Part shown: in pieces, positions 1 through 64,000 of the stretch
Layout of the letters: every line of letters starts with the position of its first letter
Position numbering within the stretch: position 1 is the stretch's first letter
Assembly: GCF_056712565.1 (NCBI RefSeq)
Contig: NZ_CM160072.1
Strand: one strand, 5' to 3'
DNA length: 64,000 bases
Made by a program: the position numbers and the translations under genes
Notes under the pieces: model-generated
Databases searched by the model: none
What the model was told of the DNA's origin: nothing
Seen by the model: the letters and a program-made list of their open reading frames with translations, nothing else

Positions 1-2097
1 GATGAGCCCATCAAAGAACTGGAGTCGGCGCTGGTGGCGCAAGGCTTTCAGATTATCTGGCCACAAAACAGCGTTGATTTGCTGAAGTTTATCGAACATA
101 ACCCACGAATTTGCGGCGTGATTTTTGACTGGGATGAGTACAGTCTCGATTTATGTAGCGATATCAATCAACTTAATGAATATCTCCCGCTTTATGCCTT
201 CATCAACACCCACTCGACGATGGATGTCAGCGTGCAGGATATGCGGATGGCGCTCTGGTTTTTTGAATATGCGCTGGGGCAGGCGGAAGATATCGCCATT
301 CGTATGCGTCAGTACACCAACGAATATCTTGATAACATTACGCCGCCGTTCACGAAAGCCTTGTTTACCTACGTCAAAGAGCGGAAGTACACCTTTTGTA
401 CGCCGGGGCATATGGGCGGCACCGCATATCAAAAAAGCCCGGTTGGCTGTCTGTTTTATGATTTTTTCGGCGGGAATACCCTCAAGGCGGACGTCTCTAT
501 TTCGGTCACCGAGCTTGGTTCGTTGCTCGACCACACCGGGCCACACCTGGAAGCGGAAGAGTACATCGCGCGGACGTTTGGCGCGGAACAGAGTTATATC
601 GTTACCAACGGAACATCGACGTCGAACAAAATTGTGGGTATGTACGCCGCGCCATCCGGCAGTACGCTGTTGATCGACCGCAATTGTCATAAATCGCTGG
701 CGCATCTGTTGATGATGAACGATGTAGTGCCAGTCTGGCTGAAACCGACGCGTAATGCGTTGGGGATTCTGGGTGGGATCCCGCGCGGTGAATTTACTCG
801 CGACAGCATCGAAGAGAAAGTCGCTGCCACCACGCAGGCACAATGGCCGGTTCATGCGGTGATCACCAACTCCACCTATGATGGCTTGCTCTACAACACC
901 GACTGGATCAAACAGACGCTGGATGTCCCGTCGATTCACTTCGATTCTGCCTGGGTGCCGTACACCCATTTTCATCCAATCTACCAGGGTAAAAGTGGTA
1001 TGAGCGGCGAGCGTGTTGCAGGAAAAGTGATCTTCGAAACGCAGTCGACCCACAAAATGCTGGCGGCGTTATCGCAGGCGTCGCTGATCCACATTAAAGG
1101 TGAGTATGACGAAGAGGCGTTTAACGAAGCCTTTATGATGCATACCACCACCTCGCCCAGTTATCCCATTGTTGCTTCTGTTGAGACGGCGGCGGCGATG
1201 CTGCGTGGTAATCCGGGCAAACGGCTGATTAACCGTTCAGTAGAACGAGCTCTGCATTTTCGCAAAGAGGTCCAGCGGCTGCGGGAAGAGTCTGACGGCT
1301 GGTTTTTCGATATCTGGCAACCGCCGCAGGTGGATGAAGCCGAATGCTGGCCCGTTGCGCCTGGCGAACAGTGGCACGGCTTTAGCGATGCGGATGCCAA
1401 TCACATGTTTCTCGATCCGGTTAAAGTCACTATTTTGACACCGGGGATGGACGAGCATGGCAATATGAGCGAGGAGGGGATCCCGGCGGCGCTGGTGGCA
1501 AAATTCCTCGACGAACGTGGGATCGTAGTAGAGAAAACCGGCCCTTATAACCTGCTGTTTCTCTTTAGTATTGGCATCGATAAAACCAAAGCAATGGGAT
1601 TATTGCGTGGGTTGACGGAATTTAAGCGCTCTTACGATCTCAACCTGCGGATCAAAAATATGCTGCCCGATCTCTATGCAGAAGATCCCGATTTCTACCG
1701 CAATATGCGTATTCAGGATCTGGCGCAAGGGATCCATAAGCTGATTCGTAAACACGATCTTCCCGGTTTGATGTTGCGGGCATTTGATACCTTGCCGGAG
1801 ATGATCATGACGCCACATCAGGCATGGCAGAGACAGATTAAAGGCGAAGTAGAAACCATTGCGCTGGAACAACTGGTCGGTAGAGTATCGGCAAATATGA
1901 TCCTGCCTTATCCACCCGGCGTACCGCTGCTGATGCCGGGAGAAATGCTTACCGAAGAGAGCCGCACGGTACTCGATTTTCTACTGATGCTTTGTTCCGT
2001 AGGGCAACATTACCCCGGTTTTGAAACGGATATTCACGGCGCGAAACAGGACGAAGACGGTGTTTACCGCGTACGAGTCCTAAAAATGGCAGGATAA
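1..2097 (+). CDS. ldcC: Lysine decarboxylase, constitutive (LdcC); 5' end lies outside the window
   Basis: Frame-1 ORF open from nt 1 (DEPIKELESALVAQGFQIIWPQ...), stop at 2097; sequence recognised as LdcC-type PLP-dependent lysine decarboxylase; the N-terminal ~25 codons are upstream of the window. Confidence 0.9.
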   Translation, partial: DEPIKELESALVAQGFQIIWPQNSVDLLKFIEHNPRICGVIFDWDEYSLDLCSDINQLNEYLPLYAFINTHSTMDVSVQDMRMALWFFEYALGQAEDIAIRMRQYTNEYLDNITPPFTKALFTYVKERKYTFCTPGHMGGTAYQKSPVGCLFYDFFGGNTLKADVSISVTELGSLLDHTGPHLEAEEYIARTFGAEQSYIVTNGTSTSNKIVGMYAAPSGSTLLIDRNCHKSLAHLLMMNDVVPVWLKPTRNALGILGGIPRGEFTRDSIEEKVAATTQAQWPVHAVITNSTYDGLLYNTDWIKQTLDVPSIHFDSAWVPYTHFHPIYQGKSGMSGERVAGKVIFETQSTHKMLAALSQASLIHIKGEYDEEAFNEAFMMHTTTSPSYPIVASVETAAAMLRGNPGKRLINRSVERALHFRKEVQRLREESDGWFFDIWQPPQVDEAECWPVAPGEQWHGFSDADANHMFLDPVKVTILTPGMDEHGNMSEEGIPAALVAKFLDERGIVVEKTGPYNLLFLFSIGIDKTKAMGLLRGLTEFKRSYDLNLRIKNMLPDLYAEDPDFYRNMRIQDLAQGIHKLIRKHDLPGLMLRAFDTLPEMIMTPHQAWQRQIKGEVETIALEQLVGRVSANMILPYPPGVPLLMPGEMLTEESRTVLDFLLMLCSVGQHYPGFETDIHGAKQDEDGVYRVRVLKMAG

Positions 2098-2153
2098 CTT
2101 GCCAGAGCGGCTTCCGGGCGAGTAACGTGCTGTTAACAAATAAAGGAGACGTT

Positions 2154-2543
2154 ATGCTGGGTTTAAAACAGGTTCACCATATTGCGATTATTGCGACGGA
2201 TTATGCGATGAGCAAAGCTTTCTACTGCGATATTCTTGGTTTCACGCTGCAAAGCGAAGTCTATCGCGAAGCGCGCGACTCGTGGAAAGGGGATTTGGCG
2301 CTTAATGGGCAATATGTGATTGAGCTTTTCTCATTTCCGTTCCCGCCGGAGCGCCCCAGCCGACCGGAAGCCTGCGGCCTGCGTCATCTGGCTTTTAGCG
2401 TTGATGATATCGATGCGGCAGTGGCGCACCTTGAAAGCCATAACGTGAAGTGTGAAGCCATCCGTGTCGATCCCTACACGCAAAAACGCTTCACGTTCTT
2501 TAACGATCCGGACGGGCTGCCGTTGGAACTGTATGAGCAGTAA
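2154..2543 (+). CDS. yaeR: VOC/glyoxalase-family protein YaeR
   Basis: 129-aa ORF starting MLGLKQVHHIAII, preceded by AAAGGAG RBS; the ORF-track start at 2127 is an upstream in-frame extension. Confidence 0.8.
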   Translation: MLGLKQVHHIAIIATDYAMSKAFYCDILGFTLQSEVYREARDSWKGDLALNGQYVIELFSFPFPPERPSRPEACGLRHLAFSVDDIDAAVAHLESHNVKCEAIRVDPYTQKRFTFFNDPDGLPLELYEQ

Positions 2544-2607
2544 GGCTTGTCATCGCCGCATTTGCCCGGTAACGTGCCCGGCATTGCTACTGTAAAATCG
2601 CACCATC

Positions 2608-3906
2608 ATGACACTCACGCTCAATAGACAACTTCTCTCCTCACGCCAGATTCTGGTGGCCTTTAGCGGCGGCCTTGATTCTACTGTCTTACTGCATCAA
2701 CTGGTGCAGTGGCGGACGGAAAATCCGGGCGTCACTCTGCGCGCTATCCATGTGCATCACGGTTTAAGCGCCAATGCTGATGCCTGGGTGAAACATTGTG
2801 AAAACATCTGCCAACAGTGGCAGGTGCCGCTGGTGGTCGAACGTGTGCAGCTTGCGCAAGAGGGGCTAGGTATTGAGGCTCAGGCTCGGCAGGCGCGTTA
2901 TCAGGCATTTGCCCGCACCTTGTTGCCCGGTGAAGTGCTGGTTACAGCGCAACATCTCGACGATCAATGTGAAACCTTTCTGCTGGCGCTAAAACGCGGT
3001 AGCGGCCCTGCCGGGCTTTCGGCTATGGCGGAAGTTTCGGAGTTTGCCGGAACACAGCTTATCCGCCCGTTGCTTGCCCGCACGCGGGGGGAACTGGTGC
3101 AGTGGGCGTTGGCGCATGGTTTACGCTGGATTGAAGACGAAAGTAATCAGGATGATAGCTACGATCGTAACTTTCTGCGCCTGCGCGTAGTGCCGTTATT
3201 GCAGCAGCGTTGGCCGCATTTTGCCGAAGCAACAGCCCGCAGCGCCGCACTTTGCGCTGAACAAGAGAGCCTGTTAGATGAACTGCTGGCGGATGATTTA
3301 GCGCACTGTCAAACTCCGCAGGGGACGCTGCAGATTGCGCCAATGCTGGCGATGAGTGATGCCCGTCGCGCGGCGATTATCCGCCGCTGGCTGGCAGGGC
3401 AGAATGCACCGATGCCTTCCCGCGACGCGTTGGTGAGGATCTGGCAGGAAGTGGCGCTGGCGCGGGAAGATGCCTCCCCCTGTTTACGTTTGGGTGCGTT
3501 TGAAATCCGCCGCTATCAATCGCAACTGTGGTGGATTAAATTCGTCACTGGGCAAAGCGAAACCATTGTGCCGTGGCAGACGTGGCTACAACCGCTGGAA
3601 TTACCGGCGGGGCTGGGAAGTGTACAGCTTACTGCGGGAGGCGATATTCGCCCTCCGCGTGCAGACGAAGCGGTCAGCGTGCGTTTCAAAGCGCCAGGAC
3701 TGCTGCATATTGTCGGGCGCAACGGCGGACGTAAGCTGAAGAAAATCTGGCAAGAGTTAGGCGTTCCGCCGTGGCTACGTGACACCACGCCACTGCTGTT
3801 TTATGGCGAAACGCTGATTGCGGCGGCAGGGGTATTTGTGACGCAAGAAGGTGTGGCTGTAGGTGAGAATGGCGTCAGTTTTGTCTGGAAGAAAACGCTT
3901 AGTTAA
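2608..3906 (+). CDS. tilS: tRNA(Ile)-lysidine synthetase
   Basis: 432-aa ORF with N-terminal PP-loop motif (SGGLDS) typical of TilS/MesJ; position after ldcC-yaeR. Confidence 0.9.
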
Positions 3907-3912
3907 GTGAAA

Positions 3913-3947
3913 GCCGGATAAGACGCAACAAACGTCGCATCCGGCGA
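3913..3947. terminator. Bidirectional hairpin between convergent tilS and rof
   Basis: GCCGGAT...ATCCGGC inverted repeat immediately after the tilS stop and downstream of rof on the other strand. Confidence 0.4.
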
Positions 3948-3953
3948 AGTCAA

Positions 3954-4214
3954 TCAGGACTCGCTCACCACCACCGTACCGATTTCCGGGTGGCTAAAGC
4001 TGGTAATTTTATCCAGACGCAGCTCGCGGGTTGCACCAGCGGCTTCGACGACCAGATATTCCACATTTTTGCGGGAGACTAAATCGCTGGCCTTCGCCTG
4101 CAATTTTTCGCCATCTTTCAGCTCAAGTGTCAGCATTAAATGATGCTGGCAGGCGAGCTCAAGATTATCGTAATCATCACAATTGATTGGTTGATACGTA
4201 TCATTTATTGACAT
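3954..4214 (-). CDS. rof: Rho-specific inhibitor of transcription termination Rof (YaeO)
   Basis: 86-aa [28 protein letters not shown]..., recognised as Rof. Confidence 0.85.
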
Positions 4215-4401
4215 AATCGCTCACCAGTAAGTTTGCCGCAGCGTATGCTGCTTTTTCCCTGACAGCCTCAGAAAGGGCGTCGTCGGCAGCCATTTCATTC
4301 AGCACTTTCAAAACGCAGCCCAGCGCGTCCGGAACGTATCCTAAGTCTCCGCTGGCGATTTCCGCGTACCGCTTGCGTATTAACTCACAATATTTTTCCA
4401 C
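4201..4401 (-). CDS. yaeP: UPF0253 small protein YaeP
   Basis: 66-aa ORF from [22 protein letters not shown]; the ORF-track start at 4419 is an in-frame extension; overlaps the rof start by 14 nt. Confidence 0.8.
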
Positions 4402-4566
4402 ATGCCCTCCTGTCAGCACTCTGACTTAACCGTGGATGCAAGTCTAAGCCTACGAAGATAAACTCTGTTTCGCAAGGTGACTATACCACACTCATTTCTG
4501 CAATATCAGCGCCGCAACTGCACGTATTCCGTTACAATGGCCTCCTGATTCGAAAGGAGTTTTCTT

Positions 4567-5112
4567 ATGGCGCTTAAAGCGACAATTTATAAAGCGACGG
4601 TTAATGTGGCCGATCTCGACCGCAACCAGTTTCTCGATGCCTCTCTGACGCTGGCGCGCCATCCTTCAGAAACCCAGGAGCGCATGATGCTGCGCCTGCT
4701 GGCGTGGCTAAAATATGCCGATGAACGTCTGCAATTTACCCGTGGTTTGTGTGCCGATGATGAGCCGGAAGCGTGGCTGCGTAACGATCATTTGGGTATT
4801 GATTTGTGGATTGAGCTGGGGCTGCCGGATGAGCGACGGATTAAGAAAGCCTGCACCCAGGCCGCAGAAGTGGCGCTGTTTGCCTATAATAGTCGGGCGG
4901 CGCAAATCTGGTGGCAGCAAAATCAGAGCAAATGTGCGCAGTTTGCCAATCTTTCCGTCTGGTATCTGGACGACGAGCAGCTGGCGAAAGTGAGCGCCTT
5001 TGCCGATCGTACTATGACGCTGCAGGCAACGATTCAGGATGGTGTTATCTGGTTATCGGATGATAAGAATAATCTGGAAGTGAACTTAACCGTCTGGCAA
5101 CAACCTTCATGA
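4567..5112 (+). CDS. yaeQ: YaeQ family protein
   Basis: 181-aa [25 protein letters not shown]..., conserved position upstream of arfB with a 4-nt overlap. Confidence 0.85.
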
Positions 5113-5531
5113 TTGTGATTTCCCGACATGTTGCTATCCCTGATGGCGAGTTTGAGATCACCGCCATTCGTGCGCAGGGCGCGGGCGGGCAGCATGTTAA
5201 TAAGACCTCAACGGCTATTCATCTGCGTTTTGACATTCGGGCGTCCAGCCTGCCAGAGTATTACAAAGAACGTCTGCTCGCCGCCAGCCATCACTTGATC
5301 AGCAGTGATGGGGTGATTGTCATTAAGGCACAGGAATACCGCAATCAGGAGCTCAACCGCGAAGCGGCGCTGGCCCGGCTGGTGGCAGTGATTAAAGATT
5401 TAACAACAGAACAAAAAGCCCGACGACCCACGCGGCCCACCCGCGCATCAAAAGAGCGCAGGCTGGCATCGAAAGCACAAAAATCAAGCGTGAAGGCGAT
5501 GCGCGGCAAAGTGCGCAGCGGTCGGGAATAA
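5109..5531 (+). CDS. arfB: Peptidyl-tRNA hydrolase ArfB (YaeJ), ribosome rescue factor
   Basis: 140-aa ORF with the GGQ motif ([13 protein letters not shown]) of release-factor-like hydrolases and a basic C-terminal tail. Confidence 0.85.
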
Positions 5532-5544
5532 AAAGAAGGAATGG

Positions 5545-6255
5545 ATGGTGAAAAAAGCGATAGTGACAGCGATGGCTGTAATCAGCCTCTTTACTCTGAT
5601 GGGATGTAATAATCGGGCCGAAGTCGATACGCTTTCTCCGGCACAGGCTGCCGAACTGAAACCGATGCCGCAAAGTTGGCGCGGCGTGCTGCCGTGTGCT
5701 GATTGCGAAGGAATCGAAACCTCTCTGTTCCTCGAAAAAGACGGAACCTGGGTGATGAATGAGCGTTATCTGGGGGCTCGTGAAGAACCTTCCTCCTTCG
5801 CTTCCTACGGTACATGGGCGCGAACCGCTGACAAGCTGGTATTAACCGATAGCAAAGGTGAAAAGTCATATTATCGCGCGAAAGGAGATGCGCTGGAGAT
5901 GCTCGATCGTGAAGGTAATCCGATTGAATCGCAGTTCAACTATACGCTGGAACCGGCACAATCCAGCTTACCCATGACACCGATGACCCTGCGGGGCATG
6001 TATTTTTATATGGCTGATGCGGCGACCTTCACTGATTGCGCGACCGGAAAACGTTTCATGGTGGCGAATAACGCAGAGCTGGAGCGTGGCTACCTGGCTG
6101 CGCGCGGTAACAGTGAAAAACCGGTGTTACTGTCAGTAGAAGGTCACTTTACGCTTGAGGCTAATCCGGATACCGGTGCGCCGACCAAAGTATTAGCGCC
6201 CGATACGGCAGGTAAATTTTACCCAAACCAGGATTGCAGTAGTTTGGGGCTGTAA
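5545..6255 (+). CDS. nlpE: Outer-membrane lipoprotein NlpE (CutF), Cpx pathway sensor
   Basis: 236-aa ORF with lipoprotein signal peptide (LFTLMGC) and CxxC motif; recognised as NlpE. Confidence 0.9.
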   Translation: MVKKAIVTAMAVISLFTLMGCNNRAEVDTLSPAQAAELKPMPQSWRGVLPCADCEGIETSLFLEKDGTWVMNERYLGAREEPSSFASYGTWARTADKLVLTDSKGEKSYYRAKGDALEMLDREGNPIESQFNYTLEPAQSSLPMTPMTLRGMYFYMADAATFTDCATGKRFMVANNAELERGYLAARGNSEKPVLLSVEGHFTLEANPDTGAPTKVLAPDTAGKFYPNQDCSSLGL

Positions 6256-6352
6256 CCCGTCTTGAGACAGAAACAAATGAAATATTGCCTCATGCGCTGC
6301 GCTTATCAGTCCTAAAGCATACAATGCAATATTTTGAATTAGCACAATTTTG

Positions 6353-6395
6353 TAGGCCGGATAAGGCGTTCACGCCGCATCCGGCATTTTGCGCA
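6353..6395. repeat. REP (repetitive extragenic palindrome) unit
   Basis: GCCGGATAAGGCGTTCACGCCGCATCCGGC palindrome typical of enterobacterial REP/BIME elements, in the nlpE-yaeF intergenic region. Confidence 0.6.
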
Positions 6396-6410
6396 CGAGG
6401 CTGGCTTTTA

Positions 6411-7235
6411 TCACTGAGTCAGTCCAACAAAGCGACTTGCTTTAATATAAATCCCTGGCTTCAGGTGCCCAATATACTGTAACTGCGTTTCTGGTTTAAA
6501 TGCAGAGACATCACCACTACGCATATGCATCAGATCGGCAGGGCTAATCCAGCCTGATTGCGCCAGCGTAAGCGGATGCCCGGCTTTGGCAAATGCATCA
6601 GTGACAAATTCCGAACAAAACCACGACTTTTTGTCTCCTTCGCCCACACTGCTTAACTGCGCTTTCGCCAGGCCGCTGACGCACTGTTGACGAAAATCCT
6701 CGGAGAACGGATTTAGTGAGCACATCTGGCGAGTCACCATAAATGGAATAAATTCGACAATGCCGCGATAGTTATAACCGCTATCTTTAATTTTGTTGGC
6801 GAACGCGGTGATTTCTGTGGCTTGTTGCGGGGTAAGATCCGGGACTCGTAAGACGAAAAGCTTATCACTATGCTTTATGGCTTTTTTAAGGGAAACAATC
6901 TGGACGCCAGCGCCTGTCGCTTCGGCAACGTTATTATCTCCCAAATAGATTGCAACGTGACTCACAGAGGAAGTGCTGAATACGCGGATACCAAATGAGG
7001 TTACCCCAAGGCTTGAGGAGAAAAGCAAATCGCCGGGTTTGAGATCTGGTTCCGTTATTTCTTTTATTGATTGTTCGGTGAAAGAGCTTTGATGCTGGAA
7101 TTTAACAGCCCATGTTTTCGCCTCGGCATTTACCACTGTGGCTGATGAGTCTGGCTGGCTGATATCAACGGTACAGGCCGAAAGTAAAAGAAAGCAGGGG
7201 AGAAGCAGGCGGCAGTACGCCTTTGGTTTATCCAT
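6411..7235 (-). CDS. yaeF: Lipoprotein YaeF (NlpC/P60-like peptidase family)
   Basis: 274-aa ORF from MDKPKAYCRLLLPCFLLLSAC (lipobox); the ORF-track start at 7244 is 3 codons further upstream. Confidence 0.75.
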   Translation of the reverse strand: MDKPKAYCRLLLPCFLLLSACTVDISQPDSSATVVNAEAKTWAVKFQHQSSFTEQSIKEITEPDLKPGDLLFSSSLGVTSFGIRVFSTSSVSHVAIYLGDNNVAEATGAGVQIVSLKKAIKHSDKLFVLRVPDLTPQQATEITAFANKIKDSGYNYRGIVEFIPFMVTRQMCSLNPFSEDFRQQCVSGLAKAQLSSVGEGDKKSWFCSEFVTDAFAKAGHPLTLAQSGWISPADLMHMRSGDVSAFKPETQLQYIGHLKPGIYIKASRFVGLTQ

Positions 7236-7287
7236 TTTATACAATCCATGTAAAAAAGGGCCCCGAAATTCAGGACCCTTTCTGGCA

Positions 7288-9006
7288 TCAGCCTTTAATC
7301 TGTTTCACCAGATAATCGACGATGTCACCAGTCTTAATTAACTGTTTCTCGCCGTTACGACGATATTTATATTCGATATCATCGTTGTCGAGGTTACGGT
7401 CGCCCAGCACAATAGTGTGCGGAATACCGATCAGTTCCATATCAGCAAACATCACGCCCGGGCGCTCTTTGCGGTCATCCAGCAGCACTTCGATACCTTG
7501 TGCGCGCAGTTCGCTGTACAGTTTCTCAGCAAGTTCCTGTACGCGGAAGGATTTGTGCATGTTCATTGGCAGAATCGCCACCTGGAACGGCGCGATAGCG
7601 TCAGGCCATACGATGCCGCGTTCGTCGTAGTTCTGCTCAATCGCCGCAGCTACCACACGCGTTACGCCGATACCGTAGCAACCCATCGTCAGGATTTGGT
7701 TACGGCCATCTTCACCCTGTACGGAGGCTTTCAGTGCTTCGGAGTACTTGGTACCCAGCTGGAAGATGTGACCGACTTCGATACCACGTTTGATCAGCAG
7801 CGTACCCTGACCATCCGGGCTTGGATCGCCAGCCACCACGTTGCGGATATCAGCAATTTCCGGAGTAGCGACATCGCGATCCCAGTTGATACCGAAGTAG
7901 TGTTTACCATCGATGTTAGCACCAGCAGCGAAATCACTCATCGCCGCAACGGTACGGTCAATCACCACCGGAATCGGCATGTTTACCGGACCCAGTGAAC
8001 CCGGACCGGCTTTAACCACGGCACGAATTTCTTCTTCGGTCGCAAAAGTCAGCGGGCTGGCAACCTGCGGCAGTTTTTCTGCTTTAACTTCGTTCAGCTC
8101 GTGGTCACCGCGCACCAGCAGCGCAACCAGCGGGAAGCTACTGCCTTCAACGGCTTTAACCAGCAGAGTCTTAACCGTTTTCTCAATCGGCAGATTGAAC
8201 TGTTCAACCAGTTCCGCGATGGTTTTCGCGTTCGGCGTATCAACCAGCGTCATTTCCTGGGTAGCAGCAGCGCGCGGTTCTTTCGGCGCGATAGCTTCTG
8301 CCAGTTCAATGTTCGCTGCATAGTCAGAAGTATCGGAGAAGACCACATCGTCTTCTCCGCTCTGCGCCAGCACCTGAAATTCGTGAGAGGCGCTACCGCC
8401 GATAGAACCGGTATCGGCCTGTACGGCGCGGAAATCCAGCCCCATGCGGCTGAAGATTTTGCTGTAGGCCGCATACATTGCATCGTAGGTTTCCTGCAGG
8501 GATTCCTGAGAAGTATGGAAAGAGTAAGCATCTTTCATCAGGAATTCGCGGGAACGCATGACGCCGAAACGCGGACGCACTTCGTCGCGGAACTTGGTCT
8601 GGATCTGATAGAAGTTCAGCGGCAGCTGTTTGTAAGAGCTCAGCTCGTTACGAATCAGGTCTGTAATCACTTCTTCATGAGTTGGGCCGAGTACGAACGG
8701 ACGGTCACCACGGTCAGCAATACGCAGCAATTCCGGGCCATACTGTTCCCAACGACCACTCTCTTGCCACAGTTCAGATGGCTGAACCACCGGCATTAAC
8801 ACCTCGATCGCACCGGCGTTGTTCATCTCTTCACGCACGATGTTTTCGACTTTTTTCAGAACGCGCACGCCGGTCGGCAGCCAGGTATATAACCCGGAGG
8901 CCAGCTTGCGGATCATCCCGGCGCGCAGCATCAGCTGATGGCTGATCACCTCGGCGTCGGCAGGTGTCTCCTTGAGAGTGGAGAGCAGGTATTGGCTAGT
9001 ACGCAT
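7288..9006 (-). CDS. proS: Prolyl-tRNA synthetase
   Basis: 572-aa protein from [20 protein letters not shown]; class II aaRS motifs; the ORF-track start at 9060 is an in-frame extension. Confidence 0.9.
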
Positions 9007-9116
9007 GTTGTTACGGTTCCAGTTGGAAGGTAGAACAGGCTCAAGGCGAGCCTGGGACAAAAAAAGTGATTTAGTTTACCAGTGCAAAAGAAATGTCAAA
9101 AGAGAAGGGCGTGAAT

Positions 9117-9824
9117 TTAACGCGGTTCCAGCGCAAAGACTTCAAAACCTGCGTCGGTGACGCGCCAGCGAACGTTAAAATCATGCAGCCAGACGGCATA
9201 GGTTTTGCCCGTTTCCTCACCTTTACGATAGGCCGGGCGCGGGTCCTGCGCCAGTACTTCGCGGATAAACAGCGTTAACTGCGGATAACGCTTCTCCAGC
9301 GTCAAAAGCTGCTTTTCGACCTCTGCGGTAAAACACACCGCCATTTCTGCCGCTGGCGCACTTTGCGCATAGCTGGCACTGGCATCGGGAAGCGATTCAG
9401 CAAAGGGGAGATACGGTTTGATATCCACTACCGGCGTACCATCGACGAGATCCAGACTGCCGAGCTTCAGAATCACGCTATCTTTATGGCAAACAACCTC
9501 TTTCAGCTCTACCAGCGACATACCAATTGGGTTAGGGCGAAAAGTGGAGCGCGTAGCGAAAACACCCATTCTGGCATTACCGCCGAGACGAGGCGGACGC
9601 ACAGTCGGACGCCAGCCGCCTTCCATCGTTTGATGAAAGACGAAAAGGATCCATAAATGGCTGAATGCTTCCAGGCCGCGAACGGCGTCGGCCTGGTTGT
9701 AGGGAGCAATGAGATGTAGTTCGCCGTTGGCGCTTTTTACCAGACCTGGCTGGCGCGGAACGGCGAATTTTTCTTTATAGGGCGAGCGAATAACGCCTAT
9801 TTGCTCGAACTGGAAACTGCTCAT
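9117..9824 (-). CDS. tsaA: tRNA (adenine37-N6)-methyltransferase TsaA (YaeB)
   Basis: 235-aa ORF MSSFQFEQIGVIRSPYKEKFAVPRQPG..., TsaA/YaeB family; overlaps the rcsF stop by 4 nt. Confidence 0.85.
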   Translation of the reverse strand: MSSFQFEQIGVIRSPYKEKFAVPRQPGLVKSANGELHLIAPYNQADAVRGLEAFSHLWILFVFHQTMEGGWRPTVRPPRLGGNARMGVFATRSTFRPNPIGMSLVELKEVVCHKDSVILKLGSLDLVDGTPVVDIKPYLPFAESLPDASASYAQSAPAAEMAVCFTAEVEKQLLTLEKRYPQLTLFIREVLAQDPRPAYRKGEETGKTYAVWLHDFNVRWRVTDAGFEVFALEPR

Positions 9825-10225
9825 TTCGCCGTGATGTTAAGCGCAGAACCTATACATACAGCCTGACGATAGCAACCTGGCGTACCGCTGGTGACTTCGC
9901 AGCTATGCAGTAATACCGCATTGGCTTTCATTTTCGAGGCGTTGATTTGCATCCGCTTACGTGCGGTTGGAATGCTCGGCGGAGAGTCCTGATTAGAGGC
10001 CTGGCAAGAGTCGCCACTGACTTCACCGAGATCGCGGAACGGTTTGCCGACTAATTCTTCTGCATTGGTATAAATTCGGACCGGCGTGGCGCGCGGCGCT
10101 TTCGGTTTTGCAGGCTCCGCTTTCGGCTGGGGTGCAGTGCTTTGAACGGGTTCGACAGGGGATCTGCTTAACATGGAACAGCCGCTTAGCATGAGTGCTA
10201 CTAAACAGATCGGTAAAGCACGCAT
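9821..10225 (-). CDS. rcsF: Outer-membrane lipoprotein RcsF (Rcs phosphorelay sensor)
   Basis: 134-aa ORF with lipobox (MLSGCSM) and Pro/Ala-rich linker; recognised as RcsF. Confidence 0.9.
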   Translation of the reverse strand: MRALPICLVALMLSGCSMLSRSPVEPVQSTAPQPKAEPAKPKAPRATPVRIYTNAEELVGKPFRDLGEVSGDSCQASNQDSPPSIPTARKRMQINASKMKANAVLLHSCEVTSGTPGCYRQAVCIGSALNITAK

Positions 10226-10342
10226 AGTATTTCCTCAATGTATGATCAAAACGTCAATATTGAATCAGGCGCTTGTAAAAATGACAAGACGGGCAAGCGC
10301 CCGTCCTGAATGATATTACAAATTGTGGAAACAGCCTAAATA

Positions 10343-11158
10343 TTACCAGCCTTTAACAGCGCCGCCGTTAAACACTTTGTTTGCTGCTTCGTAAACTTCG
10401 TCAGACTGATAAGCCTGAACGAATTTCTTCACGTTTTCGGCGTCTTTGTTGTCTTCACGCGTTACGATCAGGTTTACGTACGGGGACTCTTTATCTTCGA
10501 CAAAGATACCGTCTTTCGCTGGAGTCAGGCCAATCTGGCTGGCATAGGTGGTATTGATAACTGCCAGAGCGATTTGCGCGTCGTCCAGAGAGCGCGGCAG
10601 CTGCGGTGCTTCCAGTTCAACAATTTTCAGATTTTTTGGGTTCTCAACAACATCAAGAACGGTCGGCAGCAGGCCAACGCCATCTTTCAGTTTGATCAAG
10701 CCCACTTTTTGCAGCAGCAGCAGTGAACGACCAAGGTTAGTTGGGTCGTTTGGCACGGCAACCTGCGAACCATCCTGCAGTTCATCCAGTGATTTGATTT
10801 TCTTGGAGTAACCAGCAATCGGATAAACAAATGTGTTGCCTACTGCGACCAGTTTGTAGCCACGATCTTTCAGTTGCTGATCAAGGTACGGTTTATGCTG
10901 GAAGGCGTTGGCGTCGATATCGCCTTTGCTCAATGCTTCGTTTGGCAGAACATAGTCGTTGAAGGTTACCAGCTCAACGTCCAGGCCATATTTGTCTTTC
11001 GCAACTTTCTGCGCGACTTCTGCAACCTGCTGTTCGGCACCAACAATCACGCCGACTTTAATGTGGTTTGGATCTTTTTCATCCTGACCGCAGCCTACCA
11101 GTGCCAGTGATCCAATCAGGGCTCCCACTGCCGCAAAGGTTTTGAATTTGAACGCCAT
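10343..11158 (-). CDS. metQ: D-methionine ABC transporter substrate-binding lipoprotein
   Basis: 271-aa ORF with lipoprotein signal (LALVGCGQ); NlpA-family binding protein downstream of metI. Confidence 0.9.
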   Translation of the reverse strand: MAFKFKTFAAVGALIGSLALVGCGQDEKDPNHIKVGVIVGAEQQVAEVAQKVAKDKYGLDVELVTFNDYVLPNEALSKGDIDANAFQHKPYLDQQLKDRGYKLVAVGNTFVYPIAGYSKKIKSLDELQDGSQVAVPNDPTNLGRSLLLLQKVGLIKLKDGVGLLPTVLDVVENPKNLKIVELEAPQLPRSLDDAQIALAVINTTYASQIGLTPAKDGIFVEDKESPYVNLIVTREDNKDAENVKKFVQAYQSDEVYEAANKVFNGGAVKGW

Positions 11159-11197
11159 ACCTTATTCCTTCTTCAATTATTTATGTTGTGTTGAACG

Positions 11198-11851
11198 TTA
11201 CTTGCGAGTGACAGCCCGGACGATGCGGTCGCCTGCGAACTGAATTAAATAAACCAGAATGACCAGCAATACCAGTACCGTATTCATCACCGTCGCGTTG
11301 TAGCCGATGTAGCCATACTGATAGCCAATCTGACCTAAACCACCGGCACCGACTGCACCACCCATCGCGGAATAACCAACCAGGGTAATCAGGGTGATAG
11401 TTGCCGCATTCACCAGACCCGGCAACGCTTCCGGTAACAGCACTTTACGGACGATCTGCATTGGCGTGGCCCCCATTGCGCGGGAAGCTTCAATTAACCC
11501 GGTTGGGATCTCCAGCAGAGCGTTCTCGACCATACGGGCAATAAACGGTGCTGCACCAACGGTTAACGGAACAATCGCTGCCTGCAATCCAATCGATGTA
11601 CCGACAATAACGCGGGTAAACGGAATCATCCATACCAGCAAGATAATGAACGGGATGGAACGGAAAATGTTCACAATCGCAGAAATGGTACGATACAACT
11701 TCGCGTTAGCAATAATTTGCCCCGGACGCGTGACATAAAGCAGAACGCCAACCGGCAGACCAATCACAAAGCCAAAAAAACCGGATACGAAGGTCATTGC
11801 CAGTGTTTCCCATACGCCACGAACCAGCAGCCATATCATCGGCTCAGACAT
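11198..11851 (-). CDS. metI: D-methionine ABC transporter permease
   Basis: 217-aa polytopic membrane protein; operon position between metN and metQ. Confidence 0.9.
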
Positions 11852-12875
11852 AACCCAGTACCTCTACTTTTACATGGTGTTCCTGAAGCCAGGCAATGGC
11901 GGCTTGCGTATCTTGTTGTGTGCCGTGCATTTCAGTCAGCATAATGCCGAACTTAACGCCACCGGCGTAATCCATCTGCGCGCTAATAATGTTGTTGTTG
12001 ACGTTGAAACGACGCGCGGTTTCAGAAAGCAGTGGGGCATCGACCGATTGACCGGTAAACTCCAGACGCAGCATCGGCACGCAGTCAGTAAATGGCTCCG
12101 CTTGCAGACGTTCCTGGTAATCTTCCGGGATATCCAGATGCAGGGTCGACTGAATAAACTTCTGCGCCAGCGGCGTTTTCGGATGCGAGAACACTTCACT
12201 TACCGTGTCCTGCTCGATCAGTTCGCCATTGCTGATGACCGCCACGCAATCACAAATGCGCTTCACAACGTCCATTTCGTGAGTGATCAACAGAATCGTC
12301 AAACCCAGACGGCGGTTGATGTCTTTCAGCAGTTCGAGAATAGAACGTGTCGTTGCCGGGTCCAGCGCGCTGGTGGCTTCATCACACAGCAATACTTTGG
12401 GATTGCTGGCTAATGCACGGGCAATCGCCACACGTTGTTTCTGCCCACCGGAAAGATTCGACGGGTAGCTATCATGCTTATCGCCAAGACCAACCAATGA
12501 CAGCAATTCCGTCACGCGACGTTTGATCTCGTCTTTCGGTGTGTTGTCCAGCTCCAGCGGCAGAGCCACGTTGCCAAAAACAGTACGCGAAGAGAGCAGG
12601 TTAAAATGCTGGAAAATCATACCAATCTGGCGACGAGCTTTGGTCAACTCGGATTCTGACAGCGTGGTCAGTTCCTGGCCATCGACCAGCACGCTACCCT
12701 CGGTTGGGCGCTCCAGCAGGTTTACACAACGTATAAGCGTACTCTTACCCGCGCCTGAGGCACCGATAACGCCATAAATTTGTCCAGCTGGCACATGCAG
12801 GCTGACGTTGTTCAACGCCTGGATGGTGCGGGTGCCCTGGTGGAACACTTTGGTGATATTCGAAAGTTTTATCAT
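11844..12875 (-). CDS. metN: D-methionine ABC transporter ATP-binding protein
   Basis: 343-aa ORF with Walker A (GASGAGKST), ABC signature (LSGGQKQR) and Walker B motifs. Confidence 0.9.
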
Positions 12876-12957
12876 TGATTATTTATTATCGTCATTAAGT
12901 TAGTCGTGGCATTTCGAATGCCTGGAACGGGCAACGCCGTCAATGAAATGGATGTTA

Positions 12958-12981
12958 AGGCATCCAGACGTCTAAATCAAT
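12958..12981. promoter_or_regulatory. Candidate MetJ operator (met boxes) upstream of metN
   Basis: Perfect AGACGTCT octamer at 12966-12973 flanked by degenerate octamers, ~90 bp upstream of the metN start on the opposite strand. Confidence 0.4.
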
Positions 12982-13062
12982 CAGGTTTATGCGAAGAGCA
13001 CTTTCTTGCAGGTCGAAACATGCGATACTAGCGTCACATGCCTTATTAAGGAGCTATAAAAG

Positions 13063-13635
13063 GTGGCGAAGAGCGTACCCGCAATTTTTCTTGACCGTGA
13101 TGGCACCATTAATGTCGATCACGGTTATGTCCATGAGATCGACAACTTTGAATTTATCGACGGTGTTATTGACGCCATGCGCGAGCTAAAAAAAATGGGC
13201 TTTGCGCTGGTGGTAGTAACCAACCAGTCTGGCATTGCTCGCGGTAAATTTACTGAAGCACAGTTTGAAACGCTGACCGAGTGGATGGACTGGTCGCTGG
13301 CGGACCGCGATGTCGATCTGGATGGTATCTATTATTGCCCGCATCATCCGCAGGGTAGTGTTGAAGAGTTTCGCCAGGTCTGCGACTGCCGCAAACCACA
13401 TCCGGGGATGTTTTTGTCAGCACGCGATTATTTGCATATTGATATGGCCGCTTCTTATATGGTGGGCGATAAATTAGAAGATATGCAGGCAGCGGCTGCG
13501 GCGAGCGTGGGAACAAAAGTGCTGGTGCGTACGGGTAAACCTATTACGCCTGAAGCAGAAAACGCGGCGGATTGGGTGTTAAATAGCCTGGCAGACCTTC
13601 CGCAAGCGATAAAAAAGCAGCAAAAACCGGCGTAA
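13063..13635 (+). CDS. gmhB: D-glycero-beta-D-manno-heptose-1,7-bisphosphate 7-phosphatase
   Basis: 190-aa HAD-family ORF with the DRDGT motif (FLDRDGTIN). Confidence 0.9.
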
Positions 13636-13678
13636 TGATTAAAAGATGAGCGGTTGAAATAAAAATGCATTTTTCCGC

Positions 13679-13706
13679 TTGTCTTCCTGAAACGACTCCC
13701 TATAAT
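13679..13706 (+). promoter_or_regulatory. rRNA operon promoter P1
   Basis: TTGTCT -35 (13679-13684) and TATAAT -10 (13701-13706) at 16-bp spacing, with an AT-rich UP-like region upstream; resembles rrn P1 promoters. Confidence 0.6.
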
Positions 13707-13788
13707 GCGCCTCCATCGACACGGCGGATGTGAATCACTTCACACAAACAGCCGGTTCGGTTGAAGAGAAAAATCCTGAAATTCAGGG

Positions 13789-13816
13789 TTGACTCTGAAA
13801 GAGGAAAGCGTAATAT
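13789..13816 (+). promoter_or_regulatory. rRNA operon promoter P2
   Basis: TTGACT -35 (13789-13794) and TAATAT -10 (13811-13816), ~110 bp downstream of P1 as in rrn operons. Confidence 0.6.
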
Positions 13817-13857
13817 ACGCCACCTCGCGACAGTGAGCTGAAAGCCGCGTCGCAACT

Positions 13858-13870
13858 GCTCTTTAACAAT
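13858..13870 (+). promoter_or_regulatory. rrn boxA antitermination element
   Basis: TGCTCTTTAACAA matches the rrn leader boxA consensus. Confidence 0.7.
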
Positions 13871-14000
13871 TTATCAGACAATCTGTGTGGGCACTCGAAG
13901 ATACGGATTCTTAACGTCGCAAGACGAAAAATGAATACCAAGTCTCAGGAGTGAACACGTAATTCATTACGAAGTTTAATTCTTTGAGCATCAAACTTTT

Positions 14001-15542
<1,542 letters not shown>

Positions 15543-15610
15543 CCTTAAAGAAGCGTACTTTGAAGTGCTCACACAGATTGTCTGATGAAAATGAGCAGTA
15601 AAACCTCTAC

Positions 15611-15687
<77 letters not shown>

Positions 15688-15729
15688 AATTTGCACCGCA
15701 AATTTGAAGAGGTTTTAACTACATGTTAT

Positions 15730-15805
15730 GGGGCTATAGCTCAGCTGGGAGAGCGCCTGCTTTGCACGCAGGAGGTCTGCGGTTCGATCCCGCATAGCTC
15801 CACCA
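15730..15805 (+). tRNA. alaV: tRNA-Ala (TGC anticodon)
   Basis: GGGGCTATAGCTCAGCTGGGAGAGC...CTCCACCA cloverleaf in the 16S-23S spacer. Confidence 0.95.
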
Positions 15806-15979
15806 TCTCTGTAGTGATTAAATAAAAAATACTTCAGAGTGTACCTGCAAAGGTTCACTGCGAAGTTTTGCTCTTTAAAAATCTGGATCAAGCTGAAAAT
15901 TGAAACACTGAACAATGAAAGTTGTTCGTGAGTCTCTCAAATTTTCGCAACTCTGAAGTGAAACATCTTCGGGTTGTGA

Positions 15980-18883
<2,904 letters not shown>

Positions 18884-18980
18884 ACAACGCCGAAGCTGTT
18901 TTGGCGGATGAGAGAAGATTTTCAGCCTGATACAGATTAAATCGACAGGTCAGAACAGGACGTGTTGATAAAACAGAATT

Positions 18981-19100
18981 TGCCTGGCGGCCGTAGCGCG
19001 GTGGTCCCACCTGACCCCATGCCGAACTCAGAAGTGAAACGCCGTAGCGCCGATGGTAGTGTGGGGTCTCCCCATGCGAGAGTAGGGAACTGCCAGGCAT
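18981..19100 (+). rRNA. rrfH: 5S ribosomal RNA
   Basis: TGCCTGGCGGCCGTAGCGCGGTGG...GGGAACTGCCAGGCAT, 120 nt. Confidence 0.95.
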
Positions 19101-19151
19101 CAAATTTAGCAGTAAGCCGGTTATAAACCGGTGGTTGTAAAAGAATTCGGT

Positions 19152-19228
19152 GGAGCGGTAGTTCAGTCGGTTAGAATACCTGCCTGTCACGCAGGGGGTC
19201 GCGGGTTCGAGTCCCGTCCGTTCCGCCA
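19152..19228 (+). tRNA. aspU: tRNA-Asp (GTC anticodon), distal tRNA of the rrn operon
   Basis: GGAGCGGTAGTTCAGTCGGTTAGAATACCTGCCTGTCACGCAGG...TTCCGCCA; identical to the second copy at 27375-27451. Confidence 0.95.
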
Positions 19229-19236
19229 CTTATTAA

Positions 19237-19269
19237 GAAGCCTCGAGTTAACGCTCGAGGTTTTTTTTC
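19237..19269 (+). terminator. Rho-independent terminator of the rrn operon
   Basis: CCTCGAG-TTAACG-CTCGAGG hairpin followed by a T8 tract. Confidence 0.7.
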
Positions 19270-19390
19270 GTTTGTATTTCTATTATTGCCAAAATCGCAA
19301 AAATCCTCTGCGTTTTACGCCATTTTTCCACAACTGTCTGAAGCCCATAATCACCTCAGTTAACGAAAATAGCATTAAAAGAGGCATATT

Positions 19391-20194
19391 ATGGCTATCC
19401 CTGCATTTGGTTTAGGCACTTTCCGTCTGAAAGACGACGTTGTTATTTCATCTGTGAAAACGGCGCTTGAACTTGATTATCGCGCAATTGATACCGCACA
19501 AATCTATGATAACGAAGCCGCAGTAGGTCAGGCGATTGCAGAAAGTGGCGTGCCACGTCATGAACTCTACATCACCACTAAAATCTGGATTGAAAATCTC
19601 AGCAAAGACAAATTGATCCCGAGTCTGAAAGAGAGCCTGCAAAAATTGCGTACCGATTATGTTGATCTGACGCTAATCCACTGGCCGTCACCAAGCGATG
19701 AAGTCTCTGCTGAAGAGTTTATGCAGGCGCTGCTGGAAGCCAAAAAACAAGGGCTGACGCGTGAGATCGGTATTTCCAACTTCACGATCCCATTGATGGA
19801 AAAAGCGATTGCTGCTGTTGGCGCTGAAAACATCGCTACTAACCAGATTGAACTCTCTCCTTATCTGCAAAACCGTAAAGTGGTCGCTTGGGCTAAACAG
19901 CACGGTATCCATATTACTTCCTATATGACTCTGGCGTATGGCAATGCACTGAAAGATAAGGTTATTGCTCGTATTGCAGCTAAACACAATGCGACTCCGG
20001 CTCAAGTGATTCTGGCGTGGGCTATGGGGGAAGGTTACTCAGTAATTCCTTCTTCTACTAAACGTGAAAACCTGGAGAGTAATCTTAAGGCACAAAATTT
20101 ACAGCTTGATGCCGAAGATAAAAAAGCGATCGCCGCACTGGATTGCAACGACCGCCTGGTTAGCCCGGAAGGTCTGGCTCCTGAATGGGATTAA
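19391..20194 (+). CDS. dkgB: 2,5-diketo-D-gluconate reductase B (aldo-keto reductase)
   Basis: 267-aa AKR-family [19 protein letters not shown]... Confidence 0.9.
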
Positions 20195-21105
20195 GCCTCT
20201 CTGACAGCTCCTCCGGGAGCTGTTTTTACATGTCCGCTAAGGAAATCGATAAAAGCCCGGATGCGCGTACTTACCGCACGGTCGCTGTAATAGACTGCAC
20301 TGAATGGCATTTCCACTGGCAACACTTTATCTGCCATTAACTCCACCAATTCTCCGCGAGCGATTTCTTTGTCGATCATGTAGTCGGACAAACACGCAAT
20401 CCCGTTGCCACTCAGGCAAAGCTGTTTCAGTGTTTCCCCACTATTGGATGACAAACCGTACTTCACCTCATGTAATTGTCCATCGCTACAGGCTATCGGC
20501 CAGGTATTGAGGGAAGCGGGTTCAGTGAATCTCAGGCAAATATGTTGCTTTAAATCGTCGATCGTTTCTGGCTTCCCGTAGCAGGAAATATAATCGGGGG
20601 AGGCGATAATTTTTCGATAACTGTTAAATAACGGCCTGGCACGTAAGCTGGAATCCGTTAACGTACCGGCGCGTATCGCGACATCCACTTTTCTTTCGAT
20701 CAAATTAATAATCGTTTCGGAGGAGACTAGCGATAAAGTGACTTCCGGATAGCGTTCACGAAAAGGCTTAATCAACGGCATCAGAAAGTGCAGCACCACT
20801 GGAGTTGCGGCATCGATCCGTAACAGTCCACGCGGTGTATTACGCGTCTCCATAATTTCTGATTCTGCCGCTGCCATCTCCTGCAAAATTGACTGTACGC
20901 GATGAAAATAACGCTCGCCTTCTTCCGTCAGGCTAAGTTGCCGCGTGGTCCGATTAAGCAGGCTAACGCCAAGTTTCATCTCCAGCTTTTTCACCGCCCG
21001 GCTTACCGCTGAGTTTGCTTGCCCTAATTGTTCCGCTGCCCGGCTAAAGCTGCCGCTTTCGACGACTGAAACAAAAATGGCGAGTTCTTCCGACGTGGCT
21101 TTCAT
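20191..21105 (-). CDS. yafC: LysR-family transcriptional regulator
   Basis: 304-aa ORF with N-terminal helix-turn-helix and LysR substrate-binding domain; convergent with dkgB, overlapping by 4 nt. Confidence 0.85.
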
Positions 21106-21294
21106 TTTTGCTCCTGTTGCAAAATAGAAGAGATATTTTGAATTTATTTGTCATTAAACCATCAGGATGCGAGATATGCCATCCGATTTAATGTTCTCAA
21201 TAATGAGCAAAATCCTGACCGGTGTAAGCACTTGCTTACATAACAATATACAATTGCTCGTTGAAAGAGTGAGCTAAAATCCCTATAACAGTAG

Positions 21295-22146
<852 letters not shown>

Positions 22147-22223
22147 GGTATGTCAGGTCTGCCACAGGGCAGACCAACGTTTGGCGCTGCCCTTTTATAC
22201 TCAAACAACAAAAGGACAGCGCA

Positions 22224-22994
22224 ATGACAACACAATCCCACCATGACCACGTAGAAAAGCAGTTTAGCTCTCAAGCCAGCGAATATCTGACCAGTACCGT
22301 ACATGCATCCGGACGAGATTTACAGCGCCTGGCGGTGCGTCTGGCTGATTATCCTGATGCAAGTGTACTTGATATGGGCTGCGGAGCAGGGCATGCCAGC
22401 TTTGTTGCTGCGCAAAACGTGAGCGCGGTGGTAGCGTATGACTTATCTGCCCAAATGCTGGATGTCGTGGCACAAGCTGCCGAAGCCCGGCAACTGAAAA
22501 ATATCACCACCCGCCAGGGTTATGCCGAAAGTCTGCCATTTGCCGATAACGCATTTGATATTGTTATCAGCCGTTATTCTGCCCATCACTGGCATGATGT
22601 TGGTGCAGCACTGCGTGAAGTGAACCGGATATTGAAACCTGGCGGTAGGCTGATTGTGATGGACGTAATGTCTCCGGGCCACCCAGTGCGCGACATCTGG
22701 TTACAGACGGTAGAAGCATTACGCGATACCTCTCACGTACGAAACTACGCCAGCGGTGAGTGGTTGAGGTTAATCAATGAAGCCAATCTGATAGTTGATA
22801 ATTTAATTACAGATAAGTTACCGCTGGAATTTTCTTCATGGGTCGCGAGAATGCGTACGCCAGAAGCGTTAGTAGACGCTATTCGCATTTACCAACAGAG
22901 CGCATCGACAGAGGTGAAAACGTATTTTGCCTTGCAGAATGATGGCTCTTTCACCAGTGATATCATCATGGTAGAAGCACATAAAGCAGCATAA
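22224..22994 (+). CDS. yafE: Class I SAM-dependent methyltransferase YafE
   Basis: 256-aa ORF with SAM-binding motif (VLDMGCGAGH), preceded by AAAGGA RBS. Confidence 0.8.
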   Translation: MTTQSHHDHVEKQFSSQASEYLTSTVHASGRDLQRLAVRLADYPDASVLDMGCGAGHASFVAAQNVSAVVAYDLSAQMLDVVAQAAEARQLKNITTRQGYAESLPFADNAFDIVISRYSAHHWHDVGAALREVNRILKPGGRLIVMDVMSPGHPVRDIWLQTVEALRDTSHVRNYASGEWLRLINEANLIVDNLITDKLPLEFSSWVARMRTPEALVDAIRIYQQSASTEVKTYFALQNDGSFTSDIIMVEAHKAA

Positions 22995-22996
22995 AT

Positions 22997-23030
22997 AAAA
23001 AAGGCACCGGGGGAATCGGTGCCTTTCATT
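22997..23030. terminator. Bidirectional hairpin between convergent yafE and mltD
   Basis: AAAAAGGCACCG...CGGTGCCTTT inverted repeat. Confidence 0.5.
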
Positions 23031-23040
23031 ATCTGGTTTG

Positions 23041-24399
23041 TCAGGAATCTGGCATGTTGTTGTTTTTCACAAACAACGTCAGCTTATCGCCTGGTTGCAG
23101 ATTCGCAGTATCGCTGTTCCAGCGCATCACATCTTTGATGTTCACGCCGTGGCGTTTAGCAATGCTTGAAAGCGAATCGCCTTTGCGCACACGATACGTA
23201 ATGCTATCGCTGTTGTTTGCCAACCGCTGTGCGCTACTACCTGCGCCAATCGTCAAGCTTTGGCCTGGCTTCAGCTTAGATCCGCGCAGTTTGTTCCACT
23301 GCTGCAAATCTTTGGTGCTAACGCCGAGACGTGAAGCGATACTTGAAAGCGTGTCGCCAGAGCGTACGGTGTAAACACGGCTGTTAAGCGGCGTATTGTC
23401 GGCAACCAGCGTCGACTGTACAGCAGCAATTTCGCCCGAAGCCAGAGATTCACGCAGTTGATCTGCATGCTTCTTTGGCACCATCACGTACTGCGGACCA
23501 CTTGCGCCCAGCGTGGAGCCTTTCACGCCAGCGTTGAATGTCTTCAGCTTGCTGACGGAAATCCCCGCCATATCTGCAACCTTCGCCATTTCAACCGGGC
23601 TGCTCAGGTGCACACGCGCCAGAGCACGGCTTTCATCGGTCGTTGGCAGACGTACGCCATAACGCTTGCTGTTTTTGAGAATATCACTCAATGCCAGCAT
23701 TTTAGGCACGTACTGCTTCGTTTCCTGCGGCAACGGTAACGACCAGAAGTCCGTGGATTTCCCACGCGCTTTGTTCGTTTTAATTGCCTTCATGACCCGA
23801 CCTTCGCCGCTGTTATAAGCCGCTACGGTCAGAAGCCAGTCGCCGTCAAACATCTTGTTCAGACGCTGCATCATGTTCAGCGCGGCAGTTGTTGAAGCAA
23901 CAACATCGCGACGCGCGTCATAATTGCGTGTCTGTTTCAAACCATAATTGCGCCCCGTGCTCGGAATGATCTGCCAGATGCCCGCGGCATTGGCGCCAGA
24001 CGTTGCGTGAGGATCAAAAGCGCTCTCCACTATGGGTAGTAGTACCAGTTCCATAGGCATGTTACGTTTTTTAACTTGCCCGGCTATCCAGTACATATAC
24101 GGCTCTGCCCGTAAAGTTACATCGTGGAGATAGCTCTTATTGCGTAAATATTTCTGTTTCTGTTCGCGAATCCGGTCGTTTTCCGGAATTCCCATCTTTA
24201 GCTCGTCGCCAATGAAAGCCCACAAGTCACCATCTGGCGCGATAGACGTCCCATCGTCCATCCATCGTGCCTGACTTGTAAACTTTGCTGCTTCCCCTTG
24301 ACCAGCTGCAGAAAGGCTCTGTGCGTGCTGTTGAACGTTGCCGGTGCTCTGGCAACCCACGAGCAGGACAGAGGCGAGTAATATCGCTTTTGCCTTCAT
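23041..24399 (-). CDS. mltD: Membrane-bound lytic murein transglycosylase D
   Basis: 452-aa ORF with lipoprotein signal (LLVGCQS), SLT domain and C-terminal LysM repeats. Confidence 0.9.
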   Translation of the reverse strand: MKAKAILLASVLLVGCQSTGNVQQHAQSLSAAGQGEAAKFTSQARWMDDGTSIAPDGDLWAFIGDELKMGIPENDRIREQKQKYLRNKSYLHDVTLRAEPYMYWIAGQVKKRNMPMELVLLPIVESAFDPHATSGANAAGIWQIIPSTGRNYGLKQTRNYDARRDVVASTTAALNMMQRLNKMFDGDWLLTVAAYNSGEGRVMKAIKTNKARGKSTDFWSLPLPQETKQYVPKMLALSDILKNSKRYGVRLPTTDESRALARVHLSSPVEMAKVADMAGISVSKLKTFNAGVKGSTLGASGPQYVMVPKKHADQLRESLASGEIAAVQSTLVADNTPLNSRVYTVRSGDTLSSIASRLGVSTKDLQQWNKLRGSKLKPGQSLTIGAGSSAQRLANNSDSITYRVRKGDSLSSIAKRHGVNIKDVMRWNSDTANLQPGDKLTLFVKNNNMPDS

Positions 24400-24470
24400 G
24401 TGTGTGTCAATAGTTGCTTAAAAGACGACCGATCATAACGGCGAACGGAGCCGATGACAAGAAAGTTTTA

Positions 24471-25229
<759 letters not shown>

Positions 25230-25259
25230 TTACCTCTCAGTGTGAAACGGAAGGTTGTG

Positions 25260-25982
25260 ATGAAACCGGCAAGAGTCCCTCAAACTGTCGTGGCTCCTGA
25301 TTGCTGGGGCGATTTGCCCTGGGGAGAGCTTTATCGCAAGGCGCTGGAGCGTCAGCTCAACCCGTGGTTCACTAAAATGTATGGTTTTCATCTGCTTAAG
25401 ATTGGCAATTTAAGCGCAGAAATCAATTGCGAAGCGTGCGCGGTTTCTCATCAAGTGAATGTTTCTGCGCAAGGAATGCCCGTCCAGGTGCAGGCGGACC
25501 CACTTCATCTTCCTTTTGCCGATAAATCCGTTGATGTTTGTCTACTGGCACATACATTGCCGTGGTGCACTGATCCGCATCGTTTATTGCGTGAAGCCGA
25601 TCGGGTACTGATTGATGATGGCTGGCTGGTGATTAGTGGCTTCAATCCCATCAGTTTAATGGGATTACGCAAACTTGTGCCGGTATTGCGCAAAACATCG
25701 CCCTATAACAGCCGGATGTTCACTCTGATGCGGCAGCTGGACTGGCTCTCTTTGTTGAATTTTGAAGTGCTACACGCCAGCCGTTTCCACGTTCTCCCGT
25801 GGAACAAACACGGAGGAAAACTATTGAATGCGCATATTCCTGCGCTTGGTTGCTTACAACTTATTGTTGCCCGGAAACGGACTATTCCTTTAACGCTAAA
25901 TCCGATGAAACAGAGCAAGAACAAACCGCGAATTCGCCAGGCGGTTGGTGCCACCCGGCAATGTCGTAAACCACAGGCTTAA
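25260..25982 (+). CDS. yafS: SAM-dependent methyltransferase YafS
   Basis: 240-aa product from the ATG at 25260 ([11 protein letters not shown]...); the ORF-track GTG at 25242 is 6 codons upstream. Confidence 0.8.
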
Positions 25983-26446
25983 ACTTCGACTTGATAGCCT
26001 GTATCTTCCAGTGTGGGATTCATTGCCGCAGCACGAGCCAGTTCATCACAGCGTTCGTTTTCCGGGTGTCCGGCATGGCCTTTAACCCATTCCCATTTGA
26101 TTTGATGCTGCCCCAGAGCAGCATCAAGACGTTGCCAGAGATCGACATTTTTTACTGGTTTTTTGTCTGCTGTTTTCCAACCACGTTTTTTCCAGTTATG
26201 GATCCACTGGGTGATACCCTGGCGGACATACTGGCTGTCGGTACTCAAAATGACTTCGCAATGTTCTTTTAACGCCTCCAGCGCGACAATAGCGGCCATC
26301 AACTCCATACGGTTGTTGGTGGTGCGGGTGTAGCCAGCGCTAAAGGTTTTCTCGCGTCCGCGATAGCGTAAAATAGCGCCGTAACCCCCAGGTCCAGGAT
26401 TACCCAGACACGAACCATCGGTGAAAATTTCTACCTGTTTAAGCAT
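25979..26446 (-). CDS. rnhA: Ribonuclease HI
   Basis: 155-aa product from [23 protein letters not shown]; the ORF-track start at 26557 is an in-frame extension into the dnaQ divergent region. Confidence 0.9.
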
Positions 26447-26510
26447 CTCTGGTAGACTTCCTGTAATTGAATCGAACTGTAAAACGATAAGTCTGACATA
26501 AATGACCGCT

Positions 26511-27242
26511 ATGAGCACTGCAATTACACGCCAGATCGTTCTCGATACCGAAACCACCGGTATGAACCAGATTGGTGCGCACTATGAAGGCCACAAGATC
26601 ATTGAGATTGGTGCCGTTGAAGTGGTGAACCGTCGCCTGACGGGCAATAACTTCCATGTTTATCTCAAACCCGATCGGCTGGTGGATCCGGAAGCCTTTG
26701 GCGTACATGGTATTGCCGATGAATTTTTGCTCGATAAGCCCACGTTTGCCGAGGTAGCCGATGAGTTCATGGACTATATCCGCGGCGCGGAGCTGGTGAT
26801 CCATAACGCAGCGTTCGATATCGGCTTTATGGACTACGAGTTTTCGTTGCTTAAGCGCGATATTCCGAAGACCAATACCTTCTGTAAGGTCACCGATAGC
26901 CTTGCGGTGGCGAGGAAAATGTTTCCCGGTAAGCGCAACAGCCTCGATGCGTTATGTGCCCGCTACGAAATAGATAACAGTAAACGAACGCTGCACGGGG
27001 CATTACTCGATGCCCAGATCCTTGCGGAAGTTTATCTGGCGATGACTGGTGGGCAAACGTCGATGGCTTTTGCGATGGAAGGAGAGACACAACAGCAACA
27101 AGGTGAAACAACAATTCAGCGCATTGTGCGTCAGGCAAGTAAGTTACGCGTTGTTTTTGCGACAGATGAAGAGCTTGCAGCACATGAAGCCCGTCTCGAT
27201 CTGGTGCAGAAGAAAGGCGGAAGCTGCCTCTGGCGGGCATAA
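26511..27242 (+). CDS. dnaQ: DNA polymerase III epsilon subunit (3'-5' proofreading exonuclease)
   Basis: 243-aa product from [19 protein letters not shown] (Exo I motif); divergent from rnhA. Confidence 0.9.
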
Positions 27243-27374
27243 ATACCTGTAAAAGGCGCTAAAAATAGCGACTTGGGCGATTTTTGCAGCAAACGATTCA
27301 AAAGATGAGAAAAACCGTTGACGAAGGGTGAGGCAATCCGTAATATTCGCCTCGTTCCCAACGGAACACAACGC

Positions 27375-27451
27375 GGAGCGGTAGTTCAGTCGGTTAGAAT
27401 ACCTGCCTGTCACGCAGGGGGTCGCGGGTTCGAGTCCCGTCCGTTCCGCCA
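27375..27451 (+). tRNA. aspV: tRNA-Asp (GTC anticodon); island-associated tRNA locus
   Basis: Exact repeat of the aspU sequence; immediately followed by an AT-rich region and the accessory island. Confidence 0.95.
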
Positions 27452-27453
27452 AA

Positions 27454-27510
27454 TTCACTCATGAAAATGAGTTCAGAGAGCCGCAAGATTTTTAATTTTG
27501 CGGTTTTTTC
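27454..27510 (+). terminator. Tandem hairpins downstream of aspV
   Basis: ACTCAT-GAAA-ATGAGT hairpin, then CCGCAA...TTGCGG hairpin followed by a T6 tract. Confidence 0.5.
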
Positions 27511-27779
27511 ATCTAAATCCCGCTATTTCTTCGGTCTATGATTTTGTTATGCTGTAAATGTGTTAATCACATATGATAGACCATGTCATTAATATTTAAT
27601 CATGCTATCGAATCATTCAATTTAAATATATTTGCACGTTATGATTTTCATTTTTCTATTGATTTAATGAATTTATATTTGCTGTTATTTTTTGTTTGTT
27701 CTGATTCAAGTGGAGTATATAATTAAAAATCGTTAGCTAAACATTACCATGATTATGACAGGCGAGGGAGTGTCCGATT

Positions 27780-28565
27780 ATGAATTTAAAAAAGGTTTGT
27801 TGTATATGTGTATTATTCTCGCTGCTTGCAGGATGTGCCTCTGAATCTCCTATTGATGAAAAAAAGAAAAAAACTCAAACCACACAAATTTCTATTAATA
27901 AAAACGTTCCCCAGCAACTAACAGACAAAGATTTATATGGTAATGAAACCACACTGGCTGTATCCGAGGAGGATATTCAAGCTGCGCTTGAAGGAGATGA
28001 GTTTCGTGTGCCTCTTAATTCTCCTGTAATACTTGTTCAGTCTGGCAGTCGCGCACCGGAAACCATTATGCAGGAGGAGATGAGAAAATATTATACAGTT
28101 GCCACATTTTCTGGCATTCCTGACAGGAAAAAAACTGTAACCTGTAATAAAGACAAAAACAAAGATGAAAGCCTGGATATTGTAGATGCCGAAAATATGA
28201 ACTGGATGCAGGCATTGCGTTTTGTTGCAGCAAAAGGCCATCAGAAAGCGATTATTGTTTTCCAGGATACGTTGCAGACAGGAAAATATGACTCTGGATT
28301 GAAATCAATAGTTTGGACAGATTATAAAAATCAAAAATTGACTGACACGATGTCACTGCGTTATTTGGTTCGATTCACGTTGGTGGATGTGGCTACAGGT
28401 GAGTGGGCTACCTGGTCGCCTGTGAATTATGAATCGAAAGTGATTTTTCCGCAGATAGGGAATAAAAATTCTGACAGCCTTGATGTGGCAGAACAGCAGA
28501 TTTCACAACTTAAGCAGAAAACGTATGCAGCAGTGGTTAAAGACCTGGTGAATCGATATCAGTAG
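27780..28565 (+). CDS. yafT: Lipoprotein YafT
   Basis: 261-aa ORF with lipobox (LLAGCASE), low GC, in AT-rich DNA next to aspV. Confidence 0.75.
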
Positions 28566-28904
28566 TGAGGTTTTATACCAGACGTTTTAGTGGTACTTAG
28601 CAAGAAAGAGCATTTCTCTTTTCTATTTTACACTATGGAACAAGTCTGCTAATTAATTTTACATATGTCTTTTAGGAGTGGTAAAAACTTTCCTAAAGTT
28701 ATTTATTGTCCTCTCAACATATAAGCTGTAATTCGAGTTTTCGGTTGAACTGTCAAAAATACATCATATACATCTATAAAACAGCAGGTACGGTTAATTA
28801 AGAATTTTTATTCGTGATTAACCGTACTTTGTCATTTTATCCTATAATGTTAAATTGCCTTTTTAAAATATAACAATAATGCAGATGAAAGACTCCCTGG
28901 TAAC

Positions 28905-29384
28905 TTAGAAAATCCGTTCACTCCAAAGGCTGTATGCACTGGTTCCGGCGACGCTGTGCTCCCAATTGATGCTCTCATAGGTAAATGACACAGACTCTTC
29001 CGCCTGCCCTGGACTGTCGTTAATGGTATGGGGAACGGTAAGGCCGATGTTTGAGAGCCGGGCGTTAGCCAGTTTCAGCTTGTAGTACGGTTCATTAATT
29101 CCAAAGCGGTTGGTGCGGTAGAATACAAAATCACAGGTCAGACATTCATTCTCTGAAATGGCCTTGCCCAGCAGAGGGGAGGATTTGTCCACCGGTTTCG
29201 TGATGGTCAACTCCTGATGGTTGACATTCTGCGCACGGCTCAGACCATGGGACAGTGACGTCACCATGATCTGATCCTGATGTGCAATCTGGGCTTTGTT
29301 ACCGATGGACGGCATTGACGAGCATCCGGATGAAATCAGCCCCTGAAGTTCTCCGTTCAGTGTCAGATAGACGGGATTTGCCAT
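28905..29384 (-). CDS. hcp: Hcp-family T6SS tube protein (second hcp copy)
   Basis: 159-aa product from MANPVYLTLNGELQG... with AAGGAG RBS 8 nt upstream; Hcp-like N-terminus; the ORF-track start at 29405 is an extension. Confidence 0.8.
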   Translation of the reverse strand: MANPVYLTLNGELQGLISSGCSSMPSIGNKAQIAHQDQIMVTSLSHGLSRAQNVNHQELTITKPVDKSSPLLGKAISENECLTCDFVFYRTNRFGINEPYYKLKLANARLSNIGLTVPHTINDSPGQAEESVSFTYESINWEHSVAGTSAYSLWSERIF

Positions 29385-29401
29385 TGTTATTCTCCTTAAT
29401 C

Positions 29402-30760
29402 TCAATGAGTTGGATGGACAGGTTCGGTTCTGTTATCCGTTGCCATATCCTGTCCGGTATTTTTCAGCAGCAGCCAGCGGCTTAACAGCCCGTCCAGCCG
29501 TTCGTTGATCTCTTTTTCCAACGCCTGTGTGTCCTGCTTCTGTGTACGGGTCTCCTGGTACTGCGTCAGCAGGTACTCCAGTGGTGTTTCTTGATTCAGT
29601 AACCGTTCGGCCTGCCAGGTCACCGTTTTGATATACGATAGGGTGAAACCCTGTTTCTCCGTCTCCTTCTTCATCATCAAATCTGCAAAATCCCGCAAAT
29701 TCTGCCGCGCTTGTTGCCAGCCCTTCATCTGCGGACTGGCTTGCGCCCGGTTTCTCAGCGTGTTGCTCCACATCCTGCTGGCTTCCTGCTGTTGCAGGCT
29801 TTCCGGCCAGAGGGTGTCTGCGGTGCGCATCATCTGCATTCCGGTTTCCAGCGGCTGTAGTGGCGGGGCATTCAGAAGCTGTTGCAGGTACTGTTCATAT
29901 TCTTTCAGTACCGGGGATGCCAACCAGACGGTGGCGGCTCCCTGTGTGGTATCCCTGACCTGTGTAAGCTGCTGCTGCATCGGATACGCCTGCCACCACC
30001 AGAGTGCAGATGCGATAACGGCAGTACAGGCGGCACCGGCAACAAAACCTTTTACCGTGTCGCCCTGTTTTGCTTTGTCGGCGTTATCTGCCACACCGCG
30101 CACCCCCACCCGCATTTCCGGCAGGTCGGGTAGGGGGGGCATGGTTTCCGCTGTGGCGGAAGCCGTGCCTTCAGGCGCATAGACCAGCGTTCTGACCATG
30201 GTCTGTGCCGCCGTATCAGTACGGTTTCTGGGCTGCGGCTCAAACCGCTTGCGTGTGTTCTGCACAAAATAAAGCAGATTTTCCACGCGCGGCTGGCGCT
30301 TCAGTTCCACTTGCTGGAGTTTGTCGCAGATAAGCTGCAAAGCCCGTTCCGTGCGGTAGAGCAACGAAAGATCATTTTCGGAAAAGGAAACCTGCTGGCG
30401 CAGGATATTCCCGGTGCGGGTGTTGAACCAGTCCAGCATCTCAGTCCGCGCCGGACCACTCTGCGGCCAGAATTTATCCCATTCGTGGATGATCATCGCA
30501 GCCAGCAGTTCCGCGCCTTCACAGAACCCTGCCAGTCCCTGATTACGTGTACGTGCCAGCGTATAGTAGGTGGCGGTATGCAAATCCACCCCGTTGGCCT
30601 TAAAAATCGACAGCGCCAGCGATTCCACCAGTTTCCAGTTCAGCTCCGGCTGTGACGGGTGGTTAGCTTTGTTAATTTCTTCGCGGATGGCGCTGAACTC
30701 CGGCAGGGCGCGCGGATCGCTGCCGGTAACGATAGTTTGTGTCAGTGCGTAATTGCTCAT
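29402..30760 (-). CDS. ImpA-N-domain T6SS-associated protein (VasL/TssA-like)
   Basis: 452-aa product from MSNYALTQTIVTGSDPRALPEFSAIREEINK (ImpA N-terminal motif), predicted TM segment mid-protein; start inferred at the ATG 10 nt after the tssM stop. Confidence 0.6.
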   Translation of the reverse strand: MSNYALTQTIVTGSDPRALPEFSAIREEINKANHPSQPELNWKLVESLALSIFKANGVDLHTATYYTLARTRNQGLAGFCEGAELLAAMIIHEWDKFWPQSGPARTEMLDWFNTRTGNILRQQVSFSENDLSLLYRTERALQLICDKLQQVELKRQPRVENLLYFVQNTRKRFEPQPRNRTDTAAQTMVRTLVYAPEGTASATAETMPPLPDLPEMRVGVRGVADNADKAKQGDTVKGFVAGAACTAVIASALWWWQAYPMQQQLTQVRDTTQGAATVWLASPVLKEYEQYLQQLLNAPPLQPLETGMQMMRTADTLWPESLQQQEASRMWSNTLRNRAQASPQMKGWQQARQNLRDFADLMMKKETEKQGFTLSYIKTVTWQAERLLNQETPLEYLLTQYQETRTQKQDTQALEKEINERLDGLLSRWLLLKNTGQDMATDNRTEPVHPTH

Positions 30761-30770
30761 CACTATCCCC

Positions 30771-33700
30771 TTAATACAACGTATCCGGTAAACGGAACAG
30801 GCTGAACAGACCGCCGGTGAACGGGTTATCTTCGGTATCCACATGCACCTGGTAAACCATTGCGCCGCCGTCCACGTTAAAGCGCACGTTAAAGGTGTCA
30901 CTGGTCACATTGGTCAACTGGCCCGCGCCGAACAGGCGGAACTGCGCCCACGGTCCACTGAACGCGATACTGCGCGGTGCTCTGCCGCTGGTGCCAATCA
31001 GCGTCAGCTTGCTTTCATTGCCTTCACGCATGTTGTTCGGCCAGACCAGATGGGCGGTGTAGTTGCGTCCCTGGCTGTAGTCCACTAACTGGCCGTCCAG
31101 GTTAAGTACGCTGCGCCGCTTATTGCCGGAAAGCGATACGGTTTCCACGGCAAACTGTGCGCCCAGCCCGTTCTGCTGGCTGAAGAAGATGTCGCGGATT
31201 TTCTGCGCGGTATCCAGTTGCTGCCGGATATCTTCACGGATTAACACTCTGCCGTCGTCGCCAAAGGTCAGATCGTTTTCAAGGAACAGGCGCAGGTTGT
31301 TCTTGTAGAAATTGTCCAGAATGCCATCCGGTTTAAAGAAACGTTCAAACGAATCCAGTGAGGCATCCTGTGTGGCGCGCGGATTAAACGGATAGTTATC
31401 GGCAAGCTGCTCGTTGAAGGGTTTCACTACATTGTCGCGCCAGTCCACTTCCATGTAACGAACGGCTTCCACCATCACCACATGCCAGGCCTGATCCGCG
31501 AGCTTACCTACCCAGCGGTTAAGAGGCGCAGGCAGGGTTTTTGCCATCTGACGGGTGGCGAAGATTGGATCGCTGCTGTTTTGATCCAGCCGTAGCTGTA
31601 CTGCTTTCAGCGCCGATTTCCCCGGCACTGGCGAGTTCTGGATCGCCAGCAGGTAACGGTGCAGCTCGGTCAGTTGCTGGTACACGGCCTGTAGCGTACT
31701 CGCCTTGTCCTTTTGCTCCTCCAGTGCGCTGTTTTCCGGTGCGAACTCATGCCCCAGCCGGGATAACAGGCGGTAATCCATCTCATTTATCGCCGCTTCC
31801 CTCGCCTTATCATCCAGTTTGCCGGAGAGCGTCAGCGCGTGGGTATTATCGCGCAGCGCCGTCAGCGCACGCTGGAATGGCTGATCGCCGCTGATAATCT
31901 GCTCCAGCGCGTCGGTCAGCGCCGACATGGCCTCATAGTCACGGACGTTGAGGTTATCCATTCCGGCACGCCAGGTGGCGGTATAGTCACTGATGTACTG
32001 TTCGGTGATATGGCGCTGGATCTCTTCACGGTCGGCCTCGCTGTAGGCGACGCTTTGCGTCAGGTTCAGTACCCACGAATCCAGCGCGGTCAGCTCAACG
32101 AGGCCCTCACGCTGTTTGACAAAATAGCTTTGCAGTCCATAGCGGGTGAGGAACTGCGGGATCACCAGTTTTTCATCATTACCGGCGACGAACACGTTGT
32201 CGAAGGTGGGACCAACCTGGTCGCGCAAATTCAAATCGGCGGGCAACACGCTTAATGCTTTGGTGCGCAGGGTCTGGTAGACACGCTGGTATATGGGCAG
32301 CTTGCTCAGTTCCTGCTGCGCATTAATGATCGGTTTATCATAGGGGGTCCAGCGGCTGACAGCATCGCTGTCGCTGCTTTGGCGCTGCGCGTGCCAGTCG
32401 GTGTGCTCCAGCGCATAGTCCAGATGCACCATCAGTTGCGCCTGAATATCGCGCTGGCCGTGAAATTCATTGCTCCAGCGCCGTGCCATGTACTGTTTTA
32501 CCGCCTCGTTGTTGCGCCCACTTTTGTCTTCCATCATGCGCACTACGCGCAGCACAGCGAGCTTTTCTTCGCTCTCTGGCGGGGCAATGTTTAGATCCCG
32601 GATCAGGCCGTTCATTAACGAGGGGAGATAACGCTGCTCAAGAAGCTGAATGTAGGTTTGCTCCACATACGGCCCTACGCGGGCGCCCTGGTACAATCCC
32701 ATATCCGCCAGAAAACCGTGATCGCGATAATCACCATAGGCCAGGGTGGCATCGCGTACCGGGTTAAGCAATGGCAATTGCAGATTGCCGAATTCATCCG
32801 TTCCCTGCGGTGGTGGTACGTCCATAAAGGCTTTAGCTTGTGCCAGTACGTTAACGCCAGACTGCCAGTTCTGATTGTAATAATGGTGCCAGCTTCCGAC
32901 CATCAATGCCGCCAGTGCCGCGCCACAGGTGGAAAAGGCGGTCAGCCTGCGCCGGGAGCTGTTCAGCCAGACGCTGTTTTCACCCGCCAGGTTCGGCTCA
33001 GCCAGCAGGACTTCCGGGAAGAGGCGGCGAGTAAAATACGGCGTCGTCTCCACCAGAGGCCAGGTTGCCAGCGAGCTGTTACCCAGTCCGTACTGGCGGG
33101 CGGCGGACTGCGTGAAAATATCATCCACCTGGCCACGCTGTAGCGAGGATGTGAGCCAGACGCCACGCAGCATTACATCCATGTTCTCACCGTCCAGCAA
33201 TGCGGCGAGCAGTGCGGTGACGATTTCTCCTGTTCCCTGCATCTGACGGGAGAAGCTGAACACAGCGCTGCGGGGAGCAGCACCGGTTTGTGCGAGCACC
33301 AGATCCGACAGCGCCAGGTTCACCTGTTGTACCCACGTCTGCCAGAAAGCCCCCAGTTCGCTGCGCCAGCCGTCACTTTCATGGGCGCGGCGGGTAAATG
33401 TGACGCCGAGGATCGCATCGCGGTCTTTTTTATCCAGTGAATGGAACAGCGCGGCAAAGCCGTTCAGCAGATCCAGCCGTGTCAGCACCACGTAAACGGG
33501 CAGACGGCAGTGCAGGCTCTGACGGATCTCCTGAAGTTGCTGGCGCAAATTTTGTACCAGTGTCTCACGGCGGGATTTATCCGCCGTCAGCAGATCGGGA
33601 AGATCGAGCGTCAGGATAAGACCGTTGAGCGGCTGGCGAGCGCGCGTTTGCATCAGCCAGCCCAGCCAGTGTTCGCGCAGGCGGCGGCGGAGCAGATCAT

Positions 33701-34298
33701 CCCCGCCGGGAGTGGTCAGTACGCCGTCAACATCGAAAATTACCGCCTGGTTGCCCACTCGCGGTGTGATCAGCGGGTGGTATTCCACACCCCGGATGCT
33801 TTCCGGCGTGTAAACAATGTCAGACGGAAAGCCCTCGCGCAGCAGCGTGCTTTTGCCGCTACCCGCAGGACCAATGACCATATACCACGGCAACTGCCAC
33901 AGATAACGGCGGTTATCCAGATGGCGGCGCAGGCGCAGCAGCCAGTGATCCAGATATTGCTGCTGGCGGTGGAGTTCCACGGTCAACGGATCTTTTTCTT
34001 CCTCCCGCTGCTGTTTCTGCTGTTTTTCCAGCTTTTGCAGACGCTTCATCACCCGCCAGGTGAGCCAGACCAGAGCGATAAGTCCCCAGACGGCGGTCGC
34101 CAGCCAGCGGTTTGCCAGCGGAGCCAGCCAGTGCTGCTCATAGAGCGTCCATTTTGGACCCTGCCACCAGATCCACACCAGCAGAAAAATCCATGCCAGC
34201 GTCAGTAGCCAGGTGGCGGAAACTTTAAACCGCGGCATCGCTGGCCTGAGCGCAGATTTCAACGTGCTGAACAGTCGGGATGTGGGAAATTTGAACAC
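30771..34298 (-). CDS. tssM: T6SS membrane-complex protein TssM (IcmF)
   Basis: 1175-aa ORF with N-terminal TM segments and Walker A motif (GPAGSGKST), IcmF-like architecture. Confidence 0.9.
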   Translation of the reverse strand: MFKFPTSRLFSTLKSALRPAMPRFKVSATWLLTLAWIFLLVWIWWQGPKWTLYEQHWLAPLANRWLATAVWGLIALVWLTWRVMKRLQKLEKQQKQQREEEKDPLTVELHRQQQYLDHWLLRLRRHLDNRRYLWQLPWYMVIGPAGSGKSTLLREGFPSDIVYTPESIRGVEYHPLITPRVGNQAVIFDVDGVLTTPGGDDLLRRRLREHWLGWLMQTRARQPLNGLILTLDLPDLLTADKSRRETLVQNLRQQLQEIRQSLHCRLPVYVVLTRLDLLNGFAALFHSLDKKDRDAILGVTFTRRAHESDGWRSELGAFWQTWVQQVNLALSDLVLAQTGAAPRSAVFSFSRQMQGTGEIVTALLAALLDGENMDVMLRGVWLTSSLQRGQVDDIFTQSAARQYGLGNSSLATWPLVETTPYFTRRLFPEVLLAEPNLAGENSVWLNSSRRRLTAFSTCGAALAALMVGSWHHYYNQNWQSGVNVLAQAKAFMDVPPPQGTDEFGNLQLPLLNPVRDATLAYGDYRDHGFLADMGLYQGARVGPYVEQTYIQLLEQRYLPSLMNGLIRDLNIAPPESEEKLAVLRVVRMMEDKSGRNNEAVKQYMARRWSNEFHGQRDIQAQLMVHLDYALEHTDWHAQRQSSDSDAVSRWTPYDKPIINAQQELSKLPIYQRVYQTLRTKALSVLPADLNLRDQVGPTFDNVFVAGNDEKLVIPQFLTRYGLQSYFVKQREGLVELTALDSWVLNLTQSVAYSEADREEIQRHITEQYISDYTATWRAGMDNLNVRDYEAMSALTDALEQIISGDQPFQRALTALRDNTHALTLSGKLDDKAREAAINEMDYRLLSRLGHEFAPENSALEEQKDKASTLQAVYQQLTELHRYLLAIQNSPVPGKSALKAVQLRLDQNSSDPIFATRQMAKTLPAPLNRWVGKLADQAWHVVMVEAVRYMEVDWRDNVVKPFNEQLADNYPFNPRATQDASLDSFERFFKPDGILDNFYKNNLRLFLENDLTFGDDGRVLIREDIRQQLDTAQKIRDIFFSQQNGLGAQFAVETVSLSGNKRRSVLNLDGQLVDYSQGRNYTAHLVWPNNMREGNESKLTLIGTSGRAPRSIAFSGPWAQFRLFGAGQLTNVTSDTFNVRFNVDGGAMVYQVHVDTEDNPFTGGLFSLFRLPDTLY

Positions 34299-34317
34299 AG
34301 TAACTCCTTGTTATCTT

Positions 34318-35760
34318 TTACTGTTCTGCCGTGAGTTTTTGTTCCAGTGCTTTCAGCAGGGAAGGCTCCCATTCGGATAGCATCATGTGTAATCCTGTTC
34401 TGAAGAGCATCCGGTACTGCTGTTGTGCAAGCTGAACCATACCGGCCTCTTCCAGTAACTGCGCGCCGAAAAACTGGCGGTGAAACTGGTGGCGGGGATC
34501 ACCTTCGGGCAGGTTTTCCAGGTACCGCAGCGCGGCTTCCAGCCCGTTTTCATCGAAGCACGCCTTGGCCGCCTGTAATTCTTCATCGGTCTGTACAACC
34601 GGGACGGTCTGGTTGACTGAGCCGGATGATGCCAGCCACTGTTTCGTCTGTTCGGACACAAACGGAGTGCGGTCGTTAAACAACAGGTTGATCAGTGCGG
34701 GCAGGCGGGCCAGAAAATCGGTAACTTCATCACGGATAGCATCCGCCACCTGTTTATAACCGAGGCGCAGCGCGGTCTGTGCTGAGAGGTAATGACCGTC
34801 CAGCCAGTACGGGGCCAGCAGCAGGCTTTTTTCCACCTGCTGCCACAGCGCCATGTCGGCATTGTTCAGCCGCGCCAGGTAATCATCCATCATATCGACA
34901 GGGAAGGCTGCCAGTGGGGGCCGGCCATCGCTTTCTGCCTGCGGGGTACTGGTGATGGTTTGCCACAGCGCATGGCGGCGCAGTCGGTAACCCTGCGGTG
35001 ACTCCGGCTGGCGCTCACAGAGAATGGCGGCCACCTTTAGCAGGGTGTCGCGCCATGCTTTATCGTCGTGGTTTTCAACGGTGACCTGCGGGATTGGAGT
35101 GGCTGCAACAGGAGGCTGAGCGGCAACCGTGTGCGGTGACATATCCGGTACATATCCGGTCGTGGCCTGCGGCGCAATGGCGGCGCTTCGTGCAGATGAT
35201 GTCATTTCAGGCGCTACATCACGAAACGCGCGCTGAAACAGGGAAAATAAATCGTCTGTCGCCTTTGCCAGCTCAGACGCGTTGTGCGCCTGCCAGCACT
35301 GTGCCAGTTTTGCCAGCTCTCCCAGCAAAGCATCGCGCTGTATTGTCGCAGCATTCCCGGCAAAGTCCTGAACGGCAGACTCAAAGCGTTTTATCACCTG
35401 GGCGGCAAAGCGTTTTTTGTGGGCCATGTTCTGCGGTGCGGCGCATGTCCAGTAGTGCTCTGTATATTGTGCCAGCATCCTGGAGGCCAGCAGAATATCA
35501 CCGGCATGTTGCAGGGTACGCAGCAAGTGGGCCAGCAGGCGAAAATCTTTGGTTTCTGAGGCCAGAAGCATCAGGCCCCGGCGCTGAAGTTCCGGGATAT
35601 CAAGCTGGCTGTGCGCCAGTGAACCGAGCTTGACGATTTCGCTGTCGACAAACTCCCAGTCTGCATTGCCATCATCAAGCGCGGCGGACAGCTTATCTTC
35701 TGGCAGGTTTTCCAGCAGGTGTGCAAGCCATACATCGGGATTACGTAAGTCCATTGCCAT
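34318..35760 (-). CDS. tssA: T6SS protein TssA (ImpA family)
   Basis: 480-aa product from MAMDLRNPDVWLAHLLENLPEDKLS; start set at the ATG 5 nt after the upstream gene stop. Confidence 0.8.
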   Translation of the reverse strand: MAMDLRNPDVWLAHLLENLPEDKLSAALDDGNADWEFVDSEIVKLGSLAHSQLDIPELQRRGLMLLASETKDFRLLAHLLRTLQHAGDILLASRMLAQYTEHYWTCAAPQNMAHKKRFAAQVIKRFESAVQDFAGNAATIQRDALLGELAKLAQCWQAHNASELAKATDDLFSLFQRAFRDVAPEMTSSARSAAIAPQATTGYVPDMSPHTVAAQPPVAATPIPQVTVENHDDKAWRDTLLKVAAILCERQPESPQGYRLRRHALWQTITSTPQAESDGRPPLAAFPVDMMDDYLARLNNADMALWQQVEKSLLLAPYWLDGHYLSAQTALRLGYKQVADAIRDEVTDFLARLPALINLLFNDRTPFVSEQTKQWLASSGSVNQTVPVVQTDEELQAAKACFDENGLEAALRYLENLPEGDPRHQFHRQFFGAQLLEEAGMVQLAQQQYRMLFRTGLHMMLSEWEPSLLKALEQKLTAEQ

Positions 35761-35764
35761 ATTC

Positions 35765-36508
35765 TTATTCTCCCGCCCAGTGGCAGGCGTCGCGTAGCGG
35801 CGCAATAACCCGTGCCAGCCCGTCAATGTTAAAGGTCAGCTTTCCGGCGGCGTTGTCTGTGCCGGTATCCACCGTCAGCGTTTTTGCGCCGAACAGTTGC
35901 TTAATTTCATCGATACCGGATAACCCCCGGCTGGACTCCAGCAGGGTGCCGTTCTCGCGCACAAACCAGTGGCTGCGCAATGCCCGGCTGTCGGCATTCA
36001 GGGTGACGGCGATATCATGGACATCCAGAGGGTGCATCAGCGCCACCTGCATCCGGGTGATATTGTCCACGCAACTGAACATCAGCACCGGGCGTGGCGG
36101 AACATGGCCGATAGCCGGGGTGGTTATCACCACCGTCGGGCGTTCACCCGGTACTTGCGTTACCAGCAGCTCCGTGGTGTTGCCCTGGCGGCGTTTTTCC
36201 TGTTCTGTCGCGCGGGCCCAGGCTTCACCTTGGTAACGAGCTTTCACCAGTGCGGCACCACCAAAGCCAGCCTGTTCCGGCGCAAGAATGCGGTCATAAC
36301 AGTCAAGCCGCTCCAGCGCCGCCGTCTCCTGGCGGCAGGACTGCATGGCCTGTAACGTGGCTGTCGCATCCGGCGGTGTCGCTGTGGCGACAGCTACCGC
36401 CACACCGGCCACTGACGATGTTTCTGTGGGCGCGGCACTGGCGGGTAAGCCCGCCATCAGGCCCGCGATAAACCATCCTGTCTGCCGGAAAACGCACAAC
36501 CTGCTCAT
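35765..36508 (-). CDS. T6SS-associated secreted protein (VasI/TagO-like)
   Basis: 247-aa ORF with signal-peptide-like N-terminus, between clpV and tssA; family assignment from synteny and size, not a recognised motif. Confidence 0.45.
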   Translation of the reverse strand: MSRLCVFRQTGWFIAGLMAGLPASAAPTETSSVAGVAVAVATATPPDATATLQAMQSCRQETAALERLDCYDRILAPEQAGFGGAALVKARYQGEAWARATEQEKRRQGNTTELLVTQVPGERPTVVITTPAIGHVPPRPVLMFSCVDNITRMQVALMHPLDVHDIAVTLNADSRALRSHWFVRENGTLLESSRGLSGIDEIKQLFGAKTLTVDTGTDNAAGKLTFNIDGLARVIAPLRDACHWAGE

Positions 36509-39264
36509 AAAACCGTTTCGTCCTCTGTTTGCGGTGTCACGGCATCATCAGGCAGCGCATCTTCCACATCTGCCGTGAACGCACCGTCTGCCGCCGACAG
36601 GCGAATCCGGGCAATCGCCGTGTTGGCCGCCATTTTCTGCAACAGCAGCAGCGAGAGCGGCGGCAGCATGTCGCCGTCGATAACCGATTCCAGCATCCTC
36701 GCGCCGTTTTCCGCGCGGGTGACGCGGCTCATGATTTCGTCCGTCACTTCCGGCCCAATAATCACGTCCGCGCCAAAGCGGCTGCGCAGCACGTTATCCA
36801 GGCGGGCCAGTTTCCCGGCAATAATGGTAGCGAGCGTCTCTTTCGACAGCGGTAGGTAAGGCACCACTTCCATGCGCGCCAGCAGAGCAGGTTTAAAGAA
36901 GTCCGCCAGCACCGGATAGAGGGCTTCCTGCATGGTTTCCGGGTCATCGGCGTGTTCGACAATCACCTGGTAGCCAAGGTTGGAGGTCAGGAAGAAAACG
37001 ATATTTTTACAGTCAATCAGGCGGCCTTCACCGTCTGCCATCTCGCCCTTGTCAAACGCCTGGTAGAACAGGTTGAGTACATCCGGGTGCGCTTTTTCTA
37101 CTTCATCGAGCAGCACCACCGAGTACGGTTTCTGGCGAATCGCTTCGGTCAGTACGCCGCCTTCACCGTAGCCGACATAACCCGGAGGAGAGCCAATCAG
37201 CCGCGAAACGGTGTGTTTCTCCTGGAACTCAGACATATTGATGGTGGTCAGGTATTGACGTCCGCCATAGAGCAGTTCCGCCAGTTGCAGGACGGTTTCG
37301 GTTTTACCCACGCCGCTGGGGCCAGCCAGCAGGAACGCACCAAGCGGGCGTCCCGGACGGCGCAGGTCGGCGCGTGCGGTCAGCAGGTGTTTATGCAGGC
37401 TGGCAATCGCCAGGTCCTGGCCCTTGATGGTGCCGCCGAGCCATACCGGCAGGTCGGTGATGACCGACATCTCATTCTGTGACAGGCGGTTAAGCGGCAC
37501 GCCGGTCCATTCAGCAATCACCGCTGCAATCTGTTTTTTATCGACATGCGGGGAAACCAGCAACTGGTCGTTATGCAGGGCGTCCAGTTCGGCAGTGAGT
37601 TGTGCCAGCCGTTGTACCGGGGAAACTGTTTCAGCGGTCTCTTCCGGCTGTACGCTGCCTGCATCATCAGCCGATTCGGCATCGGTACTATCCTGTTCTG
37701 CCTCTGGCGGCGTATCCTCCACGGCATCTGCGTCCGGCAACGACGCAACGTCGTCTTCTGCCACGCCCAGTAACTGCTGGCGCAGCGCGATAATTTCCTG
37801 TACCAGCGTCTGCTGCTGCCAGGCGACTTCCAGTTCGTCCAGCGCCGACAGCGTTTCATCATACTGCTCCAACACCTCAGTCATTCGTGAGGTGTCGGTA
37901 CGCAGCCCGATGCGAAGCTCGCGCTCAAGCTGGCGAATTTCTGCCTCCTGCTGGTGGCTCAGGGTGGTCAGTGCCGAGATTTGTTTTGGCGGCGATGACA
38001 GGTTGATGGCCACACGGGCGCAGGCGGTGTCCAGCACATCAATGGCTTTGTCCGGCAACTGACGCCCGGAGAGATAACGCTCGCTCAGTGTCGCAGCGGC
38101 CTGCAAGGCGTCATCATCAATCAGCACGCCGTGAGATTGTTCATAGACCGCCGACAAACCGCGCAGAATAATGGTGGCTTCGGCAGCGTTGGGTTCGCTG
38201 ACCTTCACTAACTGGAAGCGGCGCGACAAAGCTGCATCTTTCTCGAAATATTTTTTGTACTCGCTCCAGGTGGTGGCGGCGATGGTTTTCAGCTCGCCGC
38301 GCGCCAGCGCTGGTTTGAGCAGGTTGGATATATCCAGCCCGCCCTGCTGGTTGCCCGCGCCAATCAGGGTATGTGCTTCGTCGATAAACAGAATGACCGG
38401 CACCGGGGAGAAAATGACCTCCGCCATCAGCCCCTTGAAGCGTTTTTCAAACTCACCTTTCACCGACGCACCGGCCTGCAATGCGCCCAGGTCAAGGGTC
38501 ATGATATCGGTGTTTTTCAGCTTGTCCGGCACCTGGCCTGCCACGATGCGCAGCGCCAGCCCTTCAATCAGCGCGCTTTTACCCACGCCTGCTTCGCCCA
38601 CTACCACCGGATTGTTTTTACGGCGGCGGCAGAGAATGTCGATCATCAGGTCGATTTCATAGTTGCGGCACAGTACCGGGTCAAGCCTGCCGTTACGGGC
38701 GTCTGCGGTCATGTTTTTGGCGTAGCGGGCAAGCAGGGTGTCGCCGGTTTCCGTTGCGCGGGGCGTTTGCCCGCCAGCCAGATCCACGGATTCGGCGGAT
38801 TCTTTTGTCCATGCTGCGAAATCCTGCTGTAACTGGTCGCGGTTTATGGCCGTCAGCAGACGGGCAGCAGCGGGTGGAATATAGCGCAGCGGTGAATGCA
38901 GCAGAGTAAGCAGCAGGACGCCGCTGCGCAGTTCGCTGTGCTGCATCTGGGCTGAGGCCAGCAGCCATGACTCCTTGAGCCATTCGATCAGCATCGGGGA
39001 GAAGCTGGGATAGCCTTCGGCGGAACGTCCACCGGGATAACTCTCCACGGTCAGCGCCTGGCGTAAATCCTCCGCACTGATGCCTGTGCGTTCGGCAATC
39101 ACCCTTACGTCGTTGCGCGGGATTGCCAGCATCTGTAACAGCACATGGGCAACGGTGATCTCACTGGCCTGCTGGCTCATACACTCCGAGGCAGCCATTT
39201 CCAGCGCCTGTTTTGCAAAGGGGTTAAGCCGCTTTACGAGCGTGGCTAAATCAATCTGGATCAT
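36505..39264 (-). CDS. clpV: T6SS AAA+ ATPase ClpV (TssH)
   Basis: 919-aa ORF with two AAA+ modules (GEAGVGKSA and GPSGVGKTE Walker A motifs) and a ClpB-like N-domain. Confidence 0.9.
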   Translation of the reverse strand: MIQIDLATLVKRLNPFAKQALEMAASECMSQQASEITVAHVLLQMLAIPRNDVRVIAERTGISAEDLRQALTVESYPGGRSAEGYPSFSPMLIEWLKESWLLASAQMQHSELRSGVLLLTLLHSPLRYIPPAAARLLTAINRDQLQQDFAAWTKESAESVDLAGGQTPRATETGDTLLARYAKNMTADARNGRLDPVLCRNYEIDLMIDILCRRRKNNPVVVGEAGVGKSALIEGLALRIVAGQVPDKLKNTDIMTLDLGALQAGASVKGEFEKRFKGLMAEVIFSPVPVILFIDEAHTLIGAGNQQGGLDISNLLKPALARGELKTIAATTWSEYKKYFEKDAALSRRFQLVKVSEPNAAEATIILRGLSAVYEQSHGVLIDDDALQAAATLSERYLSGRQLPDKAIDVLDTACARVAINLSSPPKQISALTTLSHQQEAEIRQLERELRIGLRTDTSRMTEVLEQYDETLSALDELEVAWQQQTLVQEIIALRQQLLGVAEDDVASLPDADAVEDTPPEAEQDSTDAESADDAGSVQPEETAETVSPVQRLAQLTAELDALHNDQLLVSPHVDKKQIAAVIAEWTGVPLNRLSQNEMSVITDLPVWLGGTIKGQDLAIASLHKHLLTARADLRRPGRPLGAFLLAGPSGVGKTETVLQLAELLYGGRQYLTTINMSEFQEKHTVSRLIGSPPGYVGYGEGGVLTEAIRQKPYSVVLLDEVEKAHPDVLNLFYQAFDKGEMADGEGRLIDCKNIVFFLTSNLGYQVIVEHADDPETMQEALYPVLADFFKPALLARMEVVPYLPLSKETLATIIAGKLARLDNVLRSRFGADVIIGPEVTDEIMSRVTRAENGARMLESVIDGDMLPPLSLLLLQKMAANTAIARIRLSAADGAFTADVEDALPDDAVTPQTEDETVL

Positions 39265-39273
39265 AAGATGTCC

Positions 39274-48507: not shown

Positions 48508-49212
48508 AAAAATGTTCCCGTTCAGGCCATGAGCACAGCATTTTCGTACTGCATACAAATACCGACAATACCGTTTCAGTGGCAGTTAGATAATGTAACC
48601 TTCCTTCTGTTGTGATCGGTATTCTACTCATGAAATAAAACATTAAAAGAACTATTTATATTTTTGAAAGAGATGTATCCTTCATTATTAATACATAAGA
48701 GTTAAATCAATTTGGTATTTATAGACTTAGTGAATATGATTTTACGGCTAATAAAGTTACATAATGCATTGATTTATATGTGTTTATTAAGTTGATTAAT
48801 AAGTTTTATGTATGGTTTTATAAATAAATTAATTAATTGCTAGAAATACATCATAAGAAATTCCTTTAAGGAATATCTTAATTGCGTGCCGGAACGATTG
48901 TGAAGTAAGTGTTGTAATGATTGATTTTTGAAGAAATTGTAGGTTTTTATGGGGGTAAGGATACGTTATGGATAATTCTACTGTTGATGTTGATATATTT
49001 TTAGCTTATGTAATCGTGTTCTGAAATTGACTAAAAATATATTTAAACACCATAAAAGAGTTTTTCGGTAGGTGCTAATTACGTGTGCCTGTAACTCGAA
49101 TAAAGAAAAGGGTGTGGTTCCTGATGTGAGCCGCATCACACTCTAACCTGTCGGGGATTAACGACGGGTTGTTCGTAAAACAGCAGTTGATAATTTCACA
49201 AGGAGTTCATAA
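48508..49212. promoter_or_regulatory. AT-rich divergent control region between tssB (minus) and hcp (plus)
   Basis: ~700 bp of strongly AT-rich non-coding DNA between the two divergent T6SS transcription units. Confidence 0.5.
49125..49140. promoter_or_regulatory. Candidate CRP-type binding site upstream of hcp
   Basis: TGTGA-GCCGCA-TCACA: both pentameric half-sites with 6-bp spacer, centred ~80 bp upstream of the hcp ATG. Confidence 0.3.
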
Positions 49213-49731
49213 ATGCCAACCCCATGTTACATTTCAATTACAGGTCAGACCCAGGGGAACATCACTGCCGGTGCTTTCACCGCAGATTCTGTCGGCAATA
49301 TCTACGTGCAGGGACACGAAGATGAAATGCTGGTGCAGGAGTTTCTGCATAACGTTACTGTTCCAACCGATCCGCAGTCTGGTCAGCCTTCCGGGCAGCG
49401 TGCTCACAAACCGTTCATTTTCACCGTGGCGCTGAACAAAGCCGTTCCGCTGCTGTACAACGCGCTGGCCTCCGGTGAAATGCTGCCGAAAGTGGAGCTG
49501 CACTGGTGGCGTACCTCTGTTGAAGGCAAGCAGGAGCACTACTTCACCACACGTCTTACTGACGCGACGATTGTGGACATGAACCTGCATATGCCGCACT
49601 GCCAGGACCCTGCACAGCGTGAGTTTACGCAATTGCTCGCAGTATCACTGGCCTACCGTAAGGTTGAGTGGGAGCACATCAAATCCGGTACTTCTGGTGC
49701 CGATGACTGGCGTGCACCGCTGGAAGCATAA
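49213..49731 (+). CDS. hcp: T6SS tube protein Hcp (TssD)
   Basis: 172-aa ORF, Hcp-like, preceded by AAGGAG RBS. Confidence 0.9.
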   Translation: MPTPCYISITGQTQGNITAGAFTADSVGNIYVQGHEDEMLVQEFLHNVTVPTDPQSGQPSGQRAHKPFIFTVALNKAVPLLYNALASGEMLPKVELHWWRTSVEGKQEHYFTTRLTDATIVDMNLHMPHCQDPAQREFTQLLAVSLAYRKVEWEHIKSGTSGADDWRAPLEA

Positions 49732-49740
49732 ATCTGAGTC

Positions 49741-49777
49741 AACAACATCCTGCCTCCGTGCAGGATGTTGTTTTTGT
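49741..49777 (+). terminator. Intrinsic terminator/attenuator between hcp and vgrG
   Basis: AACAACATCCTGC-CTCCGT-GCAGGATGTTGTT perfect 13-bp stem followed by TTTTGT. Confidence 0.7.
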
Positions 49778-49951
49778 ACGTGTAAAAAATGAGTGTCAGT
49801 AAGGAGTTACGCTTTCATGAGGGAGATGGTGGATGCCGGAAACCCGGGCGGTAGCGTACCTGAAAATGTAAAGATGAGTGTAACGCTGCACTGGCACCCT
49901 TTGCTGCATGGTGGGAATCATTTGGTCCGTGAATGAATCAGGGAGGTCATT

Positions 49952-51934
49952 ATGTCCTTAAAAGGTCTTCGCTTTACGCTGGAGGTTGACGGCCAGGAGC
50001 CGGACACCTTTGCAGTGGTGAATTTCCGGTTAATCCAGAACCAGTCTTATCCGTTTGTGATGAGTGTGGATGTCGCCAGCGATTCTTTTATGCAGACGGC
50101 GGAGATGCTGCTGGAGAAGAACGCAACGCTGACTATCTGGCAGGGTGTCATCCCGCTGCGTTATGTCACCGGCGTGGTGGCGGGCTTTGGCATGCAGGAG
50201 AACAACGGCTGGCAGATGCGTTATCACCTGCGTATTGAGCCGCCGTTATGGCGGTGCGGGCTGCGGCGGAACTTCCGTATCTTCCAGCAGCAGGATATCC
50301 GGACGATATCGGCCACATTACTGAACGAGAACGGCGTCACAGAGTGGACGCCGCTGTTTTATGAGGACCATCCGGCGCGGGAGTTCTGTGTGCAGTACGG
50401 GGAGTCGGACCTGGCGTTTCTGGCGCGGCTGTGGGCGGAGGAGGGGATTTTCTTCTTTGAGCGGTTTGCGGCGGACAGTCCGGAGCAGAAGCTGACGCTG
50501 TGCGACGATGTGGCGGGGCTGTCACAGGCGGGGGAGCTTCCGTTTAACCCGGACACATCGGCAGGAGCGGAGACGGAGTGTGTCAGTATGTTCCGTTATG
50601 AGGCGCATGTCCGCCCGTCATCGGTGCAGAGCCAGGATTACACGTTTAAGGTGCCGGACTGGCCGGGGATGTATGAGCAGCAGGGTGAGAGCCTGAACGG
50701 ACAGCTTGAACAGTATGAAATATTTGATTATCCGGGAAGGTACAAGGATGAACAGCACGGCAAGGATTTCACGCTGTACCGGATGGAGAGCCTGCGCAGT
50801 GATGCGGAAAAGGCCACAGGGCAGAGTAATTCGCCGAAGCTGTGGCCGGGGACGTGGTTTACGCTGACGGGGCATCCGCAGAAGATGCTGAACCGTGAAT
50901 GGCAGGTGGTACAGAGCATTCTGTCAGGAGACCAGCCGCAGGCGCTTCACGGCAGCCAGGGGAGAGGAACCACGCTGGGAAATCAGTTAGAGGTGATACC
51001 GGCGGACCGGACGTGGCGTCCACGGCTGCAAAGCAAACCGAAGGTGGACGGGCCACAGAGCGCCATTGTCACCGGGCCTGCGGGAGAGGAAATCTTCTGT
51101 GATGAACATGGCCGGGTACGGGTGAAGTTTCACTGGGACCGTTATCACGGGATGACGGAGGAGAGTTCGTGCTGGGTGCGTGTGTCGCAGGCGTGGGCGG
51201 GGCCGGGATTTGGTAATCTGGCGATACCGCGGGTGGGCCAGGAGGTGATTGTTGATTTTCTGAACGGGGACCCGGACCAGCCGCTGGTCATGGGCCGGAC
51301 GTACCATGAGGACAACCGTTCGCCGGGGAGCCTGCCGGGGACGAAGACGCAGATGACGATACGGTCGAAGACCTATAAAGGAAGCGGCTTTAATGAACTG
51401 CGGTTTGAAGACGCCACGGGCGGTGAACAGGTCTATATCCACGCGCAGAAGAACATGGATACGGAGGTGCTGAATAATCGGACGACGGATGTGAAGGCTG
51501 ACCACACGGAGACCATTGGTAACGACCAGAAGATAACGGTGGGGTTGGGCCAGACGGTGAATGTGGGGAGCAAAAAGGAAGGTGGTCATGACCAGAAAGT
51601 GACGGTAGCGAACGATCAGCATCTCACGATAAAAAATGACCGGCACAAGGTTGTAAATAACAACCAGACAAGCAAGGTGACGGGAACTGATACCGAAGAA
51701 GTCGTCAAAAAACAGAGTATTAAAATAGGTGATAATTACGAACTGAAAGTTGAGCATGGTACAAATATCATATCTGGGGACAGTATTGAGCTAATTTGTG
51801 GGCAGGGAGAGAGCGGGACTTGTTCCATAAAACTGGAGAAAACAGGAAAGATAATAATACGGGGGACGGAGTTTCTATTTGAGGCTACCGGTCCTGTAGA
51901 TATTAAAGGAAAAGATATTCATCTGAACGGATAG
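49952..51934 (+). CDS. vgrG: T6SS spike protein VgrG (TssI)
   Basis: 660-aa ORF with gp27/gp5-like core; no long C-terminal effector extension; GGGAGG RBS. Confidence 0.9.
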   Translation: MSLKGLRFTLEVDGQEPDTFAVVNFRLIQNQSYPFVMSVDVASDSFMQTAEMLLEKNATLTIWQGVIPLRYVTGVVAGFGMQENNGWQMRYHLRIEPPLWRCGLRRNFRIFQQQDIRTISATLLNENGVTEWTPLFYEDHPAREFCVQYGESDLAFLARLWAEEGIFFFERFAADSPEQKLTLCDDVAGLSQAGELPFNPDTSAGAETECVSMFRYEAHVRPSSVQSQDYTFKVPDWPGMYEQQGESLNGQLEQYEIFDYPGRYKDEQHGKDFTLYRMESLRSDAEKATGQSNSPKLWPGTWFTLTGHPQKMLNREWQVVQSILSGDQPQALHGSQGRGTTLGNQLEVIPADRTWRPRLQSKPKVDGPQSAIVTGPAGEEIFCDEHGRVRVKFHWDRYHGMTEESSCWVRVSQAWAGPGFGNLAIPRVGQEVIVDFLNGDPDQPLVMGRTYHEDNRSPGSLPGTKTQMTIRSKTYKGSGFNELRFEDATGGEQVYIHAQKNMDTEVLNNRTTDVKADHTETIGNDQKITVGLGQTVNVGSKKEGGHDQKVTVANDQHLTIKNDRHKVVNNNQTSKVTGTDTEEVVKKQSIKIGDNYELKVEHGTNIISGDSIELICGQGESGTCSIKLEKTGKIIIRGTEFLFEATGPVDIKGKDIHLNG

Positions 51935-52040
51935 TGCAGGATATAAAACATGGTGATTGTATTTGCTTTATACGCCTGTGAATCACCATTTGTGATTGTT
52001 TAAATTAATCATAGCATGACTTATTCAGGAATCAATAAGC

Positions 52041-53087
52041 ATGATAGAAATGAAAAATAACACGCCATTTCCTTTGTTGTCATTTGAAAAATATGGTCGT
52101 TATGGTCTTTTGTTTGATGTTATTGCTATTAAAATGTCATTGCGAATTAAAAATGGATTTTATGCTGATCTTGCTGAGTTTCAAAAAGAATTGTCCATGT
52201 CTGATGAATACTATGGGGAGTCTGAAACAAGTAGTCTAAAATCTGAAACAGACTTAGTTCTTTGTAAAAGAAATACAGATATTCACGTGACAGGTAGTGC
52301 TCATGCCCCTTCAGGGGATAAGTCTCAGTGGAAGGCTTGTGTGAGGGTTAATAGTTTTTCTAAAGAACTGAGTTTATCTGGTGTCCGCTACTTACAATAT
52401 GAGCGAAATCGTTGGCAGATGAGCTTACCAGATAAAATTATTAATGTTCCTCTACGCTATGAGCTTGCTTACGGTGGTATTTGGCAACCAGATGGTATGG
52501 AGAAATTGGTTTTTTCAGCAAACCCTGTAGGTTGTGGATATTATCCTGATATTTCTCAACTTAATACAAGTTGTCAATATAAACTCCCACAAATAACCAG
52601 CTCTGCTTTGTCAGAAAACGCTACCATTTTTAATGGGGAATCTGACTTTTTTCAAGGTGTTGGCCCTGTATCTCGATGGTGGAAAAGTCGCCTCCAGTAT
52701 GCAGGAACCTACAATGAAGTATGGCGTGAAAAGCGCTATCCCTATTTGCCGGATGATTTTGATGAGCGGTTCTACAATAGTGCTCATCCGGATATGATAT
52801 ACACGGGGTTTCTCTCTGGCGATGAAAACATCTCTCTTGAAGGTTTTTTTAAATTTGAACAGGTTGTTAAGACAAAATTGCCAGGTATACGACCTGTACT
52901 TATATTAAAAACCAAGCATAATACATCACATATGTTCTTACCTGTTGCGGATACAATGGTTATCGATTTAAGTCGACAGGAAATATACCTTACCTGGAGA
53001 TTAACAATACCTGATTTTTTTGGAATGAAAGAAGGAGTGCTGAGTTGTATTATTCCTGAATGTATAGGGAAAAAATATTATGGGTAA
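52041..53087 (+). CDS. Putative DUF2169-family T6SS adaptor protein
   Basis: 348-aa low-GC ORF directly between vgrG and a DUF4150/PAAR-like effector, the canonical adaptor position; assignment by context and size. Confidence 0.55.
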   Translation: MIEMKNNTPFPLLSFEKYGRYGLLFDVIAIKMSLRIKNGFYADLAEFQKELSMSDEYYGESETSSLKSETDLVLCKRNTDIHVTGSAHAPSGDKSQWKACVRVNSFSKELSLSGVRYLQYERNRWQMSLPDKIINVPLRYELAYGGIWQPDGMEKLVFSANPVGCGYYPDISQLNTSCQYKLPQITSSALSENATIFNGESDFFQGVGPVSRWWKSRLQYAGTYNEVWREKRYPYLPDDFDERFYNSAHPDMIYTGFLSGDENISLEGFFKFEQVVKTKLPGIRPVLILKTKHNTSHMFLPVADTMVIDLSRQEIYLTWRLTIPDFFGMKEGVLSCIIPECIGKKYYG

Positions 53088-54519
53088 CTATCATATCGGG
53101 GATGGTGAATGTAGATTTAGAGTCGTGTGTTCTTCACCAGATGTATGTGAAGTAGGAGGTTACAAGGTTCCTTTTGACAGTTACCAGACTTTAGATAGTG
53201 AAAGACAGTACAGTTCAACGGTATGGGCGCGTGGATGCAGAGCTTTAAATGTTGGTTCAGTGATTGCTGGAACTCAAAGTAATGCCGGTAAAGGTGTCAT
53301 ATCCGGTACATCTCAAGGAACGGGTGACTGTGTTATTTTAACGGGAAGTCCGACTGTAACAATAGAAGGGAAACCTGTTGCTTATCATGGTTCAGTTGTT
53401 GGGATTAATAACCACAACTGCCTTGGTAAATTGTATACCAAAATAAAATCACCAATGATTTCTGTCATTGATAGAACTTTTAATTATGAAAGGACTGCTG
53501 AAGTAATACACGATTTACTGCTTCTGAAGGATCTCCTCTCTGTTGGTAATATTTTTGACGGAGATATTTCACCTGAGGTTAAAAATGATTTATTTCAAAT
53601 AAAAGATCCTGACCAATCATGGGGGGAGTTTTTTTCAATAAAGAATATCAGAGAATCTCTCAGGAATGGTATTGAAGGAGATAAATCTCAGATCAGAGAA
53701 TGGTTTGGAGAGAACACACTTACTCAAATGGGGAATGGAGCAATCACCACTTTACATGGTGTGGCGGATTTAGCCTTAGTTACATTCGATGCTCTGTTAG
53801 ATACGGCAACGGCAACGGTTGCTTGCCCGATAGGCGAAGATGGGTTATGTGAACAGGCAAATATAAATTTAAATGAAAAAGAACAGGCTTTATTTAATAT
53901 TAGTAATTCATTGATAAATGGGCAAGCATGGGATGCACTTAAAAAAATGATAATGGATACAAATAATGGTGATCAGATTGCTCTGGTGCATTTTGCCAGC
54001 TTTTTATGGGGCTTTATGATACCCGCAAAAATACCAGAAGAAAATATCTCTGGGAAAGTATTTGTAGAGCCAGTAGTTTTAGAAGGTGGTGCTGGTGGCA
54101 ATTGGACAGTATTTGATGAGGTTTTAGATTCAAATGTAATAAAGCAATTGACTTTAACAGGCTGTGGAGCGGCCTGTGGGGAAATGTTGCTTAGGGATAG
54201 GTATATTTTTGTCACGCAAAATGTAATTGGAACAGAATTAACATCTATGACGTCGCTGGCAAACAAGCTTAATAAATTTGATGTCGGCTGGGAAGGGAAT
54301 GCAGTGAGCGAATCTAGTTTATATGCCCTCAGTAATACTGGTTCATGGGGAGCAATGATGTGGGATTCTGGAAGTAAAGTAGGGCATTGGGTACTTGTTA
54401 AGGGTGTTGATGATGCTGGGAATGTGATAATATATGATCCATATCAAGGGAGTCGATATCTGATGACTGAACAGGAATTTAAGGAGGTATGGAATGGGCA
54501 TAGTGTTTACAAACCATAA
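53080..54519 (+). CDS. DUF4150/PAAR-like T6SS effector with C-terminal papain-like cysteine-peptidase toxin domain
   Basis: 479-aa ORF; N-terminus carries DUF4150 motifs (SPDVCEVGG, SGTSQGTGD, GSPTVTIEGKPVAYHGS...NNHN); C-terminal ~130 aa has a Cys/His/Asp arrangement (GCGAACGEM ... GHWVLVKG ... IYDP); start overlaps the upstream gene by 8 nt. Confidence 0.75.
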   Translation: MGNYHIGDGECRFRVVCSSPDVCEVGGYKVPFDSYQTLDSERQYSSTVWARGCRALNVGSVIAGTQSNAGKGVISGTSQGTGDCVILTGSPTVTIEGKPVAYHGSVVGINNHNCLGKLYTKIKSPMISVIDRTFNYERTAEVIHDLLLLKDLLSVGNIFDGDISPEVKNDLFQIKDPDQSWGEFFSIKNIRESLRNGIEGDKSQIREWFGENTLTQMGNGAITTLHGVADLALVTFDALLDTATATVACPIGEDGLCEQANINLNEKEQALFNISNSLINGQAWDALKKMIMDTNNGDQIALVHFASFLWGFMIPAKIPEENISGKVFVEPVVLEGGAGGNWTVFDEVLDSNVIKQLTLTGCGAACGEMLLRDRYIFVTQNVIGTELTSMTSLANKLNKFDVGWEGNAVSESSLYALSNTGSWGAMMWDSGSKVGHWVLVKGVDDAGNVIIYDPYQGSRYLMTEQEFKEVWNGHSVYKP

Positions 54520-54784
54520 TATTGATTTGTTATCGGTTGAATTTGATGAGATTACAAAAAATTGTAATTACACTTTTAGTGTAGATGGAGAGACGGCTAT
54601 CTTTACTGCTAGAATATCAATAATAAGAAATATAAAGGGAATTAAATATAGCGAAGAACTTGATAAATTTATAATGTCAATAATGCCATTGCAGCCTAAA
54701 GTATCAAAAATTTTGGGAGGTGTTACTTGGGATTGTATTTGTGGTAAGGAAGTTGGATTTCCTGTGAGATTAATTGGTAAGTGA
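54494..54784 (+). CDS. Putative cognate immunity protein
   Basis: 96-aa ORF overlapping the effector 3' end by 26 nt, same strand, low GC; no signal peptide. Confidence 0.5.
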   Translation: MGIVFTNHNIDLLSVEFDEITKNCNYTFSVDGETAIFTARISIIRNIKGIKYSEELDKFIMSIMPLQPKVSKILGGVTWDCICGKEVGFPVRLIGK

Positions 54785-55041
54785 AGGGTGGTGAGGTATT
54801 TCTATATTTTTTTCGTGAAAGTCTTTAAAACTGAAATTATCTTGTTGGGAGCCCAAGGTGAGATCATAAAACGTATTATTTTATAAATATTGTTATGCAG
54901 GGAAAGGTCAAGTAATGCTGCTTTTTTGTACTAAATAATTCGCATTTTATGTTCAATAATTGAGGTGTTCCTTATTACCTAAAGCTGTTTTTCATTGCTT
55001 ATACATGATCAAATACTCATTGCCTAATTAAGGGGGACAAA

Positions 55042-55920
55042 ATGGAACTTAAAAAATTGATGGAACATATTTCTATTATTCCCGATTACAGGCAAGCCTG
55101 GAAAGTGGAACATAAATTGCCAGATATTCTATCTGTTAACTATTTGCGCCGTTATTTCTGGTGCATAATGCTGGGAAGATATAGAGGATTTGGGGAAACA
55201 CATCTCGATTTTTTGAAGTGATATGGTGATTTTGAAAATGGTATTCCTGTTCACGATATCATTGCCAGAGTTGTATCCTGTATCAGTCCTGCAAAATTTC
55301 ATGAGTGCTTTATTAACTGGATGCGTGACTGCCATTCCTCAGATGATAAAGATGTCATTGCAATTGATGGAAAAACGCTTCGGCACTCTTATGACAAGAG
55401 TCGCCGCAAGGGAGCGATTTATGTCATTAAAATCCGTCTTCATATTATTTGCGATGTCCCTGATGAACTTATTGATTTCACGTTTGAATGGAAAGAGCTG
55501 AAGAAATTATGCATGGCAGTCTCCTTTCGTTCAATAATAACAGAACAAAAGAAAGAGCCAGAAATGACGGACAGATATTATAGCATTTCTGCTGATTTAA
55601 CCGCAGAGAAGTTCGCCACAGCGAACCGAAATCACTGGTACGTGGAGAATAAGCTGCACTGGCATCTGGACGTGGTAATGAATAAAGACGACTGCAAAAT
55701 AAGAAGAGGAAATGCAGCAGAATTATTTTCAGGGATACGGAAGATCGCTATTAATATTTTAACGAAAGATAAGATACTCAAGGCAGGGGCAAGATGTAAG
55801 ATGTGAAAAGCAGCTGCGGACAGAGACTACCTCGCGTCAGTCCTTGCGGGGGCGGGCTTTCGTATTCTTGCTCTGCAAGGGATGATAAAAAGTGCAACTT
55901 TATTCCACGCAGCTATTTAG
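55042..55920 (+). mobile_element. Decayed ISAs1-family (H-repeat-associated) transposase remnant
   Basis: Fragments in several frames match an H-repeat/ISAs1 transposase: [26 protein letters not shown]..., [12 protein letters not shown]...[40 protein letters not shown], then C-terminal [21 protein letters not shown]...[31 protein letters not shown]; frameshifts plus an internal deletion of ~150 codons. Confidence 0.7.
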
Positions 55921-56034
55921 ACAGCGTACAGTAAACAAACGAAAGTTGTTATTTCAATGGTCAGGGCAAGAGCATGAAGTGTTTACTACACACTATGCTC
56001 TTGTCCTGGAGTCAGGTCTTGTTTGGAGGGATAA

Positions 56035-56538
56035 ATGGTAGATATTGTCGAGGCCGATAAAACGGATATTTATTTCATTCAGGAGAGTGTTTATGGCAAA
56101 ATCGGGTTGCCAGCTTTTGGTAATACAATAGGACCATCCGCACAGCAAGTTGTTAAAAAGGTATTCGCTGTCGTTAAAGAACGAGATAAGACACATGCAA
56201 AACAGAGATTATTGTTGGAATATAATGGTAACAAACTCTGGATGAATGCTATTGATGGCAGTGAAGCTATCCTACCAACAGAATTTTCTAAGCGATACGA
56301 ACTTTCATTATTCAATACTACTAATTTTGGAGAAGATCCTTTTCCTGATGTTAATTTATATAATAATATGAAATCAAGTTTTTTTGTAAGGTTTGGTGGA
56401 ACATCCCATCCCGAGGCTTGGGCTATTTATAATGCAAGTACGAAAGAGGTTAAATATATAGAAACTGCAAGAGAAATTGATAAAATATTCAGTGATTTTA
56501 ACTTGAGTGGTACATTGCCAATTCACATTGGTCAATGA
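56035..56538 (+). CDS. Hypothetical protein (orphan, low GC)
   Basis: 167-aa ORF with GGAGGG RBS, no signal peptide, AT-rich codon usage; no motif recognised. Confidence 0.5.
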   Translation: MVDIVEADKTDIYFIQESVYGKIGLPAFGNTIGPSAQQVVKKVFAVVKERDKTHAKQRLLLEYNGNKLWMNAIDGSEAILPTEFSKRYELSLFNTTNFGEDPFPDVNLYNNMKSSFFVRFGGTSHPEAWAIYNASTKEVKYIETAREIDKIFSDFNLSGTLPIHIGQ

Positions 56539-56607
56539 TTTTTTAAATTGTGTGATTAAATAATTGAACATTAATGATGATTTATAGCATCATTATTATT
56601 CTATAAC

Positions 56608-57120
56608 ATGAATAAACGGATTGAATGTGTTATGTTAAAAATGAGTTTATACGTAATAATATTGTTATTTTCCCTTCAGTTTAGTGCAGCCATTACTGGC
56701 AAGGAAAGTGAGGTTGTTTCACCATTATTAATGGATGTTAATCCTTCACTAACAATGGAAAATATTTCTGAATTATCCACATCATCGGAACCATCGCAAC
56801 AGGGGGTATTTCCTGTAATATGTACTCGACTTCATCCTGGCTCCGTAATGAAACGTCAGTTATTAACCGGCTGGGGGCCTGTTTTTATAATTGGTGATGA
56901 TCCTTTTTCTCTGCGCTGGATGAGTGAACATCTGGAGATCCTTAAATCGCTAAATGCCCTTGGTTTGGTTGTTAATGTTGAATCAGTAGAACGAATGGAG
57001 GTATTACAGCAGCGGGCTGATGGGTTATTGTTATTGCCAGTTATCTGCGATAATTTTGTGCAAGCTCTGCAATTAAATGCTTATCCGGTATTAATCACAG
57101 AGATGGAAATATCACAATGA
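56608..57120 (+). CDS. Hypothetical secreted protein (orphan, low GC)
   Basis: 170-aa ORF with predicted N-terminal signal peptide (MSLYVIILLFSLQFSAA); no motif recognised. Confidence 0.5.
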   Translation: MNKRIECVMLKMSLYVIILLFSLQFSAAITGKESEVVSPLLMDVNPSLTMENISELSTSSEPSQQGVFPVICTRLHPGSVMKRQLLTGWGPVFIIGDDPFSLRWMSEHLEILKSLNALGLVVNVESVERMEVLQQRADGLLLLPVICDNFVQALQLNAYPVLITEMEISQ

Positions 57121-57145
57121 TTAATAACATAATTACTGCTAATAA

Positions 57146-57390
57146 TATGGTGATTTTGAAAATGGTAATCCTGTTCACGACACCATAATCAGAGTTATGT
57201 CCTGTATCCGTTCAGTAAAATTTCACGAATGCTTTATTAACCGGATGCGTGAATGTCATTCTTCAGACGACATAGACGTCATTGCGATTGATGGAAAAGC
57301 ACTTCCACACTCCTGTGATAAAAGTCGTCGCAGGAGAGCGGGCTTTCGTAGTCTTCCCCGACTCTCCCCGGCCCTAAACACAACCCCCAC
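57146..57390 (+). mobile_element. Second ISAs1-family transposase fragment (yafF-like)
   Basis: Encodes [66 protein letters not shown], a diverged direct repeat (~85% identity by eye) of 55213-55410; abuts the yafV 3' end. Confidence 0.6.

Positions 57391-64000: not shown

Follow-up and report, generated by a model that had tools for sequence, protein, structure and literature searches.

Within a 64,000-nucleotide stretch of E. coli chromosome, which we refer to as the window, we identify positions 12950-12973 as the MetJ operator of the metNIQ (metD) uptake operon, composed of three tandem 8-bp met boxes that lie on the operon promoter, metNp. We put the probability of this reading at about 0.96, and nothing that we saw contradicts it. 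MetJ is a ribbon-helix-helix dimer with SAM as its corepressor; one dimer binds each met box, adjacent dimers touch, and a minimum of two boxes is required. The MetJ operator of metNIQ (metD, abc-yaeE-yaeC) was reportedly first described in 2002, by Gal et al. and by Merlin et al. It is an already known site and a piece of ordinary, expected biology, as a first-pass annotation of this DNA had rated it; the operator is documented in K-12. The transcription start site (TSS), the operator assignment and the 20-fold repression discussed below come from the literature, and the array, its statistical excess, its conservation and its distribution among lineages come from our analysis. Through this site the uptake of methionine is tied to the MetJ regulon and its sensing of SAM, a textbook part of E. 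coli physiology, and the site has little significance beyond annotation; what we add is the exact placement in the window of each of the three boxes, of the promoter hexamers and of the TSS.

The DNA around the operator is E. coli chromosome; metQ, metI and metN are encoded on the minus strand, gmhB is encoded on the plus strand, and rrnH lies past gmhB. The first-pass annotation had named metN and gmhB as divergent flanking genes, which agrees with the open reading frames, their translation and the RefSeq annotation of an identical stretch. The genes are:

11844-12875, minus strand: metN, ATPase of the methionine ABC importer and first gene of the operon (open reading frame, translation, RefSeq annotation of an identical stretch)
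11198-11851, minus strand: metI, permease, with an 8-nt overlap with the metN stop (open reading frame, RefSeq annotation of an identical stretch)
10343-11158, minus strand: metQ, substrate-binding lipoprotein and last gene of the operon (open reading frame, RefSeq annotation of an identical stretch)
13063-13635, plus strand: gmhB, with a GTG start (open reading frame, RefSeq annotation of an identical stretch)
past gmhB: 16S gene of the rRNA operon (RefSeq annotation of an identical stretch)

The divergent genes metN and gmhB are separated by an intergenic region of 187 bp (12876-13062). This whole region had been given as the regulatory site; the operator is indeed inside it, but the operator proper is only 24 bp, 12950-12973. 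Over 12400-13700, several complete E. coli genomes match the window at 100% identity, ATCC 11775 and ExPEC strains among them, and the segment is found in 5424 of 5426 complete E. coli genomes. Of the 5428 places that match this metN-gmhB segment, three are on plasmid-labelled records, and some genomes have two copies; the copies on plasmid records may reflect errors of assembly or labelling, or chromosomal DNA that plasmids have captured. RefSeq annotates no feature under the 51-bp promoter/operator match described below.

Read on the metN strand from 12973 to 12950, the operator consists of three met boxes in strict 8-bp register. Positions are given relative to the metN TSS, and scores are those of a symmetrised 8-bp position weight matrix (PWM) built from 26 published E. 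coli K-12 boxes, with metN excluded (Augustus & Spicer 2011, BMC Genomics 12:558, PMC3228920, Table S1):

12966-12973, minus strand: met box 1, AGACGTCT, perfect consensus and palindromic, -29 to -22, 11.7 bits
12958-12965, minus strand: met box 2, GGATGCCT, 5/8 matches to consensus, -21 to -14, 4.06 bits
12950-12957, minus strand: met box 3, TAACATCC, 4/8 matches to consensus, -13 to -6, 4.06 bits, including the -10 hexamer

Box 1 is the perfect octamer that had been noticed upstream of metN. Searching both strands, we found AGACGTCT as a single exact copy in the 64-kb window. Alone, it is within chance: 0.34 copies are expected per window, at least one copy was present in 31 of 100 shuffles, and its single-box score was matched in 402 of 1000 dinucleotide shuffles of the window. 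The three boxes together reach 19.8 bits, a total that makes them the top array of the window (the second best has 12.1 bits), so that the scan with a MetJ matrix, proposed earlier as a check, returns this site. That three-box score was attained anywhere in 64 kb by 5 of 1000 dinucleotide shuffles, and the two-box score by 69 of 1000. Significance is carried by the array, not by the lone octamer. As a general caution, a lone perfect met box is not significant; register, promoter context and the phylogenetic footprint are the evidence.

The array is bounded on both sides. Of the adjoining in-register octamers, 12974-12981 towards gmhB scores -5.35 bits and 12942-12949, past box 3, scores -11.9 bits; because both neighbours score negative, we rejected a fourth met box on either side and count exactly three boxes, all running from the perfect box towards metN. 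The flanking degenerate repeats claimed in the first-pass annotation are therefore real as two weak in-register boxes, but they are present on the metN side only. Box 1 is outside both promoter hexamers; a substitution of AGACGTCT to ATACTTCT, for example, falls outside the -10 element.

The promoter and the start of the transcript are laid out as follows:

12975-12980, minus strand: putative -35 hexamer of metNp, TTGATT, 4/6 matches to TTGACA, -36 to -31, in a position that fits the TSS
12952-12957, minus strand: putative -10 hexamer of metNp, TAACAT, 4/6 matches to TATAAT, -13 to -8, assigned from the spacing and the TSS
12944, minus strand: metNIQ TSS, an A (Kim et al. 2012, PMC3415461)
12876-12943, minus strand: metN 5' untranslated leader, 69 nt including the TSS base

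The TSS is experimental. Using 5'-triphosphate-enriched 5'RACE-seq, which captures primary transcripts genome-wide, Kim et al. 2012 (PLoS Genet 8:e1002867, PMC3415461) mapped the metN TSS of MG1655 to 222714 on the minus strand, with 83 reads and a 69-nt 5'UTR. The published 51-mer that ends at this TSS, TCGCATAAACCTGATTGATTTAGACGTCTGGATGCCTTAACATCCATTTCA, is identical to window positions 12994-12944. In K. pneumoniae, transcription of metN begins at the equivalent base; the UTR there is 71 nt and the core sequence is shared (Kim et al. 2012, PMC3415461). On this basis metNp reads TTGATT, a 17-bp spacer and TAACAT, with the TSS, the A at 12944, 7 nt beyond, and it has the features of a sigma-70 promoter, with hexamers separated by a distance in the range of 16-18 bp and a mapped primary 5' end 5-9 nt past the -10 element. 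Given that the published TSS maps to 12944, the met boxes span -29 to -6 and take in the whole 17-bp spacer and the -10 hexamer, and box 3 and the -10 element overlap on shared bases. The hexamers of metNp match consensus at only 8 of 12 positions, which is below the 9/12 threshold of the consensus promoter scan, and for this reason metNp is missing from that scan. Two other candidates with 9/12 consensus matches, a plus-strand TCGAAA/TATTAT pair (12860-12889) and a minus-strand ATGCCA/GATAAT pair (12912-12885), were set aside as inconsistent with the experimental TSS.

The site in the window is the published K-12 operator. In Table S1, the entry for MG1655 b0199 (metN) has three boxes, agacgtctggatgccttaacatcc, with a score of 20.45 bits and a 74-nt gap to the translation start (Augustus & Spicer 2011, PMC3228920). 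Window positions 12973-12950 equal this 24-mer letter for letter, and exactly 74 nt, 12949-12876, separate it from the metN ATG, so the comparison with the known metN operator that had been proposed yields the same operator at the same distance. The annotation had also pointed to an operator mapping elsewhere in the orthologous region as the result that would speak against it; we looked at this, and because the published K-12 operator coincides with 12973-12950, the operator maps to 12950-12973. In the same table, the accepted K-12 MetJ operators range from metK with 14.97 bits to metJ/metB with 31.2 bits (PMC3228920), and the metN array, with 19.8 bits by our matrix and 20.45 bits as published, is within that range.

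MetJ repression of metNIQ, which had been suggested from the sequence, is thus upheld by the exact match to the published operator and by reporter data: with 400 bp of upstream DNA, Ec.metN-lacZ gave a repression ratio of 0.05 between wild type and a metJ deletion, that is, 20-fold repression (PMC3228920). In the same study, metNIQ is one of the known E. coli operators in the training set, and gel shifts with MetJ and AdoMet were done on the tested operators as a set (Augustus & Spicer 2011, PMC3228920). A review summarising Merlin et al. states that methionine and MetJ regulate the metD genes. MetJ has been reported from five orders, and metJ is carried by 122 of 122 non-symbiont Enterobacterales examined (PMC3228920); the metJ gene itself maps outside the window, but since the window is E. 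coli, MetJ is expected to be present in its host.

For comparison across species, we took 80 loci from one protein-anchored MetN scan of 100,044 species genomes and scored 300 nt upstream of each metN with a PWM that excludes K-12 metN. The presence or absence of MetJ was assigned by lineage from PMC3228920. The groups are:

Enterobacterales (Escherichia albertii to Yersinia, Photorhabdus and Arsenophonus), 21 loci: three-box array in 21/21, 17.0-22.5 bits, 55-103 nt from the ATG
Vibrionaceae (11), Aeromonas, Pasteurellaceae (2), Orbaceae, Psychromonas and one unclassified gammaproteobacterial MAG, 17 loci: arrays in all
Bacteroidota, Halomonadaceae and relatives, Negativicutes and other Bacillota, and one alphaproteobacterium, 43 loci: best three-box score at most 5.2 bits

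Outside Enterobacterales, arrays are thus present in 16 of 16 loci of other MetJ-bearing groups and in the unclassified gammaproteobacterial MAG, with best two-box scores of 12.9-22.3 bits and three-box scores of up to 26.2 bits across these 17 loci. No met-box array was found upstream of metN in any of the 43 loci (43/43) from lineages not reported to carry MetJ. We also observed that MetN of several Bacteroidota (Pedobacter, Flavobacterium and others) is 62-73% identical to E. coli MetN, compared with 55-59% for the gammaproteobacterial Halomonadaceae, a pattern that suggests that metN may have moved horizontally between Gammaproteobacteria and Bacteroidota. The Bacteroidota loci with 62-73% MetN identity have no met boxes in the 300 nt scored upstream.

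In an alignment of 22 sequences, those of the window and of the regions upstream of metN in the 21 Enterobacterales, we observed a near-invariant block, rTTGAyTTAGmCGTCTrGAyrCCyTAACATCC. Mean column identity is 94% over 12950-12980 and 56% elsewhere in the intergenic region. Within the block, box 1 varies only at position 3 (A/C), box 2 is GGATGCCT, AGACGCCT or AGACACCT, all of them met-box-like, and box 3 is TAACATCC in 21 of the 22 sequences. The promoter elements are conserved too: TTG and the two trailing T of the -35 hexamer are invariant in the 22 sequences despite their position outside the met boxes, and the -10 hexamer TAACAT is invariant in all but one. This pattern, with the -35 TTG invariant outside the boxes and box 3 conserved beyond met-box degeneracy, fits a dual constraint from promoter and operator, and the invariance of the weak boxes 2 and 3 may be owed as much to spacer and -10 function as to MetJ. 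Among 5426 complete E. coli genomes, 5207 contain the 51-bp promoter/operator segment at at least 99% identity, compared with only 1500 records for the surrounding 1.3 kb at 99% identity. The PWM scan and the cross-species footprint independently agree with the published operator assignment. Taken together, the site displays the register, the score range, the position on a methionine-transport promoter, and the conservation, with absence in lineages not reported to carry MetJ, that define a MetJ operator. As a side observation, 20 of the 21 Enterobacterales contigs stop about 0.8-1.45 kb upstream of metN, within the 1.5 kb of flank requested; such contig ends would be expected if an rRNA operon past gmhB, as in the window, breaks draft assemblies, and they imply a conserved metN-gmhB-rrn synteny.

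From the layout of the array we propose the following mechanism. When methionine, and hence SAM, is plentiful, SAM-loaded MetJ dimers would occupy the array cooperatively, one per box, the dependence on SAM at this site being itself part of the proposal. The perfect box 1 would nucleate or anchor binding at the two weak boxes, giving three holorepressor dimers on 12950-12973. Since the array is at -29 to -6, bound repressor would cover the spacer and the -10 element of metNp and could in this way keep RNA polymerase off by occlusion. With RNA polymerase excluded, synthesis of the high-affinity transporter would be off under methionine sufficiency; a drop in SAM would cause MetJ to depart and metNIQ to be transcribed.

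The nearest relative of the operator is its K-12 counterpart. The 24-bp operator, the 74-nt distance to the ATG, the 51 bp to the TSS and the flanking genes are all the same as for K-12 metNIQ (b0199), and we see no difference in the operator/promoter although the window is from a non-K-12 E. coli. In common with the operators of metA, metBL/metJ, metC, metE/metR, metF, metK, mmuP and ybdH/mtnE, it is a series of 8-bp repeats resembling AGACGTCT, in tandem and in strict register. The other E. coli met operators, as catalogued, have two to four boxes and totals of 15-31 bits (PMC3228920, Table S1); according to a review, the metF operator has up to five met boxes. SAM-dependent cooperative binding of MetJ is expected for all E. 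coli met-box operators. What sets the metN operator apart from the other E. coli ones is a steep gradient over its three boxes, one perfect and two weak, the double use of box 3 as the -10 element, and the control of uptake rather than biosynthesis. In Vibrionaceae, Aeromonas and Pasteurellaceae, met-box arrays likewise lie upstream of the orthologous metN, but the box sequences and positions differ. Vibrionaceae and Aeromonas have a different and stronger architecture, for example (ATACGTTT)AGACGTCTAGACGTAAAAATATCT, with up to 26 bits at 74-171 nt from the ATG, while Pasteurellaceae and Orbaceae have two-box arrays merely 36-46 nt from the ATG.

Of the alternatives that we weighed, the one that survives best, and still a very unlikely one, is that the site is a shared operator through which MetJ also represses the divergent gmhB, in the manner of the metJ/metB and metE/metR arrays. 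The product of gmhB makes a heptose precursor of the LPS core, and we know of no link between gmhB and methionine, both of which count against sharing. The two genes are divergent and only 187 bp apart, and certain met operators are bidirectional according to a note to Table S1 (PMC3228920). However, box 1 ends at 12973 and the sole conserved promoter-like element that faces gmhB, TGcGATACT (13021-13029), begins 48 bp further on; with this separation the array would be upstream of about -55 of the putative gmhB promoter and not over it. Moreover, gmhB is absent from the K-12 genes with met boxes in the portion of Table S1 covered, and for exbB, which has its operator region in common with metC, MetJ binding in vitro is not accompanied by regulation in vivo (PMC3228920). 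By analogy with such cases, co-regulation of gmhB by this operator seems unlikely, and we retain the assignment of the site as an operator of metNIQ.

An alternative with next to no chance of being right is that the signal belongs to an RNA element, either a terminator-like hairpin, TGGATGCCTTAACATCCA, followed by a T-rich tail, or a SAM-sensing leader on the metN transcript. SAM riboswitches control methionine transporters in many other bacteria, and a consensus scan picks up a stem of 6 bp and a T-rich tail on the minus strand at 12966-12949. This hairpin, however, is upstream of the mapped TSS at 12944 and is therefore absent from metN mRNA; we rejected it as a terminator, its dyad being a by-product of met boxes 2 and 3 and their GGATG...CATCC symmetry. 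A scan of 12700-13250 against Rfam, on both strands and at E<=1, matched no family. The minimum free energy fold of the 69-nt metN leader is no more stable than those of shuffled sequences (z = 0.13). With RNAalifold we obtained no pairs for the leaders of 21 Enterobacterales and, for those of 12 Enterobacteriaceae, just a GGCA/UGCC stem of 4 bp, in which no compensatory changes occur. The metN leader does not qualify as a SAM riboswitch or other curated RNA leader, and an RNA element is excluded.

Equally negligible is the possibility that the octamer is a chance palindrome (with an AatII site) in the intergenic region, devoid of any regulatory role: a lone AGACGTCT, expected 0.34 times per window, does occur in 31-40% of shuffles, but chance is excluded because the in-register three-box array is matched in just 5 of 1000 shuffles of 64 kb, is placed on the mapped promoter of genes for methionine transport, is conserved at 94% against 56% in the flanks among the 22 Enterobacterales sequences, and is missing upstream of MetN where the lineage is not reported to carry MetJ, and because published reporter data show 20-fold MetJ-dependent repression (PMC3228920).

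Beside the MetJ operator, we note some further conserved features of the intergenic region. A second conserved block is located at 13016-13030, at -72 to -86 of metNp, and reads TAGTATCGCATGTTT on the metN strand; its mean identity in the 22 Enterobacterales sequences is 86%, compared with about 50% in its flanks. On the plus strand the block is CATGCGATACTA and contains the extended -10-like TGcGATACT (13021-13029) about 34 nt before the gmhB GTG, so it is probably the gmhB promoter. The TSS table of Kim et al. 2012 (PMC3415461) has no gmhB TSS, its metN entry being directly followed by dkgB. In the leader, a motif, GAAAATGCCACGGCTAAC, is conserved in Enterobacteriaceae at about 12899-12916, and two small hairpins can be drawn, ACGG..CCGU and GGCAUU-CGA-AAUGCC, without energetic or covariation support. 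We consider it unlikely that the 13016-13030 block, the leader motif GAAAATGCCACGGCTAAC followed by an A/U-rich ribosome-binding region without a Shine-Dalgarno sequence, or both, add a further, so far undescribed level of control to metNIQ, for instance by an activator or by post-transcriptional means; for the block, a role as the gmhB promoter is the plainer reading. The A/U-rich region in question is ACGAUAAUAAAUAA, which is conserved ahead of the metN ATG in place of a recognisable Shine-Dalgarno sequence.

Follow-up and report, generated by a model that had tools for sequence, protein, structure and literature searches.

Does a genomic block that contains every core gene of a type VI secretion system (T6SS) also encode a system that can fire? 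This question is raised by a locus in the window, i.e. the whole stretch of 64,000 nucleotides of contig NZ_CM160072.1 analyzed here, for which a preliminary description had proposed a complete and fixed T6SS island at positions 28566-57390. Taking all results together, it is highly probable that the block is the APEC O1-type T6SS-2 of Escherichia coli at the aspV-yafV locus, with a tssL gene that was inactivated by a template switch within a quasipalindrome.

The proposed location next to a tRNA-Asp gene was borne out, since aspV lies at 27375-27451 and the block is bounded by yafT and yafV. In the comparison with K-12, homology ends at position 28564 of the window and restarts at 57323, which is in good agreement with the limits given initially, and the alignment shows that the block is absent from K-12, consistent with its presumed accessory status. 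However, high divergence already begins about 60 bp past aspV, beyond the terminator, and includes yafT (71-91% nucleotide and 81% protein identity to K-12). From this we conclude that the evolutionary left border is located at about 27510 rather than at 28566. The features at this end are:

27375..27451, plus strand: aspV, tRNA-Asp(GUC); the terminator after aspV is 100% conserved to about 27510, with divergence from K-12 thereafter
27780..28565, plus strand: yafT, encoding a lipoprotein without a Pfam family, which co-diverges with the island

At the opposite end, the border had been described as eroded into IS remnants, and degenerate ISAs1 copies were indeed found there:

54897..55864, plus strand: degenerate ISAs1 copy 1, frameshifted and internally deleted; K-12 yafF matches 55587-55864
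56035..56538, plus strand: orf167, hypothetical protein without a family match
56632..57120, plus strand: "integrating conjugative element" (ICE) protein of the PFL_4695 family, 162 aa, assigned by family match
57141..57375 (end approximate), plus strand: degenerate ISAs1 copy 2, in which an internal 200-bp segment is fused to the 3' end

Searches in PADLOC, NCBIfam and Pfam returned no match for either orf167 or YafT, and the PFL_4695 ICE family as the sole match for the 162-aa protein.

Between these borders, the genes for all 13 core components (TssA-M) were found within a single locus. HMM searches recovered all 13 core families as well as TagH, VasI and a VasL/ImpA_N protein, and the gene order and strands initially given for both transcription units were reproduced. 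The NCBIfam equivalog models of TssA, B, C, D, E, F, G, H, I, J, K and M scored far above their curated cut-offs, with the TssD family being represented by two Hcp genes, while TssL was recovered by the DotU/TssL domain model; TagH and VasI also matched NCBIfam models, and a 452-aa protein was found to carry ImpA_N and VasL domains (Pfam). The minus-strand unit and the adjacent intergenic region comprise:

28905..29384, minus strand: hcp (Hcp2A, TssD), closes the unit
29402..30760, minus strand: VasL-like accessory protein with ImpA_N and VasL domains
30771..34238, minus strand: tssM, IcmF-like membrane-complex subunit
34318..35760, minus strand: tssA, with P281 in the window versus T281 in the closest genome
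35765..36508, minus strand: vasI, accessory gene (NCBIfam)
36505..39264, minus strand: tssH/clpV, AAA+ ATPase for sheath recycling
39274..40026, minus strand: tssL (DotU family), pseudogene with an in-frame TGA at codon 44
40040..41386, minus strand: tssK, baseplate
41389..41913, minus strand: tssJ, outer-membrane lipoprotein
41910..43190, minus strand: tagH, FHA-domain accessory protein
43207..44256, minus strand: tssG, baseplate
44220..46061, minus strand: tssF, baseplate
46067..46492, minus strand: tssE, baseplate
46497..47981, minus strand: tssC, large sheath subunit
48004..48507, minus strand: tssB, small sheath subunit, opens the unit
48508..49212, no strand: AT-rich divergent intergenic region (positions 48001-49000 have 38.5% GC)

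The operon from tssB to hcp2A would thus provide the machine, consisting of the sheath (TssBC), the baseplate (TssEFGK), the membrane complex (TssJLM), the cap TssA and the ATPase ClpV, together with TagH, VasI and VasL. The intergenic region between tssB and hcp2B is presumed to harbor the promoter and an H-NS-silenced control region (PMC5874247). A scan of this region for consensus sigma-70 sites gave 3 sites versus 3.9 expected, i.e. no enrichment, and is therefore uninformative. The reading frames of the 12 core genes other than tssL are intact. The claim of a complete T6SS consequently holds with respect to gene content, but not functionally, since tssL is a pseudogene in the window.

The earlier description had also proposed a vgrG-linked adaptor, effector and immunity cargo on the plus strand, and these three components could be identified as a DUF2169 protein, Cpe1 and Cpi1:

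49213..49731, plus strand: hcp (Hcp2B), opens the cargo operon
49952..51934, plus strand: vgrG, TssI spike (NCBIfam)
52041..53087, plus strand: DUF2169 adaptor/chaperone (Pfam)
53080..54519, plus strand: cpe1 (alias tsaP), combining a PAAR-like N-terminus (residues 15-115) with a toxin domain of the papain-like cysteine protease type (residues 337-479, C362)
54494..54784, plus strand: cpi1, immunity gene, 96 aa, with the interface residues I47, M61, M64 and K72

The adaptor encoded between vgrG and the PAAR-like effector matches DUF2169 with a Pfam E-value of 7.8e-72, and the effector matches Tox-PAAR-like and Peptidase_C39 in Pfam. It matches PDB 9l5u with 100% identity over residues 337-479 and contains the TsaP peptide WDALKKMIMDT, and cpe1 and cpi1 are also the names that PGAP assigns to the effector and immunity genes. 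The Cpe1/Cpi1 (TsaP) pair has been characterized (PLoS Biol 2025; PMC12136450); both the structure and the target of the effector are known, and experiments in ATCC 11775 demonstrated that a toxin domain identical to that of Cpe1 is delivered by the T6SS and cleaves GyrB and ParE. All catalytic, exosite and interface residues named in that study are present in the window, both in Cpe1 (C362, L387, M390, A408, M426, W428, V434) and in Cpi1, which is encoded directly 3' of cpe1, and no difference was detected at the sequence level. The divergent operon hcp2B-vgrG-DUF2169-cpe1-cpi1 would accordingly supply tube, spike and cargo: judging from the published work on identical proteins, the PAAR-like Cpe1 would be carried on VgrG with the aid of DUF2169 and injected into rival bacteria, where it would cut GyrB and ParE, while Cpi1 would shield the producer and H-NS would silence the locus. 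Compared to the published pair, however, delivery is presumably blocked in the window by the tssL lesion.

The island itself is already known, being the well-described T6SS-2 of ST95-type ExPEC, and adds nothing new. Over 5 kb, the window is identical, with the exception of the tssL event, to 60 or more complete genomes, among them the ST95 references UTI89, APEC O1 and NU14, and NZ_CP098206 shares 99.98% identity with it across 35 kb. The window has the locus and gene order in common with the APEC O1-type T6SS-2 (ExPEC "T6SS2": APEC O1, UTI89, RS218, ExPEC XM, ATCC 11775), as well as the two-operon layout with hcp2A, hcp2B and the Cpe1/Cpi1 cargo, but differs from it by the premature stop in tssL; the T6SS2 layout and its repression by H-NS have been described (PMC5874247). 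The ECC-1470-type T6SS-2 (e.g. SCEC020023, and the scar in K-12) likewise shares the insertion site, the tss order and ISAs1 beside yafV. However, it shows only about 70-80% nucleotide and 54-94% protein identity to the window (TssB 55%, VgrG 54%, ClpV 90%), carries ykfM and a full-length yafU at its left end, and has an Rhs effector in place of DUF2169-Cpe1. A more distant relative is the large T6SS cluster of Vibrio cholerae (VipA/VipB ... VasK, VasL), whose VipB and VCA0115 are the best solved relatives of TssC and TssL, respectively (TssC: 783 bits for VipB, with the organisms ranking next at 650 and 354 bits). The order B-C-E-F-G-FHA-J-K-L-ClpV-VasI-TssA-TssM-VasL corresponds to that in V. 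cholerae. The block thus encodes a V. cholerae-like contractile injection system, which may belong to subtype i1, a label based on best-hit similarity and on synteny. In contrast to V. cholerae, the window lacks a gene for the sigma-54 activator VasH between clpV and vasI and encodes a different cargo.

The island is not a fixed insertion, since only 548 of 5426 complete genomes (about 10%) carry at least 80% of the APEC O1-type variant, and most of the others, numbering thousands, have a sister variant with about 75-80% nucleotide identity at the same site. In the literature, T6SS-2 at tRNA-Asp has indeed been described as occurring in two variants that exclude each other (PMC8715443). The yafU pseudogene of K-12 corresponds to the last 112 aa encoded by a 304-aa gene flanking the sister variant, and yafF of K-12 is an ISAs1 remnant. 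From these two remnants we conclude that K-12 lost a T6SS by deletion and does not represent an empty site. K-12 ykfM and yafU were also considered as remnants of hcp and vasL of the window, which was ruled out, as tblastn gave no match to the window and both are genes of the sister variant. A recent integration of the block as a classical tRNA-targeting mobile genomic island would fit its position next to aspV and its atypical G+C content (core 53-61%, cargo 35-40%, flanks about 50%), but is very improbable. As already noted in the preliminary description, no integrase is present, be it among the ORFs of the window or in the genes that RefSeq annotates at the 99.98% identical locus. The distal border likewise lacks a direct repeat of the tRNA 3' end, which, allowing up to 3 mismatches, matched only the two tRNA-Asp genes themselves. 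Moreover, divergence sets in only after the conserved aspV terminator, most of the species has one or the other of two old allelic variants at the locus, and K-12 exhibits a deletion scar instead of an empty att site.

The stop in tssL is an in-frame TGA at codon 44 (plus-strand positions 39895-39897). Intact tssL reads GTGATGCGT at this site, and the lesion replaces the wild-type ACGCATCA (8 nt) by TCAGG (5 nt), which amounts to a change of 7 positions with a net loss of 3 nt. Reading the stop as a sequencing error was ruled out, because the allele recurs in many independent assemblies. Hairpin-forming sequences can trouble some sequencing chemistries, yet 7 independent complete genomes share exactly this allele, and unrelated runs contributed at least 24 more contigs with it, so that an artefact of sequencing or assembly of the window is hardly conceivable. 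Overall, truncated tssL products were found on 31 and 129 contigs, compared to at least 1000 for the wild type.

Based on sequence, the system with the broken tssL is probably a dead weapon: without TssL, the membrane complex would not form and the system would not fire, while the cpi1 immunity gene would be kept. It could be argued that the island is nevertheless complete and functional, with the stop being rendered harmless by readthrough or by re-initiation at Met48. The first ATG past the stop (39883-39885) follows only 9 nt downstream of the TGA and would yield a protein of 203 aa lacking the N-terminal 48 residues, which still matches positions 23-211 of the 211 positions of the DotU model and could hypothetically be active; in addition, the stop allele persists across many isolates. 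We consider this improbable, as the lost residues 17-48 are conserved in comparison with V. cholerae TssL (PDB 4v3i), and as the Met48 ATG has no upstream Shine-Dalgarno sequence and is located at the tip of an mRNA hairpin of -37 kcal/mol. Furthermore, PGAP labels the same allele as "internal stop" or pseudogene in other genomes, and in one other carrier of the stop, MS20657, tssA and tagH are annotated as shorter genes, possibly but not necessarily because of additional lesions. Between 27452 and 62000, Rfam gave no matches at gathering level, including any recoding element at the TGA.

How the inactivation arose is suggested by its sequence context, a near-perfect inverted repeat made by the mutation itself:

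39865..39907, no strand: 20-nt inverted repeat with arms at 39865-39884 and 39888-39907

In the stop allele the repeat extends over 20 nt at 95% complementarity versus 8 nt in the wild type, which has only the 8 outer pairs and a few inner pairs. The predicted hairpins are correspondingly more stable in the stop allele, both for DNA (-24 versus -12 kcal/mol) and for RNA (-37 versus -21.5 kcal/mol). Since the 5 inserted nucleotides exactly complement the opposite arm of the imperfect inverted repeat, the change in tssL was likely caused by a template switch inside the quasipalindrome during replication. Mutations of the quasipalindrome type are expected to become more frequent in exonuclease I/VII mutants or with 5-azacytidine.

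The same lesion was found on two haplotypes, with about 45 differences between them over 7 kb. Class I includes the window (stop) and L001 (wild type), class II includes L006 (stop) and L019 (wild type), and all four combinations of alleles and flanking SNPs, located 43 bp away on one side and 940 bp on the other, exist. The stop allele is rare among complete RefSeq genomes (7 of 547), where it resides on a haplotype other than that of the window. As each of the two haplotypes also has a wild-type sister, a recurrent origin is probable, which suggests that the same change arose repeatedly at a mutational hot spot, as far as can be judged from sequence. Alternatively, the stop allele might have arisen once and moved between haplotypes by short-patch homologous recombination. 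E. coli recombines frequently, the island is mosaic between strains, and near the site only one SNP (39852), on one side, discriminates the haplotypes. Nevertheless, this is rather unlikely, because one end of the patch would have to fall into the 43-bp interval from 39852 to 39895 and its other end before 40838, and because the wild-type quasipalindrome has a built-in template that regenerates exactly the same sequence. Going beyond repeated origin, the repeat in tssL may be a natural template-switch hot spot that repeatedly and irreversibly disarms ExPEC lineages at appreciable frequency while leaving Cpi1 intact, a proposition that we regard as evenly balanced.

The practical lesson is that having all 13 genes does not equal a functional system, and the tssL lesion would escape surveys of E. 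coli T6SS that score HMM hits or gene presence/absence. If the hot spot is real, "disarmed but immune" variants would be produced at appreciable frequency. Recurrence of the lesion via the built-in quasipalindrome would represent a clean natural case of sequence-programmed loss of an interbacterial weapon, and would make the tssL allele a useful marker to record in population genomic studies of ExPEC. No link between quasipalindromes and T6SS was found in the literature searched. Quasipalindrome template-switch mutations described in E. coli (PMC7202029) resemble the change in tssL in that a multi-base complement change converts an imperfect repeat into a near-perfect one; whereas those cases were observed in a lacZ reporter, the tssL lesion is a natural allele of a T6SS gene.

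The window belongs to the E. coli chromosome and extends from the rrnH operon and aspU via gloB-yafS-rnhA-dnaQ-aspV to yafV-ivy-fadE, with two divergent gene sets located between yafT and yafV. The features referred to below are:

27780-28565, yafT
39274-40026, minus strand, tssL
53080-54519, cpe1, effector gene
54494-54784, cpi1, immunity gene
54897-55864, degenerate ISAs1 copy 1, right border
57141 to ~57375, degenerate ISAs1 copy 2, right border
57391-58161, yafV

NCBIfam equivalog models, all scoring far above the curated cut-offs in both gene sets, recovered TssB, TssC, TssE, TssF, TssG, TagH, TssJ, TssK, TssL (DotU), TssH/ClpV, VasI, TssA, TssM, a TssA-N-like protein and Hcp in this order on the minus strand, and Hcp followed by VgrG at the start of the plus-strand set. 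According to Pfam, the protein previously termed ImpA-like consists of ImpA_N and VasL domains, and a DUF2169 gene lies directly 3' of vgrG. From these assignments we conclude that the gene list, order and coordinates of the preliminary description are correct. The T6SS which it proposed is indeed present, and its interpretation holds in part; its designation as complete was overstated, since tssL carries a premature TGA, the remaining core genes and cpi1 being intact. Base composition of the block is atypical, with a G+C content of 53-61% in the tss core and 35-40% in the cargo compared to ~50% in the flanks. Rfam matches outside the block, naRNA4 (a REP-derived nucleoid-associated RNA; 62104-62181, downstream of fadE) and StyR-44 in the rrn spacer (15873-15972), are ordinary E. 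coli features.

This T6SS is already known in detail. In the literature the cluster is named ExPEC T6SS2, with two separate operons, one being vipA2...hcp2A and the other, repressed by H-NS, hcp2B-vgrG2-DUF2169-effector-immunity (PMC5874247), and T6SS-2 occurs as two mutually exclusive variants, APEC O1-type and ECC-1470-type, at a common tRNA-Asp site (PMC8715443); the window carries the former. The best solved relatives of TssC and TssL are V. cholerae VipB and VCA0115, which is compatible with a V. cholerae-like subtype. Matches of equal score to 5 kb around tssL were obtained in at least 60 complete genomes, including the ST95 reference strains UTI89, APEC O1, NU14, IMT5155 and ExPEC XM, and each of these genomes differs from the window over the 5 kb solely by one clustered event. 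The closest relative, NZ_CP098206, is 100% identical over the 24.4-kb core and 99.98% identical over the 35-kb locus. Only two differences were found in these 35 kb, a non-synonymous TssA change at 34920 (P281 in the window, T281 in NZ_CP098206) and a cluster at 39895-39900 within tssL.

The wild-type tssL coding strand reads ...GGC ATG GTG ATG CGT CTG TCC ACT ATG AAC AGT CAG GCC ATG CC..., and that of the window ...GGC ATG GCC TGA CTG TCC ACT ATG AAC AGT CAG GCC ATG CC..., which turns codon 44 into TGA (plus-strand 39895-39897). The five new bases, CCTGA, stand in place of TGATGCGT and exactly complement TCAGG in the opposite arm, so that an imperfect inverted repeat becomes one of 20 nt with 95% complementarity and a 3-nt loop, and the hairpin changes from -12 to -24 kcal/mol in DNA and from -21.5 to -37.3 kcal/mol in mRNA. 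This footprint is that of a textbook quasipalindrome template-switch mutation, from which we infer that the change probably arose by template switching. The N-terminal segment removed by the stop (…LRGNSLNPMIDAATPLLGMVMRLST) is conserved in V. cholerae TssL, and the next ATG after the TGA is located at the tip of the new hairpin and has no Shine-Dalgarno sequence in front of it. These features point to a loss of TssL, without which the TssJLM membrane complex would be lost as well and the system would not fire. It is this hairpin-templated, apparently recurrent tssL null allele that is worth keeping.

The same stop allele is marked "internal stop" by PGAP in 7 of 547 complete genomes, and 31 contigs on record contain exactly the 203-aa ORF that remains in the window and 129 a one-residue variant thereof (wild-type 251-aa TssL: at least 1000), which rules out a sequencing artefact as its source. 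A haplotype table of 16 loci over 7 kb revealed two classes separated by ~45 differing sites. In class I, the stop is found in the window and in ten contigs from metagenomes or isolates, and the wild-type sequence in one locus (L001); class II includes A13, MS20657 and N17 with the stop and strain 1105 as wild type, the latter differing from A13 over the 7 kb only by one SNP and the event itself. Since each class occurs with and without the stop, the event and the flanking SNPs at 39852 (43 bp away) and 40838 occur in all four combinations, which can be explained either by independent recurrence or by a short conversion patch. A patch which moved the stop between haplotypes would have to be shorter than 1 kb and to end on one side inside the 43-bp interval; we consider it clearly the less probable explanation and favour independent recurrence, because the template is built into the wild-type tssL sequence. 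The quasipalindrome is absent from the sister T6SS-2 variant, and none of the papers in the library searched links quasipalindromes to T6SS.

Annotations of other genomes with this T6SS-2 variant indicate further lesions: in strain 1105, tssM has an internal stop and tssF is frameshifted (L019 1-1394, 11382-13189), and in MS20657 tssA and tagH are shorter (L005 10578-11915, 18068-19297). Decay of the locus may be common, although these lesions, read from annotation, are possibly sequencing errors.

In the 479-aa protein encoded 3' of DUF2169, residues 15-115 form a Tox-PAAR-like domain and residues 352-474 a Peptidase_C39-like domain. The protein is 100% identical to PDB 9l5u over residues 337-479 and counts the StbD and CdiA cysteine-peptidase toxins among its relatives. 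It contains every published Cpe1 residue (C362, L387, M390, A408, M426, W428 and V434) and the TsaP peptide WDALKKMIMDT, and the 96-aa protein downstream has the published I47, M61, M64 and K72 (numbering according to PMC12136450). By sequence, the cargo protein is thus identified as Cpe1, alias TsaP; recent PGAP annotation names the two genes cpe1 and cpi1.

Homology to K-12 stops at 28564 and resumes at 57323, so that the island borders proposed previously correspond to the indel relative to K-12. Identity to K-12 already falls from 97-99% to 71-91% ~60 bp after aspV, just behind a perfectly conserved terminator, and yafT shows only 81% protein identity, which places the diverged module at ~27510 to ~57323. 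K-12 (L002 4258-5379) keeps ykfM, the last 112 yafU codons at 100% identity and the ISAs1 stub yafF, and its yafU corresponds to the C-terminal 112 aa of a 304-aa gene flanking the ECC-1470-type T6SS-2 (L007 10004-11407), where the order is aspV-yafT-ykfM-yafU(304 aa)-hcp-...-vgrG-Rhs-immunity-ISAs1-yafV. From these remnants we conclude that K-12 lost the sister variant by deletion and that its locus represents a scar, not an ancestral empty site. Protein identity between this variant and the window (28905-51934) is very uneven, ranging from 54% (VgrG), 55% (TssB) and 60% (TssF) to 90% (ClpV) and 94% (Hcp2B), a pattern that suggests mosaicism through recombination and not an old, uniform divergence.

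As the preliminary description had reported, neither an integrase nor a tRNA-end repeat was found at the locus, and the block is not a classical mobile island. At its right border, the two degenerate ISAs1 copies flank a 167-aa ORF and a protein of the PFL_4695 "integrating conjugative element" family (35% G+C). The Cpe1 cargo and this border occur together in 294 of 5426 complete genomes, and the border module also adjoins yafV in ECO_1_S (L020), where it follows an intact ISEc1 and a cargo of another type, VgrG-DUF4123.

What the first reader, a model, noticed from the sequence alone, without database searches (positions are those of the whole stretch)
28788..28827. 11-bp perfect inverted repeat in the AT-rich island border downstream of the distal hcp
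GTACGGTTAAT ... ATTAACCGTAC with an 18-nt loop sits ~80 nt beyond the minus-strand hcp stop in the yafT-hcp spacer. It may terminate the long T6SS operon or be a recombination/insertion scar at the island's left border.
Basis: seen in the sequence. Interest (0 to 1): 0.2.

Follow-up and report, generated by a model that had tools for sequence, protein, structure and literature searches.

The report
Terminator-like hairpin between yafT and hcp
The inverted repeat is real and conserved, and is most likely an ordinary transcription-terminator hairpin between two genes that point at each other. Its sequence fits stopping transcripts from the yafT side better than stopping the type VI secretion operon, and it is not an island insertion scar.

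Summary
The repeat is exactly where reported (28788-28798 / 28817-28827). It is really a 40-nt near-perfect palindrome, 16 of 18 arm positions complementary around a 4-nt centre. It is the strongest local fold in the 339-nt, 29% GC spacer between convergent yafT (+) and hcp (-). The window matches E. coli ATCC 11775. The spacer is single-copy, occurs in about 580 of 5426 complete E. coli genomes, always joins yafT to this hcp type, and also occurs in E. whittamii. The hairpin is nearly invariant, but no pair covaries. The features are polar. The + (yafT-sense) RNA folds better (-18.6 vs -14.4 kcal/mol) and is followed directly by UUUGUCAUUUU (TransTermHP tail score -4.24). The hcp-sense tail CUGCUGUUUU scores -2.39 and fails the -2.5 cut-off. 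yafT alleles without this hairpin carry a GC-rich hairpin just after their stop codon; alleles with it have lost that one. Best reading: a Rho-independent-type terminator for yafT-sense transcripts that may also pause or end hcp-sense transcripts. The scar idea fails, because the hairpin lies 90 nt inside island-type-specific DNA and no border repeats exist. The GTACGG/CCGTAC resemblance to AtaR/KacA antitoxin operators fails on spacing. No transcript data exist. Ordinary, low interest.

The parts
28788..28827 (.). 40-nt near-perfect palindrome (hairpin): 13 pairs, a 1x1 mismatch, 4 pairs and a 4-nt loop. The + strand RNA has a U28799.G28816 wobble that is an A.C mismatch on the - strand.
   Evidence: It is the strongest local hairpin of the spacer on both strands. 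It is identical over 63 nt in 518 of 579 E. coli genomes. In the nine-sequence alignment 13 of 17 pairs never vary.
28828..28842 (+). T-rich tail TTTGTCATTTTATCC directly after the stem on the yafT-sense strand.
   Evidence: Tail score -4.24, within the top 0.7% of window 15-mers and the top 2.9% of spacer 15-mers. The formula and the -2.5 cut-off were checked in PMC1852404. The score is the same in E. whittamii.
28773..28787 (-). Tail on the hcp-sense strand, CTGCTGTTTTATAGA. The T run starts 6 nt after the stem.
   Evidence: Tail score -2.39 in the window and -1.82 in E. whittamii, both short of the -2.5 cut-off.
28731..28787 (.). Conserved non-coding block just upstream (+ sense) of the hairpin, including an invariant 34-mer, TCGAGTTTTCGGTTGAACTGTCAAAAATACATCA. 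Its function is unknown.
   Evidence: Identity to E. whittamii is 94-100% here, against about 79% for 28566-28734 and 85-89% for 28828-28904. The 34-mer is invariant in nine aligned sequences. The 31-aa ORF 28706-28801 is broken by a 1-nt insertion in E. whittamii.
28566..28697 (+). Backbone-derived part of the spacer (yafT 3' flank). It is homologous to the yafT flank of HH45 but lacks the GC-rich hairpin found right after yafT in other alleles.
   Evidence: Homology to HH45 covers window 28585-28697. A GC hairpin of -15 to -24 kcal/mol lies 6-32 nt after the stop in K-12, HH45 and other genera. It is absent here, where the best local hairpin is -4 to -15 kcal/mol, AT-rich, starts 5-23 nt after the stop and has no T-rich tail.
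28698..28904 (.). Spacer segment specific to this hcp/T6SS type. It contains the hairpin.
   Evidence: There is no homology to K-12 or HH45, none to 18 loci from other genera that encode 69-96% identical Hcp, and none in true plasmids.
28880..28925 (-). Weak, G.U-rich hairpin spanning the hcp stop codon, followed by TTATTGTTATATTTT. It is an alternative first stop signal for hcp-sense transcripts.
   Evidence: -12.4 kcal/mol and tail score -4.14. The scan that found it is not specific.
27780..28565 (+). yafT (lipoprotein YafT), the gene upstream in + sense.
   Evidence: It is 81% identical in protein to K-12 YafT.
28905..29384 (-). hcp, the last gene of the minus-strand T6SS operon (tssM, vasL, hcp).

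Best explanation
The palindrome encodes an RNA hairpin that serves as the transcription-termination and 3'-end element of the convergent yafT/hcp spacer. It works mainly as a Rho-independent (intrinsic) terminator for + strand transcripts that leave yafT. RNA polymerase transcribes the 40-nt palindrome, the 17-pair stem forms in the exit channel, and the weak rU:dA hybrid over the flush UUUGUCAUUUU tract lets the transcript release. That would give yafT a 3' UTR of about 260-275 nt and keep yafT-sense transcription from running antisense into hcp and the T6SS operon. For transcripts coming the other way from hcp, the same DNA gives a weaker hairpin with no flush U-tract. It would then act at most as a pause site, a leaky terminator or a 3'-protective hairpin, possibly helped by head-on polymerase collisions. 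Shown: the structure, its polarity, its position, its conservation, and the loss of the ancestral yafT-proximal hairpin. Inferred: every statement about transcription.
For: The hairpin is the strongest local fold in the spacer on both strands. The + strand folds at -18.6 kcal/mol against -14.4 for the - strand, because U28799.G28816 pairs only in + RNA. In E. whittamii this pair is C-G. The + tail scores -4.24, top 0.7% of window 15-mers, while the - tail scores -2.39, against the TransTermHP cut-off of -2.5. By hand, with TransTermHP's published pair energies, the hairpin scores about -14.6 on + and -12.4 on -, against a cut-off of -2. The hairpin lies downstream of both stop codons in a convergent spacer. 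In K-12, HH45 and most of the other enterobacterial loci examined, yafT is followed within 6-32 nt by a GC-rich hairpin of -15 to -24 kcal/mol. Every allele that carries the AT-rich hairpin, and E. whittamii, has lost that one, which fits functional replacement. The hairpin is identical over 63 nt in 518 of 579 genomes, and 97.5% identical between E. coli and E. whittamii where the surrounding spacer is 79-89%. Hairpin elements between convergent E. coli genes are reported as widespread bidirectional terminators.
Against: There are no transcript data. The tool's consensus terminator scan found nothing in 27200-29600, probably because the stem has an internal mismatch and is AT-rich. The U-tract is interrupted (UUUGUCAUUUU). 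The site is 222 nt from the yafT stop, which is long for a simple terminator. No pair shows a compensatory change, so evolution supports conservation but not RNA structure specifically. One strain, MS20645, carries three substitutions that break three middle pairs. The ancestral GC hairpins themselves lack good U-tails, so 'terminator replacement' is only an inference. The conserved 57 nt upstream of the hairpin is not explained by a terminator alone. My own genome-wide hairpin-plus-tail scan is not specific: about 130 hits against about 74 in shuffles.
Confidence: 0.5

Rival explanations
1. One reading: the hairpin is mainly the terminator or 3'-end stabiliser of the long minus-strand T6SS operon (tssM, vasL, hcp).
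For: It lies only 77 nt past the hcp stop and folds at -14.4 kcal/mol on that strand (z = -6.8). It always travels with this hcp type, even in O145 strains where only an hcp pseudogene remains. UUUU follows 6 nt after the stem, UUUUU in E. whittamii. Hairpins between convergent genes can stop both directions without canonical tails.
Against: The tail score of -2.39, or -1.82 in E. whittamii, fails the -2.5 cut-off, and the six nucleotides next to the stem are CUGCUG. The stem is 4 kcal/mol weaker than on the + strand. A separate candidate, a hairpin over the stop codon followed by UUAUUGUUAUAUUUU, lies upstream of it.
Confidence: 0.2
2. The hairpin is the terminator of an unannotated small RNA. 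This could be an independent gene or a fragment processed from the yafT 3' UTR, with its functional part in the conserved 57 nt upstream (28731-28787).
For: A block of about 115 nt (28731-28845) is 94-100% identical between E. coli and E. whittamii, while the flanking spacer is 79-89% and the neighbouring genes are 90-93%. A 34-mer is invariant in nine alleles. The layout of conserved stretch, then hairpin, then U-rich tail on the + strand is that of enterobacterial sRNAs and 3'UTR-derived sRNAs (my own knowledge). The block is non-coding: its ORF is frameshifted in E. whittamii.
Against: There is no Rfam match at E <= 5. No convincing promoter exists: the candidate -10 region at 28765-28773 is the most variable part of the block. 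Only one outgroup species is available. Within E. coli the whole island-side segment is uniformly 95-97% identical, so part of the pattern may reflect recent spread rather than selection. The U-tail is interrupted, which is poor for Hfq-type sRNAs.
Confidence: 0.1
3. The palindrome is a protein-binding site. In particular it could be an operator-like site, or the fossil of a promoter, for a DUF1778 ribbon-helix-helix antitoxin of the AtaR/KacA/TacA family, whose half-sites are GTACGG and CCGTAC.
For: A literature string search for the arm hit the KacAT operator oligo AAATGTACGGTTATTAACCGTACATGA. The E. coli ataRT operator (ATGTACGGTGACATACCGTACAT) and an IncF plasmid homologue (TGTACGGTATTTTTCCGTAC) share the GTACGG/CCGTAC inverted half-sites. 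The window's half-sites lie 21 bp further apart, which is two helical turns.
Against: All three characterised or homologous operators have N7 between the hexamers; the window has N28. No DUF1778 or GNAT gene or remnant adjoins it, since there are no ORFs in the spacer. The symmetry runs through the whole 40 nt, and E. whittamii improves it, which a hairpin needs and two separated half-sites do not. A chromosome that carries the hairpin has no ataRT copy at 80% identity or above. A 6-bp motif found in an open-ended search is weak evidence.
Confidence: 0.04
4. The palindrome is a recombination or insertion scar (att-like site) that marks the left border of the T6SS island.
For: It lies in AT-rich DNA near the transition from the aspV/yafT backbone to the island, and the island sits next to a tRNA gene.
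Against: The junction with backbone homology is at about 28697, 90 nt away. There is no direct repeat of the tRNA-Asp 3' end inside the island, and no 12-mer from the spacer recurs at the right border near 57.2 kb. The element is single-copy per genome and absent from true plasmids. No integrase gene adjoins it. A dif-like XerD arm at 28845-28855 is not conserved in E. whittamii.
Confidence: 0.04
5. It is a chance palindrome in AT-rich spacer DNA with no function, conserved only because the locus is young.
For: There is no covariation. Within E. coli the whole 28698-28904 segment is 95-100% identical. One natural strain tolerates a disrupted stem. Two unrelated metagenome contigs carry the same 11-nt arms, about the number expected by chance.
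Against: P = 0.008 for such a repeat in a spacer of this composition, before counting the extended symmetry. The hairpin is more conserved against E. whittamii than its flanks or the neighbouring genes. The U-tract sits flush with the stem.
Confidence: 0.1

Closest known systems
Rho-independent (intrinsic) transcription terminators of E. coli
   Same: A stable hairpin downstream of a stop codon. The base of the stem is GC-rich (4 of the 6 closing pairs are G-C). A 4-nt loop is followed at once by a U-rich tract on the + strand. It passes the TransTermHP hairpin and tail thresholds in that direction.
   Different: The stem is unusually long (17 pairs) and mostly A-U, with an internal mismatch. 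The U-tract is interrupted. The site is 222 nt from the yafT stop. The session's consensus scan does not call it. No transcript end has been mapped.
Bidirectional terminators between convergent E. coli gene pairs (Ju et al. 2019, as described in bioRxiv 10.1101/2022.10.23.513370)
   Same: A single hairpin-encoding element in the spacer between two convergent genes that can fold on both strands. Such elements are described as hairpin pause sites where converging polymerases collide.
   Different: The flanks are not symmetric: the + strand has a good tail and the - strand a poor one. Overlapping 3' ends have not been shown. The expression levels of yafT and of this T6SS operon are unknown.
The GC-rich hairpin (CTGCCGCC...GGCGGCAG) just after yafT in K-12, HH45 and in Citrobacter, Lelliottia, Buttiauxella and Superficieibacter
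   Same: It occupies the same convergent spacer downstream of yafT and has similar stability, -15 to -24 kcal/mol. The two hairpins are mutually exclusive across alleles.
   Different: The sequence is unrelated. The GC hairpin lies 6-32 nt after the stop rather than 222 nt, is GC-rich, and lacks a good U-tail in either direction.
Operators of DUF1778-GNAT toxin-antitoxin operons (kacAT, ataRT)
   Same: Inverted GTACGG / CCGTAC hexamers. With kacAT the match extends to GTACGGTTA.
   Different: The spacing is N28 rather than N7. There is no adjacent toxin-antitoxin operon. The site is at gene 3' ends, not at a promoter.

Membership tests
Intrinsic (Rho-independent) terminator | Stable RNA hairpin, better than composition-matched shuffles | tested here: met
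   -18.6 kcal/mol on + and -14.4 on -, z about -6.6 and -6.8, 0 of 200 shuffles as good. It is the strongest hairpin in the spacer.
Intrinsic (Rho-independent) terminator | U-rich tract directly 3' of the stem, yafT-sense (+) strand | tested here: met
   UUUGUCAUUUUAUCC scores -4.24 against the -2.5 cut-off, with 5 T in the first 8 nt.
Intrinsic (Rho-independent) terminator | U-rich tract directly 3' of the stem, hcp-sense (-) strand | tested here: not met
   CUGCUGUUUUAUAGA scores -2.39, and -1.82 in E. whittamii.
Intrinsic (Rho-independent) terminator | Match to a consensus terminator scan (uninterrupted stem with at least 3 G-C pairs, loop of 3-8 nt, T run) | tested here: inconclusive
   The scan returned 0 sites in 27200-29600. 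The stem has a 1x1 mismatch, so its uninterrupted outer part encloses a 14-nt 'loop'. My own looser scan calls it at -20.2 kcal/mol with tail -3.73, but that scan is not specific.
Intrinsic (Rho-independent) terminator | Transcript 3' ends map to the U-tract | not testable with these tools
   No transcriptome data are accessible, and the literature searches found none for this locus.
Bidirectional terminator of a convergent gene pair | A single hairpin element in the spacer of two convergent genes that folds on both strands | tested here: met
   yafT (+) ends at 28565 and hcp (-) ends at 28905, with one dominant hairpin between them.
Bidirectional terminator of a convergent gene pair | Overlapping 3' ends of both transcripts at the element | not testable with these tools
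   This needs SEnd-seq or Term-seq.
DUF1778 (AtaR/KacA) antitoxin operator | Inverted GTACGG / CCGTAC half-sites | tested here: met
   GTACGG at 28788-28793 and CCGTAC at 28822-28827, compared with the operators.
DUF1778 (AtaR/KacA) antitoxin operator | Half-sites separated by 7 bp (13 bp centre to centre) | tested here: not met
   The separation is 28 bp here, against N7 in kacAT, ataRT and an IncF plasmid homologue.
DUF1778 (AtaR/KacA) antitoxin operator | Lies in the promoter of a DUF1778-GNAT operon | tested here: not met
   No ORF of 20 aa or more with such similarity lies in the spacer, and the flanking genes are yafT and hcp.
Island attachment-site or insertion scar | Sits at the backbone/island junction and is repeated at the other border or copies the tRNA 3' end | tested here: not met
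   The junction is at about 28697. No tRNA-Asp 3' repeat lies in the island and no spacer 12-mer recurs at the right border.
Dispersed palindromic repeats (REP, ERIC, MITE) | Many copies per genome | tested here: not met
   There is exactly one place per genome in about 580 genomes.
Any described RNA family (Rfam 15) | Covariance-model match | tested here: not met
   Only tRNA-Asp matched in 27000-29600 at E <= 5.

The most novel reading that the evidence does not exclude
The hairpin is the 3' module of an unannotated, Escherichia-specific regulatory RNA of roughly 60-275 nt on the + strand. It would either be processed from the yafT 3' UTR or be transcribed on its own. It would comprise the invariant 34-mer and the rest of the conserved 28731-28845 block, and it would travel only with this T6SS type, for example to control the T6SS or yafT post-transcriptionally.
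Probability: 0.1. Interest if true: 0.4.

Novelty: new member of a known kind. Interest (0 to 1): 0.12.

Why it matters
It matters little beyond annotation. If confirmed, it defines the 3' boundary of yafT transcripts and shields the last gene of this E. coli T6SS cluster (called T6SS2 / GI-16 in APEC IMT5155) from antisense read-through. It would also be a small example of one terminator hairpin being lost and another, unrelated one taking over in the same spacer. The conserved 57 nt next to it is the only part that could hide something new, namely a small RNA.

Tried and rejected
- **Rfam scan** of 27000-29600 at E <= 5 found only tRNA-Asp.
- **Consensus terminator scan** found 0 sites. The promoter-like sites it reported around the hairpin are not conserved.
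- **Small-protein reading:** the 31-aa ORF 28706-28801 has a TTG start and no Shine-Dalgarno sequence, and is frameshifted in E. whittamii. The minus-strand ORFs are 4-5 codons long.
- **sRNA promoter** (TTGAAC at 28745-28750 plus TATACA at 28767-28772): the -10 candidate lies in the most variable part of the block.
- **dif/XerD-like arm** TAATGTTAAAT at 28845-28855: the XerC side matches 3 of 11, and the arm is not conserved in E. whittamii.
- **ArcA-box resemblance** (GTTAATTAA, from memory): the repeats here are inverted rather than direct, and it could not be tested.
- **Remnant of yafU or ykfM in 28698-28904:** blastn and tblastx found no similarity.
- **Homologues of the block next to related hcp genes** in 18 loci from other genera: none found by nhmmer or blastn-short.
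- **Plasmid collection:** the only hit was an E. coli chromosome misfiled as a plasmid.
- **Metagenome scan** for the same arms with a different loop gave 2 unrelated hits, about the chance level.
- **Toxin-antitoxin operator lead:** rejected on spacing and context.
- **Covariation test:** uninformative, with 0 double changes.
- **My own hairpin-plus-tail genome scan:** too unspecific to calibrate anything, about 130 hits against about 74 in shuffles.
- **Literature:** searches for transcript data at yafT/hcp in B2 strains found nothing usable.

Full report
**What is there**

The window is identical over the tested stretch to E. coli ATCC 11775. The local order is:
- rnhA (-) and dnaQ (+)
- tRNA-Asp aspV, 27375-27448
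- yafT (+), 27780-28565
- a 339-nt spacer with about 29% GC
- hcp (-), 28905-29384, then vasL and tssM
- a T6SS cluster running to about 57.3 kb, followed by yafV, ivy and fadE

This cluster is the one called T6SS2 / GI-16, 'between yafT and ramA-1', in APEC IMT5155.

The reported arms are exactly at 28788-28798 and 28817-28827. The 18 nt between them are themselves symmetric about the same axis. The element is therefore a 40-nt palindrome with 16 of 18 arm positions complementary and a 4-nt centre.

As RNA it forms 13 pairs, a 1x1 mismatch, 4 more pairs and a UUUU loop. The fold is -18.6 kcal/mol on the + strand and -14.4 kcal/mol on the - strand. Each lies more than 6 SD below shuffled sequences.

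A perfect inverted repeat of 11 bp or more with a loop of 3-30 nt is expected 0.4 times per shuffled window. In a spacer of this composition its probability is P = 0.008.

**Distribution and conservation**

The spacer is single-copy. It occurs in 579-582 of 5426 complete E. coli genomes and always joins yafT to this hcp type. RefSeq annotates nothing there.

Over 63 nt centred on the hairpin, 518 of 579 genomes are identical. In spacer alleles that are 93-99% identical overall, the hairpin stem is unchanged; the only difference inside the 40 nt is one substitution in the terminal stem pair next to the loop, in SCU-485.

An Hcp-based scan of one genome per species found the same spacer and hairpin only in E. 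whittamii. It also turned up an E. coli-like MAG labelled Citrobacter. Eighteen further loci from other genera, with 69-96% identical Hcp, have unrelated DNA downstream of hcp.

Against E. whittamii the identities are:

| Region | Identity |
|---|---|
| Hairpin, 28788-28827 | 97.5% |
| 53 nt upstream in + sense, 28735-28787 | 94.3% |
| Rest of the spacer | 79-89% |
| yafT | 90.5% |
| hcp | 92.7% |

The single difference in the stem turns the U.G wobble into C-G. There are no compensatory double changes, and 13 of 17 pairs never vary. One strain, MS20645, has three substitutions that open three middle pairs. So there is selection-like conservation, but no covariation proof of an RNA structure.

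**Where the island border is**

K-12 has no T6SS here and lacks the hairpin. HH45 carries a different T6SS type at the same site. It shares homology with the window only over 28585-28697. After that HH45 has a yafU-like gene, while the window has 207 nt of type-specific DNA that contains the hairpin.

O145 strains have lost nearly the whole cluster. They keep yafT, the spacer with the hairpin, an hcp pseudogene, a vasL fragment and yafV.

There is no repeat of the tRNA-Asp 3' end in the island and no spacer repeat at the right border. The hairpin is therefore not at the junction and is not an att-like scar.

**Polarity**

The two strands are not equivalent.

- **The + (yafT-sense) RNA** gains a U.G pair that is an A.C mismatch in the - RNA, which accounts for the 4 kcal/mol difference.
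- **The + strand tail** begins flush with the stem: UUUGUCAUUUUAUCC. Its TransTermHP tail score is -4.24, in the top 0.7% of window 15-mers.
- **The hcp-sense tail** is CUGCUGUUUUAUAGA. It scores -2.39, and -1.82 in E. whittamii.

The scoring formula and the -2.5 threshold were checked in the TransTermHP paper. Using that paper's pair energies by hand, the hairpin scores about -14.6 on + and -12.4 on -, against a threshold of -2.

The session's consensus scan did not call the site, probably because of the internal mismatch. My own looser scan is too unspecific to serve as calibration.

On the hcp-sense strand there is also a weak, G.U-rich hairpin across the hcp stop codon. It is followed by UUAUUGUUAUAUUUU.

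**Context that supports a terminator role**

In K-12, HH45 and most of the other enterobacterial yafT loci examined, a GC-rich hairpin lies 6-32 nt after the yafT stop. Its core is CTGCCGCC...GGCGGCAG, its loops vary, and it folds at -15 to -24 kcal/mol.

In every allele that carries the AT-rich hairpin, and in E. whittamii, the homologous position has decayed. The best local hairpin there is AT-rich, at -4 to -15 kcal/mol, and has no T-rich tail.

The AT-rich hairpin is then the first strong hairpin with a U-tract that a yafT transcript meets. This is an inference of functional replacement. The GC hairpins themselves lack good U-tails.

Hairpin elements between convergent E. coli genes are described as widespread bidirectional terminators. 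They act as pause sites where converging polymerases collide. That gives a way for the element to also limit hcp-sense transcription without a canonical tail.

**A lead that did not hold**

A literature string search for the arm sequence hit the KacAT operator oligo. I recalled the AtaR sequence, confirmed it against the PDB, and used it to fetch the E. coli ataRT locus. I also fetched an IncF plasmid homologue.

All three operators are GTACGG-N7-CCGTAC. The window has GTACGG-N28-CCGTAC, has no toxin-antitoxin genes nearby, and sits at gene 3' ends. Its symmetry runs through all 40 nt, which a hairpin needs and two separated half-sites do not. I treat the resemblance as coincidence, at about 4%.

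**What remains unexplained**

The conserved 57 nt upstream of the hairpin, including an invariant 34-mer, is non-coding and has no convincing promoter. It could be the body of a small RNA or of a 3'UTR-derived RNA that ends at this hairpin.

Part of the pattern may instead reflect the young age of the island-side DNA within E. coli. Only one outgroup species is available.

**Verdict**

The 'terminator' interpretation is reasonable, but it most likely applies to yafT-sense rather than T6SS-sense transcripts, or to both weakly. The 'scar' interpretation is not supported. This is an ordinary kind of element, unannotated here, and every functional statement awaits 3'-end mapping.

Noticed in passing
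window 28566-28600; L001 2622-2660; L003 3970-4000; loci L009-L025: yafT in K-12, HH45 and most of the other enterobacterial loci examined is followed within 6-32 nt by a conserved GC-rich hairpin (CTGCCGCC...GGCGGCAG, -15 to -24 kcal/mol, variable loops). The yafT alleles linked to this T6SS type, and E. whittamii, have lost it.
   Followed up: yes
window 28731-28787: A non-coding block next to the hairpin, with the invariant 34-mer TCGAGTTTTCGGTTGAACTGTCAAAAATACATCA, is 94-100% conserved between E. coli and E. whittamii while the flanking spacer is about 79%. No ORF, promoter or Rfam match explains it.
   Followed up: partly
window 39865-39907: A perfect 17-bp inverted repeat (CGGCATGGCCTGACTGT, 9 nt, ACAGTCAGGCCATGCCG) at the 5' end of ORF 39274-39885 (-). 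The left arm lies inside the ORF and the right arm in the gap before ORF 40040-41386 (-), inside the T6SS operon. It is the longest perfect palindrome in the window.
   Followed up: no
window 49741-49773: A 13-bp inverted repeat (AACAACATCCTGC...GCAGGATGTTGTT, -19.8 kcal/mol, followed by TTTGTACG) lies 10 nt after the plus-strand hcp/tssD gene (49213-49731). It is a likely terminator or attenuator after the proximal hcp.
   Followed up: partly
window 48993-49042: A 12-bp AT-rich inverted repeat (ATATATTTTTAG...) lies in the divergent intergenic region between the two T6SS gene blocks, 48558-49213.
   Followed up: no
L005 (E. coli O145 RM12275) 1839-2521: O145 strains keep only an hcp pseudogene and a 153-nt vasL fragment between the spacer and yafV. 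The T6SS cluster was deleted internally and its left end, with the hairpin, was left in place. Strain 2017-02-2CC has another internal deletion that fuses vasL and sheath-gene fragments.
   Followed up: partly
L035 (E. coli MS20645) about 338-340, equivalent to window 28815-28817: A natural variant changes GTGATTAAC to GTTTATAAC in the 3' arm, breaking three middle pairs of the stem. It is the only stem-disrupting allele seen among the nine aligned sequences.
   Followed up: partly
window 28788-28793 and 28822-28827; L029 2955-2983; L034 470-490: The outer hexamers GTACGG / CCGTAC are the half-sites of DUF1778 (AtaR/KacA) antitoxin operators, but they are spaced N28 here instead of N7.
   Followed up: yes
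L038 1855-1890 (metagenome contig Ga0315271_10021662): An unrelated GC-rich bacterium has a 16-bp hairpin with the same core (CTGTACGGTTAATGCC TGCT GGCATTAACCGTACAG). It also lies between two convergent genes, and is probably a chance match.
   Followed up: partly
plasmid collection record NZ_CP141089.1: A 4.94-Mb E. coli chromosome is filed in the plasmid collection as a 'non-mobilizable plasmid'. It carries this spacer at 98.4% identity.
   Followed up: no
L008 (DXKH01000042.1, 'Citrobacter sp.' MAG): The contig is almost identical to E. coli across hcp, the spacer and yafT (Hcp 100%, YafT 99.6% identical), so it is probably a mis-binned E. coli contig.
   Followed up: no
window 19150-19226 and 27375-27448: There are two tRNA-Asp genes with identical 3' halves. 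The first, near 19.2 kb, is presumably aspU, lying downstream of 16S/23S-like rRNA sequence (gene names from my own knowledge of K-12). The second is aspV.
   Followed up: no

Follow-up and report, generated by a model that had tools for sequence, protein, structure and literature searches.

A TagA/VasL gene and a short-loop Hcp, probably a minor cargo carrier, at the end of the main T6SS2 operon of Escherichia coli

The window that we analysed, a stretch of 64,000 nucleotides (RefSeq assembly GCF_056712565.1, contig NZ_CM160072.1), belongs to an E. coli B2/ExPEC chromosome, and the T6SS that it carries is that of the aspV island, called "T6SS2" in APEC and NMEC. The stretch with tagA and hcp2A is 100% identical to those of APEC O1, ATCC 11775 and ExPEC XM; for the last of these, which is the strain of Ma 2018, the 100% identity extends over 28560-30960. 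These two genes are the final ones of the minus-strand operon that runs from tssB to hcp. The gene order in the cluster is vasI-tssA-tssM-vasL; in V. cholerae, the locus tags VCA0118, VCA0119 and VCA0121, which are consecutive, imply the same order. Another hcp gene, hcp2B, opens the divergent hcp-vgrG-DUF2169-xmtU operon. The preliminary description of the region had placed an hcp next to vgrG, and there is indeed one at 49213-49731 on the plus strand. The features on which the argument relies are the following.

28776..28827, minus strand: terminator-like hairpin with an 11-bp stem (GUACGGUUAAU/AUUAACCGUAC), then CUGCUGUUUUAU, about 80 nt past the hcp2A stop
28905..29384 (stop included), minus strand: hcp2A, a 159-aa short-loop Hcp/TssD paralogue and the final gene of the main T6SS operon
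29392..29397, minus strand: Shine-Dalgarno AAGGAG of hcp2A, 7 nt before the ATG, read from the sequence
29402..30760, minus strand: tagA/vasL (TsmA, class B TssA-like), 452 aa, with ImpA_N, a hydrophobic segment and VasL
29465..29899, minus strand: VasL domain of TagA (residues 288-432; PF12486, 87.2 bits, 1.4e-24, cut-off 27.3)
29987..30058, minus strand: putative membrane segment of TagA (residues 235-258, GFVAGAACTAVIASALWWWQAY; Kyte-Doolittle 1.58 over 19 aa)
30422..30727, minus strand: ImpA_N domain of TagA (residues 12-113; PF06812, 71.6 bits, 8e-20, cut-off 26.9)
30771..34238, minus strand: tssM, directly upstream of tagA, with Pfam IcmF-related domains and named tssM in RefSeq; start position taken from the APEC O1 annotation
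34318..35760, minus strand: tssA (class A, ImpA_N and VasJ; T6SS_VasJ 1.4e-72; TIGR03362 444.6 bits, cut-off 230.1)
49213..49731, plus strand: hcp2B, 172 aa, canonical Hcp (T6SS_HCP 1.5e-32)
49952-51934, plus strand: vgrG, adjoining hcp2B

The first of the two terminal genes, tagA, starts with the ATG at 30760, 10 nt after the tssM stop, and ends with the stop at 29404-29402 on the minus strand. RefSeq names its product a "VasL domain-containing protein", and the VasL match covers profile positions 1-146 of 147. The protein that precedes hcp2A is thus, as first described, an ImpA_N protein of 452 aa with a predicted transmembrane segment, although the score of this segment (1.58) is borderline for a putative transmembrane helix. 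The segment is kept in seven TagA orthologues, including those of E. coli O157, E50, Hafnia, Salmonella, Citrobacter and Buttiauxella, where it scores 1.66-2.01 and is followed by a WWW motif. The AF2 model of TagA has low overall confidence (pLDDT 63, pTM 0.41); it contains a helical N-terminal domain at residues ~20-173 (pLDDT mostly 75-90) and a helical VasL domain (pLDDT 55-85). Across the family, dN/dS values of 0.13-0.19 indicate purifying selection on tagA.

Published work separates class A, which is TssA with a VasJ C-terminus, from class B, which is TagA/VasL with a membrane anchor (PMC6745524). The protein studied here has the N-terminal ImpA_N in common with the class A protein (TssA, TsaC) but lacks the VasJ C-terminus of the latter (no match to PF16989 in the profile search) and has a putative membrane segment. 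Its match to TIGR03362, the TssA equivalog, reaches 85.7 bits, below the cut-off of 230.1, and is confined to residues 11-211. The preliminary description had held it to be distinct from tssA, which is borne out: it carries VasL and not VasJ, and a separate tssA lies at 34318-35760. The proposed alignment of the two ImpA-domain proteins gave nothing, since pairwise BLASTP of TagA and the TssA of the cluster finds no significant similarity and the ImpA_N that they have in common is visible to profiles only. Because this N-terminal domain is all that profiles find in common and BLASTP finds no similarity, the two are not recent paralogues. Hence, the suggestion of two sub-functionalised pairs of paralogues stands in part: both pairs are functionally distinct, but the ImpA_N pair is no recent duplication. 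That the protein is a further copy of TssA, serving to prime the assembly of the sheath, an idea that the common ImpA_N and the weak matches to TssA equivalog models could bring to mind, is hardly credible, being contradicted by the missing VasJ, the short and sub-threshold TIGR03362 match, the lack of BLASTP similarity and the presence of the VasL domain and hydrophobic segment that define TagA.

By its domain architecture and position, the 452-aa protein is assigned to TagA/VasL (TsmA, class B). [quoted passage not shown] EAEC Sci-1 TagA and V. cholerae VCA0121 combine ImpA_N, a hydrophobic segment and VasL (PF12486), as T6SS2 TagA does, and VCA0121 comes directly after tssM/vasK, like tagA in T6SS2. 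Domain architecture and gene position alone make up this likeness; EAEC and V. cholerae TagA are only 19.3% identical to each other (PMC6745524). By analogy with these two proteins, the ImpA_N domain of T6SS2 TagA would bind the TssA cap, the hydrophobic segment would tether the protein to the inner membrane, and TagA would stop and hold the sheath.

The second terminal gene, hcp2A, follows the tagA stop after a gap of 17 nt; its ATG is at 29384 and its stop at 28907-28905 on the minus strand. A 159-aa Hcp with its own strong ribosome-binding site had been reported at the end of the operon, and both the coordinates and the AAGGAG motif 7 nt before the ATG are confirmed. Longer ORFs with TTG or GTG starts (166 aa for hcp2A and 499 aa for tagA) were considered and rejected, as RefSeq and all orthologues start MANPVYL / MSN. 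Had the ORF failed to match Hcp profiles, the first reading would have fallen. It matches them far above chance and curated cut-offs: 78.5 bits and 7.2e-22 for Pfam T6SS_HCP (PF05638, cut-off 23.5), and 200.3 bits and 1.8e-59 for TIGR03344 (cut-off 58.9), with family matches that span the full length of the protein. The AF2 model (pLDDT 75.7) has the Hcp beta-barrel fold, with Foldseek TM-scores of 0.79 to 6A2V, 0.76 to 3HE1 and 0.77 to 5MXN. Foldseek returned 69 matches at E <= 0.001, and among the matches listed all are Hcps except 4KSR, an Hcp-fusion chimera. The gene is also encoded inside a T6SS cluster, at the end of the tssB-to-tssM-tagA operon.

Hcp2A is maintained by selection. Among the matches listed, all full-length Hcp2A-type homologues of Enterobacterales with at least 69% identity have 159 aa, the entries of any other length being fragments or wrongly called ORFs, and the orthologues vary little (70-80% identity). 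The dN/dS amounts to 0.045 within E. coli; for comparisons between genera without synonymous saturation it is 0.07-0.13. Such low values point to purifying selection and rule out a decaying relic. The protein is presumably made in vivo, since infected ducks raise antibodies to Hcp2A (PMC5874247).

The two Hcps of the system differ markedly. The pairwise alignment called for in the preliminary description shows 28% identity and a 9-residue gap in Hcp2A at the L2,3 loop (Vs2). The gap is of 10-12 residues relative to 3HE1 and 6A2V, and the 9-residue deletion is fixed in all Hcp2A orthologues. Hcp2A thus lacks the extended L2,3 loop that marks canonical tube-forming Hcps and that is a reported requirement for ring stacking and secretion. 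Ma 2018 found that Hcp2A has Vs1 only, that removal of Vs2 stops the secretion of Hcp1 or Hcp2B and that deletion of Vs1 has no effect, and left the function of Hcp2A open (PMC5874247). Compared with V. cholerae Hcp and P. aeruginosa Hcp3, Hcp2A has the same fold (TM 0.76-0.79) and family profile, but their L2,3 loop is about 9-12 residues longer. V. cholerae Hcp, which was solved inside the sheath-tube complex (5MXN/5OJQ), matches Hcp2B with 289 bits over the full length and Hcp2A with 68.5 bits; for P. aeruginosa Hcp3 (3HE1) the scores are 225 and 82.2 bits. By its sequence, Hcp2B, which is closely related to the tube Hcp of V. cholerae, is the predicted main (bulk) tube subunit. In experiments, inactivation of Hcp2B or VgrG2 abolishes XmtU delivery (PMC5874247). 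In PCN033, killing is driven by the Hcp2B-type gene, and no killing effect was reported for deletion of the terminal-type hcp1.

Published names for these genes need care. The primers Hcp2A-F/R of Ma 2018 correspond to the first and last codons of the 159-aa ORF; this is therefore the same gene, the type IIa Hcp of APEC TW-XM (PMC5874247), with no sequence difference. The Hcp2B primers of that study map to hcp2B at 49213-49731. By its primers, "Hcp1" of the papers on the RS218 lineage maps to tssB (48004-48507); the gene names of Zhou et al. 2012 (RS218) were mapped via primers in two later papers stating that they follow Zhou. "Hcp2" and "Hcp2a" (AE17 papers) map by primers to the 172-aa Hcp2B. 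The larger literature on "Hcp1", "Hcp2" and "Hcp2a" of this cluster hence concerns tssB or the vgrG-linked Hcp2B, and its results are not transferable between names. Hcp2A, which is the genuine second Hcp here, has been the subject of essentially one paper, widespread though this ExPEC/APEC system is.

Downstream of hcp2A, the window has a 339-bp non-coding spacer with 30% GC, followed by the convergent yafT. The terminator-like hairpin in this spacer is AT-rich and folds with -19.6 kcal/mol (z = -4.2 against shuffles); a scan with a consensus for terminators of the G+C-rich type found nothing and missed it. Remnants of effector or immunity genes were sought in the spacer by blastn against 11 related loci and by tblastn with nine downstream proteins of relatives, and neither search found any; the spacer matched only its counterpart in another E. 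coli. The mark of an "hcp island", i.e. effector/immunity genes directly 3' of hcp, is thus absent from the window.

The relatives present another picture. Effector/immunity-like genes lie directly 3' of the Hcp2A orthologue in 8 of the 12 lineages sampled, and in those eight the co-directional downstream ORFs begin about 30 nt past the orthologue. Hafnia, Citrobacter and Enterobacter soli have a glucosaminidase of 287 aa and a small ORF of 111-114 aa in this position, Salmonella indica and Buttiauxella unrelated proteins of 254-302 aa, and E. coli O157:H7 an LprI-like ORF; DUF1240 arrays are also found there. The downstream proteins of different genera are mutually unrelated. Pfam recognises only the Glucosaminidase and a weak LprI match among them, and their alignment, with one invariant column, reveals no common N-terminal targeting domain. 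In Buttiauxella and an E. bugandensis-like contig, hcp and the cargo genes lie between tssM and vasL. In both cases, hcp is thus linked to the cargo genes rather than to vasL. Adjacent cargo is lacking in the window, in the E. coli class with 93% identity, in Kluyvera and in a Klebsiella-like contig, where hcp2A is nevertheless strongly conserved. Hcp2A is conserved whereas the downstream genes are unrelated, and we see no co-diversification with the putative cargo.

Two precedents bear on this pattern. Cargo-linked Hcps are known from the "hcp island" of Pantoea (PMC9796082) and minor Hcps that recognise effectors from Bacteroidales (PMC13213661). As in both systems, variable effector/immunity-like genes follow Hcp2A orthologues. 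Yet, the island is empty in this window, and in the modules of Bacteroidales the Hcp co-segregates with its cargo, whereas Hcp2A is constant while the cargo varies. The likeness of Hcp2A to island-type cargo carriers is therefore one of "works like", not of membership.

Taken as a whole, we think it probable, with some reserve, that the terminal genes encode TagA/VasL and, in Hcp2A, a conserved minor cargo-carrier Hcp beside the bulk Hcp2B. The carrier role, to which comparative gene context points, is the most likely one for Hcp2A. The bulk of the tube would be built of Hcp2B, and Hcp2A rings would most likely enter it in small numbers, carrying lumen-bound cargo effectors that in relatives would be encoded, with their immunity genes, directly 3' of hcp2A. 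In this strain the slot is empty, and Hcp2A may be an orphan carrier or may serve cargo encoded elsewhere. The earlier proposal of an Hcp with the function of an effector chaperone is accordingly plausible for Hcp2A given eight of the 12 lineages, but has no cargo gene to support it here. The conservation of hcp2A without adjacent cargo agrees with a core structural role no less than with that of a carrier.

One such role would be that of an alternative or redundant bulk subunit, with Hcp2A forming homotypic tubes in certain conditions or co-polymerising freely with Hcp2B and having no cargo-specific function. In favour of it, both profile and fold mark Hcp2A as a true Hcp, and the gene is co-transcribed with structural genes (17-nt gap, own ribosome-binding site), is conserved where adjacent cargo is absent and is expressed in vivo, as the duck antibodies attest. 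Yet, Hcp2A does not replace Hcp2B for XmtU delivery (PMC5874247), is without the L2,3 loop, removal of which stops secretion of Hcp1/Hcp2B, is far more distant than Hcp2B from the V. cholerae tube Hcp, and deletion of its PCN033 homologue brought no reported killing defect. We regard this role as unlikely, if still deserving attention.

Less probable still, and in our view rather doubtful, is a role of Hcp2A with TagA at a tube end, as a conserved single ring that binds on one side, either as initiator on VgrG or as terminator beneath the TssA/TagA cap. The fixed length of 159 aa, the place in the core operon beside tagA in most lineages and purifying selection without adjacent cargo agree with it, and without the stacking loop a ring could have a single binding face. 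However, Buttiauxella and the E. bugandensis-like contig have hcp apart from vasL and together with cargo genes, and the PCN033 deletion speaks against this role as well. We also know of no tube terminator in any T6SS, which counts against it. If this reading were true, Hcp2A would be no bulk subunit and more than a carrier, and no tube-end protein of a T6SS would have been described before it.

Several papers report host-cell effects of Hcps from this cluster, and "Hcp1", "Hcp2" and "Hcp2a" of APEC and NMEC have been claimed to act against the host as secreted effectors. For Hcp2A itself such a role is very improbable: the published primers of these papers correspond to other genes, those for "Hcp2a" amplifying Hcp2B, and recombinant Hcp2A does not inhibit phagocytosis by macrophages (PMC5874247).

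As a finding, the identification of tagA and hcp2A is correct but ordinary. They are already-described parts of the T6SS2 of E. coli, both are annotated in RefSeq and their families have been described, so that little is added. In a reading milder than that of a tube end, this T6SS subtype of Enterobacterales may have a fixed "minor Hcp" docking module for interchangeable and unrelated putative cargo effectors. Since the 159-aa Hcp is conserved and the genes after it change, searching downstream of it is a simple way of looking for new T6SS effectors in Enterobacterales, and Hcp2A would provide a tractable system for understanding how a loop-less Hcp is used.

The terminal genes examined here belong to the aspV-associated type VI secretion island, the T6SS2 of the APEC/NMEC literature. 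Its minus-strand run reads, as one series, tssB, tssC, tssE, tssF, tssG, tagH, tssJ, tssK, tssL, tssH, vasI, tssA, tssM, tagA and hcp2A, and faces a divergent operon carrying a second hcp gene.

Features of the T6SS2 island and its edges
27375-27451: tRNA-Asp gene, with dnaQ, just before the T6SS region
27780-28565, plus: yafT lipoprotein gene (lipobox LLAGC), convergent with hcp2A
28905-29384, minus: hcp2A, 159-aa Hcp
29402-30760, minus: tagA (vasL), 452-aa protein
34318-35760, minus: tssA
48004-48507, minus: tssB/VipA, first gene of the minus-strand run (Pfam T6SS_VipA, 1.3e-44)
49213-49731, plus: hcp2B, 172-aa Hcp, divergent operon
49952-51934, plus: vgrG, divergent operon
52041-53087, plus: DUF2169 adaptor, downstream of vgrG, divergent operon
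53080-54519, plus: PAAR-like and peptidase C39 toxin, XmtU of Ma et al. 2018, divergent operon
55321-55806: DDE transposase fragment, beyond the XmtU gene
56608-57120: DUF2859 ORF, between the transposase fragment and yafV
57391-58170: yafV (CN_hydrolase)

The window is E. coli chromosomal DNA, and the 2.4 kb around hcp2A and tagA match ATCC 11775, APEC O1, ExPEC XM and numerous other B2/ExPEC genomes of this species at 100% identity. Despite this identity at 28560-30960, the window and APEC O1 (locus L001) are not identical over the whole cluster, since their coordinates shift by 3 nt within 39274-40040, somewhere from the 3' end of tssL to tssK. The upstream rrn operon has a tRNA-Ile/tRNA-Ala spacer in the window (15611-15805), for which the APEC O1 annotation gives tRNA-Glu. 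The intergenic region between tssB and hcp2B (48559-49212, 654 bp, 30.6% GC) presumably holds the promoters of both operons. H-NS is reported to repress the cluster (Ma et al. 2018, PMC5874247) and CpxR to control the hcp2B side only (PMC6534853). The island end at 52041-57120 resembles a patchwork of cargo genes and remnants of mobile elements. The DUF2169 and XmtU genes lie in a low-GC stretch (37-38% GC) with strong positive GC skew.

The preliminary description had placed both terminal ORFs exactly. On the minus strand, hcp2A runs from an ATG at 29384 to a stop at 28905-28907 and has its own RBS (AAGGAG, 7 nt 5' of the ATG), while tagA starts with an ATG at 30760, 10 nt past the tssM stop. 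RefSeq names them 'Hcp family type VI secretion system effector' and 'VasL domain-containing protein'. Longer TTG/GTG starts in a mechanical ORF list were rejected, as neither this annotation nor orthologue lengths support them. The gap from the tagA stop to the hcp2A ATG is 17 nt, and the genes lie in different frames, with 20 nt between the last tagA sense codon and the hcp ATG. Some E. coli database proteins (P0121-P0123, P0126, P0134, P0135) have 539-618 aa and ImpA_N, VasL and Hcp domains, i.e. tagA fused to hcp2A; their probable source is a single-base indel or an assembly error, not a natural fusion.

The 159-aa ORF, proposed to be an Hcp, matches Hcp profiles far over their cut-offs (PF05638, 78.5 bits; TIGR03344, 200.3 bits), and an AlphaFold model made from 35 sequences fits solved Hcp structures with a TM of about 0.76-0.79. 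A lack of Hcp profile matches had been set as the refuting outcome and is clearly contradicted. The ORF is exactly the hcp2A of APEC TW-XM named by Ma et al. 2018, whose cloning primers are its first and last 22 bases; the genome of that strain has the same sequence here. That study (PMC5874247) classed Hcp2A apart as Hcp type IIa, with only the Vs1 variable loop, and found no function for it. The proposed pairwise alignment gives 28% identity between Hcp2A and Hcp2B. Compared with the V. cholerae Hcp solved in the sheath-tube complex, Hcp2B scores 289 bits over its full length, against 68.5 bits for Hcp2A. In Hcp2A, loop L2,3 is shorter by 9 residues, and engineered deletion of this loop blocks secretion of Hcp1 and Hcp2B (PMC5874247). 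The shortened loop is fixed: among the homologues listed, which reach down to 69% identity, every full-length one has 159 aa. Their genera include Salmonella, Citrobacter, Enterobacter, Hafnia, Buttiauxella and Kluyvera, and the few off-length entries are fragments or mis-called ORFs. Values of dN/dS (0.045 within E. coli, 0.07-0.13 between genera) indicate purifying selection. Delivery of the XmtU toxin needs Hcp2B and VgrG2 (PMC5874247), and in PCN033 bacterial killing is driven by the Hcp2B-type gene, deletion of the terminal-type hcp having no reported killing effect. Hence, Hcp2B is the main tube protein and Hcp2A a conserved minor paralogue.

Among 5426 complete E. coli genomes, the 2.4-kb stretch is matched in 766 and an hcp2A-type gene occurs in 1009, including diverged alleles (67-73% nucleotide identity, e.g. 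O157:H7). It is always chromosomal and in single copy.

We compared the neighbourhood of hcp2A in 12 lineages. An orthologue lies within the same cluster type in all of them, directly 3' of vasL in ten, and in eight a co-directional ORF begins about 30 nt past it. The downstream proteins of different lineages are not related to one another.

Genes downstream of hcp2A orthologues
Hafnia, Citrobacter, Enterobacter soli: 287-aa glucosaminidase (peptidoglycan hydrolase domain) and a 111-114-aa ORF
Salmonella indica: unrelated 254-302-aa proteins and small ORFs
Buttiauxella: 291-aa protein, then three or four DUF1240 genes
E. bugandensis-like contig: 60-aa ORF and one DUF1240 gene
O157:H7: 72-, 197- and 148-aa ORFs, the 148-aa one LprI-like
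Strain E50: 98-aa ORF

The stretch between tssM and vasL holds hcp together with the genes 3' of it in Buttiauxella and the E. bugandensis-like contig; the constant partner of hcp is therefore the variable genes and not vasL. In Enterobacter soli (L014, 6198-7022), the hcp-glucosaminidase-immunity trio is followed by another glucosaminidase ORF, shorter at 156 aa and paired with a 115-aa partner. The pair resembles an effector-immunity cassette that was orphaned or displaced, which would be expected if cassettes replace one another in the slot. In the window the slot is empty. Between the hcp2A stop and convergent yafT lies a 339-bp spacer (30% GC), whose terminator-like hairpin folds at -19.6 kcal/mol (z = -4.2). 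No traces of the relatives' downstream genes were found in this spacer. The slot is also empty in a second E. coli lineage, Kluyvera and a Klebsiella-like contig.

A convergent yafT at the end of the same cluster type is also seen in Hafnia, Buttiauxella, Kluyvera and Enterobacter (L002 9831-10616; L008 11508-12269; L013 4623-5384; L014 7250-8092; L016 6523-7293). The copies of Hafnia and Buttiauxella, the two that were compared, share 64-68% identity with yafT of the window, although the outer flanks differ. Hence, yafT appears to move together with the island, perhaps as an accessory gene of the T6SS and not as a core-genome neighbour.

The variable slot suggests, as the best-supported reading and with moderate confidence, that Hcp2A is a minor cargo-carrier Hcp, orphaned in the window strain. 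Its rings would carry lumen-bound cargo and ride inside the Hcp2B tube. The pattern is that of an 'hcp island', as the term is used for Pantoea (PMC9796082), and it recalls the minor Hcps of Bacteroidales that recognise effectors (PMC13213661). Yet, the conservation of Hcp2A in loci lacking adjacent cargo speaks most strongly against a role as carrier alone. It keeps alive two less probable readings, Hcp2A as an alternative tube subunit and Hcp2A as a specialised tube-end ring. The preliminary description had taken the second Hcp and second ImpA_N protein as signs of sub-functionalisation, one Hcp acting for example as an effector chaperone. This was partly borne out: the chaperone idea agrees with Hcp2A as a cargo carrier and with the downstream ORFs of eight lineages, but the window's slot is empty, and the components are the known TagA/VasL and Hcp2A.

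The 452-aa protein was rightly described as distinct from TssA. It carries ImpA_N (residues 12-113) and VasL (PF12486, residues 288-432) and, between them, a hydrophobic stretch (235-258) kept in orthologues. The cluster TssA carries VasJ at its C-terminus and matches the TssA equivalog at 444.6 bits; the match of the 452-aa protein is 85.7 bits (cut-off 230.1), over its N-terminal 200 residues only, and BLASTP, run as the proposed pairwise check, finds no similarity between the two. A duplicate TssA is thus ruled out. By its published definition TagA has an ImpA_N domain, then a hydrophobic region, then VasL; it is a class B TssA-like protein for which the name TsmA was proposed, studied as EAEC TagA and V. 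cholerae VCA0121 (PMC6745524). The consecutive tags VCA0118, VCA0119 and VCA0121 imply the same order in V. cholerae as the window's vasI-tssA-tssM-vasL. Hence, by architecture and position, we assign the 452-aa protein to the TagA/VasL family. Its low-confidence AF2 model (helical N-terminal domain, disordered linker 178-245, long helix from 246, helical C-terminal domain) is consistent with this identity. The studied homologues sit at the membrane, meet the sheath at its distal end once it is fully extended, bind TssA, stop over-long, bent sheaths and retain the sheath until contraction (PMC6745524); by analogy, this TagA would cap the sheath in the same way.

Both genes were already known: they are annotated in RefSeq, their families are characterised, and earlier work had named and mutated this very hcp ORF. 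Naming in the literature is less straightforward. The 'hcp1' primers of RS218-lineage T6SS2 papers (PMC4224132, PMC9503490) amplify tssB/VipA and no Hcp; the 'Hcp2' primers of RS218-lineage papers and the 'Hcp2a' primers of AE17 papers (PMC9885592) amplify the 172-aa, vgrG-linked Hcp that Ma et al. 2018 call Hcp2B. For RS218 the mapping is indirect, from primers in later papers. It follows from these primers that most published 'Hcp' phenotypes of the T6SS2 cluster are not about the 159-aa protein. Our additions are modest, three in all: a comparison of loci that points to a fixed, loop-less Hcp with a variable cargo slot behind it, the emptiness of that slot in the window strain, and a clean-up of Hcp gene names in the T6SS2 literature.

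What the first reader, a model, noticed from the sequence alone, without database searches (positions are those of the whole stretch)
48508..49212. Divergent T6SS control region with a consensus CRP-like site upstream of hcp
The ~700-bp tssB-hcp intergenic region is extremely AT-rich, a likely H-NS silencing target. It contains TGTGA-N6-TCACA (49125-49140), matching both CRP half-sites exactly and positioned suitably for class I activation of an hcp promoter (candidate -10 GATAAT at ~49189). There are also inverted repeats (ATTCC-TTTAA-GGAAT at ~48861-48875) and a GATC next to a Fur-box-like AT stretch near tssB. This implies catabolite or iron control of T6SS firing.
Basis: partly seen in the sequence, partly recalled or inferred. 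Interest (0 to 1): 0.35.

Follow-up and report, generated by a model that had tools for sequence, protein, structure and literature searches.

The report
CRP site inside hcp leader DNA
The perfect CRP-binding palindrome between the E. coli type VI secretion genes tssB and hcp is real and has already been shown to bind CRP in a sister strain, but it most likely lies in the DNA that encodes hcp's folded mRNA leader, not upstream of a promoter, so it probably does not switch the system on.

Summary
The window is an ExPEC (UTI89-like) E. coli chromosome. Bases 48508-49212 are the tssB<->hcp spacer of the aspV-island T6SS, called 'T6SS2' (hcp2B) in APEC/NMEC. The headline observation holds. TGTGA-GCCGCA-TCACA sits at 49125-49140, and the spacer is the most AT-rich 705 bp of the window. 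It is not new: the identical site, also 80.5 bp before the hcp ATG, is a published CRP ChIP-seq and EMSA target in EAEC 042 (EC042_0225). The class I activation model fails. The published 134-bp fragment (= 49093-49225), which carries the site and the proposed -10 GATAAT, has no promoter activity with or without crp. A longer fragment (49003-49237) is active and binds CpxR-P. Outside the E. coli lineage the palindrome is lost, while two RNA hairpins are kept, the second with compensatory changes. The site overlaps hairpin 1. It therefore most likely lies about +70 to +83 in the transcribed hcp leader. H-NS silencing is supported by published hns mutants. Fur/iron control is contradicted by published data, and the Fur box, GATC and inverted repeats are at chance level. 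New here: conserved GGA motifs in the hairpin-2 loop and at the Shine-Dalgarno sequence suggest CsrA control (unproven), and tssB has a conserved -10.

The parts
48004..48507 (-). tssB (vipA) coding sequence, first gene of the leftward structural operon
   Evidence: ORF and translation; RefSeq annotation of the 99.9% identical UTI89 locus
48508..49212 (.). tssB<->hcp divergent control region (705 bp, GC 0.315)
   Evidence: The same back-to-back layout, with a 370-1065 bp spacer (mostly 500-740 bp; GC 0.28-0.38), is found in 34 Enterobacterales loci
48508..48614 (-). inferred tssB 5' leader (about 107 nt), with SD-like GGGA at 48519-48516
   Evidence: Inferred from the conserved -10; conserved blocks
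48535..48574 (-). long-range stem in the tssB leader (ACGGU 48574-48570 pairs with GCUGU 48539-48535)
   Evidence: RNAalifold on 18 loci: 5 pairs, 4 with changes on both sides; coordinates. Moderate support only
48621..48626 (-). tssB sigma-70 -10 hexamer TAGAAT (read on the minus strand)
   Evidence: Positions 2 (A) and 6 (T) are invariant in 18 loci from about 12 genera, although three distant loci (L012, L014, L020) align poorly in this stretch; the other positions vary (TAGAAT/TAAAAT/TAATAT/TAGGAT/TAAGAT). The TSS at about 48614 is inferred
48614..48617 (.). the only GATC of the spacer, at about the inferred tssB +1
   Evidence: not conserved in position in the EHEC-type spacer
48640..49002 (.). 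AT-rich core (GC about 0.25), most variable among E. coli alleles; presumed H-NS nucleation zone
   Evidence: H-NS dependence comes from the literature only
   Evidence: Found 320-365 bp from both genes in the window, E. whittamii, EHEC-type E. coli, Lelliottia and C. sedlakii (12-14 of 14 matches). The left arm ATTCC is not conserved
49003..49026 (+). segment needed for the CpxR-P band shift of the hcp2B promoter fragment
   Evidence: Yi et al. 2019, PMC6534853; primers mapped exactly
49027..49065 (+). candidate hcp core promoter and start region (TTGACT 49027-32; TATATT 49038-43 or CATAAA 49051-56; TSS inferred at 49050-49065)
   Evidence: Inference. The active fragment 49003-49237 minus the inactive fragment 49093-49225 places the essential promoter DNA in 49003-49092. 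The hexamers themselves are not resolved
49111..49137 (+). leader hairpin 1 (GGUGUGGUUC / loop CUGAUGU / GAGCCGCAUC)
   Evidence: MFE fold. In 9 lineages 88.9% of cells are paired against 29-47% in slid controls. Changes are mostly G-C<->G.U, so covariation is weak. The hairpin is absent or weak in the more distant loci
49125..49140 (.). CRP-binding site TGTGA-GCCGCA-TCACA, centre 49132.5, 80.5 bp before the ATG
   Evidence: The identical site at the same distance in EAEC 042 is a ChIP-seq peak (score 111) and EMSA-positive
49146..49169 (+). leader hairpin 2 (ACCUGUCG / loop GGGAUUAA / CGACGGGU), with GGA at 49155-49157
   Evidence: RNAalifold finds it unaided. 94% of cells are paired and 5 of 8 pairs have compensatory changes. 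GGA is in the loop in 16 of 18 sequences against 5.7 expected. The T49148C allele turns a G.U pair into G-C
49189..49194 (+).
   Evidence: It would start transcription at about 49201-49203, inside the SD. The fragment that contains it is promoter-less
49198..49205 (+). ACAAGGAG: Shine-Dalgarno sequence with the second conserved GGA (49202-49204)
   Evidence: Nearly invariant in 18 loci. GGA lies at -11 to -13 in all of them, mostly 44-49 nt after the loop GGA (range 37-49)
49213..49731 (+). hcp (hcp2B), first gene of the rightward hcp-vgrG-DUF2169-PAAR toxin operon
   Evidence: operon shown by RT-PCR in APEC

Best explanation
The 705-bp spacer is the bidirectional control region of the ExPEC/EAEC aspV-island T6SS ('T6SS2'). 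Two outward-facing sigma-70 promoters lie about 110 nt (tssB) and about 150-165 nt (hcp) before their start codons. They flank a roughly 360-420 bp core of about 25% GC, through which H-NS probably silences both operons. CpxR-P binds just upstream of, or over, the hcp promoter. Each mRNA begins with a leader that is conserved across genera. The TGTGA-N6-TCACA element is a genuine CRP-binding site, but it lies in DNA transcribed into the hcp leader (about +70 to +83), over the loop and 3' arm of leader hairpin 1. Its left half is largely dictated by that RNA, and its right half exists only in the E. coli lineage. It is therefore not a class I activator site. Most likely it is one of the many CRP sites that are bound but transcriptionally inert or only weakly modulatory. 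Control downstream of the promoter more probably acts on the RNA: hairpin 2 displays GGA in its loop about 47 nt before the GGA of the SD, the layout of a CsrA-repressed leader. What is shown: the sequence features; conservation and covariation; and, from the literature on orthologous loci, CRP binding, a promoter-less 134-bp fragment, an active 235-bp fragment, the CpxR-P shift, hns derepression and no Fur/iron effect. What is inferred: the TSS positions, the inertness of the CRP site, and CsrA binding.
For: Identity of the locus: 100% and 99.9% matches to ZJ3920 and UTI89, with tssB and hcp annotated. CRP binding: EAEC 042 Table 1 lists peak 263739, score 111, EC042_0225, -80.5, TGTGAGCCGCATCACA, with a strong EMSA shift. 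I confirmed that the 042 spacer is the orthologue (91.7% identical, site centre 263738.5, -80.5). No promoter next to the site: p0225 is inactive in M182 crp+ and delta-crp, and also when inverted. Its primers map to 49093-49225. The promoter is further upstream: Phcp2B (49003-49237) drives lacZ, and the CpxR-P shift needs 49003-49026. The leader is transcribed and structured. Hairpin 2 has 5 of 8 pairs with compensatory changes and 94% of cells paired. Over both helices 84.9% of cells are paired, against 30-50% in slid controls. The many G.U pairs make the structure specific to the hcp-sense strand. Hairpin 1 is 88.9% paired in 9 lineages. The CRP core is not conserved: one mismatch in E. whittamii and Pseudocitrobacter, and no comparable site at that position in other genera or in the EHEC-type hcp3 leader carried by 2270 of 5426 E. 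coli genomes. In E. whittamii the change that breaks TCACA extends hairpin 1. The E. coli variant G49133A leaves the core intact and turns a U.G pair into U-A. Perfect cores are bound whether or not they regulate anything: the other perfect core of the window (13729, rrnH promoter/leader region) is also a ChIP peak with no known regulation, and about one in five EAEC CRP sites is intragenic. H-NS: the hns mutant up-regulates clpV2, hcp2A and hcp2B in APEC. CsrA lead: GGA is in the loop in 16 of 18 sequences against 5.7 expected, and at the SD in all. EHEC hcp3 and tssC are reported as CsrA-repressed (Wang 2017, as cited in PMC13141884).
Against: No transcription start site has been mapped for this cluster in anything I could read, so the '+70' position is an inference. 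The two reporter results come from different hosts and vectors (APEC/pRCL against K-12 M182/pRW50). The K-12 assay was done with H-NS present, and a CpxR- or serovar-specific factor could be missing. Given the RNA constraint on the left half, a perfect right half still has a chance probability of only about 0.5-1% (my estimate). The core is also invariant in the E. coli alleles I examined (5 aligned alleles plus strain 33E), and 542 of 552 genomes are identical over 49108-49145. However, the whole 250-bp hcp-proximal stretch is equally invariant, so this says little. Selection for CRP binding in E. coli is therefore not excluded. Hairpin 1 has weak covariation (shuffle control 148/500) and is missing in the more distant loci. 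CsrA binding is untested, and ACAAGGAG may be conserved simply as a strong ribosome-binding site.
Confidence: 0.7

Rival explanations
1. One reading: cAMP-CRP bound at 49125-49140 activates, by a class I mechanism, an hcp promoter whose -10 is GATAAT (49189-49194), so that T6SS expression follows catabolite state.
For: The core is perfect. CRP binds it in vivo and in vitro in EAEC 042. Hcp expression depends on cAMP-CRP in Vibrio cholerae (PMC2726435).
Against: The 134-bp fragment with the site, GATAAT, the SD and the ATG has no promoter activity in crp+ or delta-crp cells. A start 6-9 nt after GATAAT falls at 49200-49203, inside AAGGAG, which would leave hcp without its SD. The site would then be at -68.5 to -70.5, off the class I positions -61.5/-71.5 (positions from established knowledge; arithmetic). 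No -35 was found, and the promoter scan reports nothing on the + strand here. The site is absent from orthologous leaders. In S. sonnei, which carries the EHEC-type cluster, changing glucose availability did not change the reporters.
Confidence: 0.04
2. CRP bound within the leader DNA acts negatively or architecturally. It could be a roadblock to elongation from the upstream hcp promoter, or a DNA-bending element that changes H-NS filament stability. Either way hcp would respond, modestly, to cAMP.
For: Binding is real. The site lies downstream of the inferred promoter. In the same study CRP represses two other EAEC-specific targets, kpsM and 0536. The core is invariant in the E. coli alleles examined, and 542 of 552 genomes are identical over the 38 nt that contain it.
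Against: ChIP occupancy is low (score 111, with the authors' cut-off at 100). There is no conservation beyond the E. coli lineage. No expression data link crp to this cluster. The invariance in E. coli is shared by the whole leader.
Confidence: 0.2
3. A Fur/Dam epigenetic switch like that of the EAEC sci1 T6SS promoter: a Fur box overlapping GATC near tssB gives iron control.
For: One GATC (48614) lies at about the inferred tssB start. GATAATG lies nearby.
Against: The best Fur-box match in the whole spacer is 12/19, and 92% of shuffles do as well. One GATC is fewer than the 1.6 expected. In APEC, iron limitation and fur deletion do not change clpV2 or hcp2B. The GATC position is not kept in the EHEC-type spacer.
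Confidence: 0.03
4. The conserved inverted repeats upstream of hcp are DNA operators for an unknown dimeric regulator, or hairpin 2 is a transcription attenuator/terminator. In either case they are not RNA elements for post-transcriptional control.
For: They are inverted repeats in DNA. Hairpin 2 is followed by UUGUUCGU in E. coli and by UUUUUC in Pseudocitrobacter.
Against: The arms co-vary while the sequence changes, which is the opposite of a protein operator. Frequent G.U pairs would be A.C mismatches on the other strand. The tail is not U-rich in most genera, and the terminator scan does not call it. The conserved loop element is GGA.
Confidence: 0.07

Closest known systems
CRP target 'EC042_0225' of enteroaggregative E. 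coli 042 (Microbiology 2025, PMC12360894)
   Same: The same element. The 16-bp sequence and the distance to the hcp ATG (-80.5) are identical, and the tssB-hcp spacer is orthologous (91.7% identical; 225 of the last 230 bp identical).
   Different: A different strain and spacer allele. The authors tested only a 134-bp fragment and concluded that the spacer may lack promoter activity. They did not note the leader hairpins or the upstream promoter.
APEC/NMEC T6SS2 hcp2B promoter region (Yi 2019, PMC6534853; Ma 2018, PMC5874247)
   Same: The same cluster and promoter; all published primers match the window exactly. CpxR-P binding, H-NS repression, no Fur/iron effect, and the hcp2B-xmtV operon are all reported there.
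   Different: Those papers do not mention CRP, a mapped TSS, or leader structure.
EHEC O157:H7 T6SS-2 bidirectional promoter 't6sP' between tssB and hcp3 (PMC13141884; Kim 2022, not held)
   Same: The same back-to-back layout, a 696-bp AT-rich spacer, and H-NS repression. The hcp leader has both hairpins, GGA in the hairpin-2 loop, and the same SD context. hcp3 is reported as CsrA-repressed.
   Different: TssB is only about 55% identical. There is no TGTGA-N6-TCACA (AGTGA-GCTGCA-TCTGC instead).
Class I CRP-dependent promoters (lac P1 type)
   Same: A consensus core that binds CRP.
   Different: No promoter at the required distance, no CRP-dependent activity in the published fragment, and a site inside a transcribed leader.
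CsrA/RsmA-repressed leaders (E. coli glgC/cstA type; P. aeruginosa T6SS leaders bound by RsmA)
   Same: Two GGA motifs, one in the loop of a short hairpin and one over the SD, about 47 nt apart. ACAAGGA resembles the SELEX consensus RUACARGGAUGU (consensus recalled from my own knowledge).
   Different: No binding or genetic test exists for this leader. The resemblance is by sequence and layout only.
EAEC sci1 (T6SS-1) Fur/Dam switch
   Same: An E. coli T6SS promoter region that contains a GATC.
   Different: No Fur box above chance, a single GATC, and no iron or Fur effect in APEC.

Membership tests
CRP-binding site | Inverted repeat TGTGA-N6-TCACA (22-bp consensus AAATGTGATCTAGATCACATTT) | tested here: met
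   10/10 core positions at 49125-49140 and 14/22 over the full consensus by hand count. 2 perfect cores in the window against 0.06 expected
CRP-binding site | CRP-cAMP binds it in vitro and in vivo | not testable with these tools
   Published for the identical orthologous site in EAEC 042: ChIP-seq score 111 and a strong EMSA shift
Class I/II CRP-activated promoter | Site centred at -41.5, or at -61.5/-71.5/-82.5/-92.5, from a transcription start | tested here: not met
   -68.5 to -70.5 from a start set by GATAAT, and +70 to +83 from the inferred upstream start. No TSS has been mapped, so this rests on inference
Class I/II CRP-activated promoter | Promoter activity that depends on crp | not testable with these tools
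   Published: the 49093-49225 fragment is inactive in crp+ and delta-crp cells
Class I/II CRP-activated promoter | Site conserved in orthologous regulatory regions | tested here: not met
   9/10 in E. whittamii and Pseudocitrobacter. No comparable site at that position in the other 14 divergent-layout loci or in EHEC-type E. coli
H-NS-silenced horizontally acquired promoter region | AT content far above the genome background over several hundred bp | tested here: met
   GC 0.315 (core 0.247) against 0.511; lowest in the window. The 10-bp high-affinity H-NS motif is not enriched beyond composition
H-NS-silenced horizontally acquired promoter region | Derepression in an hns mutant; H-NS occupancy | not testable with these tools
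   Derepression is published for this cluster in APEC and for EHEC. I found no occupancy data
Fur box / Dam GATC switch (EAEC sci1 type) | A 19-bp Fur box overlapping the promoter and GATC sites | tested here: not met
   Best match 12/19 with 92% of shuffles as good; one GATC against 1.6 expected
Fur box / Dam GATC switch (EAEC sci1 type) | Iron- or Fur-dependent expression | not testable with these tools
   Published negative result for clpV2/hcp2B in APEC
sigma-54-dependent hcp promoter (Vibrio/Aeromonas/Dickeya type) | TGGCAC-N5-TTGCA (GG-N10-GC) about 50-70 bp before hcp | tested here: not met
   No GG-N10-GC element and no match with 3 or fewer mismatches in the spacer. Clear TGGCA-N7-TTGC motifs are present upstream of hcp in the distant loci
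CsrA-regulated mRNA leader | At least two GGA motifs, one over the SD and one in a hairpin loop, 10-63 nt apart (spacing range recalled from my own knowledge) | tested here: met
   GGA at 49155-57 (hairpin-2 loop; 16 of 18 loci against 5.7 expected) and at 49202-04 (SD; all loci). Spacing is mostly 44-49 nt, range 37-49
CsrA-regulated mRNA leader | CsrA binds the leader and changes translation or stability | not testable with these tools
   Indirect only: EHEC hcp3 and tssC are reported as CsrA-repressed, as cited in PMC13141884
Rfam RNA families | A match to any curated covariance model | tested here: not met
   Only two chance-level hits at E = 0.26 and 6.4 in 48300-49400

The most novel reading that the evidence does not exclude
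The hcp leader, and perhaps the tssB leader, of the tssB<->hcp type T6SS clusters of Enterobacteriaceae may be a conserved riboregulatory element that is not in Rfam and that I did not find described. A covarying hairpin presents GGA about 47 nt before an ACAAGGAG Shine-Dalgarno sequence, so that CsrA, rather than CRP, would link T6SS tube synthesis to carbon and stationary-phase physiology. In the E. coli lineage a CRP-binding palindrome has arisen on top of the DNA that encodes hairpin 1. It could add a weak cAMP-dependent roadblock.
Probability: 0.3. Interest if true: 0.45.

Novelty: already known. Interest (0 to 1): 0.2.

Why it matters
As handed over, the finding has little weight. The CRP site, the H-NS dependence and the lack of Fur control are all in print for this cluster, and the proposed activation mechanism is contradicted by a published reporter. 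Three things are still useful. First, combining two independent papers with the comparative data explains why the EAEC study saw 'no promoter': their fragment is all leader. The same combination locates the hcp promoter to 49003-49092. Second, it is a clean example of a perfect, occupied CRP site that is probably not a switch. Third, the conserved leader hairpins and GGA motifs give a concrete, testable handle on why several groups see T6SS-2 mRNA without protein.

Tried and rejected
- Rfam scan of 48300-49400 at permissive E-values: nothing.
- Sigma-70 and terminator consensus scan: 3 promoter-like hits against 4.6 expected, none on the + strand near hcp.
- Sigma-54 scan: nothing in the spacer. 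The whole-window pattern search was uninformative.
- Fur, H-NS 10-mer and CpxR consensus scoring, GATC counts and inverted-repeat counts against dinucleotide shuffles: all at chance.
- Covariance model R1 of the hcp leader, searched over 82 sources: it recovered only the hcp leaders of divergent-layout loci, and one copy in the window. There were no extra copies, for example before the second hcp.
- Alignment of the hcp promoter-proximal 130 bp across genera: too AT-rich and too divergent to fix the -10/-35.
- A possible SD-sequestering hairpin (AAUUUC/GGAGUU) appears in the E. coli MFE fold, but from reading the sequences it is not conserved beyond the closest relatives. I dropped the RNA-thermometer idea.
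- Papers I could not obtain: Kim et al. 2022 (TSS mapping of the EHEC divergent promoter), Journet & Cascales 2016, and the dRNA-seq supplements of Sy et al. 2020. No mapped TSS was therefore available.
Full report
WHAT THE REGION IS. The window matches E. coli ZJ3920 at 100% and UTI89 at 99.9%. RefSeq annotates tssB on one side of the region and an Hcp-family gene on the other. tssB runs leftward from 48507 and heads tssC-E-F-G-tagH-J-K-L-clpV...hcp. hcp runs rightward from 49213 and heads vgrG, DUF2169 and a PAAR toxin. This is the aspV-island cluster that the APEC/NMEC literature calls T6SS2, with this hcp named hcp2B. All published hcp2B and vipA primers match the window exactly. The segment is present in 552 of 5426 complete E. 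coli genomes.

CHECKING THE OBSERVATION. TGTGAGCCGCATCACA is at 49125-49140. The window holds two perfect TGTGA-N6-TCACA cores, against 0.06 expected. The spacer has 31.5% GC and its core 24.7%, against 51% for the window. It is the most AT-rich 705 bp in the 64 kb. The lesser items are real letters but carry no signal. There are seven inverted repeats with 5-bp arms against 7.4 expected, and one GATC against 1.6 expected. The best Fur-box match is 12/19, and 92% of shuffles do as well.

THE CRP SITE IS ALREADY PUBLISHED. A 2025 ChIP-seq study of CRP in EAEC 042 lists, among nine chromosomal targets absent from K-12, peak centre 263739 with score 111. [quoted passage not shown] The distance to the start codon is -80.5 and the site is TGTGAGCCGCATCACA. 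It is one of six targets that gave a strong shift with purified CRP (PMC12360894). I fetched the 042 locus to check orthology. The tssB-hcp spacer is 91.7% identical to the window and the last 230 bp are 225/230 identical. The palindrome is centred at 263738.5, 80.5 bp before the same Hcp protein, WP_001142963.1. The claim that CRP binds here is therefore sound, and it is not new.

THE ACTIVATION MODEL FAILS. The same paper cloned the target into pRW50 and found no promoter activity in M182 or M182 delta-crp, in either orientation. The only EC042_0225 primers listed map to window 49093-49116 and about 49208-49225. By contrast, Yi et al. 2019 found lacZ activity with a fragment that maps to 49003-49237. 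They also showed a CpxR-P band shift that is lost when 49003-49026 is removed. Taken together, essential hcp promoter DNA lies in 49003-49092. The caveat is that the two studies used different hosts and vectors. Geometry argues the same way. A start 6-9 nt after GATAAT (49189-94) falls at 49200-49203, inside AAGGAG, and puts CRP at -68.5 to -70.5 rather than at a class I position (the class I positions are established knowledge).

COMPARATIVE EVIDENCE. A scan of one genome per species with Hcp returned 80 loci. In 34 of them tssB lies back to back with hcp, across a spacer of 370-1065 bp (mostly 500-740 bp) with 28-38% GC. The layout and the AT-rich spacer are thus ancestral to this T6SS type in Enterobacterales. 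The CRP core is not. E. whittamii has TCGCA and Pseudocitrobacter has AGTGA. The other genera have no comparable site at that position, and neither does the EHEC-type hcp3 leader, which is carried by 2270 of 5426 E. coli genomes. What is conserved in the last ~105 nt before hcp is secondary structure.

Hairpin 2 (49146-53 / 49162-69) is found by RNAalifold unaided. It has 94% of cells paired, and 5 of 8 pairs show changes on both sides. Over both helices 84.9% of cells are paired, against 30-50% when the partners are slid by 1-3 columns.

Hairpin 1 (49111-20 / 49128-37) is predicted in about nine lineages. There it is 88.9% paired, against 29-47% in slid controls. Its variation is mostly G-C<->G.U, so covariation proper is weak (148 of 500 shuffles reach the observed score).

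The frequent G.U pairs make both helices specific to the hcp-sense strand, which points to RNA rather than a DNA operator. The CRP palindrome occupies the loop and 3' arm of hairpin 1. Its left half (GTGAGCYGCAU) is part of the conserved RNA, and only the right half is peculiar to E. coli. In E. whittamii the substitution that spoils TCACA extends the hairpin. The only E. coli variant I examined, G49133A, lies in the N6 spacer and turns a U.G pair into U-A. These data place the transcription start upstream of 49111. That agrees with the reporter arithmetic and puts the CRP centre at roughly +70 to +83.

IS THE BOUND SITE FUNCTIONAL? The other perfect core in the window (13729) lies between the two promoter-like elements just upstream of the rRNA operon, downstream of gmhB. 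It is also a ChIP peak in EAEC 042 (score 583) and is flagged as having no known regulation. The same sequence upstream of purH scores 2044. The authors note that about one CRP site in five is intragenic and unlikely to regulate anything. The T6SS site scores 111, just above their cut-off of 100. I therefore rate an 'occupied but inert or weakly modulatory' site as most likely. A roadblock or architectural role gets about 0.2 and class I activation about 0.04. Selection for the site in E. coli cannot be excluded. Given the RNA constraint, the right half would arise by chance only about once in 100-250 tries (my estimate). The core is also intact in every allele I examined, and 542 of 552 genomes are identical over 49108-49145. 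However, the whole 250-bp hcp-proximal stretch is just as invariant.

H-NS AND FUR. For this very cluster in APEC, hns inactivation raises clpV2, hcp2A and hcp2B, whereas iron limitation and fur deletion do not affect clpV2 or hcp2B (PMC5874247). The EHEC relative is also H-NS-repressed. In S. sonnei, software-predicted CRP and H-NS sites in the homologous spacer did not translate into glucose or temperature effects on reporters. It is supported genetically, but I found no occupancy data. The iron idea does not stand.

OTHER FEATURES OF THE SPACER. On the tssB side, an alignment of 18 loci shows a -10 hexamer (TAGAAT, 48626-48621 on the minus strand). Its two diagnostic positions, A2 and T6, are the only invariant bases in that stretch, although three distant loci align poorly there. 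This implies a start near 48614 and a leader of about 107 nt. The leader has a long-range stem (5 pairs, 4 with double changes; moderate support) and a GGA-containing SD. Upstream of the -10 are blocks conserved across genera: GAATAC-N4-CTTT ... AAAAAG-NN-CTTTT. In mid-spacer, TTTAAGGAATATCT (48865-78) is conserved in position in several genera.

A MECHANISTIC LEAD. The one conserved feature of the hairpin-2 loop is GGA, present in 16 of 18 sequences against 5.7 expected from composition. The loop is otherwise variable. The SD context ACAAGGAG is nearly invariant, with its GGA mostly 44-49 nt downstream of the loop GGA. That is the layout of CsrA-repressed leaders (consensus and spacing rule recalled from my own knowledge). 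EHEC hcp3 and tssC have been reported as CsrA-repressed, according to PMC13141884. No Rfam family matches. I give CsrA control of this leader a probability of about 0.3-0.35. It is the only part of the analysis that goes beyond the literature I could read.

VERDICT. The proposed mechanism is not supported: neither class I activation from GATAAT nor Fur/iron control holds up. The finding is already known and its interest is low.

Noticed in passing
window 13729-13744: The window's second perfect CRP core, TGTGAATCACTTCACA. It lies downstream of gmhB, between two promoter-like elements (...CTATAATGCGCC... and TTGACT...TAATAT) just upstream of what I take to be the rrnH rRNA operon (not annotated here). 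The same sequence is a CRP ChIP-seq peak in EAEC 042 (score 583, and 2044 for the copy upstream of purH), flagged as not known to be regulated.
   Followed up: partly
window 49741-49772: A 13-bp perfect hairpin (AACAACAUCCUGC / GCAGGAUGUUGUU) starts 10 nt after the hcp stop codon and is followed by UUUGU (z = -3.1 against shuffles). It resembles 'region I' of the EHEC hcp3-vgrG3 regulatory spacer h3R, which terminates transcription and stabilises hcp3 mRNA. The consensus terminator scan missed it.
   Followed up: partly
window 48865-48878; L007, L087, L018, L024, L010 at mid-spacer: The motif TTTAAGGAATATCT is conserved in sequence and in position (320-365 bp from both start codons) across several genera. 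Nothing known is assigned to it.
   Followed up: partly
window 48640-48690 (minus strand), and the same place in L007-L024 and L087: Upstream of the conserved tssB -10 there are blocks shared across genera: GAATAC-N4-CTTT, then 8-10 nt, then AAAAAG-NN-CTTTT. They look like a binding site for a conserved regulator or an UP-like element.
   Followed up: no
L010, L011, L013, L015, L018, L020, L087, about 270-290 bp before hcp: The motif AATATTTATTCATGA recurs at a similar distance upstream of hcp in many genera. I did not spot it in the window's allele by eye (no formal search).
   Followed up: no
L057, L083, L084 (perfect) and L082 (1 mismatch), about 285 bp before hcp; Dickeya: Dickeya hcp paralogues carry a TGTGA-N6-TCACA core at a conserved distance. 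They also have a clear sigma-54-type TGGCA-N7-TTGC element about 60 bp before the ATG. CRP control of hcp may be real in that genus.
   Followed up: no
L048-L086 (Halomonas and relatives, Aeromonas, Photobacterium, Dickeya): Most distant hcp loci show TGGCAC/TGGCAT-N5-7-TGC(T/C) sigma-54 promoter motifs 50-70 bp before the ATG. The Enterobacteriaceae divergent-layout loci have none.
   Followed up: partly
L006 (E. coli SCU-176, NZ_CP054345 3424160-3430389): A second copy of hcp plus a truncated vgrG is bracketed by two IS1A elements next to another T6SS gene set. Homology to the window starts at 49071, so the IS1 junction keeps the whole structured leader but removes the inferred promoter.
   Followed up: no
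L087 129-353: EHEC-type clusters have an annotated 74-aa hypothetical ORF between tssC and tssB that is absent from the window's cluster.
   Followed up: no
window 54200-54900 and 55900-56400: Further low-GC patches (0.32-0.35) lie downstream of the PAAR toxin gene, in the effector/immunity and IS-remnant part of the island.
   Followed up: no

What the first reader, a model, noticed from the sequence alone, without database searches (positions are those of the whole stretch)
49732..49951. Strong intrinsic terminator between hcp and vgrG suggests transcriptional attenuation
A perfect 13-bp stem hairpin followed by a T-run sits 10 nt after the hcp stop, ahead of a 170-bp spacer before vgrG. This would give high Hcp output with partial read-through into vgrG and the cargo genes, setting tube-to-spike stoichiometry.
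Basis: seen in the sequence. Interest (0 to 1): 0.3.

Follow-up and report, generated by a model that had tools for sequence, protein, structure and literature searches.

The report
Terminator and RfaH site after hcp
Between the tube gene (hcp) and the spike gene (vgrG) of this E. coli type VI secretion locus there is a real, conserved terminator hairpin, and the spacer behind it carries a conserved loading site (ops) for the anti-termination factor RfaH, so the junction is a new example of an already described kind of control rather than a novelty.

Summary
A perfect 13-bp hairpin (49741-49772, dG about -20 kcal/mol, z = -5) with a U-rich tail starts at the 10th base after the hcp stop. It is under selection as a structure. 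In 24 orthologous junctions from about ten enterobacterial genera, 8 of 13 pairs show compensatory changes (0 of 500 shuffles match). 47 of 82 related hcp genes are followed by such a hairpin, against 0.6 expected.

A ~105-nt conserved block (49793-49897) contains GGCGGTAGCGTA (49847-49858, sense strand). This is an ops element, the recruitment site of RfaH. Its core GGTAGC is invariant in 32 of 32 diverse sequences. The same 12-mer is a ChIP-validated RfaH site in E. coli CFT073.

The same order, hcp then terminator then ops then next gene, occurs in hcp-tssH junctions. There ops function was shown experimentally (EAEC) or RfaH binding was shown (CFT073).

The most likely mechanism has two steps. 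Most transcripts end after hcp. Polymerases that read through load RfaH and carry on through vgrG and the AT-rich cargo. I found no promoter-like site, no regulated antiterminator fold and no coding signal in the spacer. Termination efficiency and RfaH dependence remain untested here. This is a new member of a known kind, of modest interest.

The parts
49213..49731 (+). hcp (T6SS tube protein), 172 aa, transcribed divergently from tssB
   Evidence: ORF. RefSeq annotates it as an Hcp family T6SS effector, WP_001142963.1.
49741..49772 (+). Terminator hairpin: a 13-bp perfect stem with a 6-nt loop. The GC-rich core is the 8 bp at 49746-49753 / 49760-49767.
   Evidence: dG -20.3, z -4.97; 93.9% of cells paired and 8 of 13 pairs with compensatory changes in 24 orthologues, 0 of 500 shuffles as high.
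49768..49776 (+). U-rich tract UUGUUUUUG, which overlaps the base of the stem. The expected RNA 3' end is about 49774-49777.
   Evidence: The T columns are nearly invariant in alignment A2. The release point is inferred, not measured.
49793..49897 (+). Conserved leader block around ops: GTGTCAGTAAGGAGTTACG ... GGGAGATGGTGGATGCCGGAAAC ... ops ... CCTGAA ... TGTAACG ... ACTGGCAC
   Evidence: Alignments (32 non-redundant sequences). The flanking inverted repeats are 85% pairable but show no significant covariation.
49847..49858 (+). ops element GGCGGTAGCGTA on the non-template (sense) strand. The core bases 3-8 (CGGTAG) are intact and G12 is replaced by A.
   Evidence: GGTAGC is invariant in 32 of 32 sequences. 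The identical 12-mer is an RfaH-bound site at CFT073 c1882 (PMC9765446 Data set S2A).
49941..49946 (+). vgrG Shine-Dalgarno sequence GGGAGG, 5 nt before the ATG
   Evidence: Read directly. (G)GGAGG is conserved in most vgrG-preceding spacers.
49952..51934 (+). vgrG (spike protein), 660 aa
   Evidence: Vgr family protein, WP_000053636.1.
52041..54784 (+). AT-rich cargo downstream of vgrG: a DUF2169 protein (52041-53087), a PAAR-like-domain protein (53080-54519) and a small hypothetical protein (54494-54784)
   Evidence: Annotation. GC is 0.31-0.41 here against 0.53-0.62 in hcp and vgrG.

Best explanation
The hcp-vgrG junction is a two-part transcription valve.

(1) An intrinsic terminator directly after hcp ends a share of the transcripts that start at the hcp promoter. 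This gives a short, hairpin-capped hcp mRNA and more tube than spike message.

(2) RNA polymerases that read through reach, about 80 nt later, an ops element on the non-template strand. There they load RfaH. RfaH excludes NusG, suppresses pausing and Rho/H-NS-dependent termination, and helps ribosome recruitment. The committed polymerases can then transcribe vgrG and several kb of AT-rich, horizontally acquired cargo.

Shown here: the hairpin and its covariation, the ops sequence, its strand, its intergenic position and its conservation, and the recurrence of the same gene order in other T6SS clusters. Inferred: that termination is partial, that the polymerases reaching ops started upstream of hcp, and that RfaH acts at this site.
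For: Hairpin. dG -20.3, z -4.97. 8 of 13 pairs are compensatory in 24 orthologues, 0 of 500 shuffles as high, and slid controls give 33-61% pairing against 93.9%. Terminator-like hairpins follow 47 of 82 related hcp genes against 0.6 expected. It is the only intergenic candidate in the 31-kb locus.

ops. GGCGGTAGCGTA lies at 49847-49858 on the + strand. An ops 8-mer core sits 115-133 nt after the hcp stop in 20 loci from about ten genera, and at +332 in one more. All 21 also keep the hairpin. Positions 4-9 are invariant in 32 of 32 sequences.

Published support for function. RfaH-bound ops sites in CFT073 include GGCGGTAGCGTA (c1882, a PAAR-vgrG island) and GGCGGTAGCATA (kpsM). Bases 3-8 carry RfaH recognition, and G12C removes the pause but not recruitment (PMC5995543).

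Same architecture elsewhere. In CFT073 the hcp-tssH spacer has GGCAGACAG-GAAA-CTGTCTGCC followed by TTTTTG, then GGCGGTAGCGTGCCTGAACGC. A diverged hcp-tssH junction in STEC307 has the same layout with a different hairpin sequence. In EAEC, ops1 lies between hcp and clpV; mutating it or rfaH abolishes downstream but not upstream reporter expression (preprint 10.1101/2025.02.08.637259).

Context. The cargo is AT-rich, GC 0.30-0.44. No sigma-70-like promoter is found in the spacer. RT-PCR products span the hcp-vgrG junction in a related Proteus operon.
Against: - There are no transcript, 3'-end, TSS or RfaH-binding data for this locus.
- Terminator efficiency cannot be read from sequence. The U-tract has a G at its third position, and a rough score is about 0.
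- The window's ops has A at position 12, which should weaken the U11 pause. Most other genera have G there.
- In CFT073 RfaH-bound ops sites are described as lying in 5' leaders, and a possible tssH-proximal promoter is discussed. An unrecognised promoter between hairpin and ops, or inside hcp, is therefore not excluded, and the consensus scan is insensitive.
- The reduced T6SS-1 expression in an Erwinia amylovora rfaH mutant was judged indirect by its authors.
- The roughly 50 conserved nt upstream of ops and the flanking inverted repeats are not explained by this model.
Confidence: 0.6

Rival explanations
1. The hairpin is a near-complete stop that ends an hcp monocistron. vgrG and the cargo form a separate operon with its own promoter between the hairpin and ops, so ops sits in an ordinary 5' leader and no read-through is needed.
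For: Known RfaH targets carry ops in leaders downstream of a promoter (PMC9765446). The conserved block upstream of ops contains a -35-like TTGTCA in most genera. E. coli E94 keeps hairpin, ops, vgrG and rhs although most of hcp and its promoter region are deleted.
Against: No -10 match lies at a suitable distance, and the spacing between TTGTCA and the next conserved block varies by 2-6 nt among genera. The window itself has GTGTCA. The scan finds no promoter-like site in 49732-49951. In EAEC the hcp-clpV ops1 works within a transcript driven from the cluster promoter. RT-PCR products span the hcp-vgrG junction in Proteus.
Confidence: 0.22
2. One reading: a leaky terminator alone sets the Hcp:VgrG ratio, and the remaining spacer has no function.
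For: The hairpin is real and conserved. Some relatives keep a hairpin without ops (E. asburiae L035, Buttiauxella L034).
Against: The spacer's core is more conserved than most of the junction. GGTAGC is invariant in 32 of 32 sequences, and the 12-mer matches a validated RfaH site exactly. This conservation is unexplained if the spacer is inert.
Confidence: 0.08
3. The conserved block is a structured RNA acting independently of RfaH, such as a 5'-UTR riboregulator, an RNase III site or an sRNA. It would be built on the inverted repeats GTGTCAGT/ACTGGCAC and GTTACG/TGTAAC that bracket ops.
For: The repeats can pair in 85% of cells across 32 sequences. The MFE fold of the spacer uses them, and the whole-spacer z-score is -2.67.
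Against: There is no significant covariation: 100-216 of 500 shuffles reach the observed values. RNAalifold does not recover these stems, and its covariation term is only -0.22. Several lineages lack the right-hand repeats but keep ops (L032, L092, L107, L183). No Rfam family matches.
Confidence: 0.07
4. The spacer encodes a small protein. The window has an ORF from GTG 49793 or ATG 49817 to 49936, and PGAP annotates a 45-aa hypothetical protein across the same region in some E. coli genomes.
For: A frame through ops is open in most sequences, with a conserved ATG ('REMADAGNFGGSVPE'). WP_001297813.1 is annotated in strain E94.
Against: Variation is spread evenly over codon positions: 32, 24 and 35 non-majority cells at positions 1, 2 and 3. 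Indels of 8 and 5 nt shift or stop the frame in the window, L005 and L018, and a larger insertion introduces an early stop in L113. The conserved ATG directly abuts GGGAG and so has no usable Shine-Dalgarno spacing (read). The apparent peptide conservation simply follows the ops nucleotides.
Confidence: 0.03

Closest known systems
ops1 of the EAEC sci1 T6SS cluster (hcp-clpV intergenic region; Taillefer, Desjardins and Cascales, bioRxiv 10.1101/2025.02.08.637259)
   Same: A consensus-type ops lies in the untranslated gap directly after hcp, inside a T6SS locus, with the downstream genes depending on it. The preprint also states that the E. coli EDL933 T6SS cluster carries ops elements. The O157 orthologue of this junction has one.
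   Different: It belongs to a different T6SS cluster and Hcp family. The next gene is clpV/tssH, not vgrG and cargo. The preprint does not mention a terminator. Function is shown there and not here.
RfaH-bound ops sites of E. coli CFT073 at tssH (c3392) and c1882 (Hustmyer et al. 2022, PMC9765446)
   Same: c1882 uses exactly GGCGGTAGCGTA and leads a PAAR-vgrG effector island. The tssH site follows hcp and a terminator-like hairpin, and it shares ops plus CCTGAACGC with the O157 version of this element.
   Different: c1882 has no upstream hcp or hairpin. It lies 313 nt before its first gene, and an apparent sigma-70 ChIP peak lies upstream of the gene in the hns stpA mutant. Binding was seen only in that mutant. 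The sequence upstream of ops is unrelated in both.
JUMPstart / ops leaders of polysaccharide operons (rfaQ, wzx, wza, kpsM)
   Same: The same 12-nt ops lies on the non-template strand of an untranslated leader ahead of a long, AT-rich, horizontally acquired operon.
   Different: The 27 nt upstream of ops (cagtg..tggtagctgtNaagccagg) are absent here. This element has its own conserved flanks (GGGAGATGGCGGATGCCGGAAAC before ops, CCTGAA after). It follows a gene and a terminator rather than a promoter.
Intra-operon intrinsic terminators that set unequal expression of neighbouring genes, e.g. the rplL-rpoB attenuator of E. coli (from general knowledge, not checked here)
   Same: A hairpin plus U-tract sits between an abundant structural gene and less-needed distal genes, with partial read-through assumed.
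   Different: Here the terminator is followed by a dedicated anti-termination loading site, and read-through has not been measured.
hcp-vgrG effector operons of Proteus mirabilis (Alteri et al. 2013, PMC3764213)
   Same: Hcp is 85% identical. The layout is the same: hcp-vgrG-effectors divergent from the core T6SS operon. A hairpin plus T-run follows hcp in the P. mirabilis locus recovered here (L044). RT-PCR products span the hcp-vgrG junction in the HI4320 operon.
   Different: There is no ops downstream of hcp in the Proteus or Providencia loci, the hairpin sequence is not homologous, and it was not checked that L044 is the operon studied by RT-PCR.

Membership tests
Intrinsic (Rho-independent) terminator | A stable GC-rich stem-loop immediately followed by a U-rich tract on the transcribed strand | tested here: met
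   An 8-bp GC-rich core is extended to 13 bp, dG -20.3, followed by UUGUUUUUG. The tract is interrupted by G at its third position and overlaps the lower stem.
Intrinsic (Rho-independent) terminator | Position just downstream of a stop codon, with structure rather than sequence conserved | tested here: met
   It starts 10 nt after the hcp stop. 8 of 13 pairs are compensatory in 24 orthologues and the T-run is nearly invariant.
Intrinsic (Rho-independent) terminator | RNA 3' ends and transcript release at the U-tract | not testable with these tools
   This needs Term-seq, 3'-RACE or in vitro transcription. A rough sequence score of -4 to +2 is uninformative.
Regulated attenuator / riboswitch-type terminator | A conserved alternative (antiterminator) fold, or a ligand or leader-peptide sensor upstream that competes with the terminator | tested here: not met
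   The hairpin is kept in the MFE and centroid folds with 100 nt of upstream context. The upstream sequence is hcp coding sequence. No Rfam match was found.
ops element (RfaH recruitment site) | The 12-nt consensus GGCGGTAGnnTG with recognition bases 3-8 intact | tested here: met
   11 of 12 positions match and CGGTAG is intact. G12 is A. The identical 12-mer is RfaH-bound in CFT073. G12C retains recruitment in vitro.
ops element (RfaH recruitment site) | On the non-template strand, in untranslated RNA upstream of a long operon | tested here: met
   It lies on the + strand, in the same sense as hcp and vgrG, between the hcp stop and the vgrG ATG, 93 nt before the ATG. The overlapping small ORF shows no coding signal.
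ops element (RfaH recruitment site) | Conserved at the orthologous position in relatives | tested here: met
   21 of 83 hcp loci from about ten enterobacterial genera have it. Positions 4-9 are invariant in 32 of 32 sequences.
ops element (RfaH recruitment site) | RNAP pausing at U11, RfaH binding, and RfaH-dependent expression of downstream genes | not testable with these tools
   No data exist for this locus. Such data exist only for analogous sites.
JUMPstart 39-bp element | The conserved upstream half (cagtg..tggtagctgtNaagccagg) adjoining ops | tested here: not met
   Comparison with the rfaQ, wzx, wza and kpsM leaders of CFT073 shows that the 27 nt upstream of ops are unrelated here.
Rfam RNA families | A covariance-model match | tested here: not met
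   Only sub-threshold chance hits were found in 48500-50500 at E up to 10.
Small protein gene in the spacer | A conserved frame, an excess of third-position variation, and a usable ribosome-binding site | tested here: not met
   Variation at codon positions 1/2/3 is 32/24/35, and indels break the frame.

The most novel reading that the evidence does not exclude
The terminator-then-ops tandem directly after hcp is a dedicated, recurrent 'gate and commit' module of enterobacterial T6SS loci. It is present in at least three sequence-unrelated hairpin versions: this hcp-vgrG junction and two hcp-tssH junctions. The module would fix the tube-to-spike/cargo ratio and place effector cargo under RfaH control. 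The roughly 105-nt conserved leader, which is not a JUMPstart, would carry a further undescribed function, for example a regulator-binding site or an extended RfaH/RNAP recognition surface. That would explain why about 50 nt upstream of ops are nearly as conserved as ops itself.
Probability: 0.3. Interest if true: 0.55.

Novelty: new member of a known kind. Interest (0 to 1): 0.35.

Why it matters
Hcp is needed in far larger amounts than VgrG and effectors, and how T6SS loci achieve this is rarely addressed at the transcript level. If the model holds, effector delivery by this locus type depends on a global elongation factor (RfaH) and not only on promoter control. A version of the junction occurs in roughly half of complete E. 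coli genomes, including O157:H7, UPEC 536 and the type strain.

The model would also explain how AT-rich, swappable cargo behind vgrG escapes Rho/H-NS silencing. It gives simple handles for tuning or disabling cargo expression: the hairpin and the ops core bases. It extends the recently reported RfaH-T6SS link from hcp-clpV junctions to hcp-vgrG junctions, and it points out that those published sites also sit behind a terminator-like hairpin.

Tried and rejected
- The generic terminator scan does not list the hairpin. Its maximal 13-bp stem absorbs part of the T-run, so this is a matter of scan criteria and not evidence against the hairpin.
- Rfam at E up to 10 returned only chance sub-threshold hits.
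- RNAalifold on 32 spacer sequences gave a weak consensus (-9.2 kcal/mol, covariation term -0.22) and no long-range stems.
- An explicit test of the inverted repeats bracketing ops, plus a local GCCGG/YCGGC hairpin, gave 85% pairing but no covariation above shuffles. This is left as inconclusive.
- The small ORF was rejected on codon-position and frame evidence.
- No sigma-70 promoter-like site was found in the spacer. The -35-like TTGTCA in the conserved block has no -10 partner and sits at variable spacing.
- A sigma-54 look-alike, TGGCAC-N3-TTGC at 49892-49904, was seen by eye. Its spacing is wrong (the consensus needs N5) and it is not conserved: other genera have TGTCACAGCCGC there.
- A CsrA-type GGA hairpin at GUAAGGAGUUAC (49799-49810) was considered. 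Most genera have GGGG in that loop, so I dropped it.
- No regulated antiterminator fold was found.
- The single-window statistics for ops are not significant alone: 6 matches at up to 1 mismatch against 3.9 expected. The case for ops rests on conservation and on identity to validated sites.
- Literature searches found no paper in the held library that describes an intrinsic terminator between hcp and vgrG.

Full report
**Where the window comes from.** The window is identical to the chromosome of the E. coli type strain ATCC 11775. The finding lies in a T6SS locus next to tRNA-Asp (aspV). The genes tssB-tssC-...-tssM-vasL-hcp run on the minus strand. Divergently, hcp (49213-49731), vgrG (49952-51934), a DUF2169 gene, a PAAR-like-domain gene and a small ORF run on the plus strand.

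The hcp stop is at 49729-49731. AACAACATCCTGC (49741-53), CTCCGT and GCAGGATGTTGTT (49760-72) form a perfect 13-bp stem, followed by TTTG.
- The fold is -20.3 kcal/mol. Shuffles average -8.4 +/- 2.4 (z = -4.97), and none of 200 fold as well.
- The hairpin survives added flanking sequence on either side.
- The U-rich tract UUGUUUUUG (49768-76) overlaps the lower five pairs of the stem, which pair with an upstream A-rich run. This is why the generic scan, which demands five T after the longest stem, omits it.
- A custom scan of the whole 31-kb locus on both strands finds only this candidate and a weaker one inside vgrG.

**The hairpin is under selection as a structure.** A scan of one genome per species with the Hcp protein returned 80 loci.
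- In 24 non-identical orthologous junctions the hairpin is present with changed stem sequence. The genera are Escherichia, Citrobacter, Superficieibacter, Pseudocitrobacter, Yokenella, Buttiauxella, Atlantibacter, Lelliottia, Trabulsiella, Phytobacter and Enterobacter.
- On that alignment 93.9% of cells pair and 8 of 13 pairs show changes on both sides. None of 500 shuffles reaches any measure, and sliding the partner drops pairing to 33-61%.
- More distant relatives (Proteus, Providencia, Photobacterium, Dickeya, Aeromonas and some Halomonadaceae) have non-homologous hairpin-plus-T-run signals at the same place.
- Overall 47 of 82 loci have one within 100 nt of the hcp stop, against 0.6 expected from dinucleotide shuffles.

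A terminator after hcp is therefore a general feature of this Hcp family.

**The spacer is not empty.** Aligning the spacers showed a block of about 105 nt (window 49793-49897) that is conserved across genera while its surroundings diverge.
- A metagenome pattern scan added more variants. It returned 120 stretches, and with the earlier loci this gave 60 distinct core sequences, one of them a chance match.
- In 32 non-redundant sequences the most conserved part reads GGGAGATGGCGGATGCCGGAAAC-NNN-GGCGGTAGCGTG-CCTGAA.
- GGCGGTAGCGTG is the ops consensus, the site at which RfaH is recruited to paused RNA polymerase through the non-template strand (PMC5995543).
- In the window the element is GGCGGTAGCGTA at 49847-49858 on the sense strand, 93 nt before the vgrG ATG.
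- Positions 4-9 are invariant in 32 of 32 sequences. Position 12 is G in 26, A in 5 and C in 1.
- A single such match in 64 kb is not significant by itself. Its recurrence at +115 to +133 from the hcp stop in 20 of 83 loci, and at +332 in one more, is what counts. All 21 also keep the hairpin.
- Relatives with a tight hcp-vgrG junction (32-80 nt) mostly have neither element: five of six have neither, one (L014) has only a weak hairpin and no ops. Two further loci keep a hairpin but lack ops.

**Is the A12 variant credible?** Yes.
- In CFT073, ChIP-seq found RfaH at eight ops sites. These include GGCGGTAGCGTA upstream of c1882 (a PAAR-vgrG effector island) and GGCGGTAGCATA at kpsM (PMC9765446 Data set S2A). 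I confirmed the c1882-type sequence in Nissle.
- Mutational work assigns RfaH recognition to bases 3-8. G12C abolishes the U11 pause but not recruitment in vitro.

**The same architecture occurs where function is known.**
- In CFT073 the RfaH-bound tssH (c3392) site follows hcp. Directly after the hcp stop lies GGCAGACAG-GAAA-CTGTCTGCC-TTTTTGTTG, and about 100 nt later GGCGGTAGCGTGCCTGAACGC. That spacer occurs in about 1,290 complete E. coli genomes.
- A diverged hcp-tssH junction (STEC307) has a different hairpin, GACGGACAGG-GCAT-CCTGTCCGTC followed by a T-run, and again ops about 85 nt later.
- In EAEC, ops1 lies between hcp and clpV. Mutating ops1 or rfaH abolishes sheath assembly and expression of a reporter downstream of ops1, but not of one upstream of it (preprint).
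- That preprint notes that the EDL933 T6SS carries ops, but it does not mention any terminator.

**Mechanism proposed.** Most polymerases coming from the hcp promoter terminate at the hairpin. Those that pass it traverse about 220 nt of untranslated RNA, where they would be exposed to Rho. At ops they exchange NusG for RfaH and become processive through vgrG and the cargo. The cargo's GC content falls to 0.30-0.44, which is typical of H-NS- and Rho-silenced DNA.

Read-through is supported only indirectly:
- No promoter-like site is found in the spacer.
- The EAEC reporters behave as expected for a transcript driven from the cluster promoter.
- In a related Proteus hcp-vgrG operon, RT-PCR products span the junction, although its authors could not exclude internal promoters.

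**What remains uncertain.**
- Termination efficiency is unknown. A rough d'Aubenton-Carafa-type score computed with modern energies is -4 to +2, so 'strong' is not established.
- An unrecognised promoter is possible.
- RfaH binding at this site is untested.
- The roughly 50 conserved nt upstream of ops and the inverted repeats GTGTCAGT/ACTGGCAC and GTTACG/TGTAAC are unexplained. They are pairable (85%) but show no covariation above shuffles, and RNAalifold does not recover them.
- The element is not a JUMPstart. The 27 nt upstream of ops differ from the rfaQ, wzx, wza and kpsM leaders. Only CCGGAA upstream (also in hlyC and c4518) and CCTGAA downstream (also in tssH and kpsM) recur.

**Rejected readings.**
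- A small protein. PGAP annotates one in some genomes. However, variation is even over codon positions (32/24/35), and indels shift or stop the frame.
- A regulated attenuator. No competing fold was found.
- A known RNA family.
- A sigma-54 promoter. The spacing is wrong and the motif is not conserved.

**Verdict.** The hairpin is real and functional-looking. The junction is best described as an intrinsic terminator followed by an RfaH loading site. It is a new instance of a control that was reported for other T6SS junctions in 2022-2025. Two added observations are that those junctions share the terminator-then-ops order, and that this one has its own conserved leader.

Noticed in passing
window 22641-22652 (+): GGCGGTAGGCTG is an exact match to the ops pattern GGCGGTAGnnTG. 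It lies inside a coding gene, on the sense strand: a class I SAM-dependent methyltransferase, ORF 22224-22994. In CFT073 such coding-region sites do not bind RfaH (PMC9765446), so it is probably inert.
   Followed up: partly
L003 4065-4202 (E. coli E94); equivalent to window ~49793-49936: RefSeq/PGAP annotates a 45-aa 'hypothetical protein' (WP_001297813.1) across the ops leader in some genomes. Codon-position and frame analysis indicate that this is an annotation artefact caused by nucleotide conservation of the ops block.
   Followed up: yes
L003 (E. coli E94), whole locus: Most of the T6SS core and the 5' part of hcp are deleted. The last 108 bp of hcp, the hairpin, the ops block, vgrG and an Rhs gene are retained. 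What transcribes vgrG-rhs in such remnants is unclear.
   Followed up: no
L214 (hlyC leader) and L212 (c4518 leader) of CFT073: These two RfaH-bound leaders share an upstream motif (ttctggtNccggttgatNNgggtaaNNNccggaaR directly before ops). It is unlike the polysaccharide JUMPstart, which suggests at least two or three classes of extended ops leader.
   Followed up: partly
L207 2862-2892 (CFT073) and L215 1056-1092 (STEC307): The published RfaH-dependent hcp-tssH/clpV junctions also carry a terminator-like hairpin plus T-run between the hcp stop and ops. Neither paper I read mentions this.
   Followed up: partly
window 48600-48999: The divergent tssB/hcp promoter region is extremely AT-rich (GC 0.26). 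The only sigma-70-like + strand match upstream of hcp is at 48712-48740 (TTGGTA-17-TATGAT). This region is likely to be H-NS-bound regulatory DNA.
   Followed up: no
window 50330-50355 (+): A second, weaker hairpin plus T-run (AACGGCGTCACAGAGTGGACGCCGCT followed by GTTTTATG, -13 kcal/mol) lies inside the vgrG coding sequence. It is probably chance.
   Followed up: no
window 49892-49904 (+): TGGCACCCTTTGC resembles a sigma-54 promoter, but it has 3 rather than 5 bases between the TGGCAC and TTGC blocks, and it is not conserved in other genera.
   Followed up: yes
window 55042-57340 (+): Downstream of the cargo genes lie ISAs1 transposase fragments (one frameshifted, one partial) and an 'integrating conjugative element protein'. 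This indicates a decayed mobile insertion at the end of the effector island. No intrinsic terminator was detected at the end of the cargo operon.
   Followed up: no
window ~3941-4201, ~13988-19095, ~27372-27448: The window also contains rof (a Rho-binding antiterminator), a complete rRNA operon and the aspV tRNA that borders the T6SS island. These appear unrelated to the finding.
   Followed up: no
L017 (Buttiauxella sp. A111) ~3625-3645: In this species the ops is degenerate (CCGGGTAGCGGG: G1, G2, C3 and T11 changed, with a 2-nt deletion), while the hairpin and the flanking conserved blocks persist. This may be a natural loss-of-function variant.
   Followed up: no

What the first reader, a model, noticed from the sequence alone, without database searches (positions are those of the whole stretch)
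49817..49936. Possible 39-codon small ORF in the hcp-vgrG spacer
ATG at 49817 (MREMVDAGNPGGSVPENVKMSVTLHWHPLLHGGNHLVRE) is preceded by AAGGAG at about 10-nt spacing and ends 16 nt before the vgrG start. It could be a leader peptide or a chance ORF; the spacing is slightly long for an optimal RBS.
Basis: seen in the sequence. Interest (0 to 1): 0.15.

Follow-up and report, generated by a model that had tools for sequence, protein, structure and literature searches.

The report
Chance ORF over RfaH ops site
The 39-codon reading frame between the hcp and vgrG secretion genes is very probably not a gene: the DNA under it is conserved because it carries an 'ops' signal, a known short sequence that loads the anti-termination factor RfaH onto RNA polymerase so that long, foreign operons are fully transcribed.

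Summary
It is no more than chance gives. 18% of shuffled spacers hold an equal or longer forward ORF, and the reverse strand of the same spacer has a 41-codon ORF.

It is not conserved as a gene. Its start codon is present in 3 of 19 orthologous spacers. An 8-nt insertion shifts its frame relative to most relatives. ORF length runs from 8 to over 99 codons. Variability is flat across codon positions (0.36/0.28/0.31, against 0.15/0.08/0.95 in hcp). Protein databases hold only unnamed, near-identical gene calls.

The nucleotides under codons 2-16 are strongly conserved across at least 10 enterobacterial genera. The only invariant run, GGTAGC, lies inside GGCGGTAGCGTA (49847-49858, sense strand). 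This is an RfaH ops element (consensus GGCGGTAGnnTG). The same 12-mer is RfaH-bound in the leader of a PAAR-vgrG island in E. coli CFT073. Functional ops sites after hcp are published for the T6SS-1 clusters of EAEC and CFT073.

Best reading: hcp, then its terminator, then an ops leader, then vgrG and an AT-rich effector operon under RfaH anti-termination. This is a new instance of a known kind. Interest is low.

The parts
49213..49731 (+). hcp (172 aa Hcp tube protein), the gene upstream of the spacer
   Evidence: ORF list; annotated as an Hcp family T6SS effector in the 100% identical ATCC 11775 record.
49741..49777 (+). Intrinsic terminator of hcp: 13-bp stem (49741-49753 with 49760-49772), 6-nt loop and a T-tract (TTTTTGT)
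   Evidence: Fold dG -20.3 kcal/mol, z = -4.77, 0 of 200 shuffles fold as well. Both arms change together in the sister cluster and in other genera. The consensus scan missed it because stem extension consumes part of the T-run.
49794..49812 (+).
   Evidence: Pairs with 49878-49896 in the minimum-energy folds of the window and of strain C5. 83-91% of cells are paired across relatives, but covariation is not above the controls.
49817..49936 (+). The 39-codon ORF of the finding; judged a chance, lineage-specific ORF
   Evidence: sequence; chance level; not conserved as coding; no family.
49821..49846 (+). Conserved block directly upstream of ops (GGGAGATGGTGGATGCCGGAAACCCG). It includes the conserved ATG at 49826, a partial direct repeat of ops (GGTGGAT here, GGCGGAT in most relatives, against ops GGCGGTA) and a small hairpin (GCCGG 49835-49839 with CCGGGC 49844-49849)
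   Evidence: Conserved in all 19 loci found through Hcp, which were selected without reference to the spacer. Its function beyond ops is not established.
49847..49858 (+). ops element GGCGGTAGCGTA, the RfaH loading and pause site on the non-template (sense) strand; read by the ORF as G11-G12-S13-V14
   Evidence: Pattern match, with 0.17 matches expected per window. Its positions 4-9 (GGTAGC) are the only invariant run in the spacer alignments. The consensus and the roles of the bases come from PMC9562583 and PMC5995543. The same 12-mer is RfaH-bound in CFT073.
49863..49870 (+). Lineage-specific 8-nt insertion (about AAAATGTA) that shifts the ORF frame relative to most relatives
   Evidence: Present only in the window type and in E. 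whittamii. The downstream conserved block GTAAC is read in frame 0 here and in frame 1 in most others.
49878..49896 (+). 3' arm of the inverted repeat (GTGTAACGCTGCACTGGCA)
   Evidence: It stays conserved as nucleotides even where it is read in a different frame.
49940..49946 (+). Shine-Dalgarno sequence of vgrG (AGGGAGG), 5 nt before the ATG
   Evidence: Read directly from the sequence. A G-rich block occupies the same place in the relatives.
49952..51934 (+). vgrG, the first gene downstream of ops
52041..54784 (+). Rest of the downstream unit: DUF2169 gene (52041-53087), PAAR-like domain gene (53080-54519) and a small hypothetical gene (54494-54784); AT-rich
   Evidence: Annotation of the identical ATCC 11775 record mapped with an offset of 43,699. 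GC is 31-41% from about 51500 onward.

Best explanation
The interval is an untranslated leader, not a gene.

Shown: transcription coming from hcp meets the hcp intrinsic terminator (49741-49777). About 70 nt further on lies the ops element GGCGGTAGCGTA (49847-49858), on the non-template strand.

Inferred from the established ops/RfaH mechanism: polymerases that read through the terminator pause at ops. The exposed non-template strand forms the small hairpin that RfaH recognises. RfaH loads and stays bound. It suppresses pausing, Rho-dependent termination and H-NS-assisted termination through vgrG and the AT-rich DUF2169/PAAR effector genes, and it helps couple the ribosome.

The 39-codon ORF exists only because this conserved DNA happens to be open in one frame. 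ops reads as Gly-Gly-Ser-Val in that frame, and the B2-type lineage has acquired an upstream ATG and an 8-nt insertion.
For: 1. The sequence matches the ops consensus at 11 of 12 positions, on the sense strand, 93 nt before vgrG. Every position needed for RfaH contact (3-8) and the pause T11 are consensus. Only G12 is A (roles of the bases: PMC5995543).
2. The identical 12-mer GGCGGTAGCGTA (PAAR-vgrG island c1882) and another A12 variant (kpsM, GGCGGTAGCATA) are RfaH ChIP-seq sites in E. coli CFT073 (PMC9765446, Data set S2A).
3. In the alignments of 16 and of 50 distinct spacers, the only invariant run is GGTAGC, which is ops positions 4-9.
4. 18 of 80 loci retrieved through Hcp alone carry a strict ops on the sense strand, 17 of them 115-133 nt after the hcp stop and one (L033) at 332 nt. 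About 0.07 would be expected by chance on a uniform base composition (my own arithmetic, not a tool output).
5. The block is conserved at the nucleotide level (0.87 pairwise identity, against 0.58 at hcp third positions) and shows no codon periodicity (0.36/0.28/0.31, against 0.15/0.08/0.95 in hcp).
6. The same layout of hcp, terminator, ops and next gene occurs in the CFT073 T6SS-1 cluster. The equivalent ops1 between hcp and clpV is needed for downstream transcription and for T6SS activity in EAEC (bioRxiv 10.1101/2025.02.08.637259). That preprint also states that the EDL933 T6SS carries ops.
7. The element also sits directly in the vgrG leader where no hcp lies upstream (L121, L123/L174, L202).
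8. rfaH is present in 5425 of 5426 complete E. coli genomes.
9. The downstream genes are AT-rich, like other H-NS-bound RfaH targets.
Against: 1. There is no direct evidence of RfaH binding or dependence for this cluster. The published T6SS ops sites are in a different cluster type (T6SS-1) and in an orphan island.
2. G12A removes the G of the pause-inducing TG dinucleotide, so pausing may be weaker.
3. ops lies downstream of a strong terminator, and no promoter was predicted between them. The flux of polymerases that reach ops is therefore unknown.
4. The operon after ops in this strain is short, about 5 kb before IS remnants.
5. The 12-nt ops does not by itself explain why about 26 nt upstream and the flanking inverted repeat are also conserved.
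6. If the ORF is translated efficiently, ops would lie in a coding region, and ops-like sites in coding regions were not RfaH-bound in CFT073.
Confidence: 0.8

Rival explanations
1. The 39-codon ORF, or the shorter frame from the conserved ATG at 49826, encodes a real small protein or leader peptide whose translation matters for vgrG expression.
For: The ORF is intact in the 549 E. coli genomes that carry this spacer type; the sampled variants keep it open, and TGA to TAA keeps a stop. AAGGAG lies 10 nt before ATG 49817. The ATG at 49826 is conserved in 18 of 19 loci found through Hcp, and the frame through ops has no indels, which gives a recurring MxDAGxxGGSV prefix. PGAP sometimes calls a 45-aa protein in the sister spacer.
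Against: ATG 49817 is present in only 3 of 19 loci. The C-terminal two thirds are read in another frame in most relatives. Length ranges from 8 to over 99 codons, one relative has AAG in place of the ATG, and one stops after 13 codons. Variability is flat across codon positions, and Gly third positions inside ops never vary. The loop base of the hairpin takes all four nucleotides, giving N/H/D/Y. The conserved ATG has GGGAG abutting it with no spacing. AAGGAG is paired in the predicted stem. There is no Pfam or NCBIfam hit, and only 12 unnamed, near-identical clusters of 30-61 aa exist in 5.8 billion proteins. The few within-lineage changes are all amino-acid-changing. An ORF of this length is expected by chance in 18-31% of shuffles.
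Confidence: 0.05
2. The conserved block is a structured cis-regulatory RNA in the vgrG 5' UTR (a long-range stem enclosing a hairpin) that controls vgrG translation or mRNA stability, for example through a GGA-binding protein such as CsrA. This would act independently of RfaH or in addition to it.
For: The window and strain C5 fold into the same long-range stem. 87-91% of cells are paired across 16 and 50 relatives, against 29-54% for slid partners. In the 50-sequence set, 9 pairs show changes on both sides, and 9 to 24 of 500 shuffles reach the observed counts. Several GGA motifs are present (AAGGAG, GGGAGA, CCGGAAA and the Shine-Dalgarno sequence).
Against: Folding z-scores are weak (-1.63 and -0.62). 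The RNAalifold covariation term is about 0, and the stem is not recovered in the broader set. The covariation score is not above shuffles (248/500 and 138/500), and slid controls give similar numbers of double changes. The arms are replaced or missing in several clades that keep the ops block. There is no Rfam match. The CsrA idea rests on motif resemblance only.
Confidence: 0.12
3. The conserved block is an internal promoter or operator for vgrG, that is, a DNA site for a transcription factor or an alternative sigma factor.
For: The element also occurs at the end of AT-rich divergent intergenic regions where no hcp lies upstream (L121, L123). TTGTCA resembles a -35 hexamer, and the arms form a DNA inverted repeat.
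Against: The sigma-70 scan finds nothing in the spacer. By eye, the -10 candidates are poor, and the GG/GC spacings do not fit a sigma-54 promoter. The invariant bases coincide exactly with the RfaH-contacting bases of ops, not with a promoter hexamer.
Confidence: 0.05
4. Nothing functional is here: the spacer is neutral DNA, and both the ORF and the ops match are coincidences.
For: A 12-mer can occur by chance. A second ops-like match lies inside a coding region at 22641.
Against: The block is far more conserved than hcp synonymous sites (0.87 against 0.58). It is kept at a fixed distance from hcp in many genera, while its flanks diverge.
Confidence: 0.02

Closest known systems
ops1 element of T6SS-1 clusters (EAEC Sci1 hcp-clpV spacer; CFT073 hcp-tssH spacer)
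   Same: A consensus-type ops on the sense strand in the spacer directly after hcp, preceded by an hcp terminator hairpin and followed within about 50-100 nt by the next T6SS gene. CCTGAA follows ops in both. RfaH binding is shown in CFT073, and dependence on ops and rfaH is shown in EAEC.
   Different: The cluster type and the downstream gene differ (T6SS-2-type cluster with vgrG, against clpV/tssH). The sequence upstream of ops is unrelated. The 12th base is A, not G. There are no experimental data for this cluster.
ops of the CFT073 orphan PAAR-vgrG island (c1882)
   Same: The identical 12-mer GGCGGTAGCGTA lies in the leader of a vgrG-containing unit and is RfaH-bound in the hns stpA mutant.
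   Different: No hcp or terminator lies upstream. The distance to the first gene is about 300 nt. The flanks are not homologous.
JUMPStart sequence of polysaccharide operons (rfaQ, wzx, wza, kpsM leaders)
   Same: It ends in the same ops 12-mer, lies in a 5' leader, and carries a partial upstream repeat of the GGTAGC core.
   Different: The JUMPStart upstream half (CAGTG...TGGTAGCTGTTAAGCCAGG) is not present here. The T6SS-2 spacer has its own conserved upstream block.
Leader peptides and small ORFs in bacterial intergenic regions
   Same: A short ATG-started frame with a Shine-Dalgarno-like motif, just upstream of a structural gene.
   Different: None of the marks of a conserved coding sequence is present: start, frame, stop and codon-position bias all fail.

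Membership tests
RfaH ops element | 12-nt consensus GGCGGTAGnnTG | tested here: met
   GGCGGTAGCGTA at 49847-49858 matches 11 of 12 positions; only G12 is A. The A12 variants GGCGGTAGCGTA and GGCGGTAGCATA are RfaH-bound in CFT073. G12C keeps RfaH recruitment in vitro.
RfaH ops element | Lies on the non-template (sense) strand of the unit it controls | tested here: met
   It is on the + strand, the same strand as hcp and vgrG.
RfaH ops element | Located in an untranslated leader or intergenic region upstream of the controlled genes, not inside a translated gene | tested here: inconclusive
   It is intergenic by annotation, 93 nt before vgrG. It does lie inside the 39-codon ORF. Comparative evidence says this ORF is not a conserved gene, but translation was not measured.
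RfaH ops element | The RfaH-contacting bases (positions 3-8) are conserved in orthologues | tested here: met
   GGTAGC (positions 4-9) is the only invariant run in the 16- and 50-sequence alignments. 17 of the 19 Hcp-derived loci, which were selected without reference to the spacer, fit GGCGGTAGnnT[AG].
RfaH ops element | The host encodes RfaH | tested here: met
   rfaH is found in 5425 of 5426 complete E. coli genomes. It is not within this window.
RfaH ops element | RNA polymerase pauses at U11, RfaH binds, and downstream expression depends on rfaH and ops | not testable with these tools
   This needs ChIP, in vitro transcription, or reporters in rfaH and ops mutants.
JUMPStart (39-bp polysaccharide-operon leader element) | Conserved upstream half (CAGTG...TGGTAGCTGTTAAGCCAGG) preceding ops | tested here: not met
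   Side-by-side comparison with the CFT073 rfaQ, wzx, wza and kpsM leaders shows no similarity upstream of ops.
Conserved small protein or leader peptide | Start codon conserved in orthologous loci | tested here: not met
   ATG 49817 is present in 3 of 19 loci. The second ATG (49826) is conserved in 18 of 19 but has no spaced Shine-Dalgarno sequence.
Conserved small protein or leader peptide | Reading frame and stop position conserved; indels in multiples of three | tested here: not met
   Indels of 8, 4, 2 and 1 nt occur. The 3' block is read in frame 0, 1 or 2. Length ranges from 8 to over 99 codons.
Conserved small protein or leader peptide | Substitutions concentrated at third codon positions | tested here: not met
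   Entropy by codon position is 0.36/0.28/0.31, against 0.15/0.08/0.95 in hcp of the same loci.
Conserved small protein or leader peptide | Recognisable protein family | tested here: not met
   No Pfam or NCBIfam match. There are 12 unnamed clusters, all at least 77% identical, 30-61 aa long.
Structured cis-regulatory RNA | Base pairs supported by compensatory changes above controls | tested here: inconclusive
   87-91% of cells are paired, but the covariation score is reached by 248/500 and 138/500 shuffles, and slid controls give similar numbers of double changes. There is no Rfam family.

The most novel reading that the evidence does not exclude
The conserved mini-ORF from ATG 49826 (MxDAGxxGGSV..., 13 or more codons), which reads straight through ops, is a genuine leader peptide. 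Its translation would decide whether RfaH can load. A ribosome following the polymerase across ops would make it behave like the ops-like sites in coding regions, which are not RfaH-bound, so translation efficiency of the leader would gate anti-termination of the vgrG/effector operon. The flanking inverted repeat would set how accessible the start codon is.
Probability: 0.04. Interest if true: 0.6.

Novelty: new member of a known kind. Interest (0 to 1): 0.12.

Why it matters
The practical value is negative: this ORF should not be annotated as a gene. Annotation pipelines do call similar small 'hypothetical proteins' across ops leaders. WP_001297813.1 is called in the sister spacer, and WP_001332072.1 is called over the CFT073 c4518 ops, which it reads as ...GGSVP....

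The positive value is modest. The result places the T6SS-2-type hcp-vgrG cluster of B2 E. coli, its sister cluster in about 2,200 other E. coli genomes, and relatives in at least 10 enterobacterial genera among the likely RfaH-controlled units. This extends published work on T6SS-1. It predicts that expression of vgrG and its AT-rich effector cargo depends on RfaH, while hcp, which lies upstream of ops, does not.

Tried and rejected
- Rfam scan of 48500-50500 at a permissive E-value gave only chance-level hits.
- The sigma-70 promoter and terminator scan found no promoter in the spacer. It also missed the obvious hcp terminator for a technical reason.
- I first pursued a structured-RNA explanation. 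The complementarity is real, but covariation is not above the controls, and the arms are absent in several clades. I kept it only as a minor rival.
- CsrA-site and sigma-54-promoter readings were considered by eye and dropped. The motif spacing does not fit sigma-54, and GGA motifs are not specific.
- A possible relic of hcp inside the ORF ('VTLHW' against Hcp 'VELHW') was considered and dropped, because the segment is read in another frame in most relatives.
- JUMPStart membership was tested and not met.
- The 39-aa query was too short for the protein search, so the 47-aa GTG version was used.
- The Y. pseudotuberculosis RfaH paper added nothing relevant.
- The E. amylovora paper reports no ops upstream of its T6SS-1 cluster, although the EAEC preprint lists E. 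amylovora among species with an ops inside the cluster.
- I did not check whether CFT073 carries this cluster type. Its two T6SS-related ops sites are at other loci.

Full report
**Observation.** The ORF is exactly as described. ATG is at 49817, followed by 39 sense codons (MREMVDAGNPGGSVPENVKMSVTLHWHPLLHGGNHLVRE) and TGA at 49934-49936. AAGGAG is at 49801-49806, 10 nt before the ATG. vgrG starts at 49952 behind its own AGGGAGG. hcp ends at 49731, so the spacer is 220 nt. The window is E. coli; the region is 100% identical to strain ATCC 11775. There the neighbourhood is tssGFECB (minus strand), then hcp, vgrG, a DUF2169 gene and a PAAR-like gene. PGAP annotates nothing in the spacer. The ORF is not unusual. 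17.7% of dinucleotide-preserving shuffles of the spacer contain a forward ATG-ORF of at least 39 codons, 31.3% contain one on either strand, and the real spacer has a 41-codon ORF on the other strand.

**Relatives.** 549 complete E. coli genomes carry this spacer at 97.6% identity or higher. In the sampled variants the changes inside the ORF are V5A, G33K or G33E, and TGA to TAA. All are non-synonymous except the stop-to-stop change. A further 2,193 or so genomes carry a sister cluster (Hcp 94% identical) whose spacer matches at about 75% over window 49737-49864. A scan of one genome per species with the Hcp protein gave 80 loci. Nineteen of them, counting the window and strain C5, have a homologous spacer. 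They come from Escherichia, Citrobacter, Superficieibacter, Pseudocitrobacter, Yokenella, Atlantibacter, Buttiauxella, Phytobacter, Lelliottia and an unnamed Enterobacteriaceae genome. These loci were selected without reference to the spacer. A DNA-pattern scan of metagenomes added more variants, 50-57 distinct sequences in all depending on the stretch compared.

**Is it a gene?** No.
- ATG 49817 exists in only 3 of the 19 Hcp-derived loci.
- A 4-nt indel removes it in the sister cluster.
- An 8-nt insertion (about 49863-49870), found only in the window type and in E. whittamii, shifts the frame. The conserved nucleotides downstream (GTAAC.CTG.ACTG) are therefore read in frame 0 here and in frame 1 in most relatives.
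- From the one conserved ATG (49826), ORF length runs from 8 to over 99 codons. One relative has AAG in its place, and one stops after 13 codons.
- Across the same loci, hcp shows the expected codon periodicity of variability (entropy 0.15/0.08/0.95). The 13 conserved codons show none (0.36/0.28/0.31).
- The block is nevertheless much more conserved (0.87 pairwise identity) than hcp third positions (0.58).
- One position takes all four bases, giving N/H/D/Y.
- There is no Pfam or NCBIfam hit, and only 12 unnamed, near-identical clusters of varying length exist among 5.8 billion proteins.

The constraint is therefore on nucleotides, not on a peptide.

**What the nucleotides are.** The only invariant run in the spacer alignments is GGTAGC. 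It lies inside GGCGGTAGCGTA (49847-49858, sense strand), which is GGCGGTAGCGTG in most relatives. This is the ops element, the recruitment and pause site of the anti-terminator RfaH. Its consensus is GGCGGTAGnnTG (PMC9562583). Bases 3-8 are needed for RfaH recruitment, and T11/G12 induce the pause. G12C abolishes the pause but not recruitment (PMC5995543). The pattern is expected 0.17 times per window. Among the 80 Hcp-derived loci a strict ops is present in 18, in 17 of them 115-133 nt after the hcp stop and in one at 332 nt, against about 0.07 expected on a uniform base composition (my own arithmetic).

**Published context.** RfaH ChIP-seq in E. coli CFT073 found eight leader ops sites. One is in the hcp-tssH spacer of its T6SS-1 cluster. 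Another is in the leader of an orphan PAAR-vgrG island, whose 12-mer (GGCGGTAGCGTA) is identical to the one here. The kpsM site also has A at position 12. ops-like sites inside coding regions were not bound (PMC9765446). In EAEC, the ops between hcp and clpV and the rfaH gene are required for transcription of the downstream T6SS genes. The authors note ops elements in T6SS clusters of several enterobacteria, including EDL933, which is among the E. coli strains carrying T6SS-2-type clusters by general knowledge (not checked here) (bioRxiv 10.1101/2025.02.08.637259). rfaH is present in 5425 of 5426 complete E. coli genomes.

**Anatomy and mechanism.** hcp is followed by a strong intrinsic terminator (49741-49777; dG -20.3 kcal/mol, z -4.8). 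Both arms of the hairpin change together in relatives. ops lies 70 nt further on and 93 nt before vgrG. The CFT073 T6SS-1 spacer has the same order: hcp, terminator hairpin, ops, next gene. The genes after ops become AT-rich (31-41% GC from about 51500), like the H-NS-bound RfaH targets described in CFT073.

Shown: the motif, its strand, its position, its conservation, and the presence of rfaH in the species.

Inferred: polymerases that pass the hcp terminator pause at ops and acquire RfaH. They then transcribe vgrG and the effector genes without Rho- or H-NS-assisted termination. This uncouples abundant Hcp from the rarer spike and effector proteins. The element also occurs directly in vgrG leaders that have no hcp upstream, and ahead of other genes inserted between hcp and vgrG. 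Both arrangements fit a leader signal.

**What remains unexplained.** About 26 nt upstream of ops (49821-49846) are as conserved as ops itself. This block contains a partial repeat of ops and a small hairpin. An inverted repeat flanks the block (49794-49812 and 49878-49896). It is 83-91% paired in relatives, and both E. coli versions fold into it. Covariation is not above the shuffled or slid controls. The arms are missing in several clades that keep the ops block. The upstream block is not the JUMPStart sequence of polysaccharide operons, and there is no Rfam family. A second function, such as an RNA structure or even a 13-codon leader peptide starting at the conserved ATG, cannot be excluded but has no positive support.

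**Verdict.** The interval is best described as an RfaH ops leader. It is a new instance, in the T6SS-2-type hcp-vgrG spacer, of a mechanism already published for T6SS-1 clusters and for many other operons. Interest is low.

Noticed in passing
L004 1647-1660 (E. coli 2018-05-2CC) and L007 3089-3101 (E. coli AREA_497); equivalent to window 49858/49859: Two independent deletions in complete genomes have their left junction immediately after ops position 12. One joins ...GGCGGTAGCGTA to the middle of vgrG (about codon 215, with 2-3 nt of microhomology). The other joins ...GGCGGTAGCGTG to the interior of an rhs core gene. This may be coincidence or a fragile point at the pause site.
   Followed up: partly
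L005 3029-3166 (E. coli C5) and L213 231-359 (CFT073 c4518 leader): PGAP annotates small 'hypothetical proteins' across ops-containing leaders: WP_001297813.1 (45 aa) in the sister hcp-vgrG spacer, and WP_001332072.1 (42 aa) over the RfaH-bound c4518 ops, which it reads as ...KGGSVP.... ops is open in the GGC-GGT-AGC-GTG frame, so such calls look like a recurring annotation artefact.
   Followed up: partly
window 22641-22652 (+): A second ops-like 12-mer, GGCGGTAGGCTG, lies on the sense strand inside a 256-aa methyltransferase-like ORF (22224-22994). Sites of this kind inside coding regions were not RfaH-bound in CFT073, so it is probably a chance match.
   Followed up: partly
window 49859-49864; L209 7498-7503; L215 (kpsM leader): The hexamer CCTGAA directly follows ops in the hcp-vgrG spacer, in the CFT073 hcp-tssH spacer and in the kpsM leader, but not in the rfaQ, wzx, wza, hlyC or c4518 leaders.
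   Followed up: no
window 49897-49951 and the first 600 nt of vgrG; loci L008-L040: Identity of the VgrG N-terminus to the window (50-100%) is uncoupled from Hcp identity. For example, Pseudocitrobacter is 96% identical and Superficieibacter 55%, while both have Hcp at least 96% identical. The spacers diverge right after the conserved block. This suggests that vgrG/effector modules are exchanged by recombination with a boundary just downstream of the ops leader.
   Followed up: no
L161 5294-5990 (metagenome contig): hcp lies inverted directly next to the ops leader of an E. coli-type cluster. This is either a real inversion or an assembly artefact.
   Followed up: no
window 48500-49100: The tssB-hcp divergent intergenic region is very AT-rich (29-30% GC). 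This is typical of H-NS-silenced promoters, and the only sigma-70-like hits of the scan lie here.
   Followed up: no
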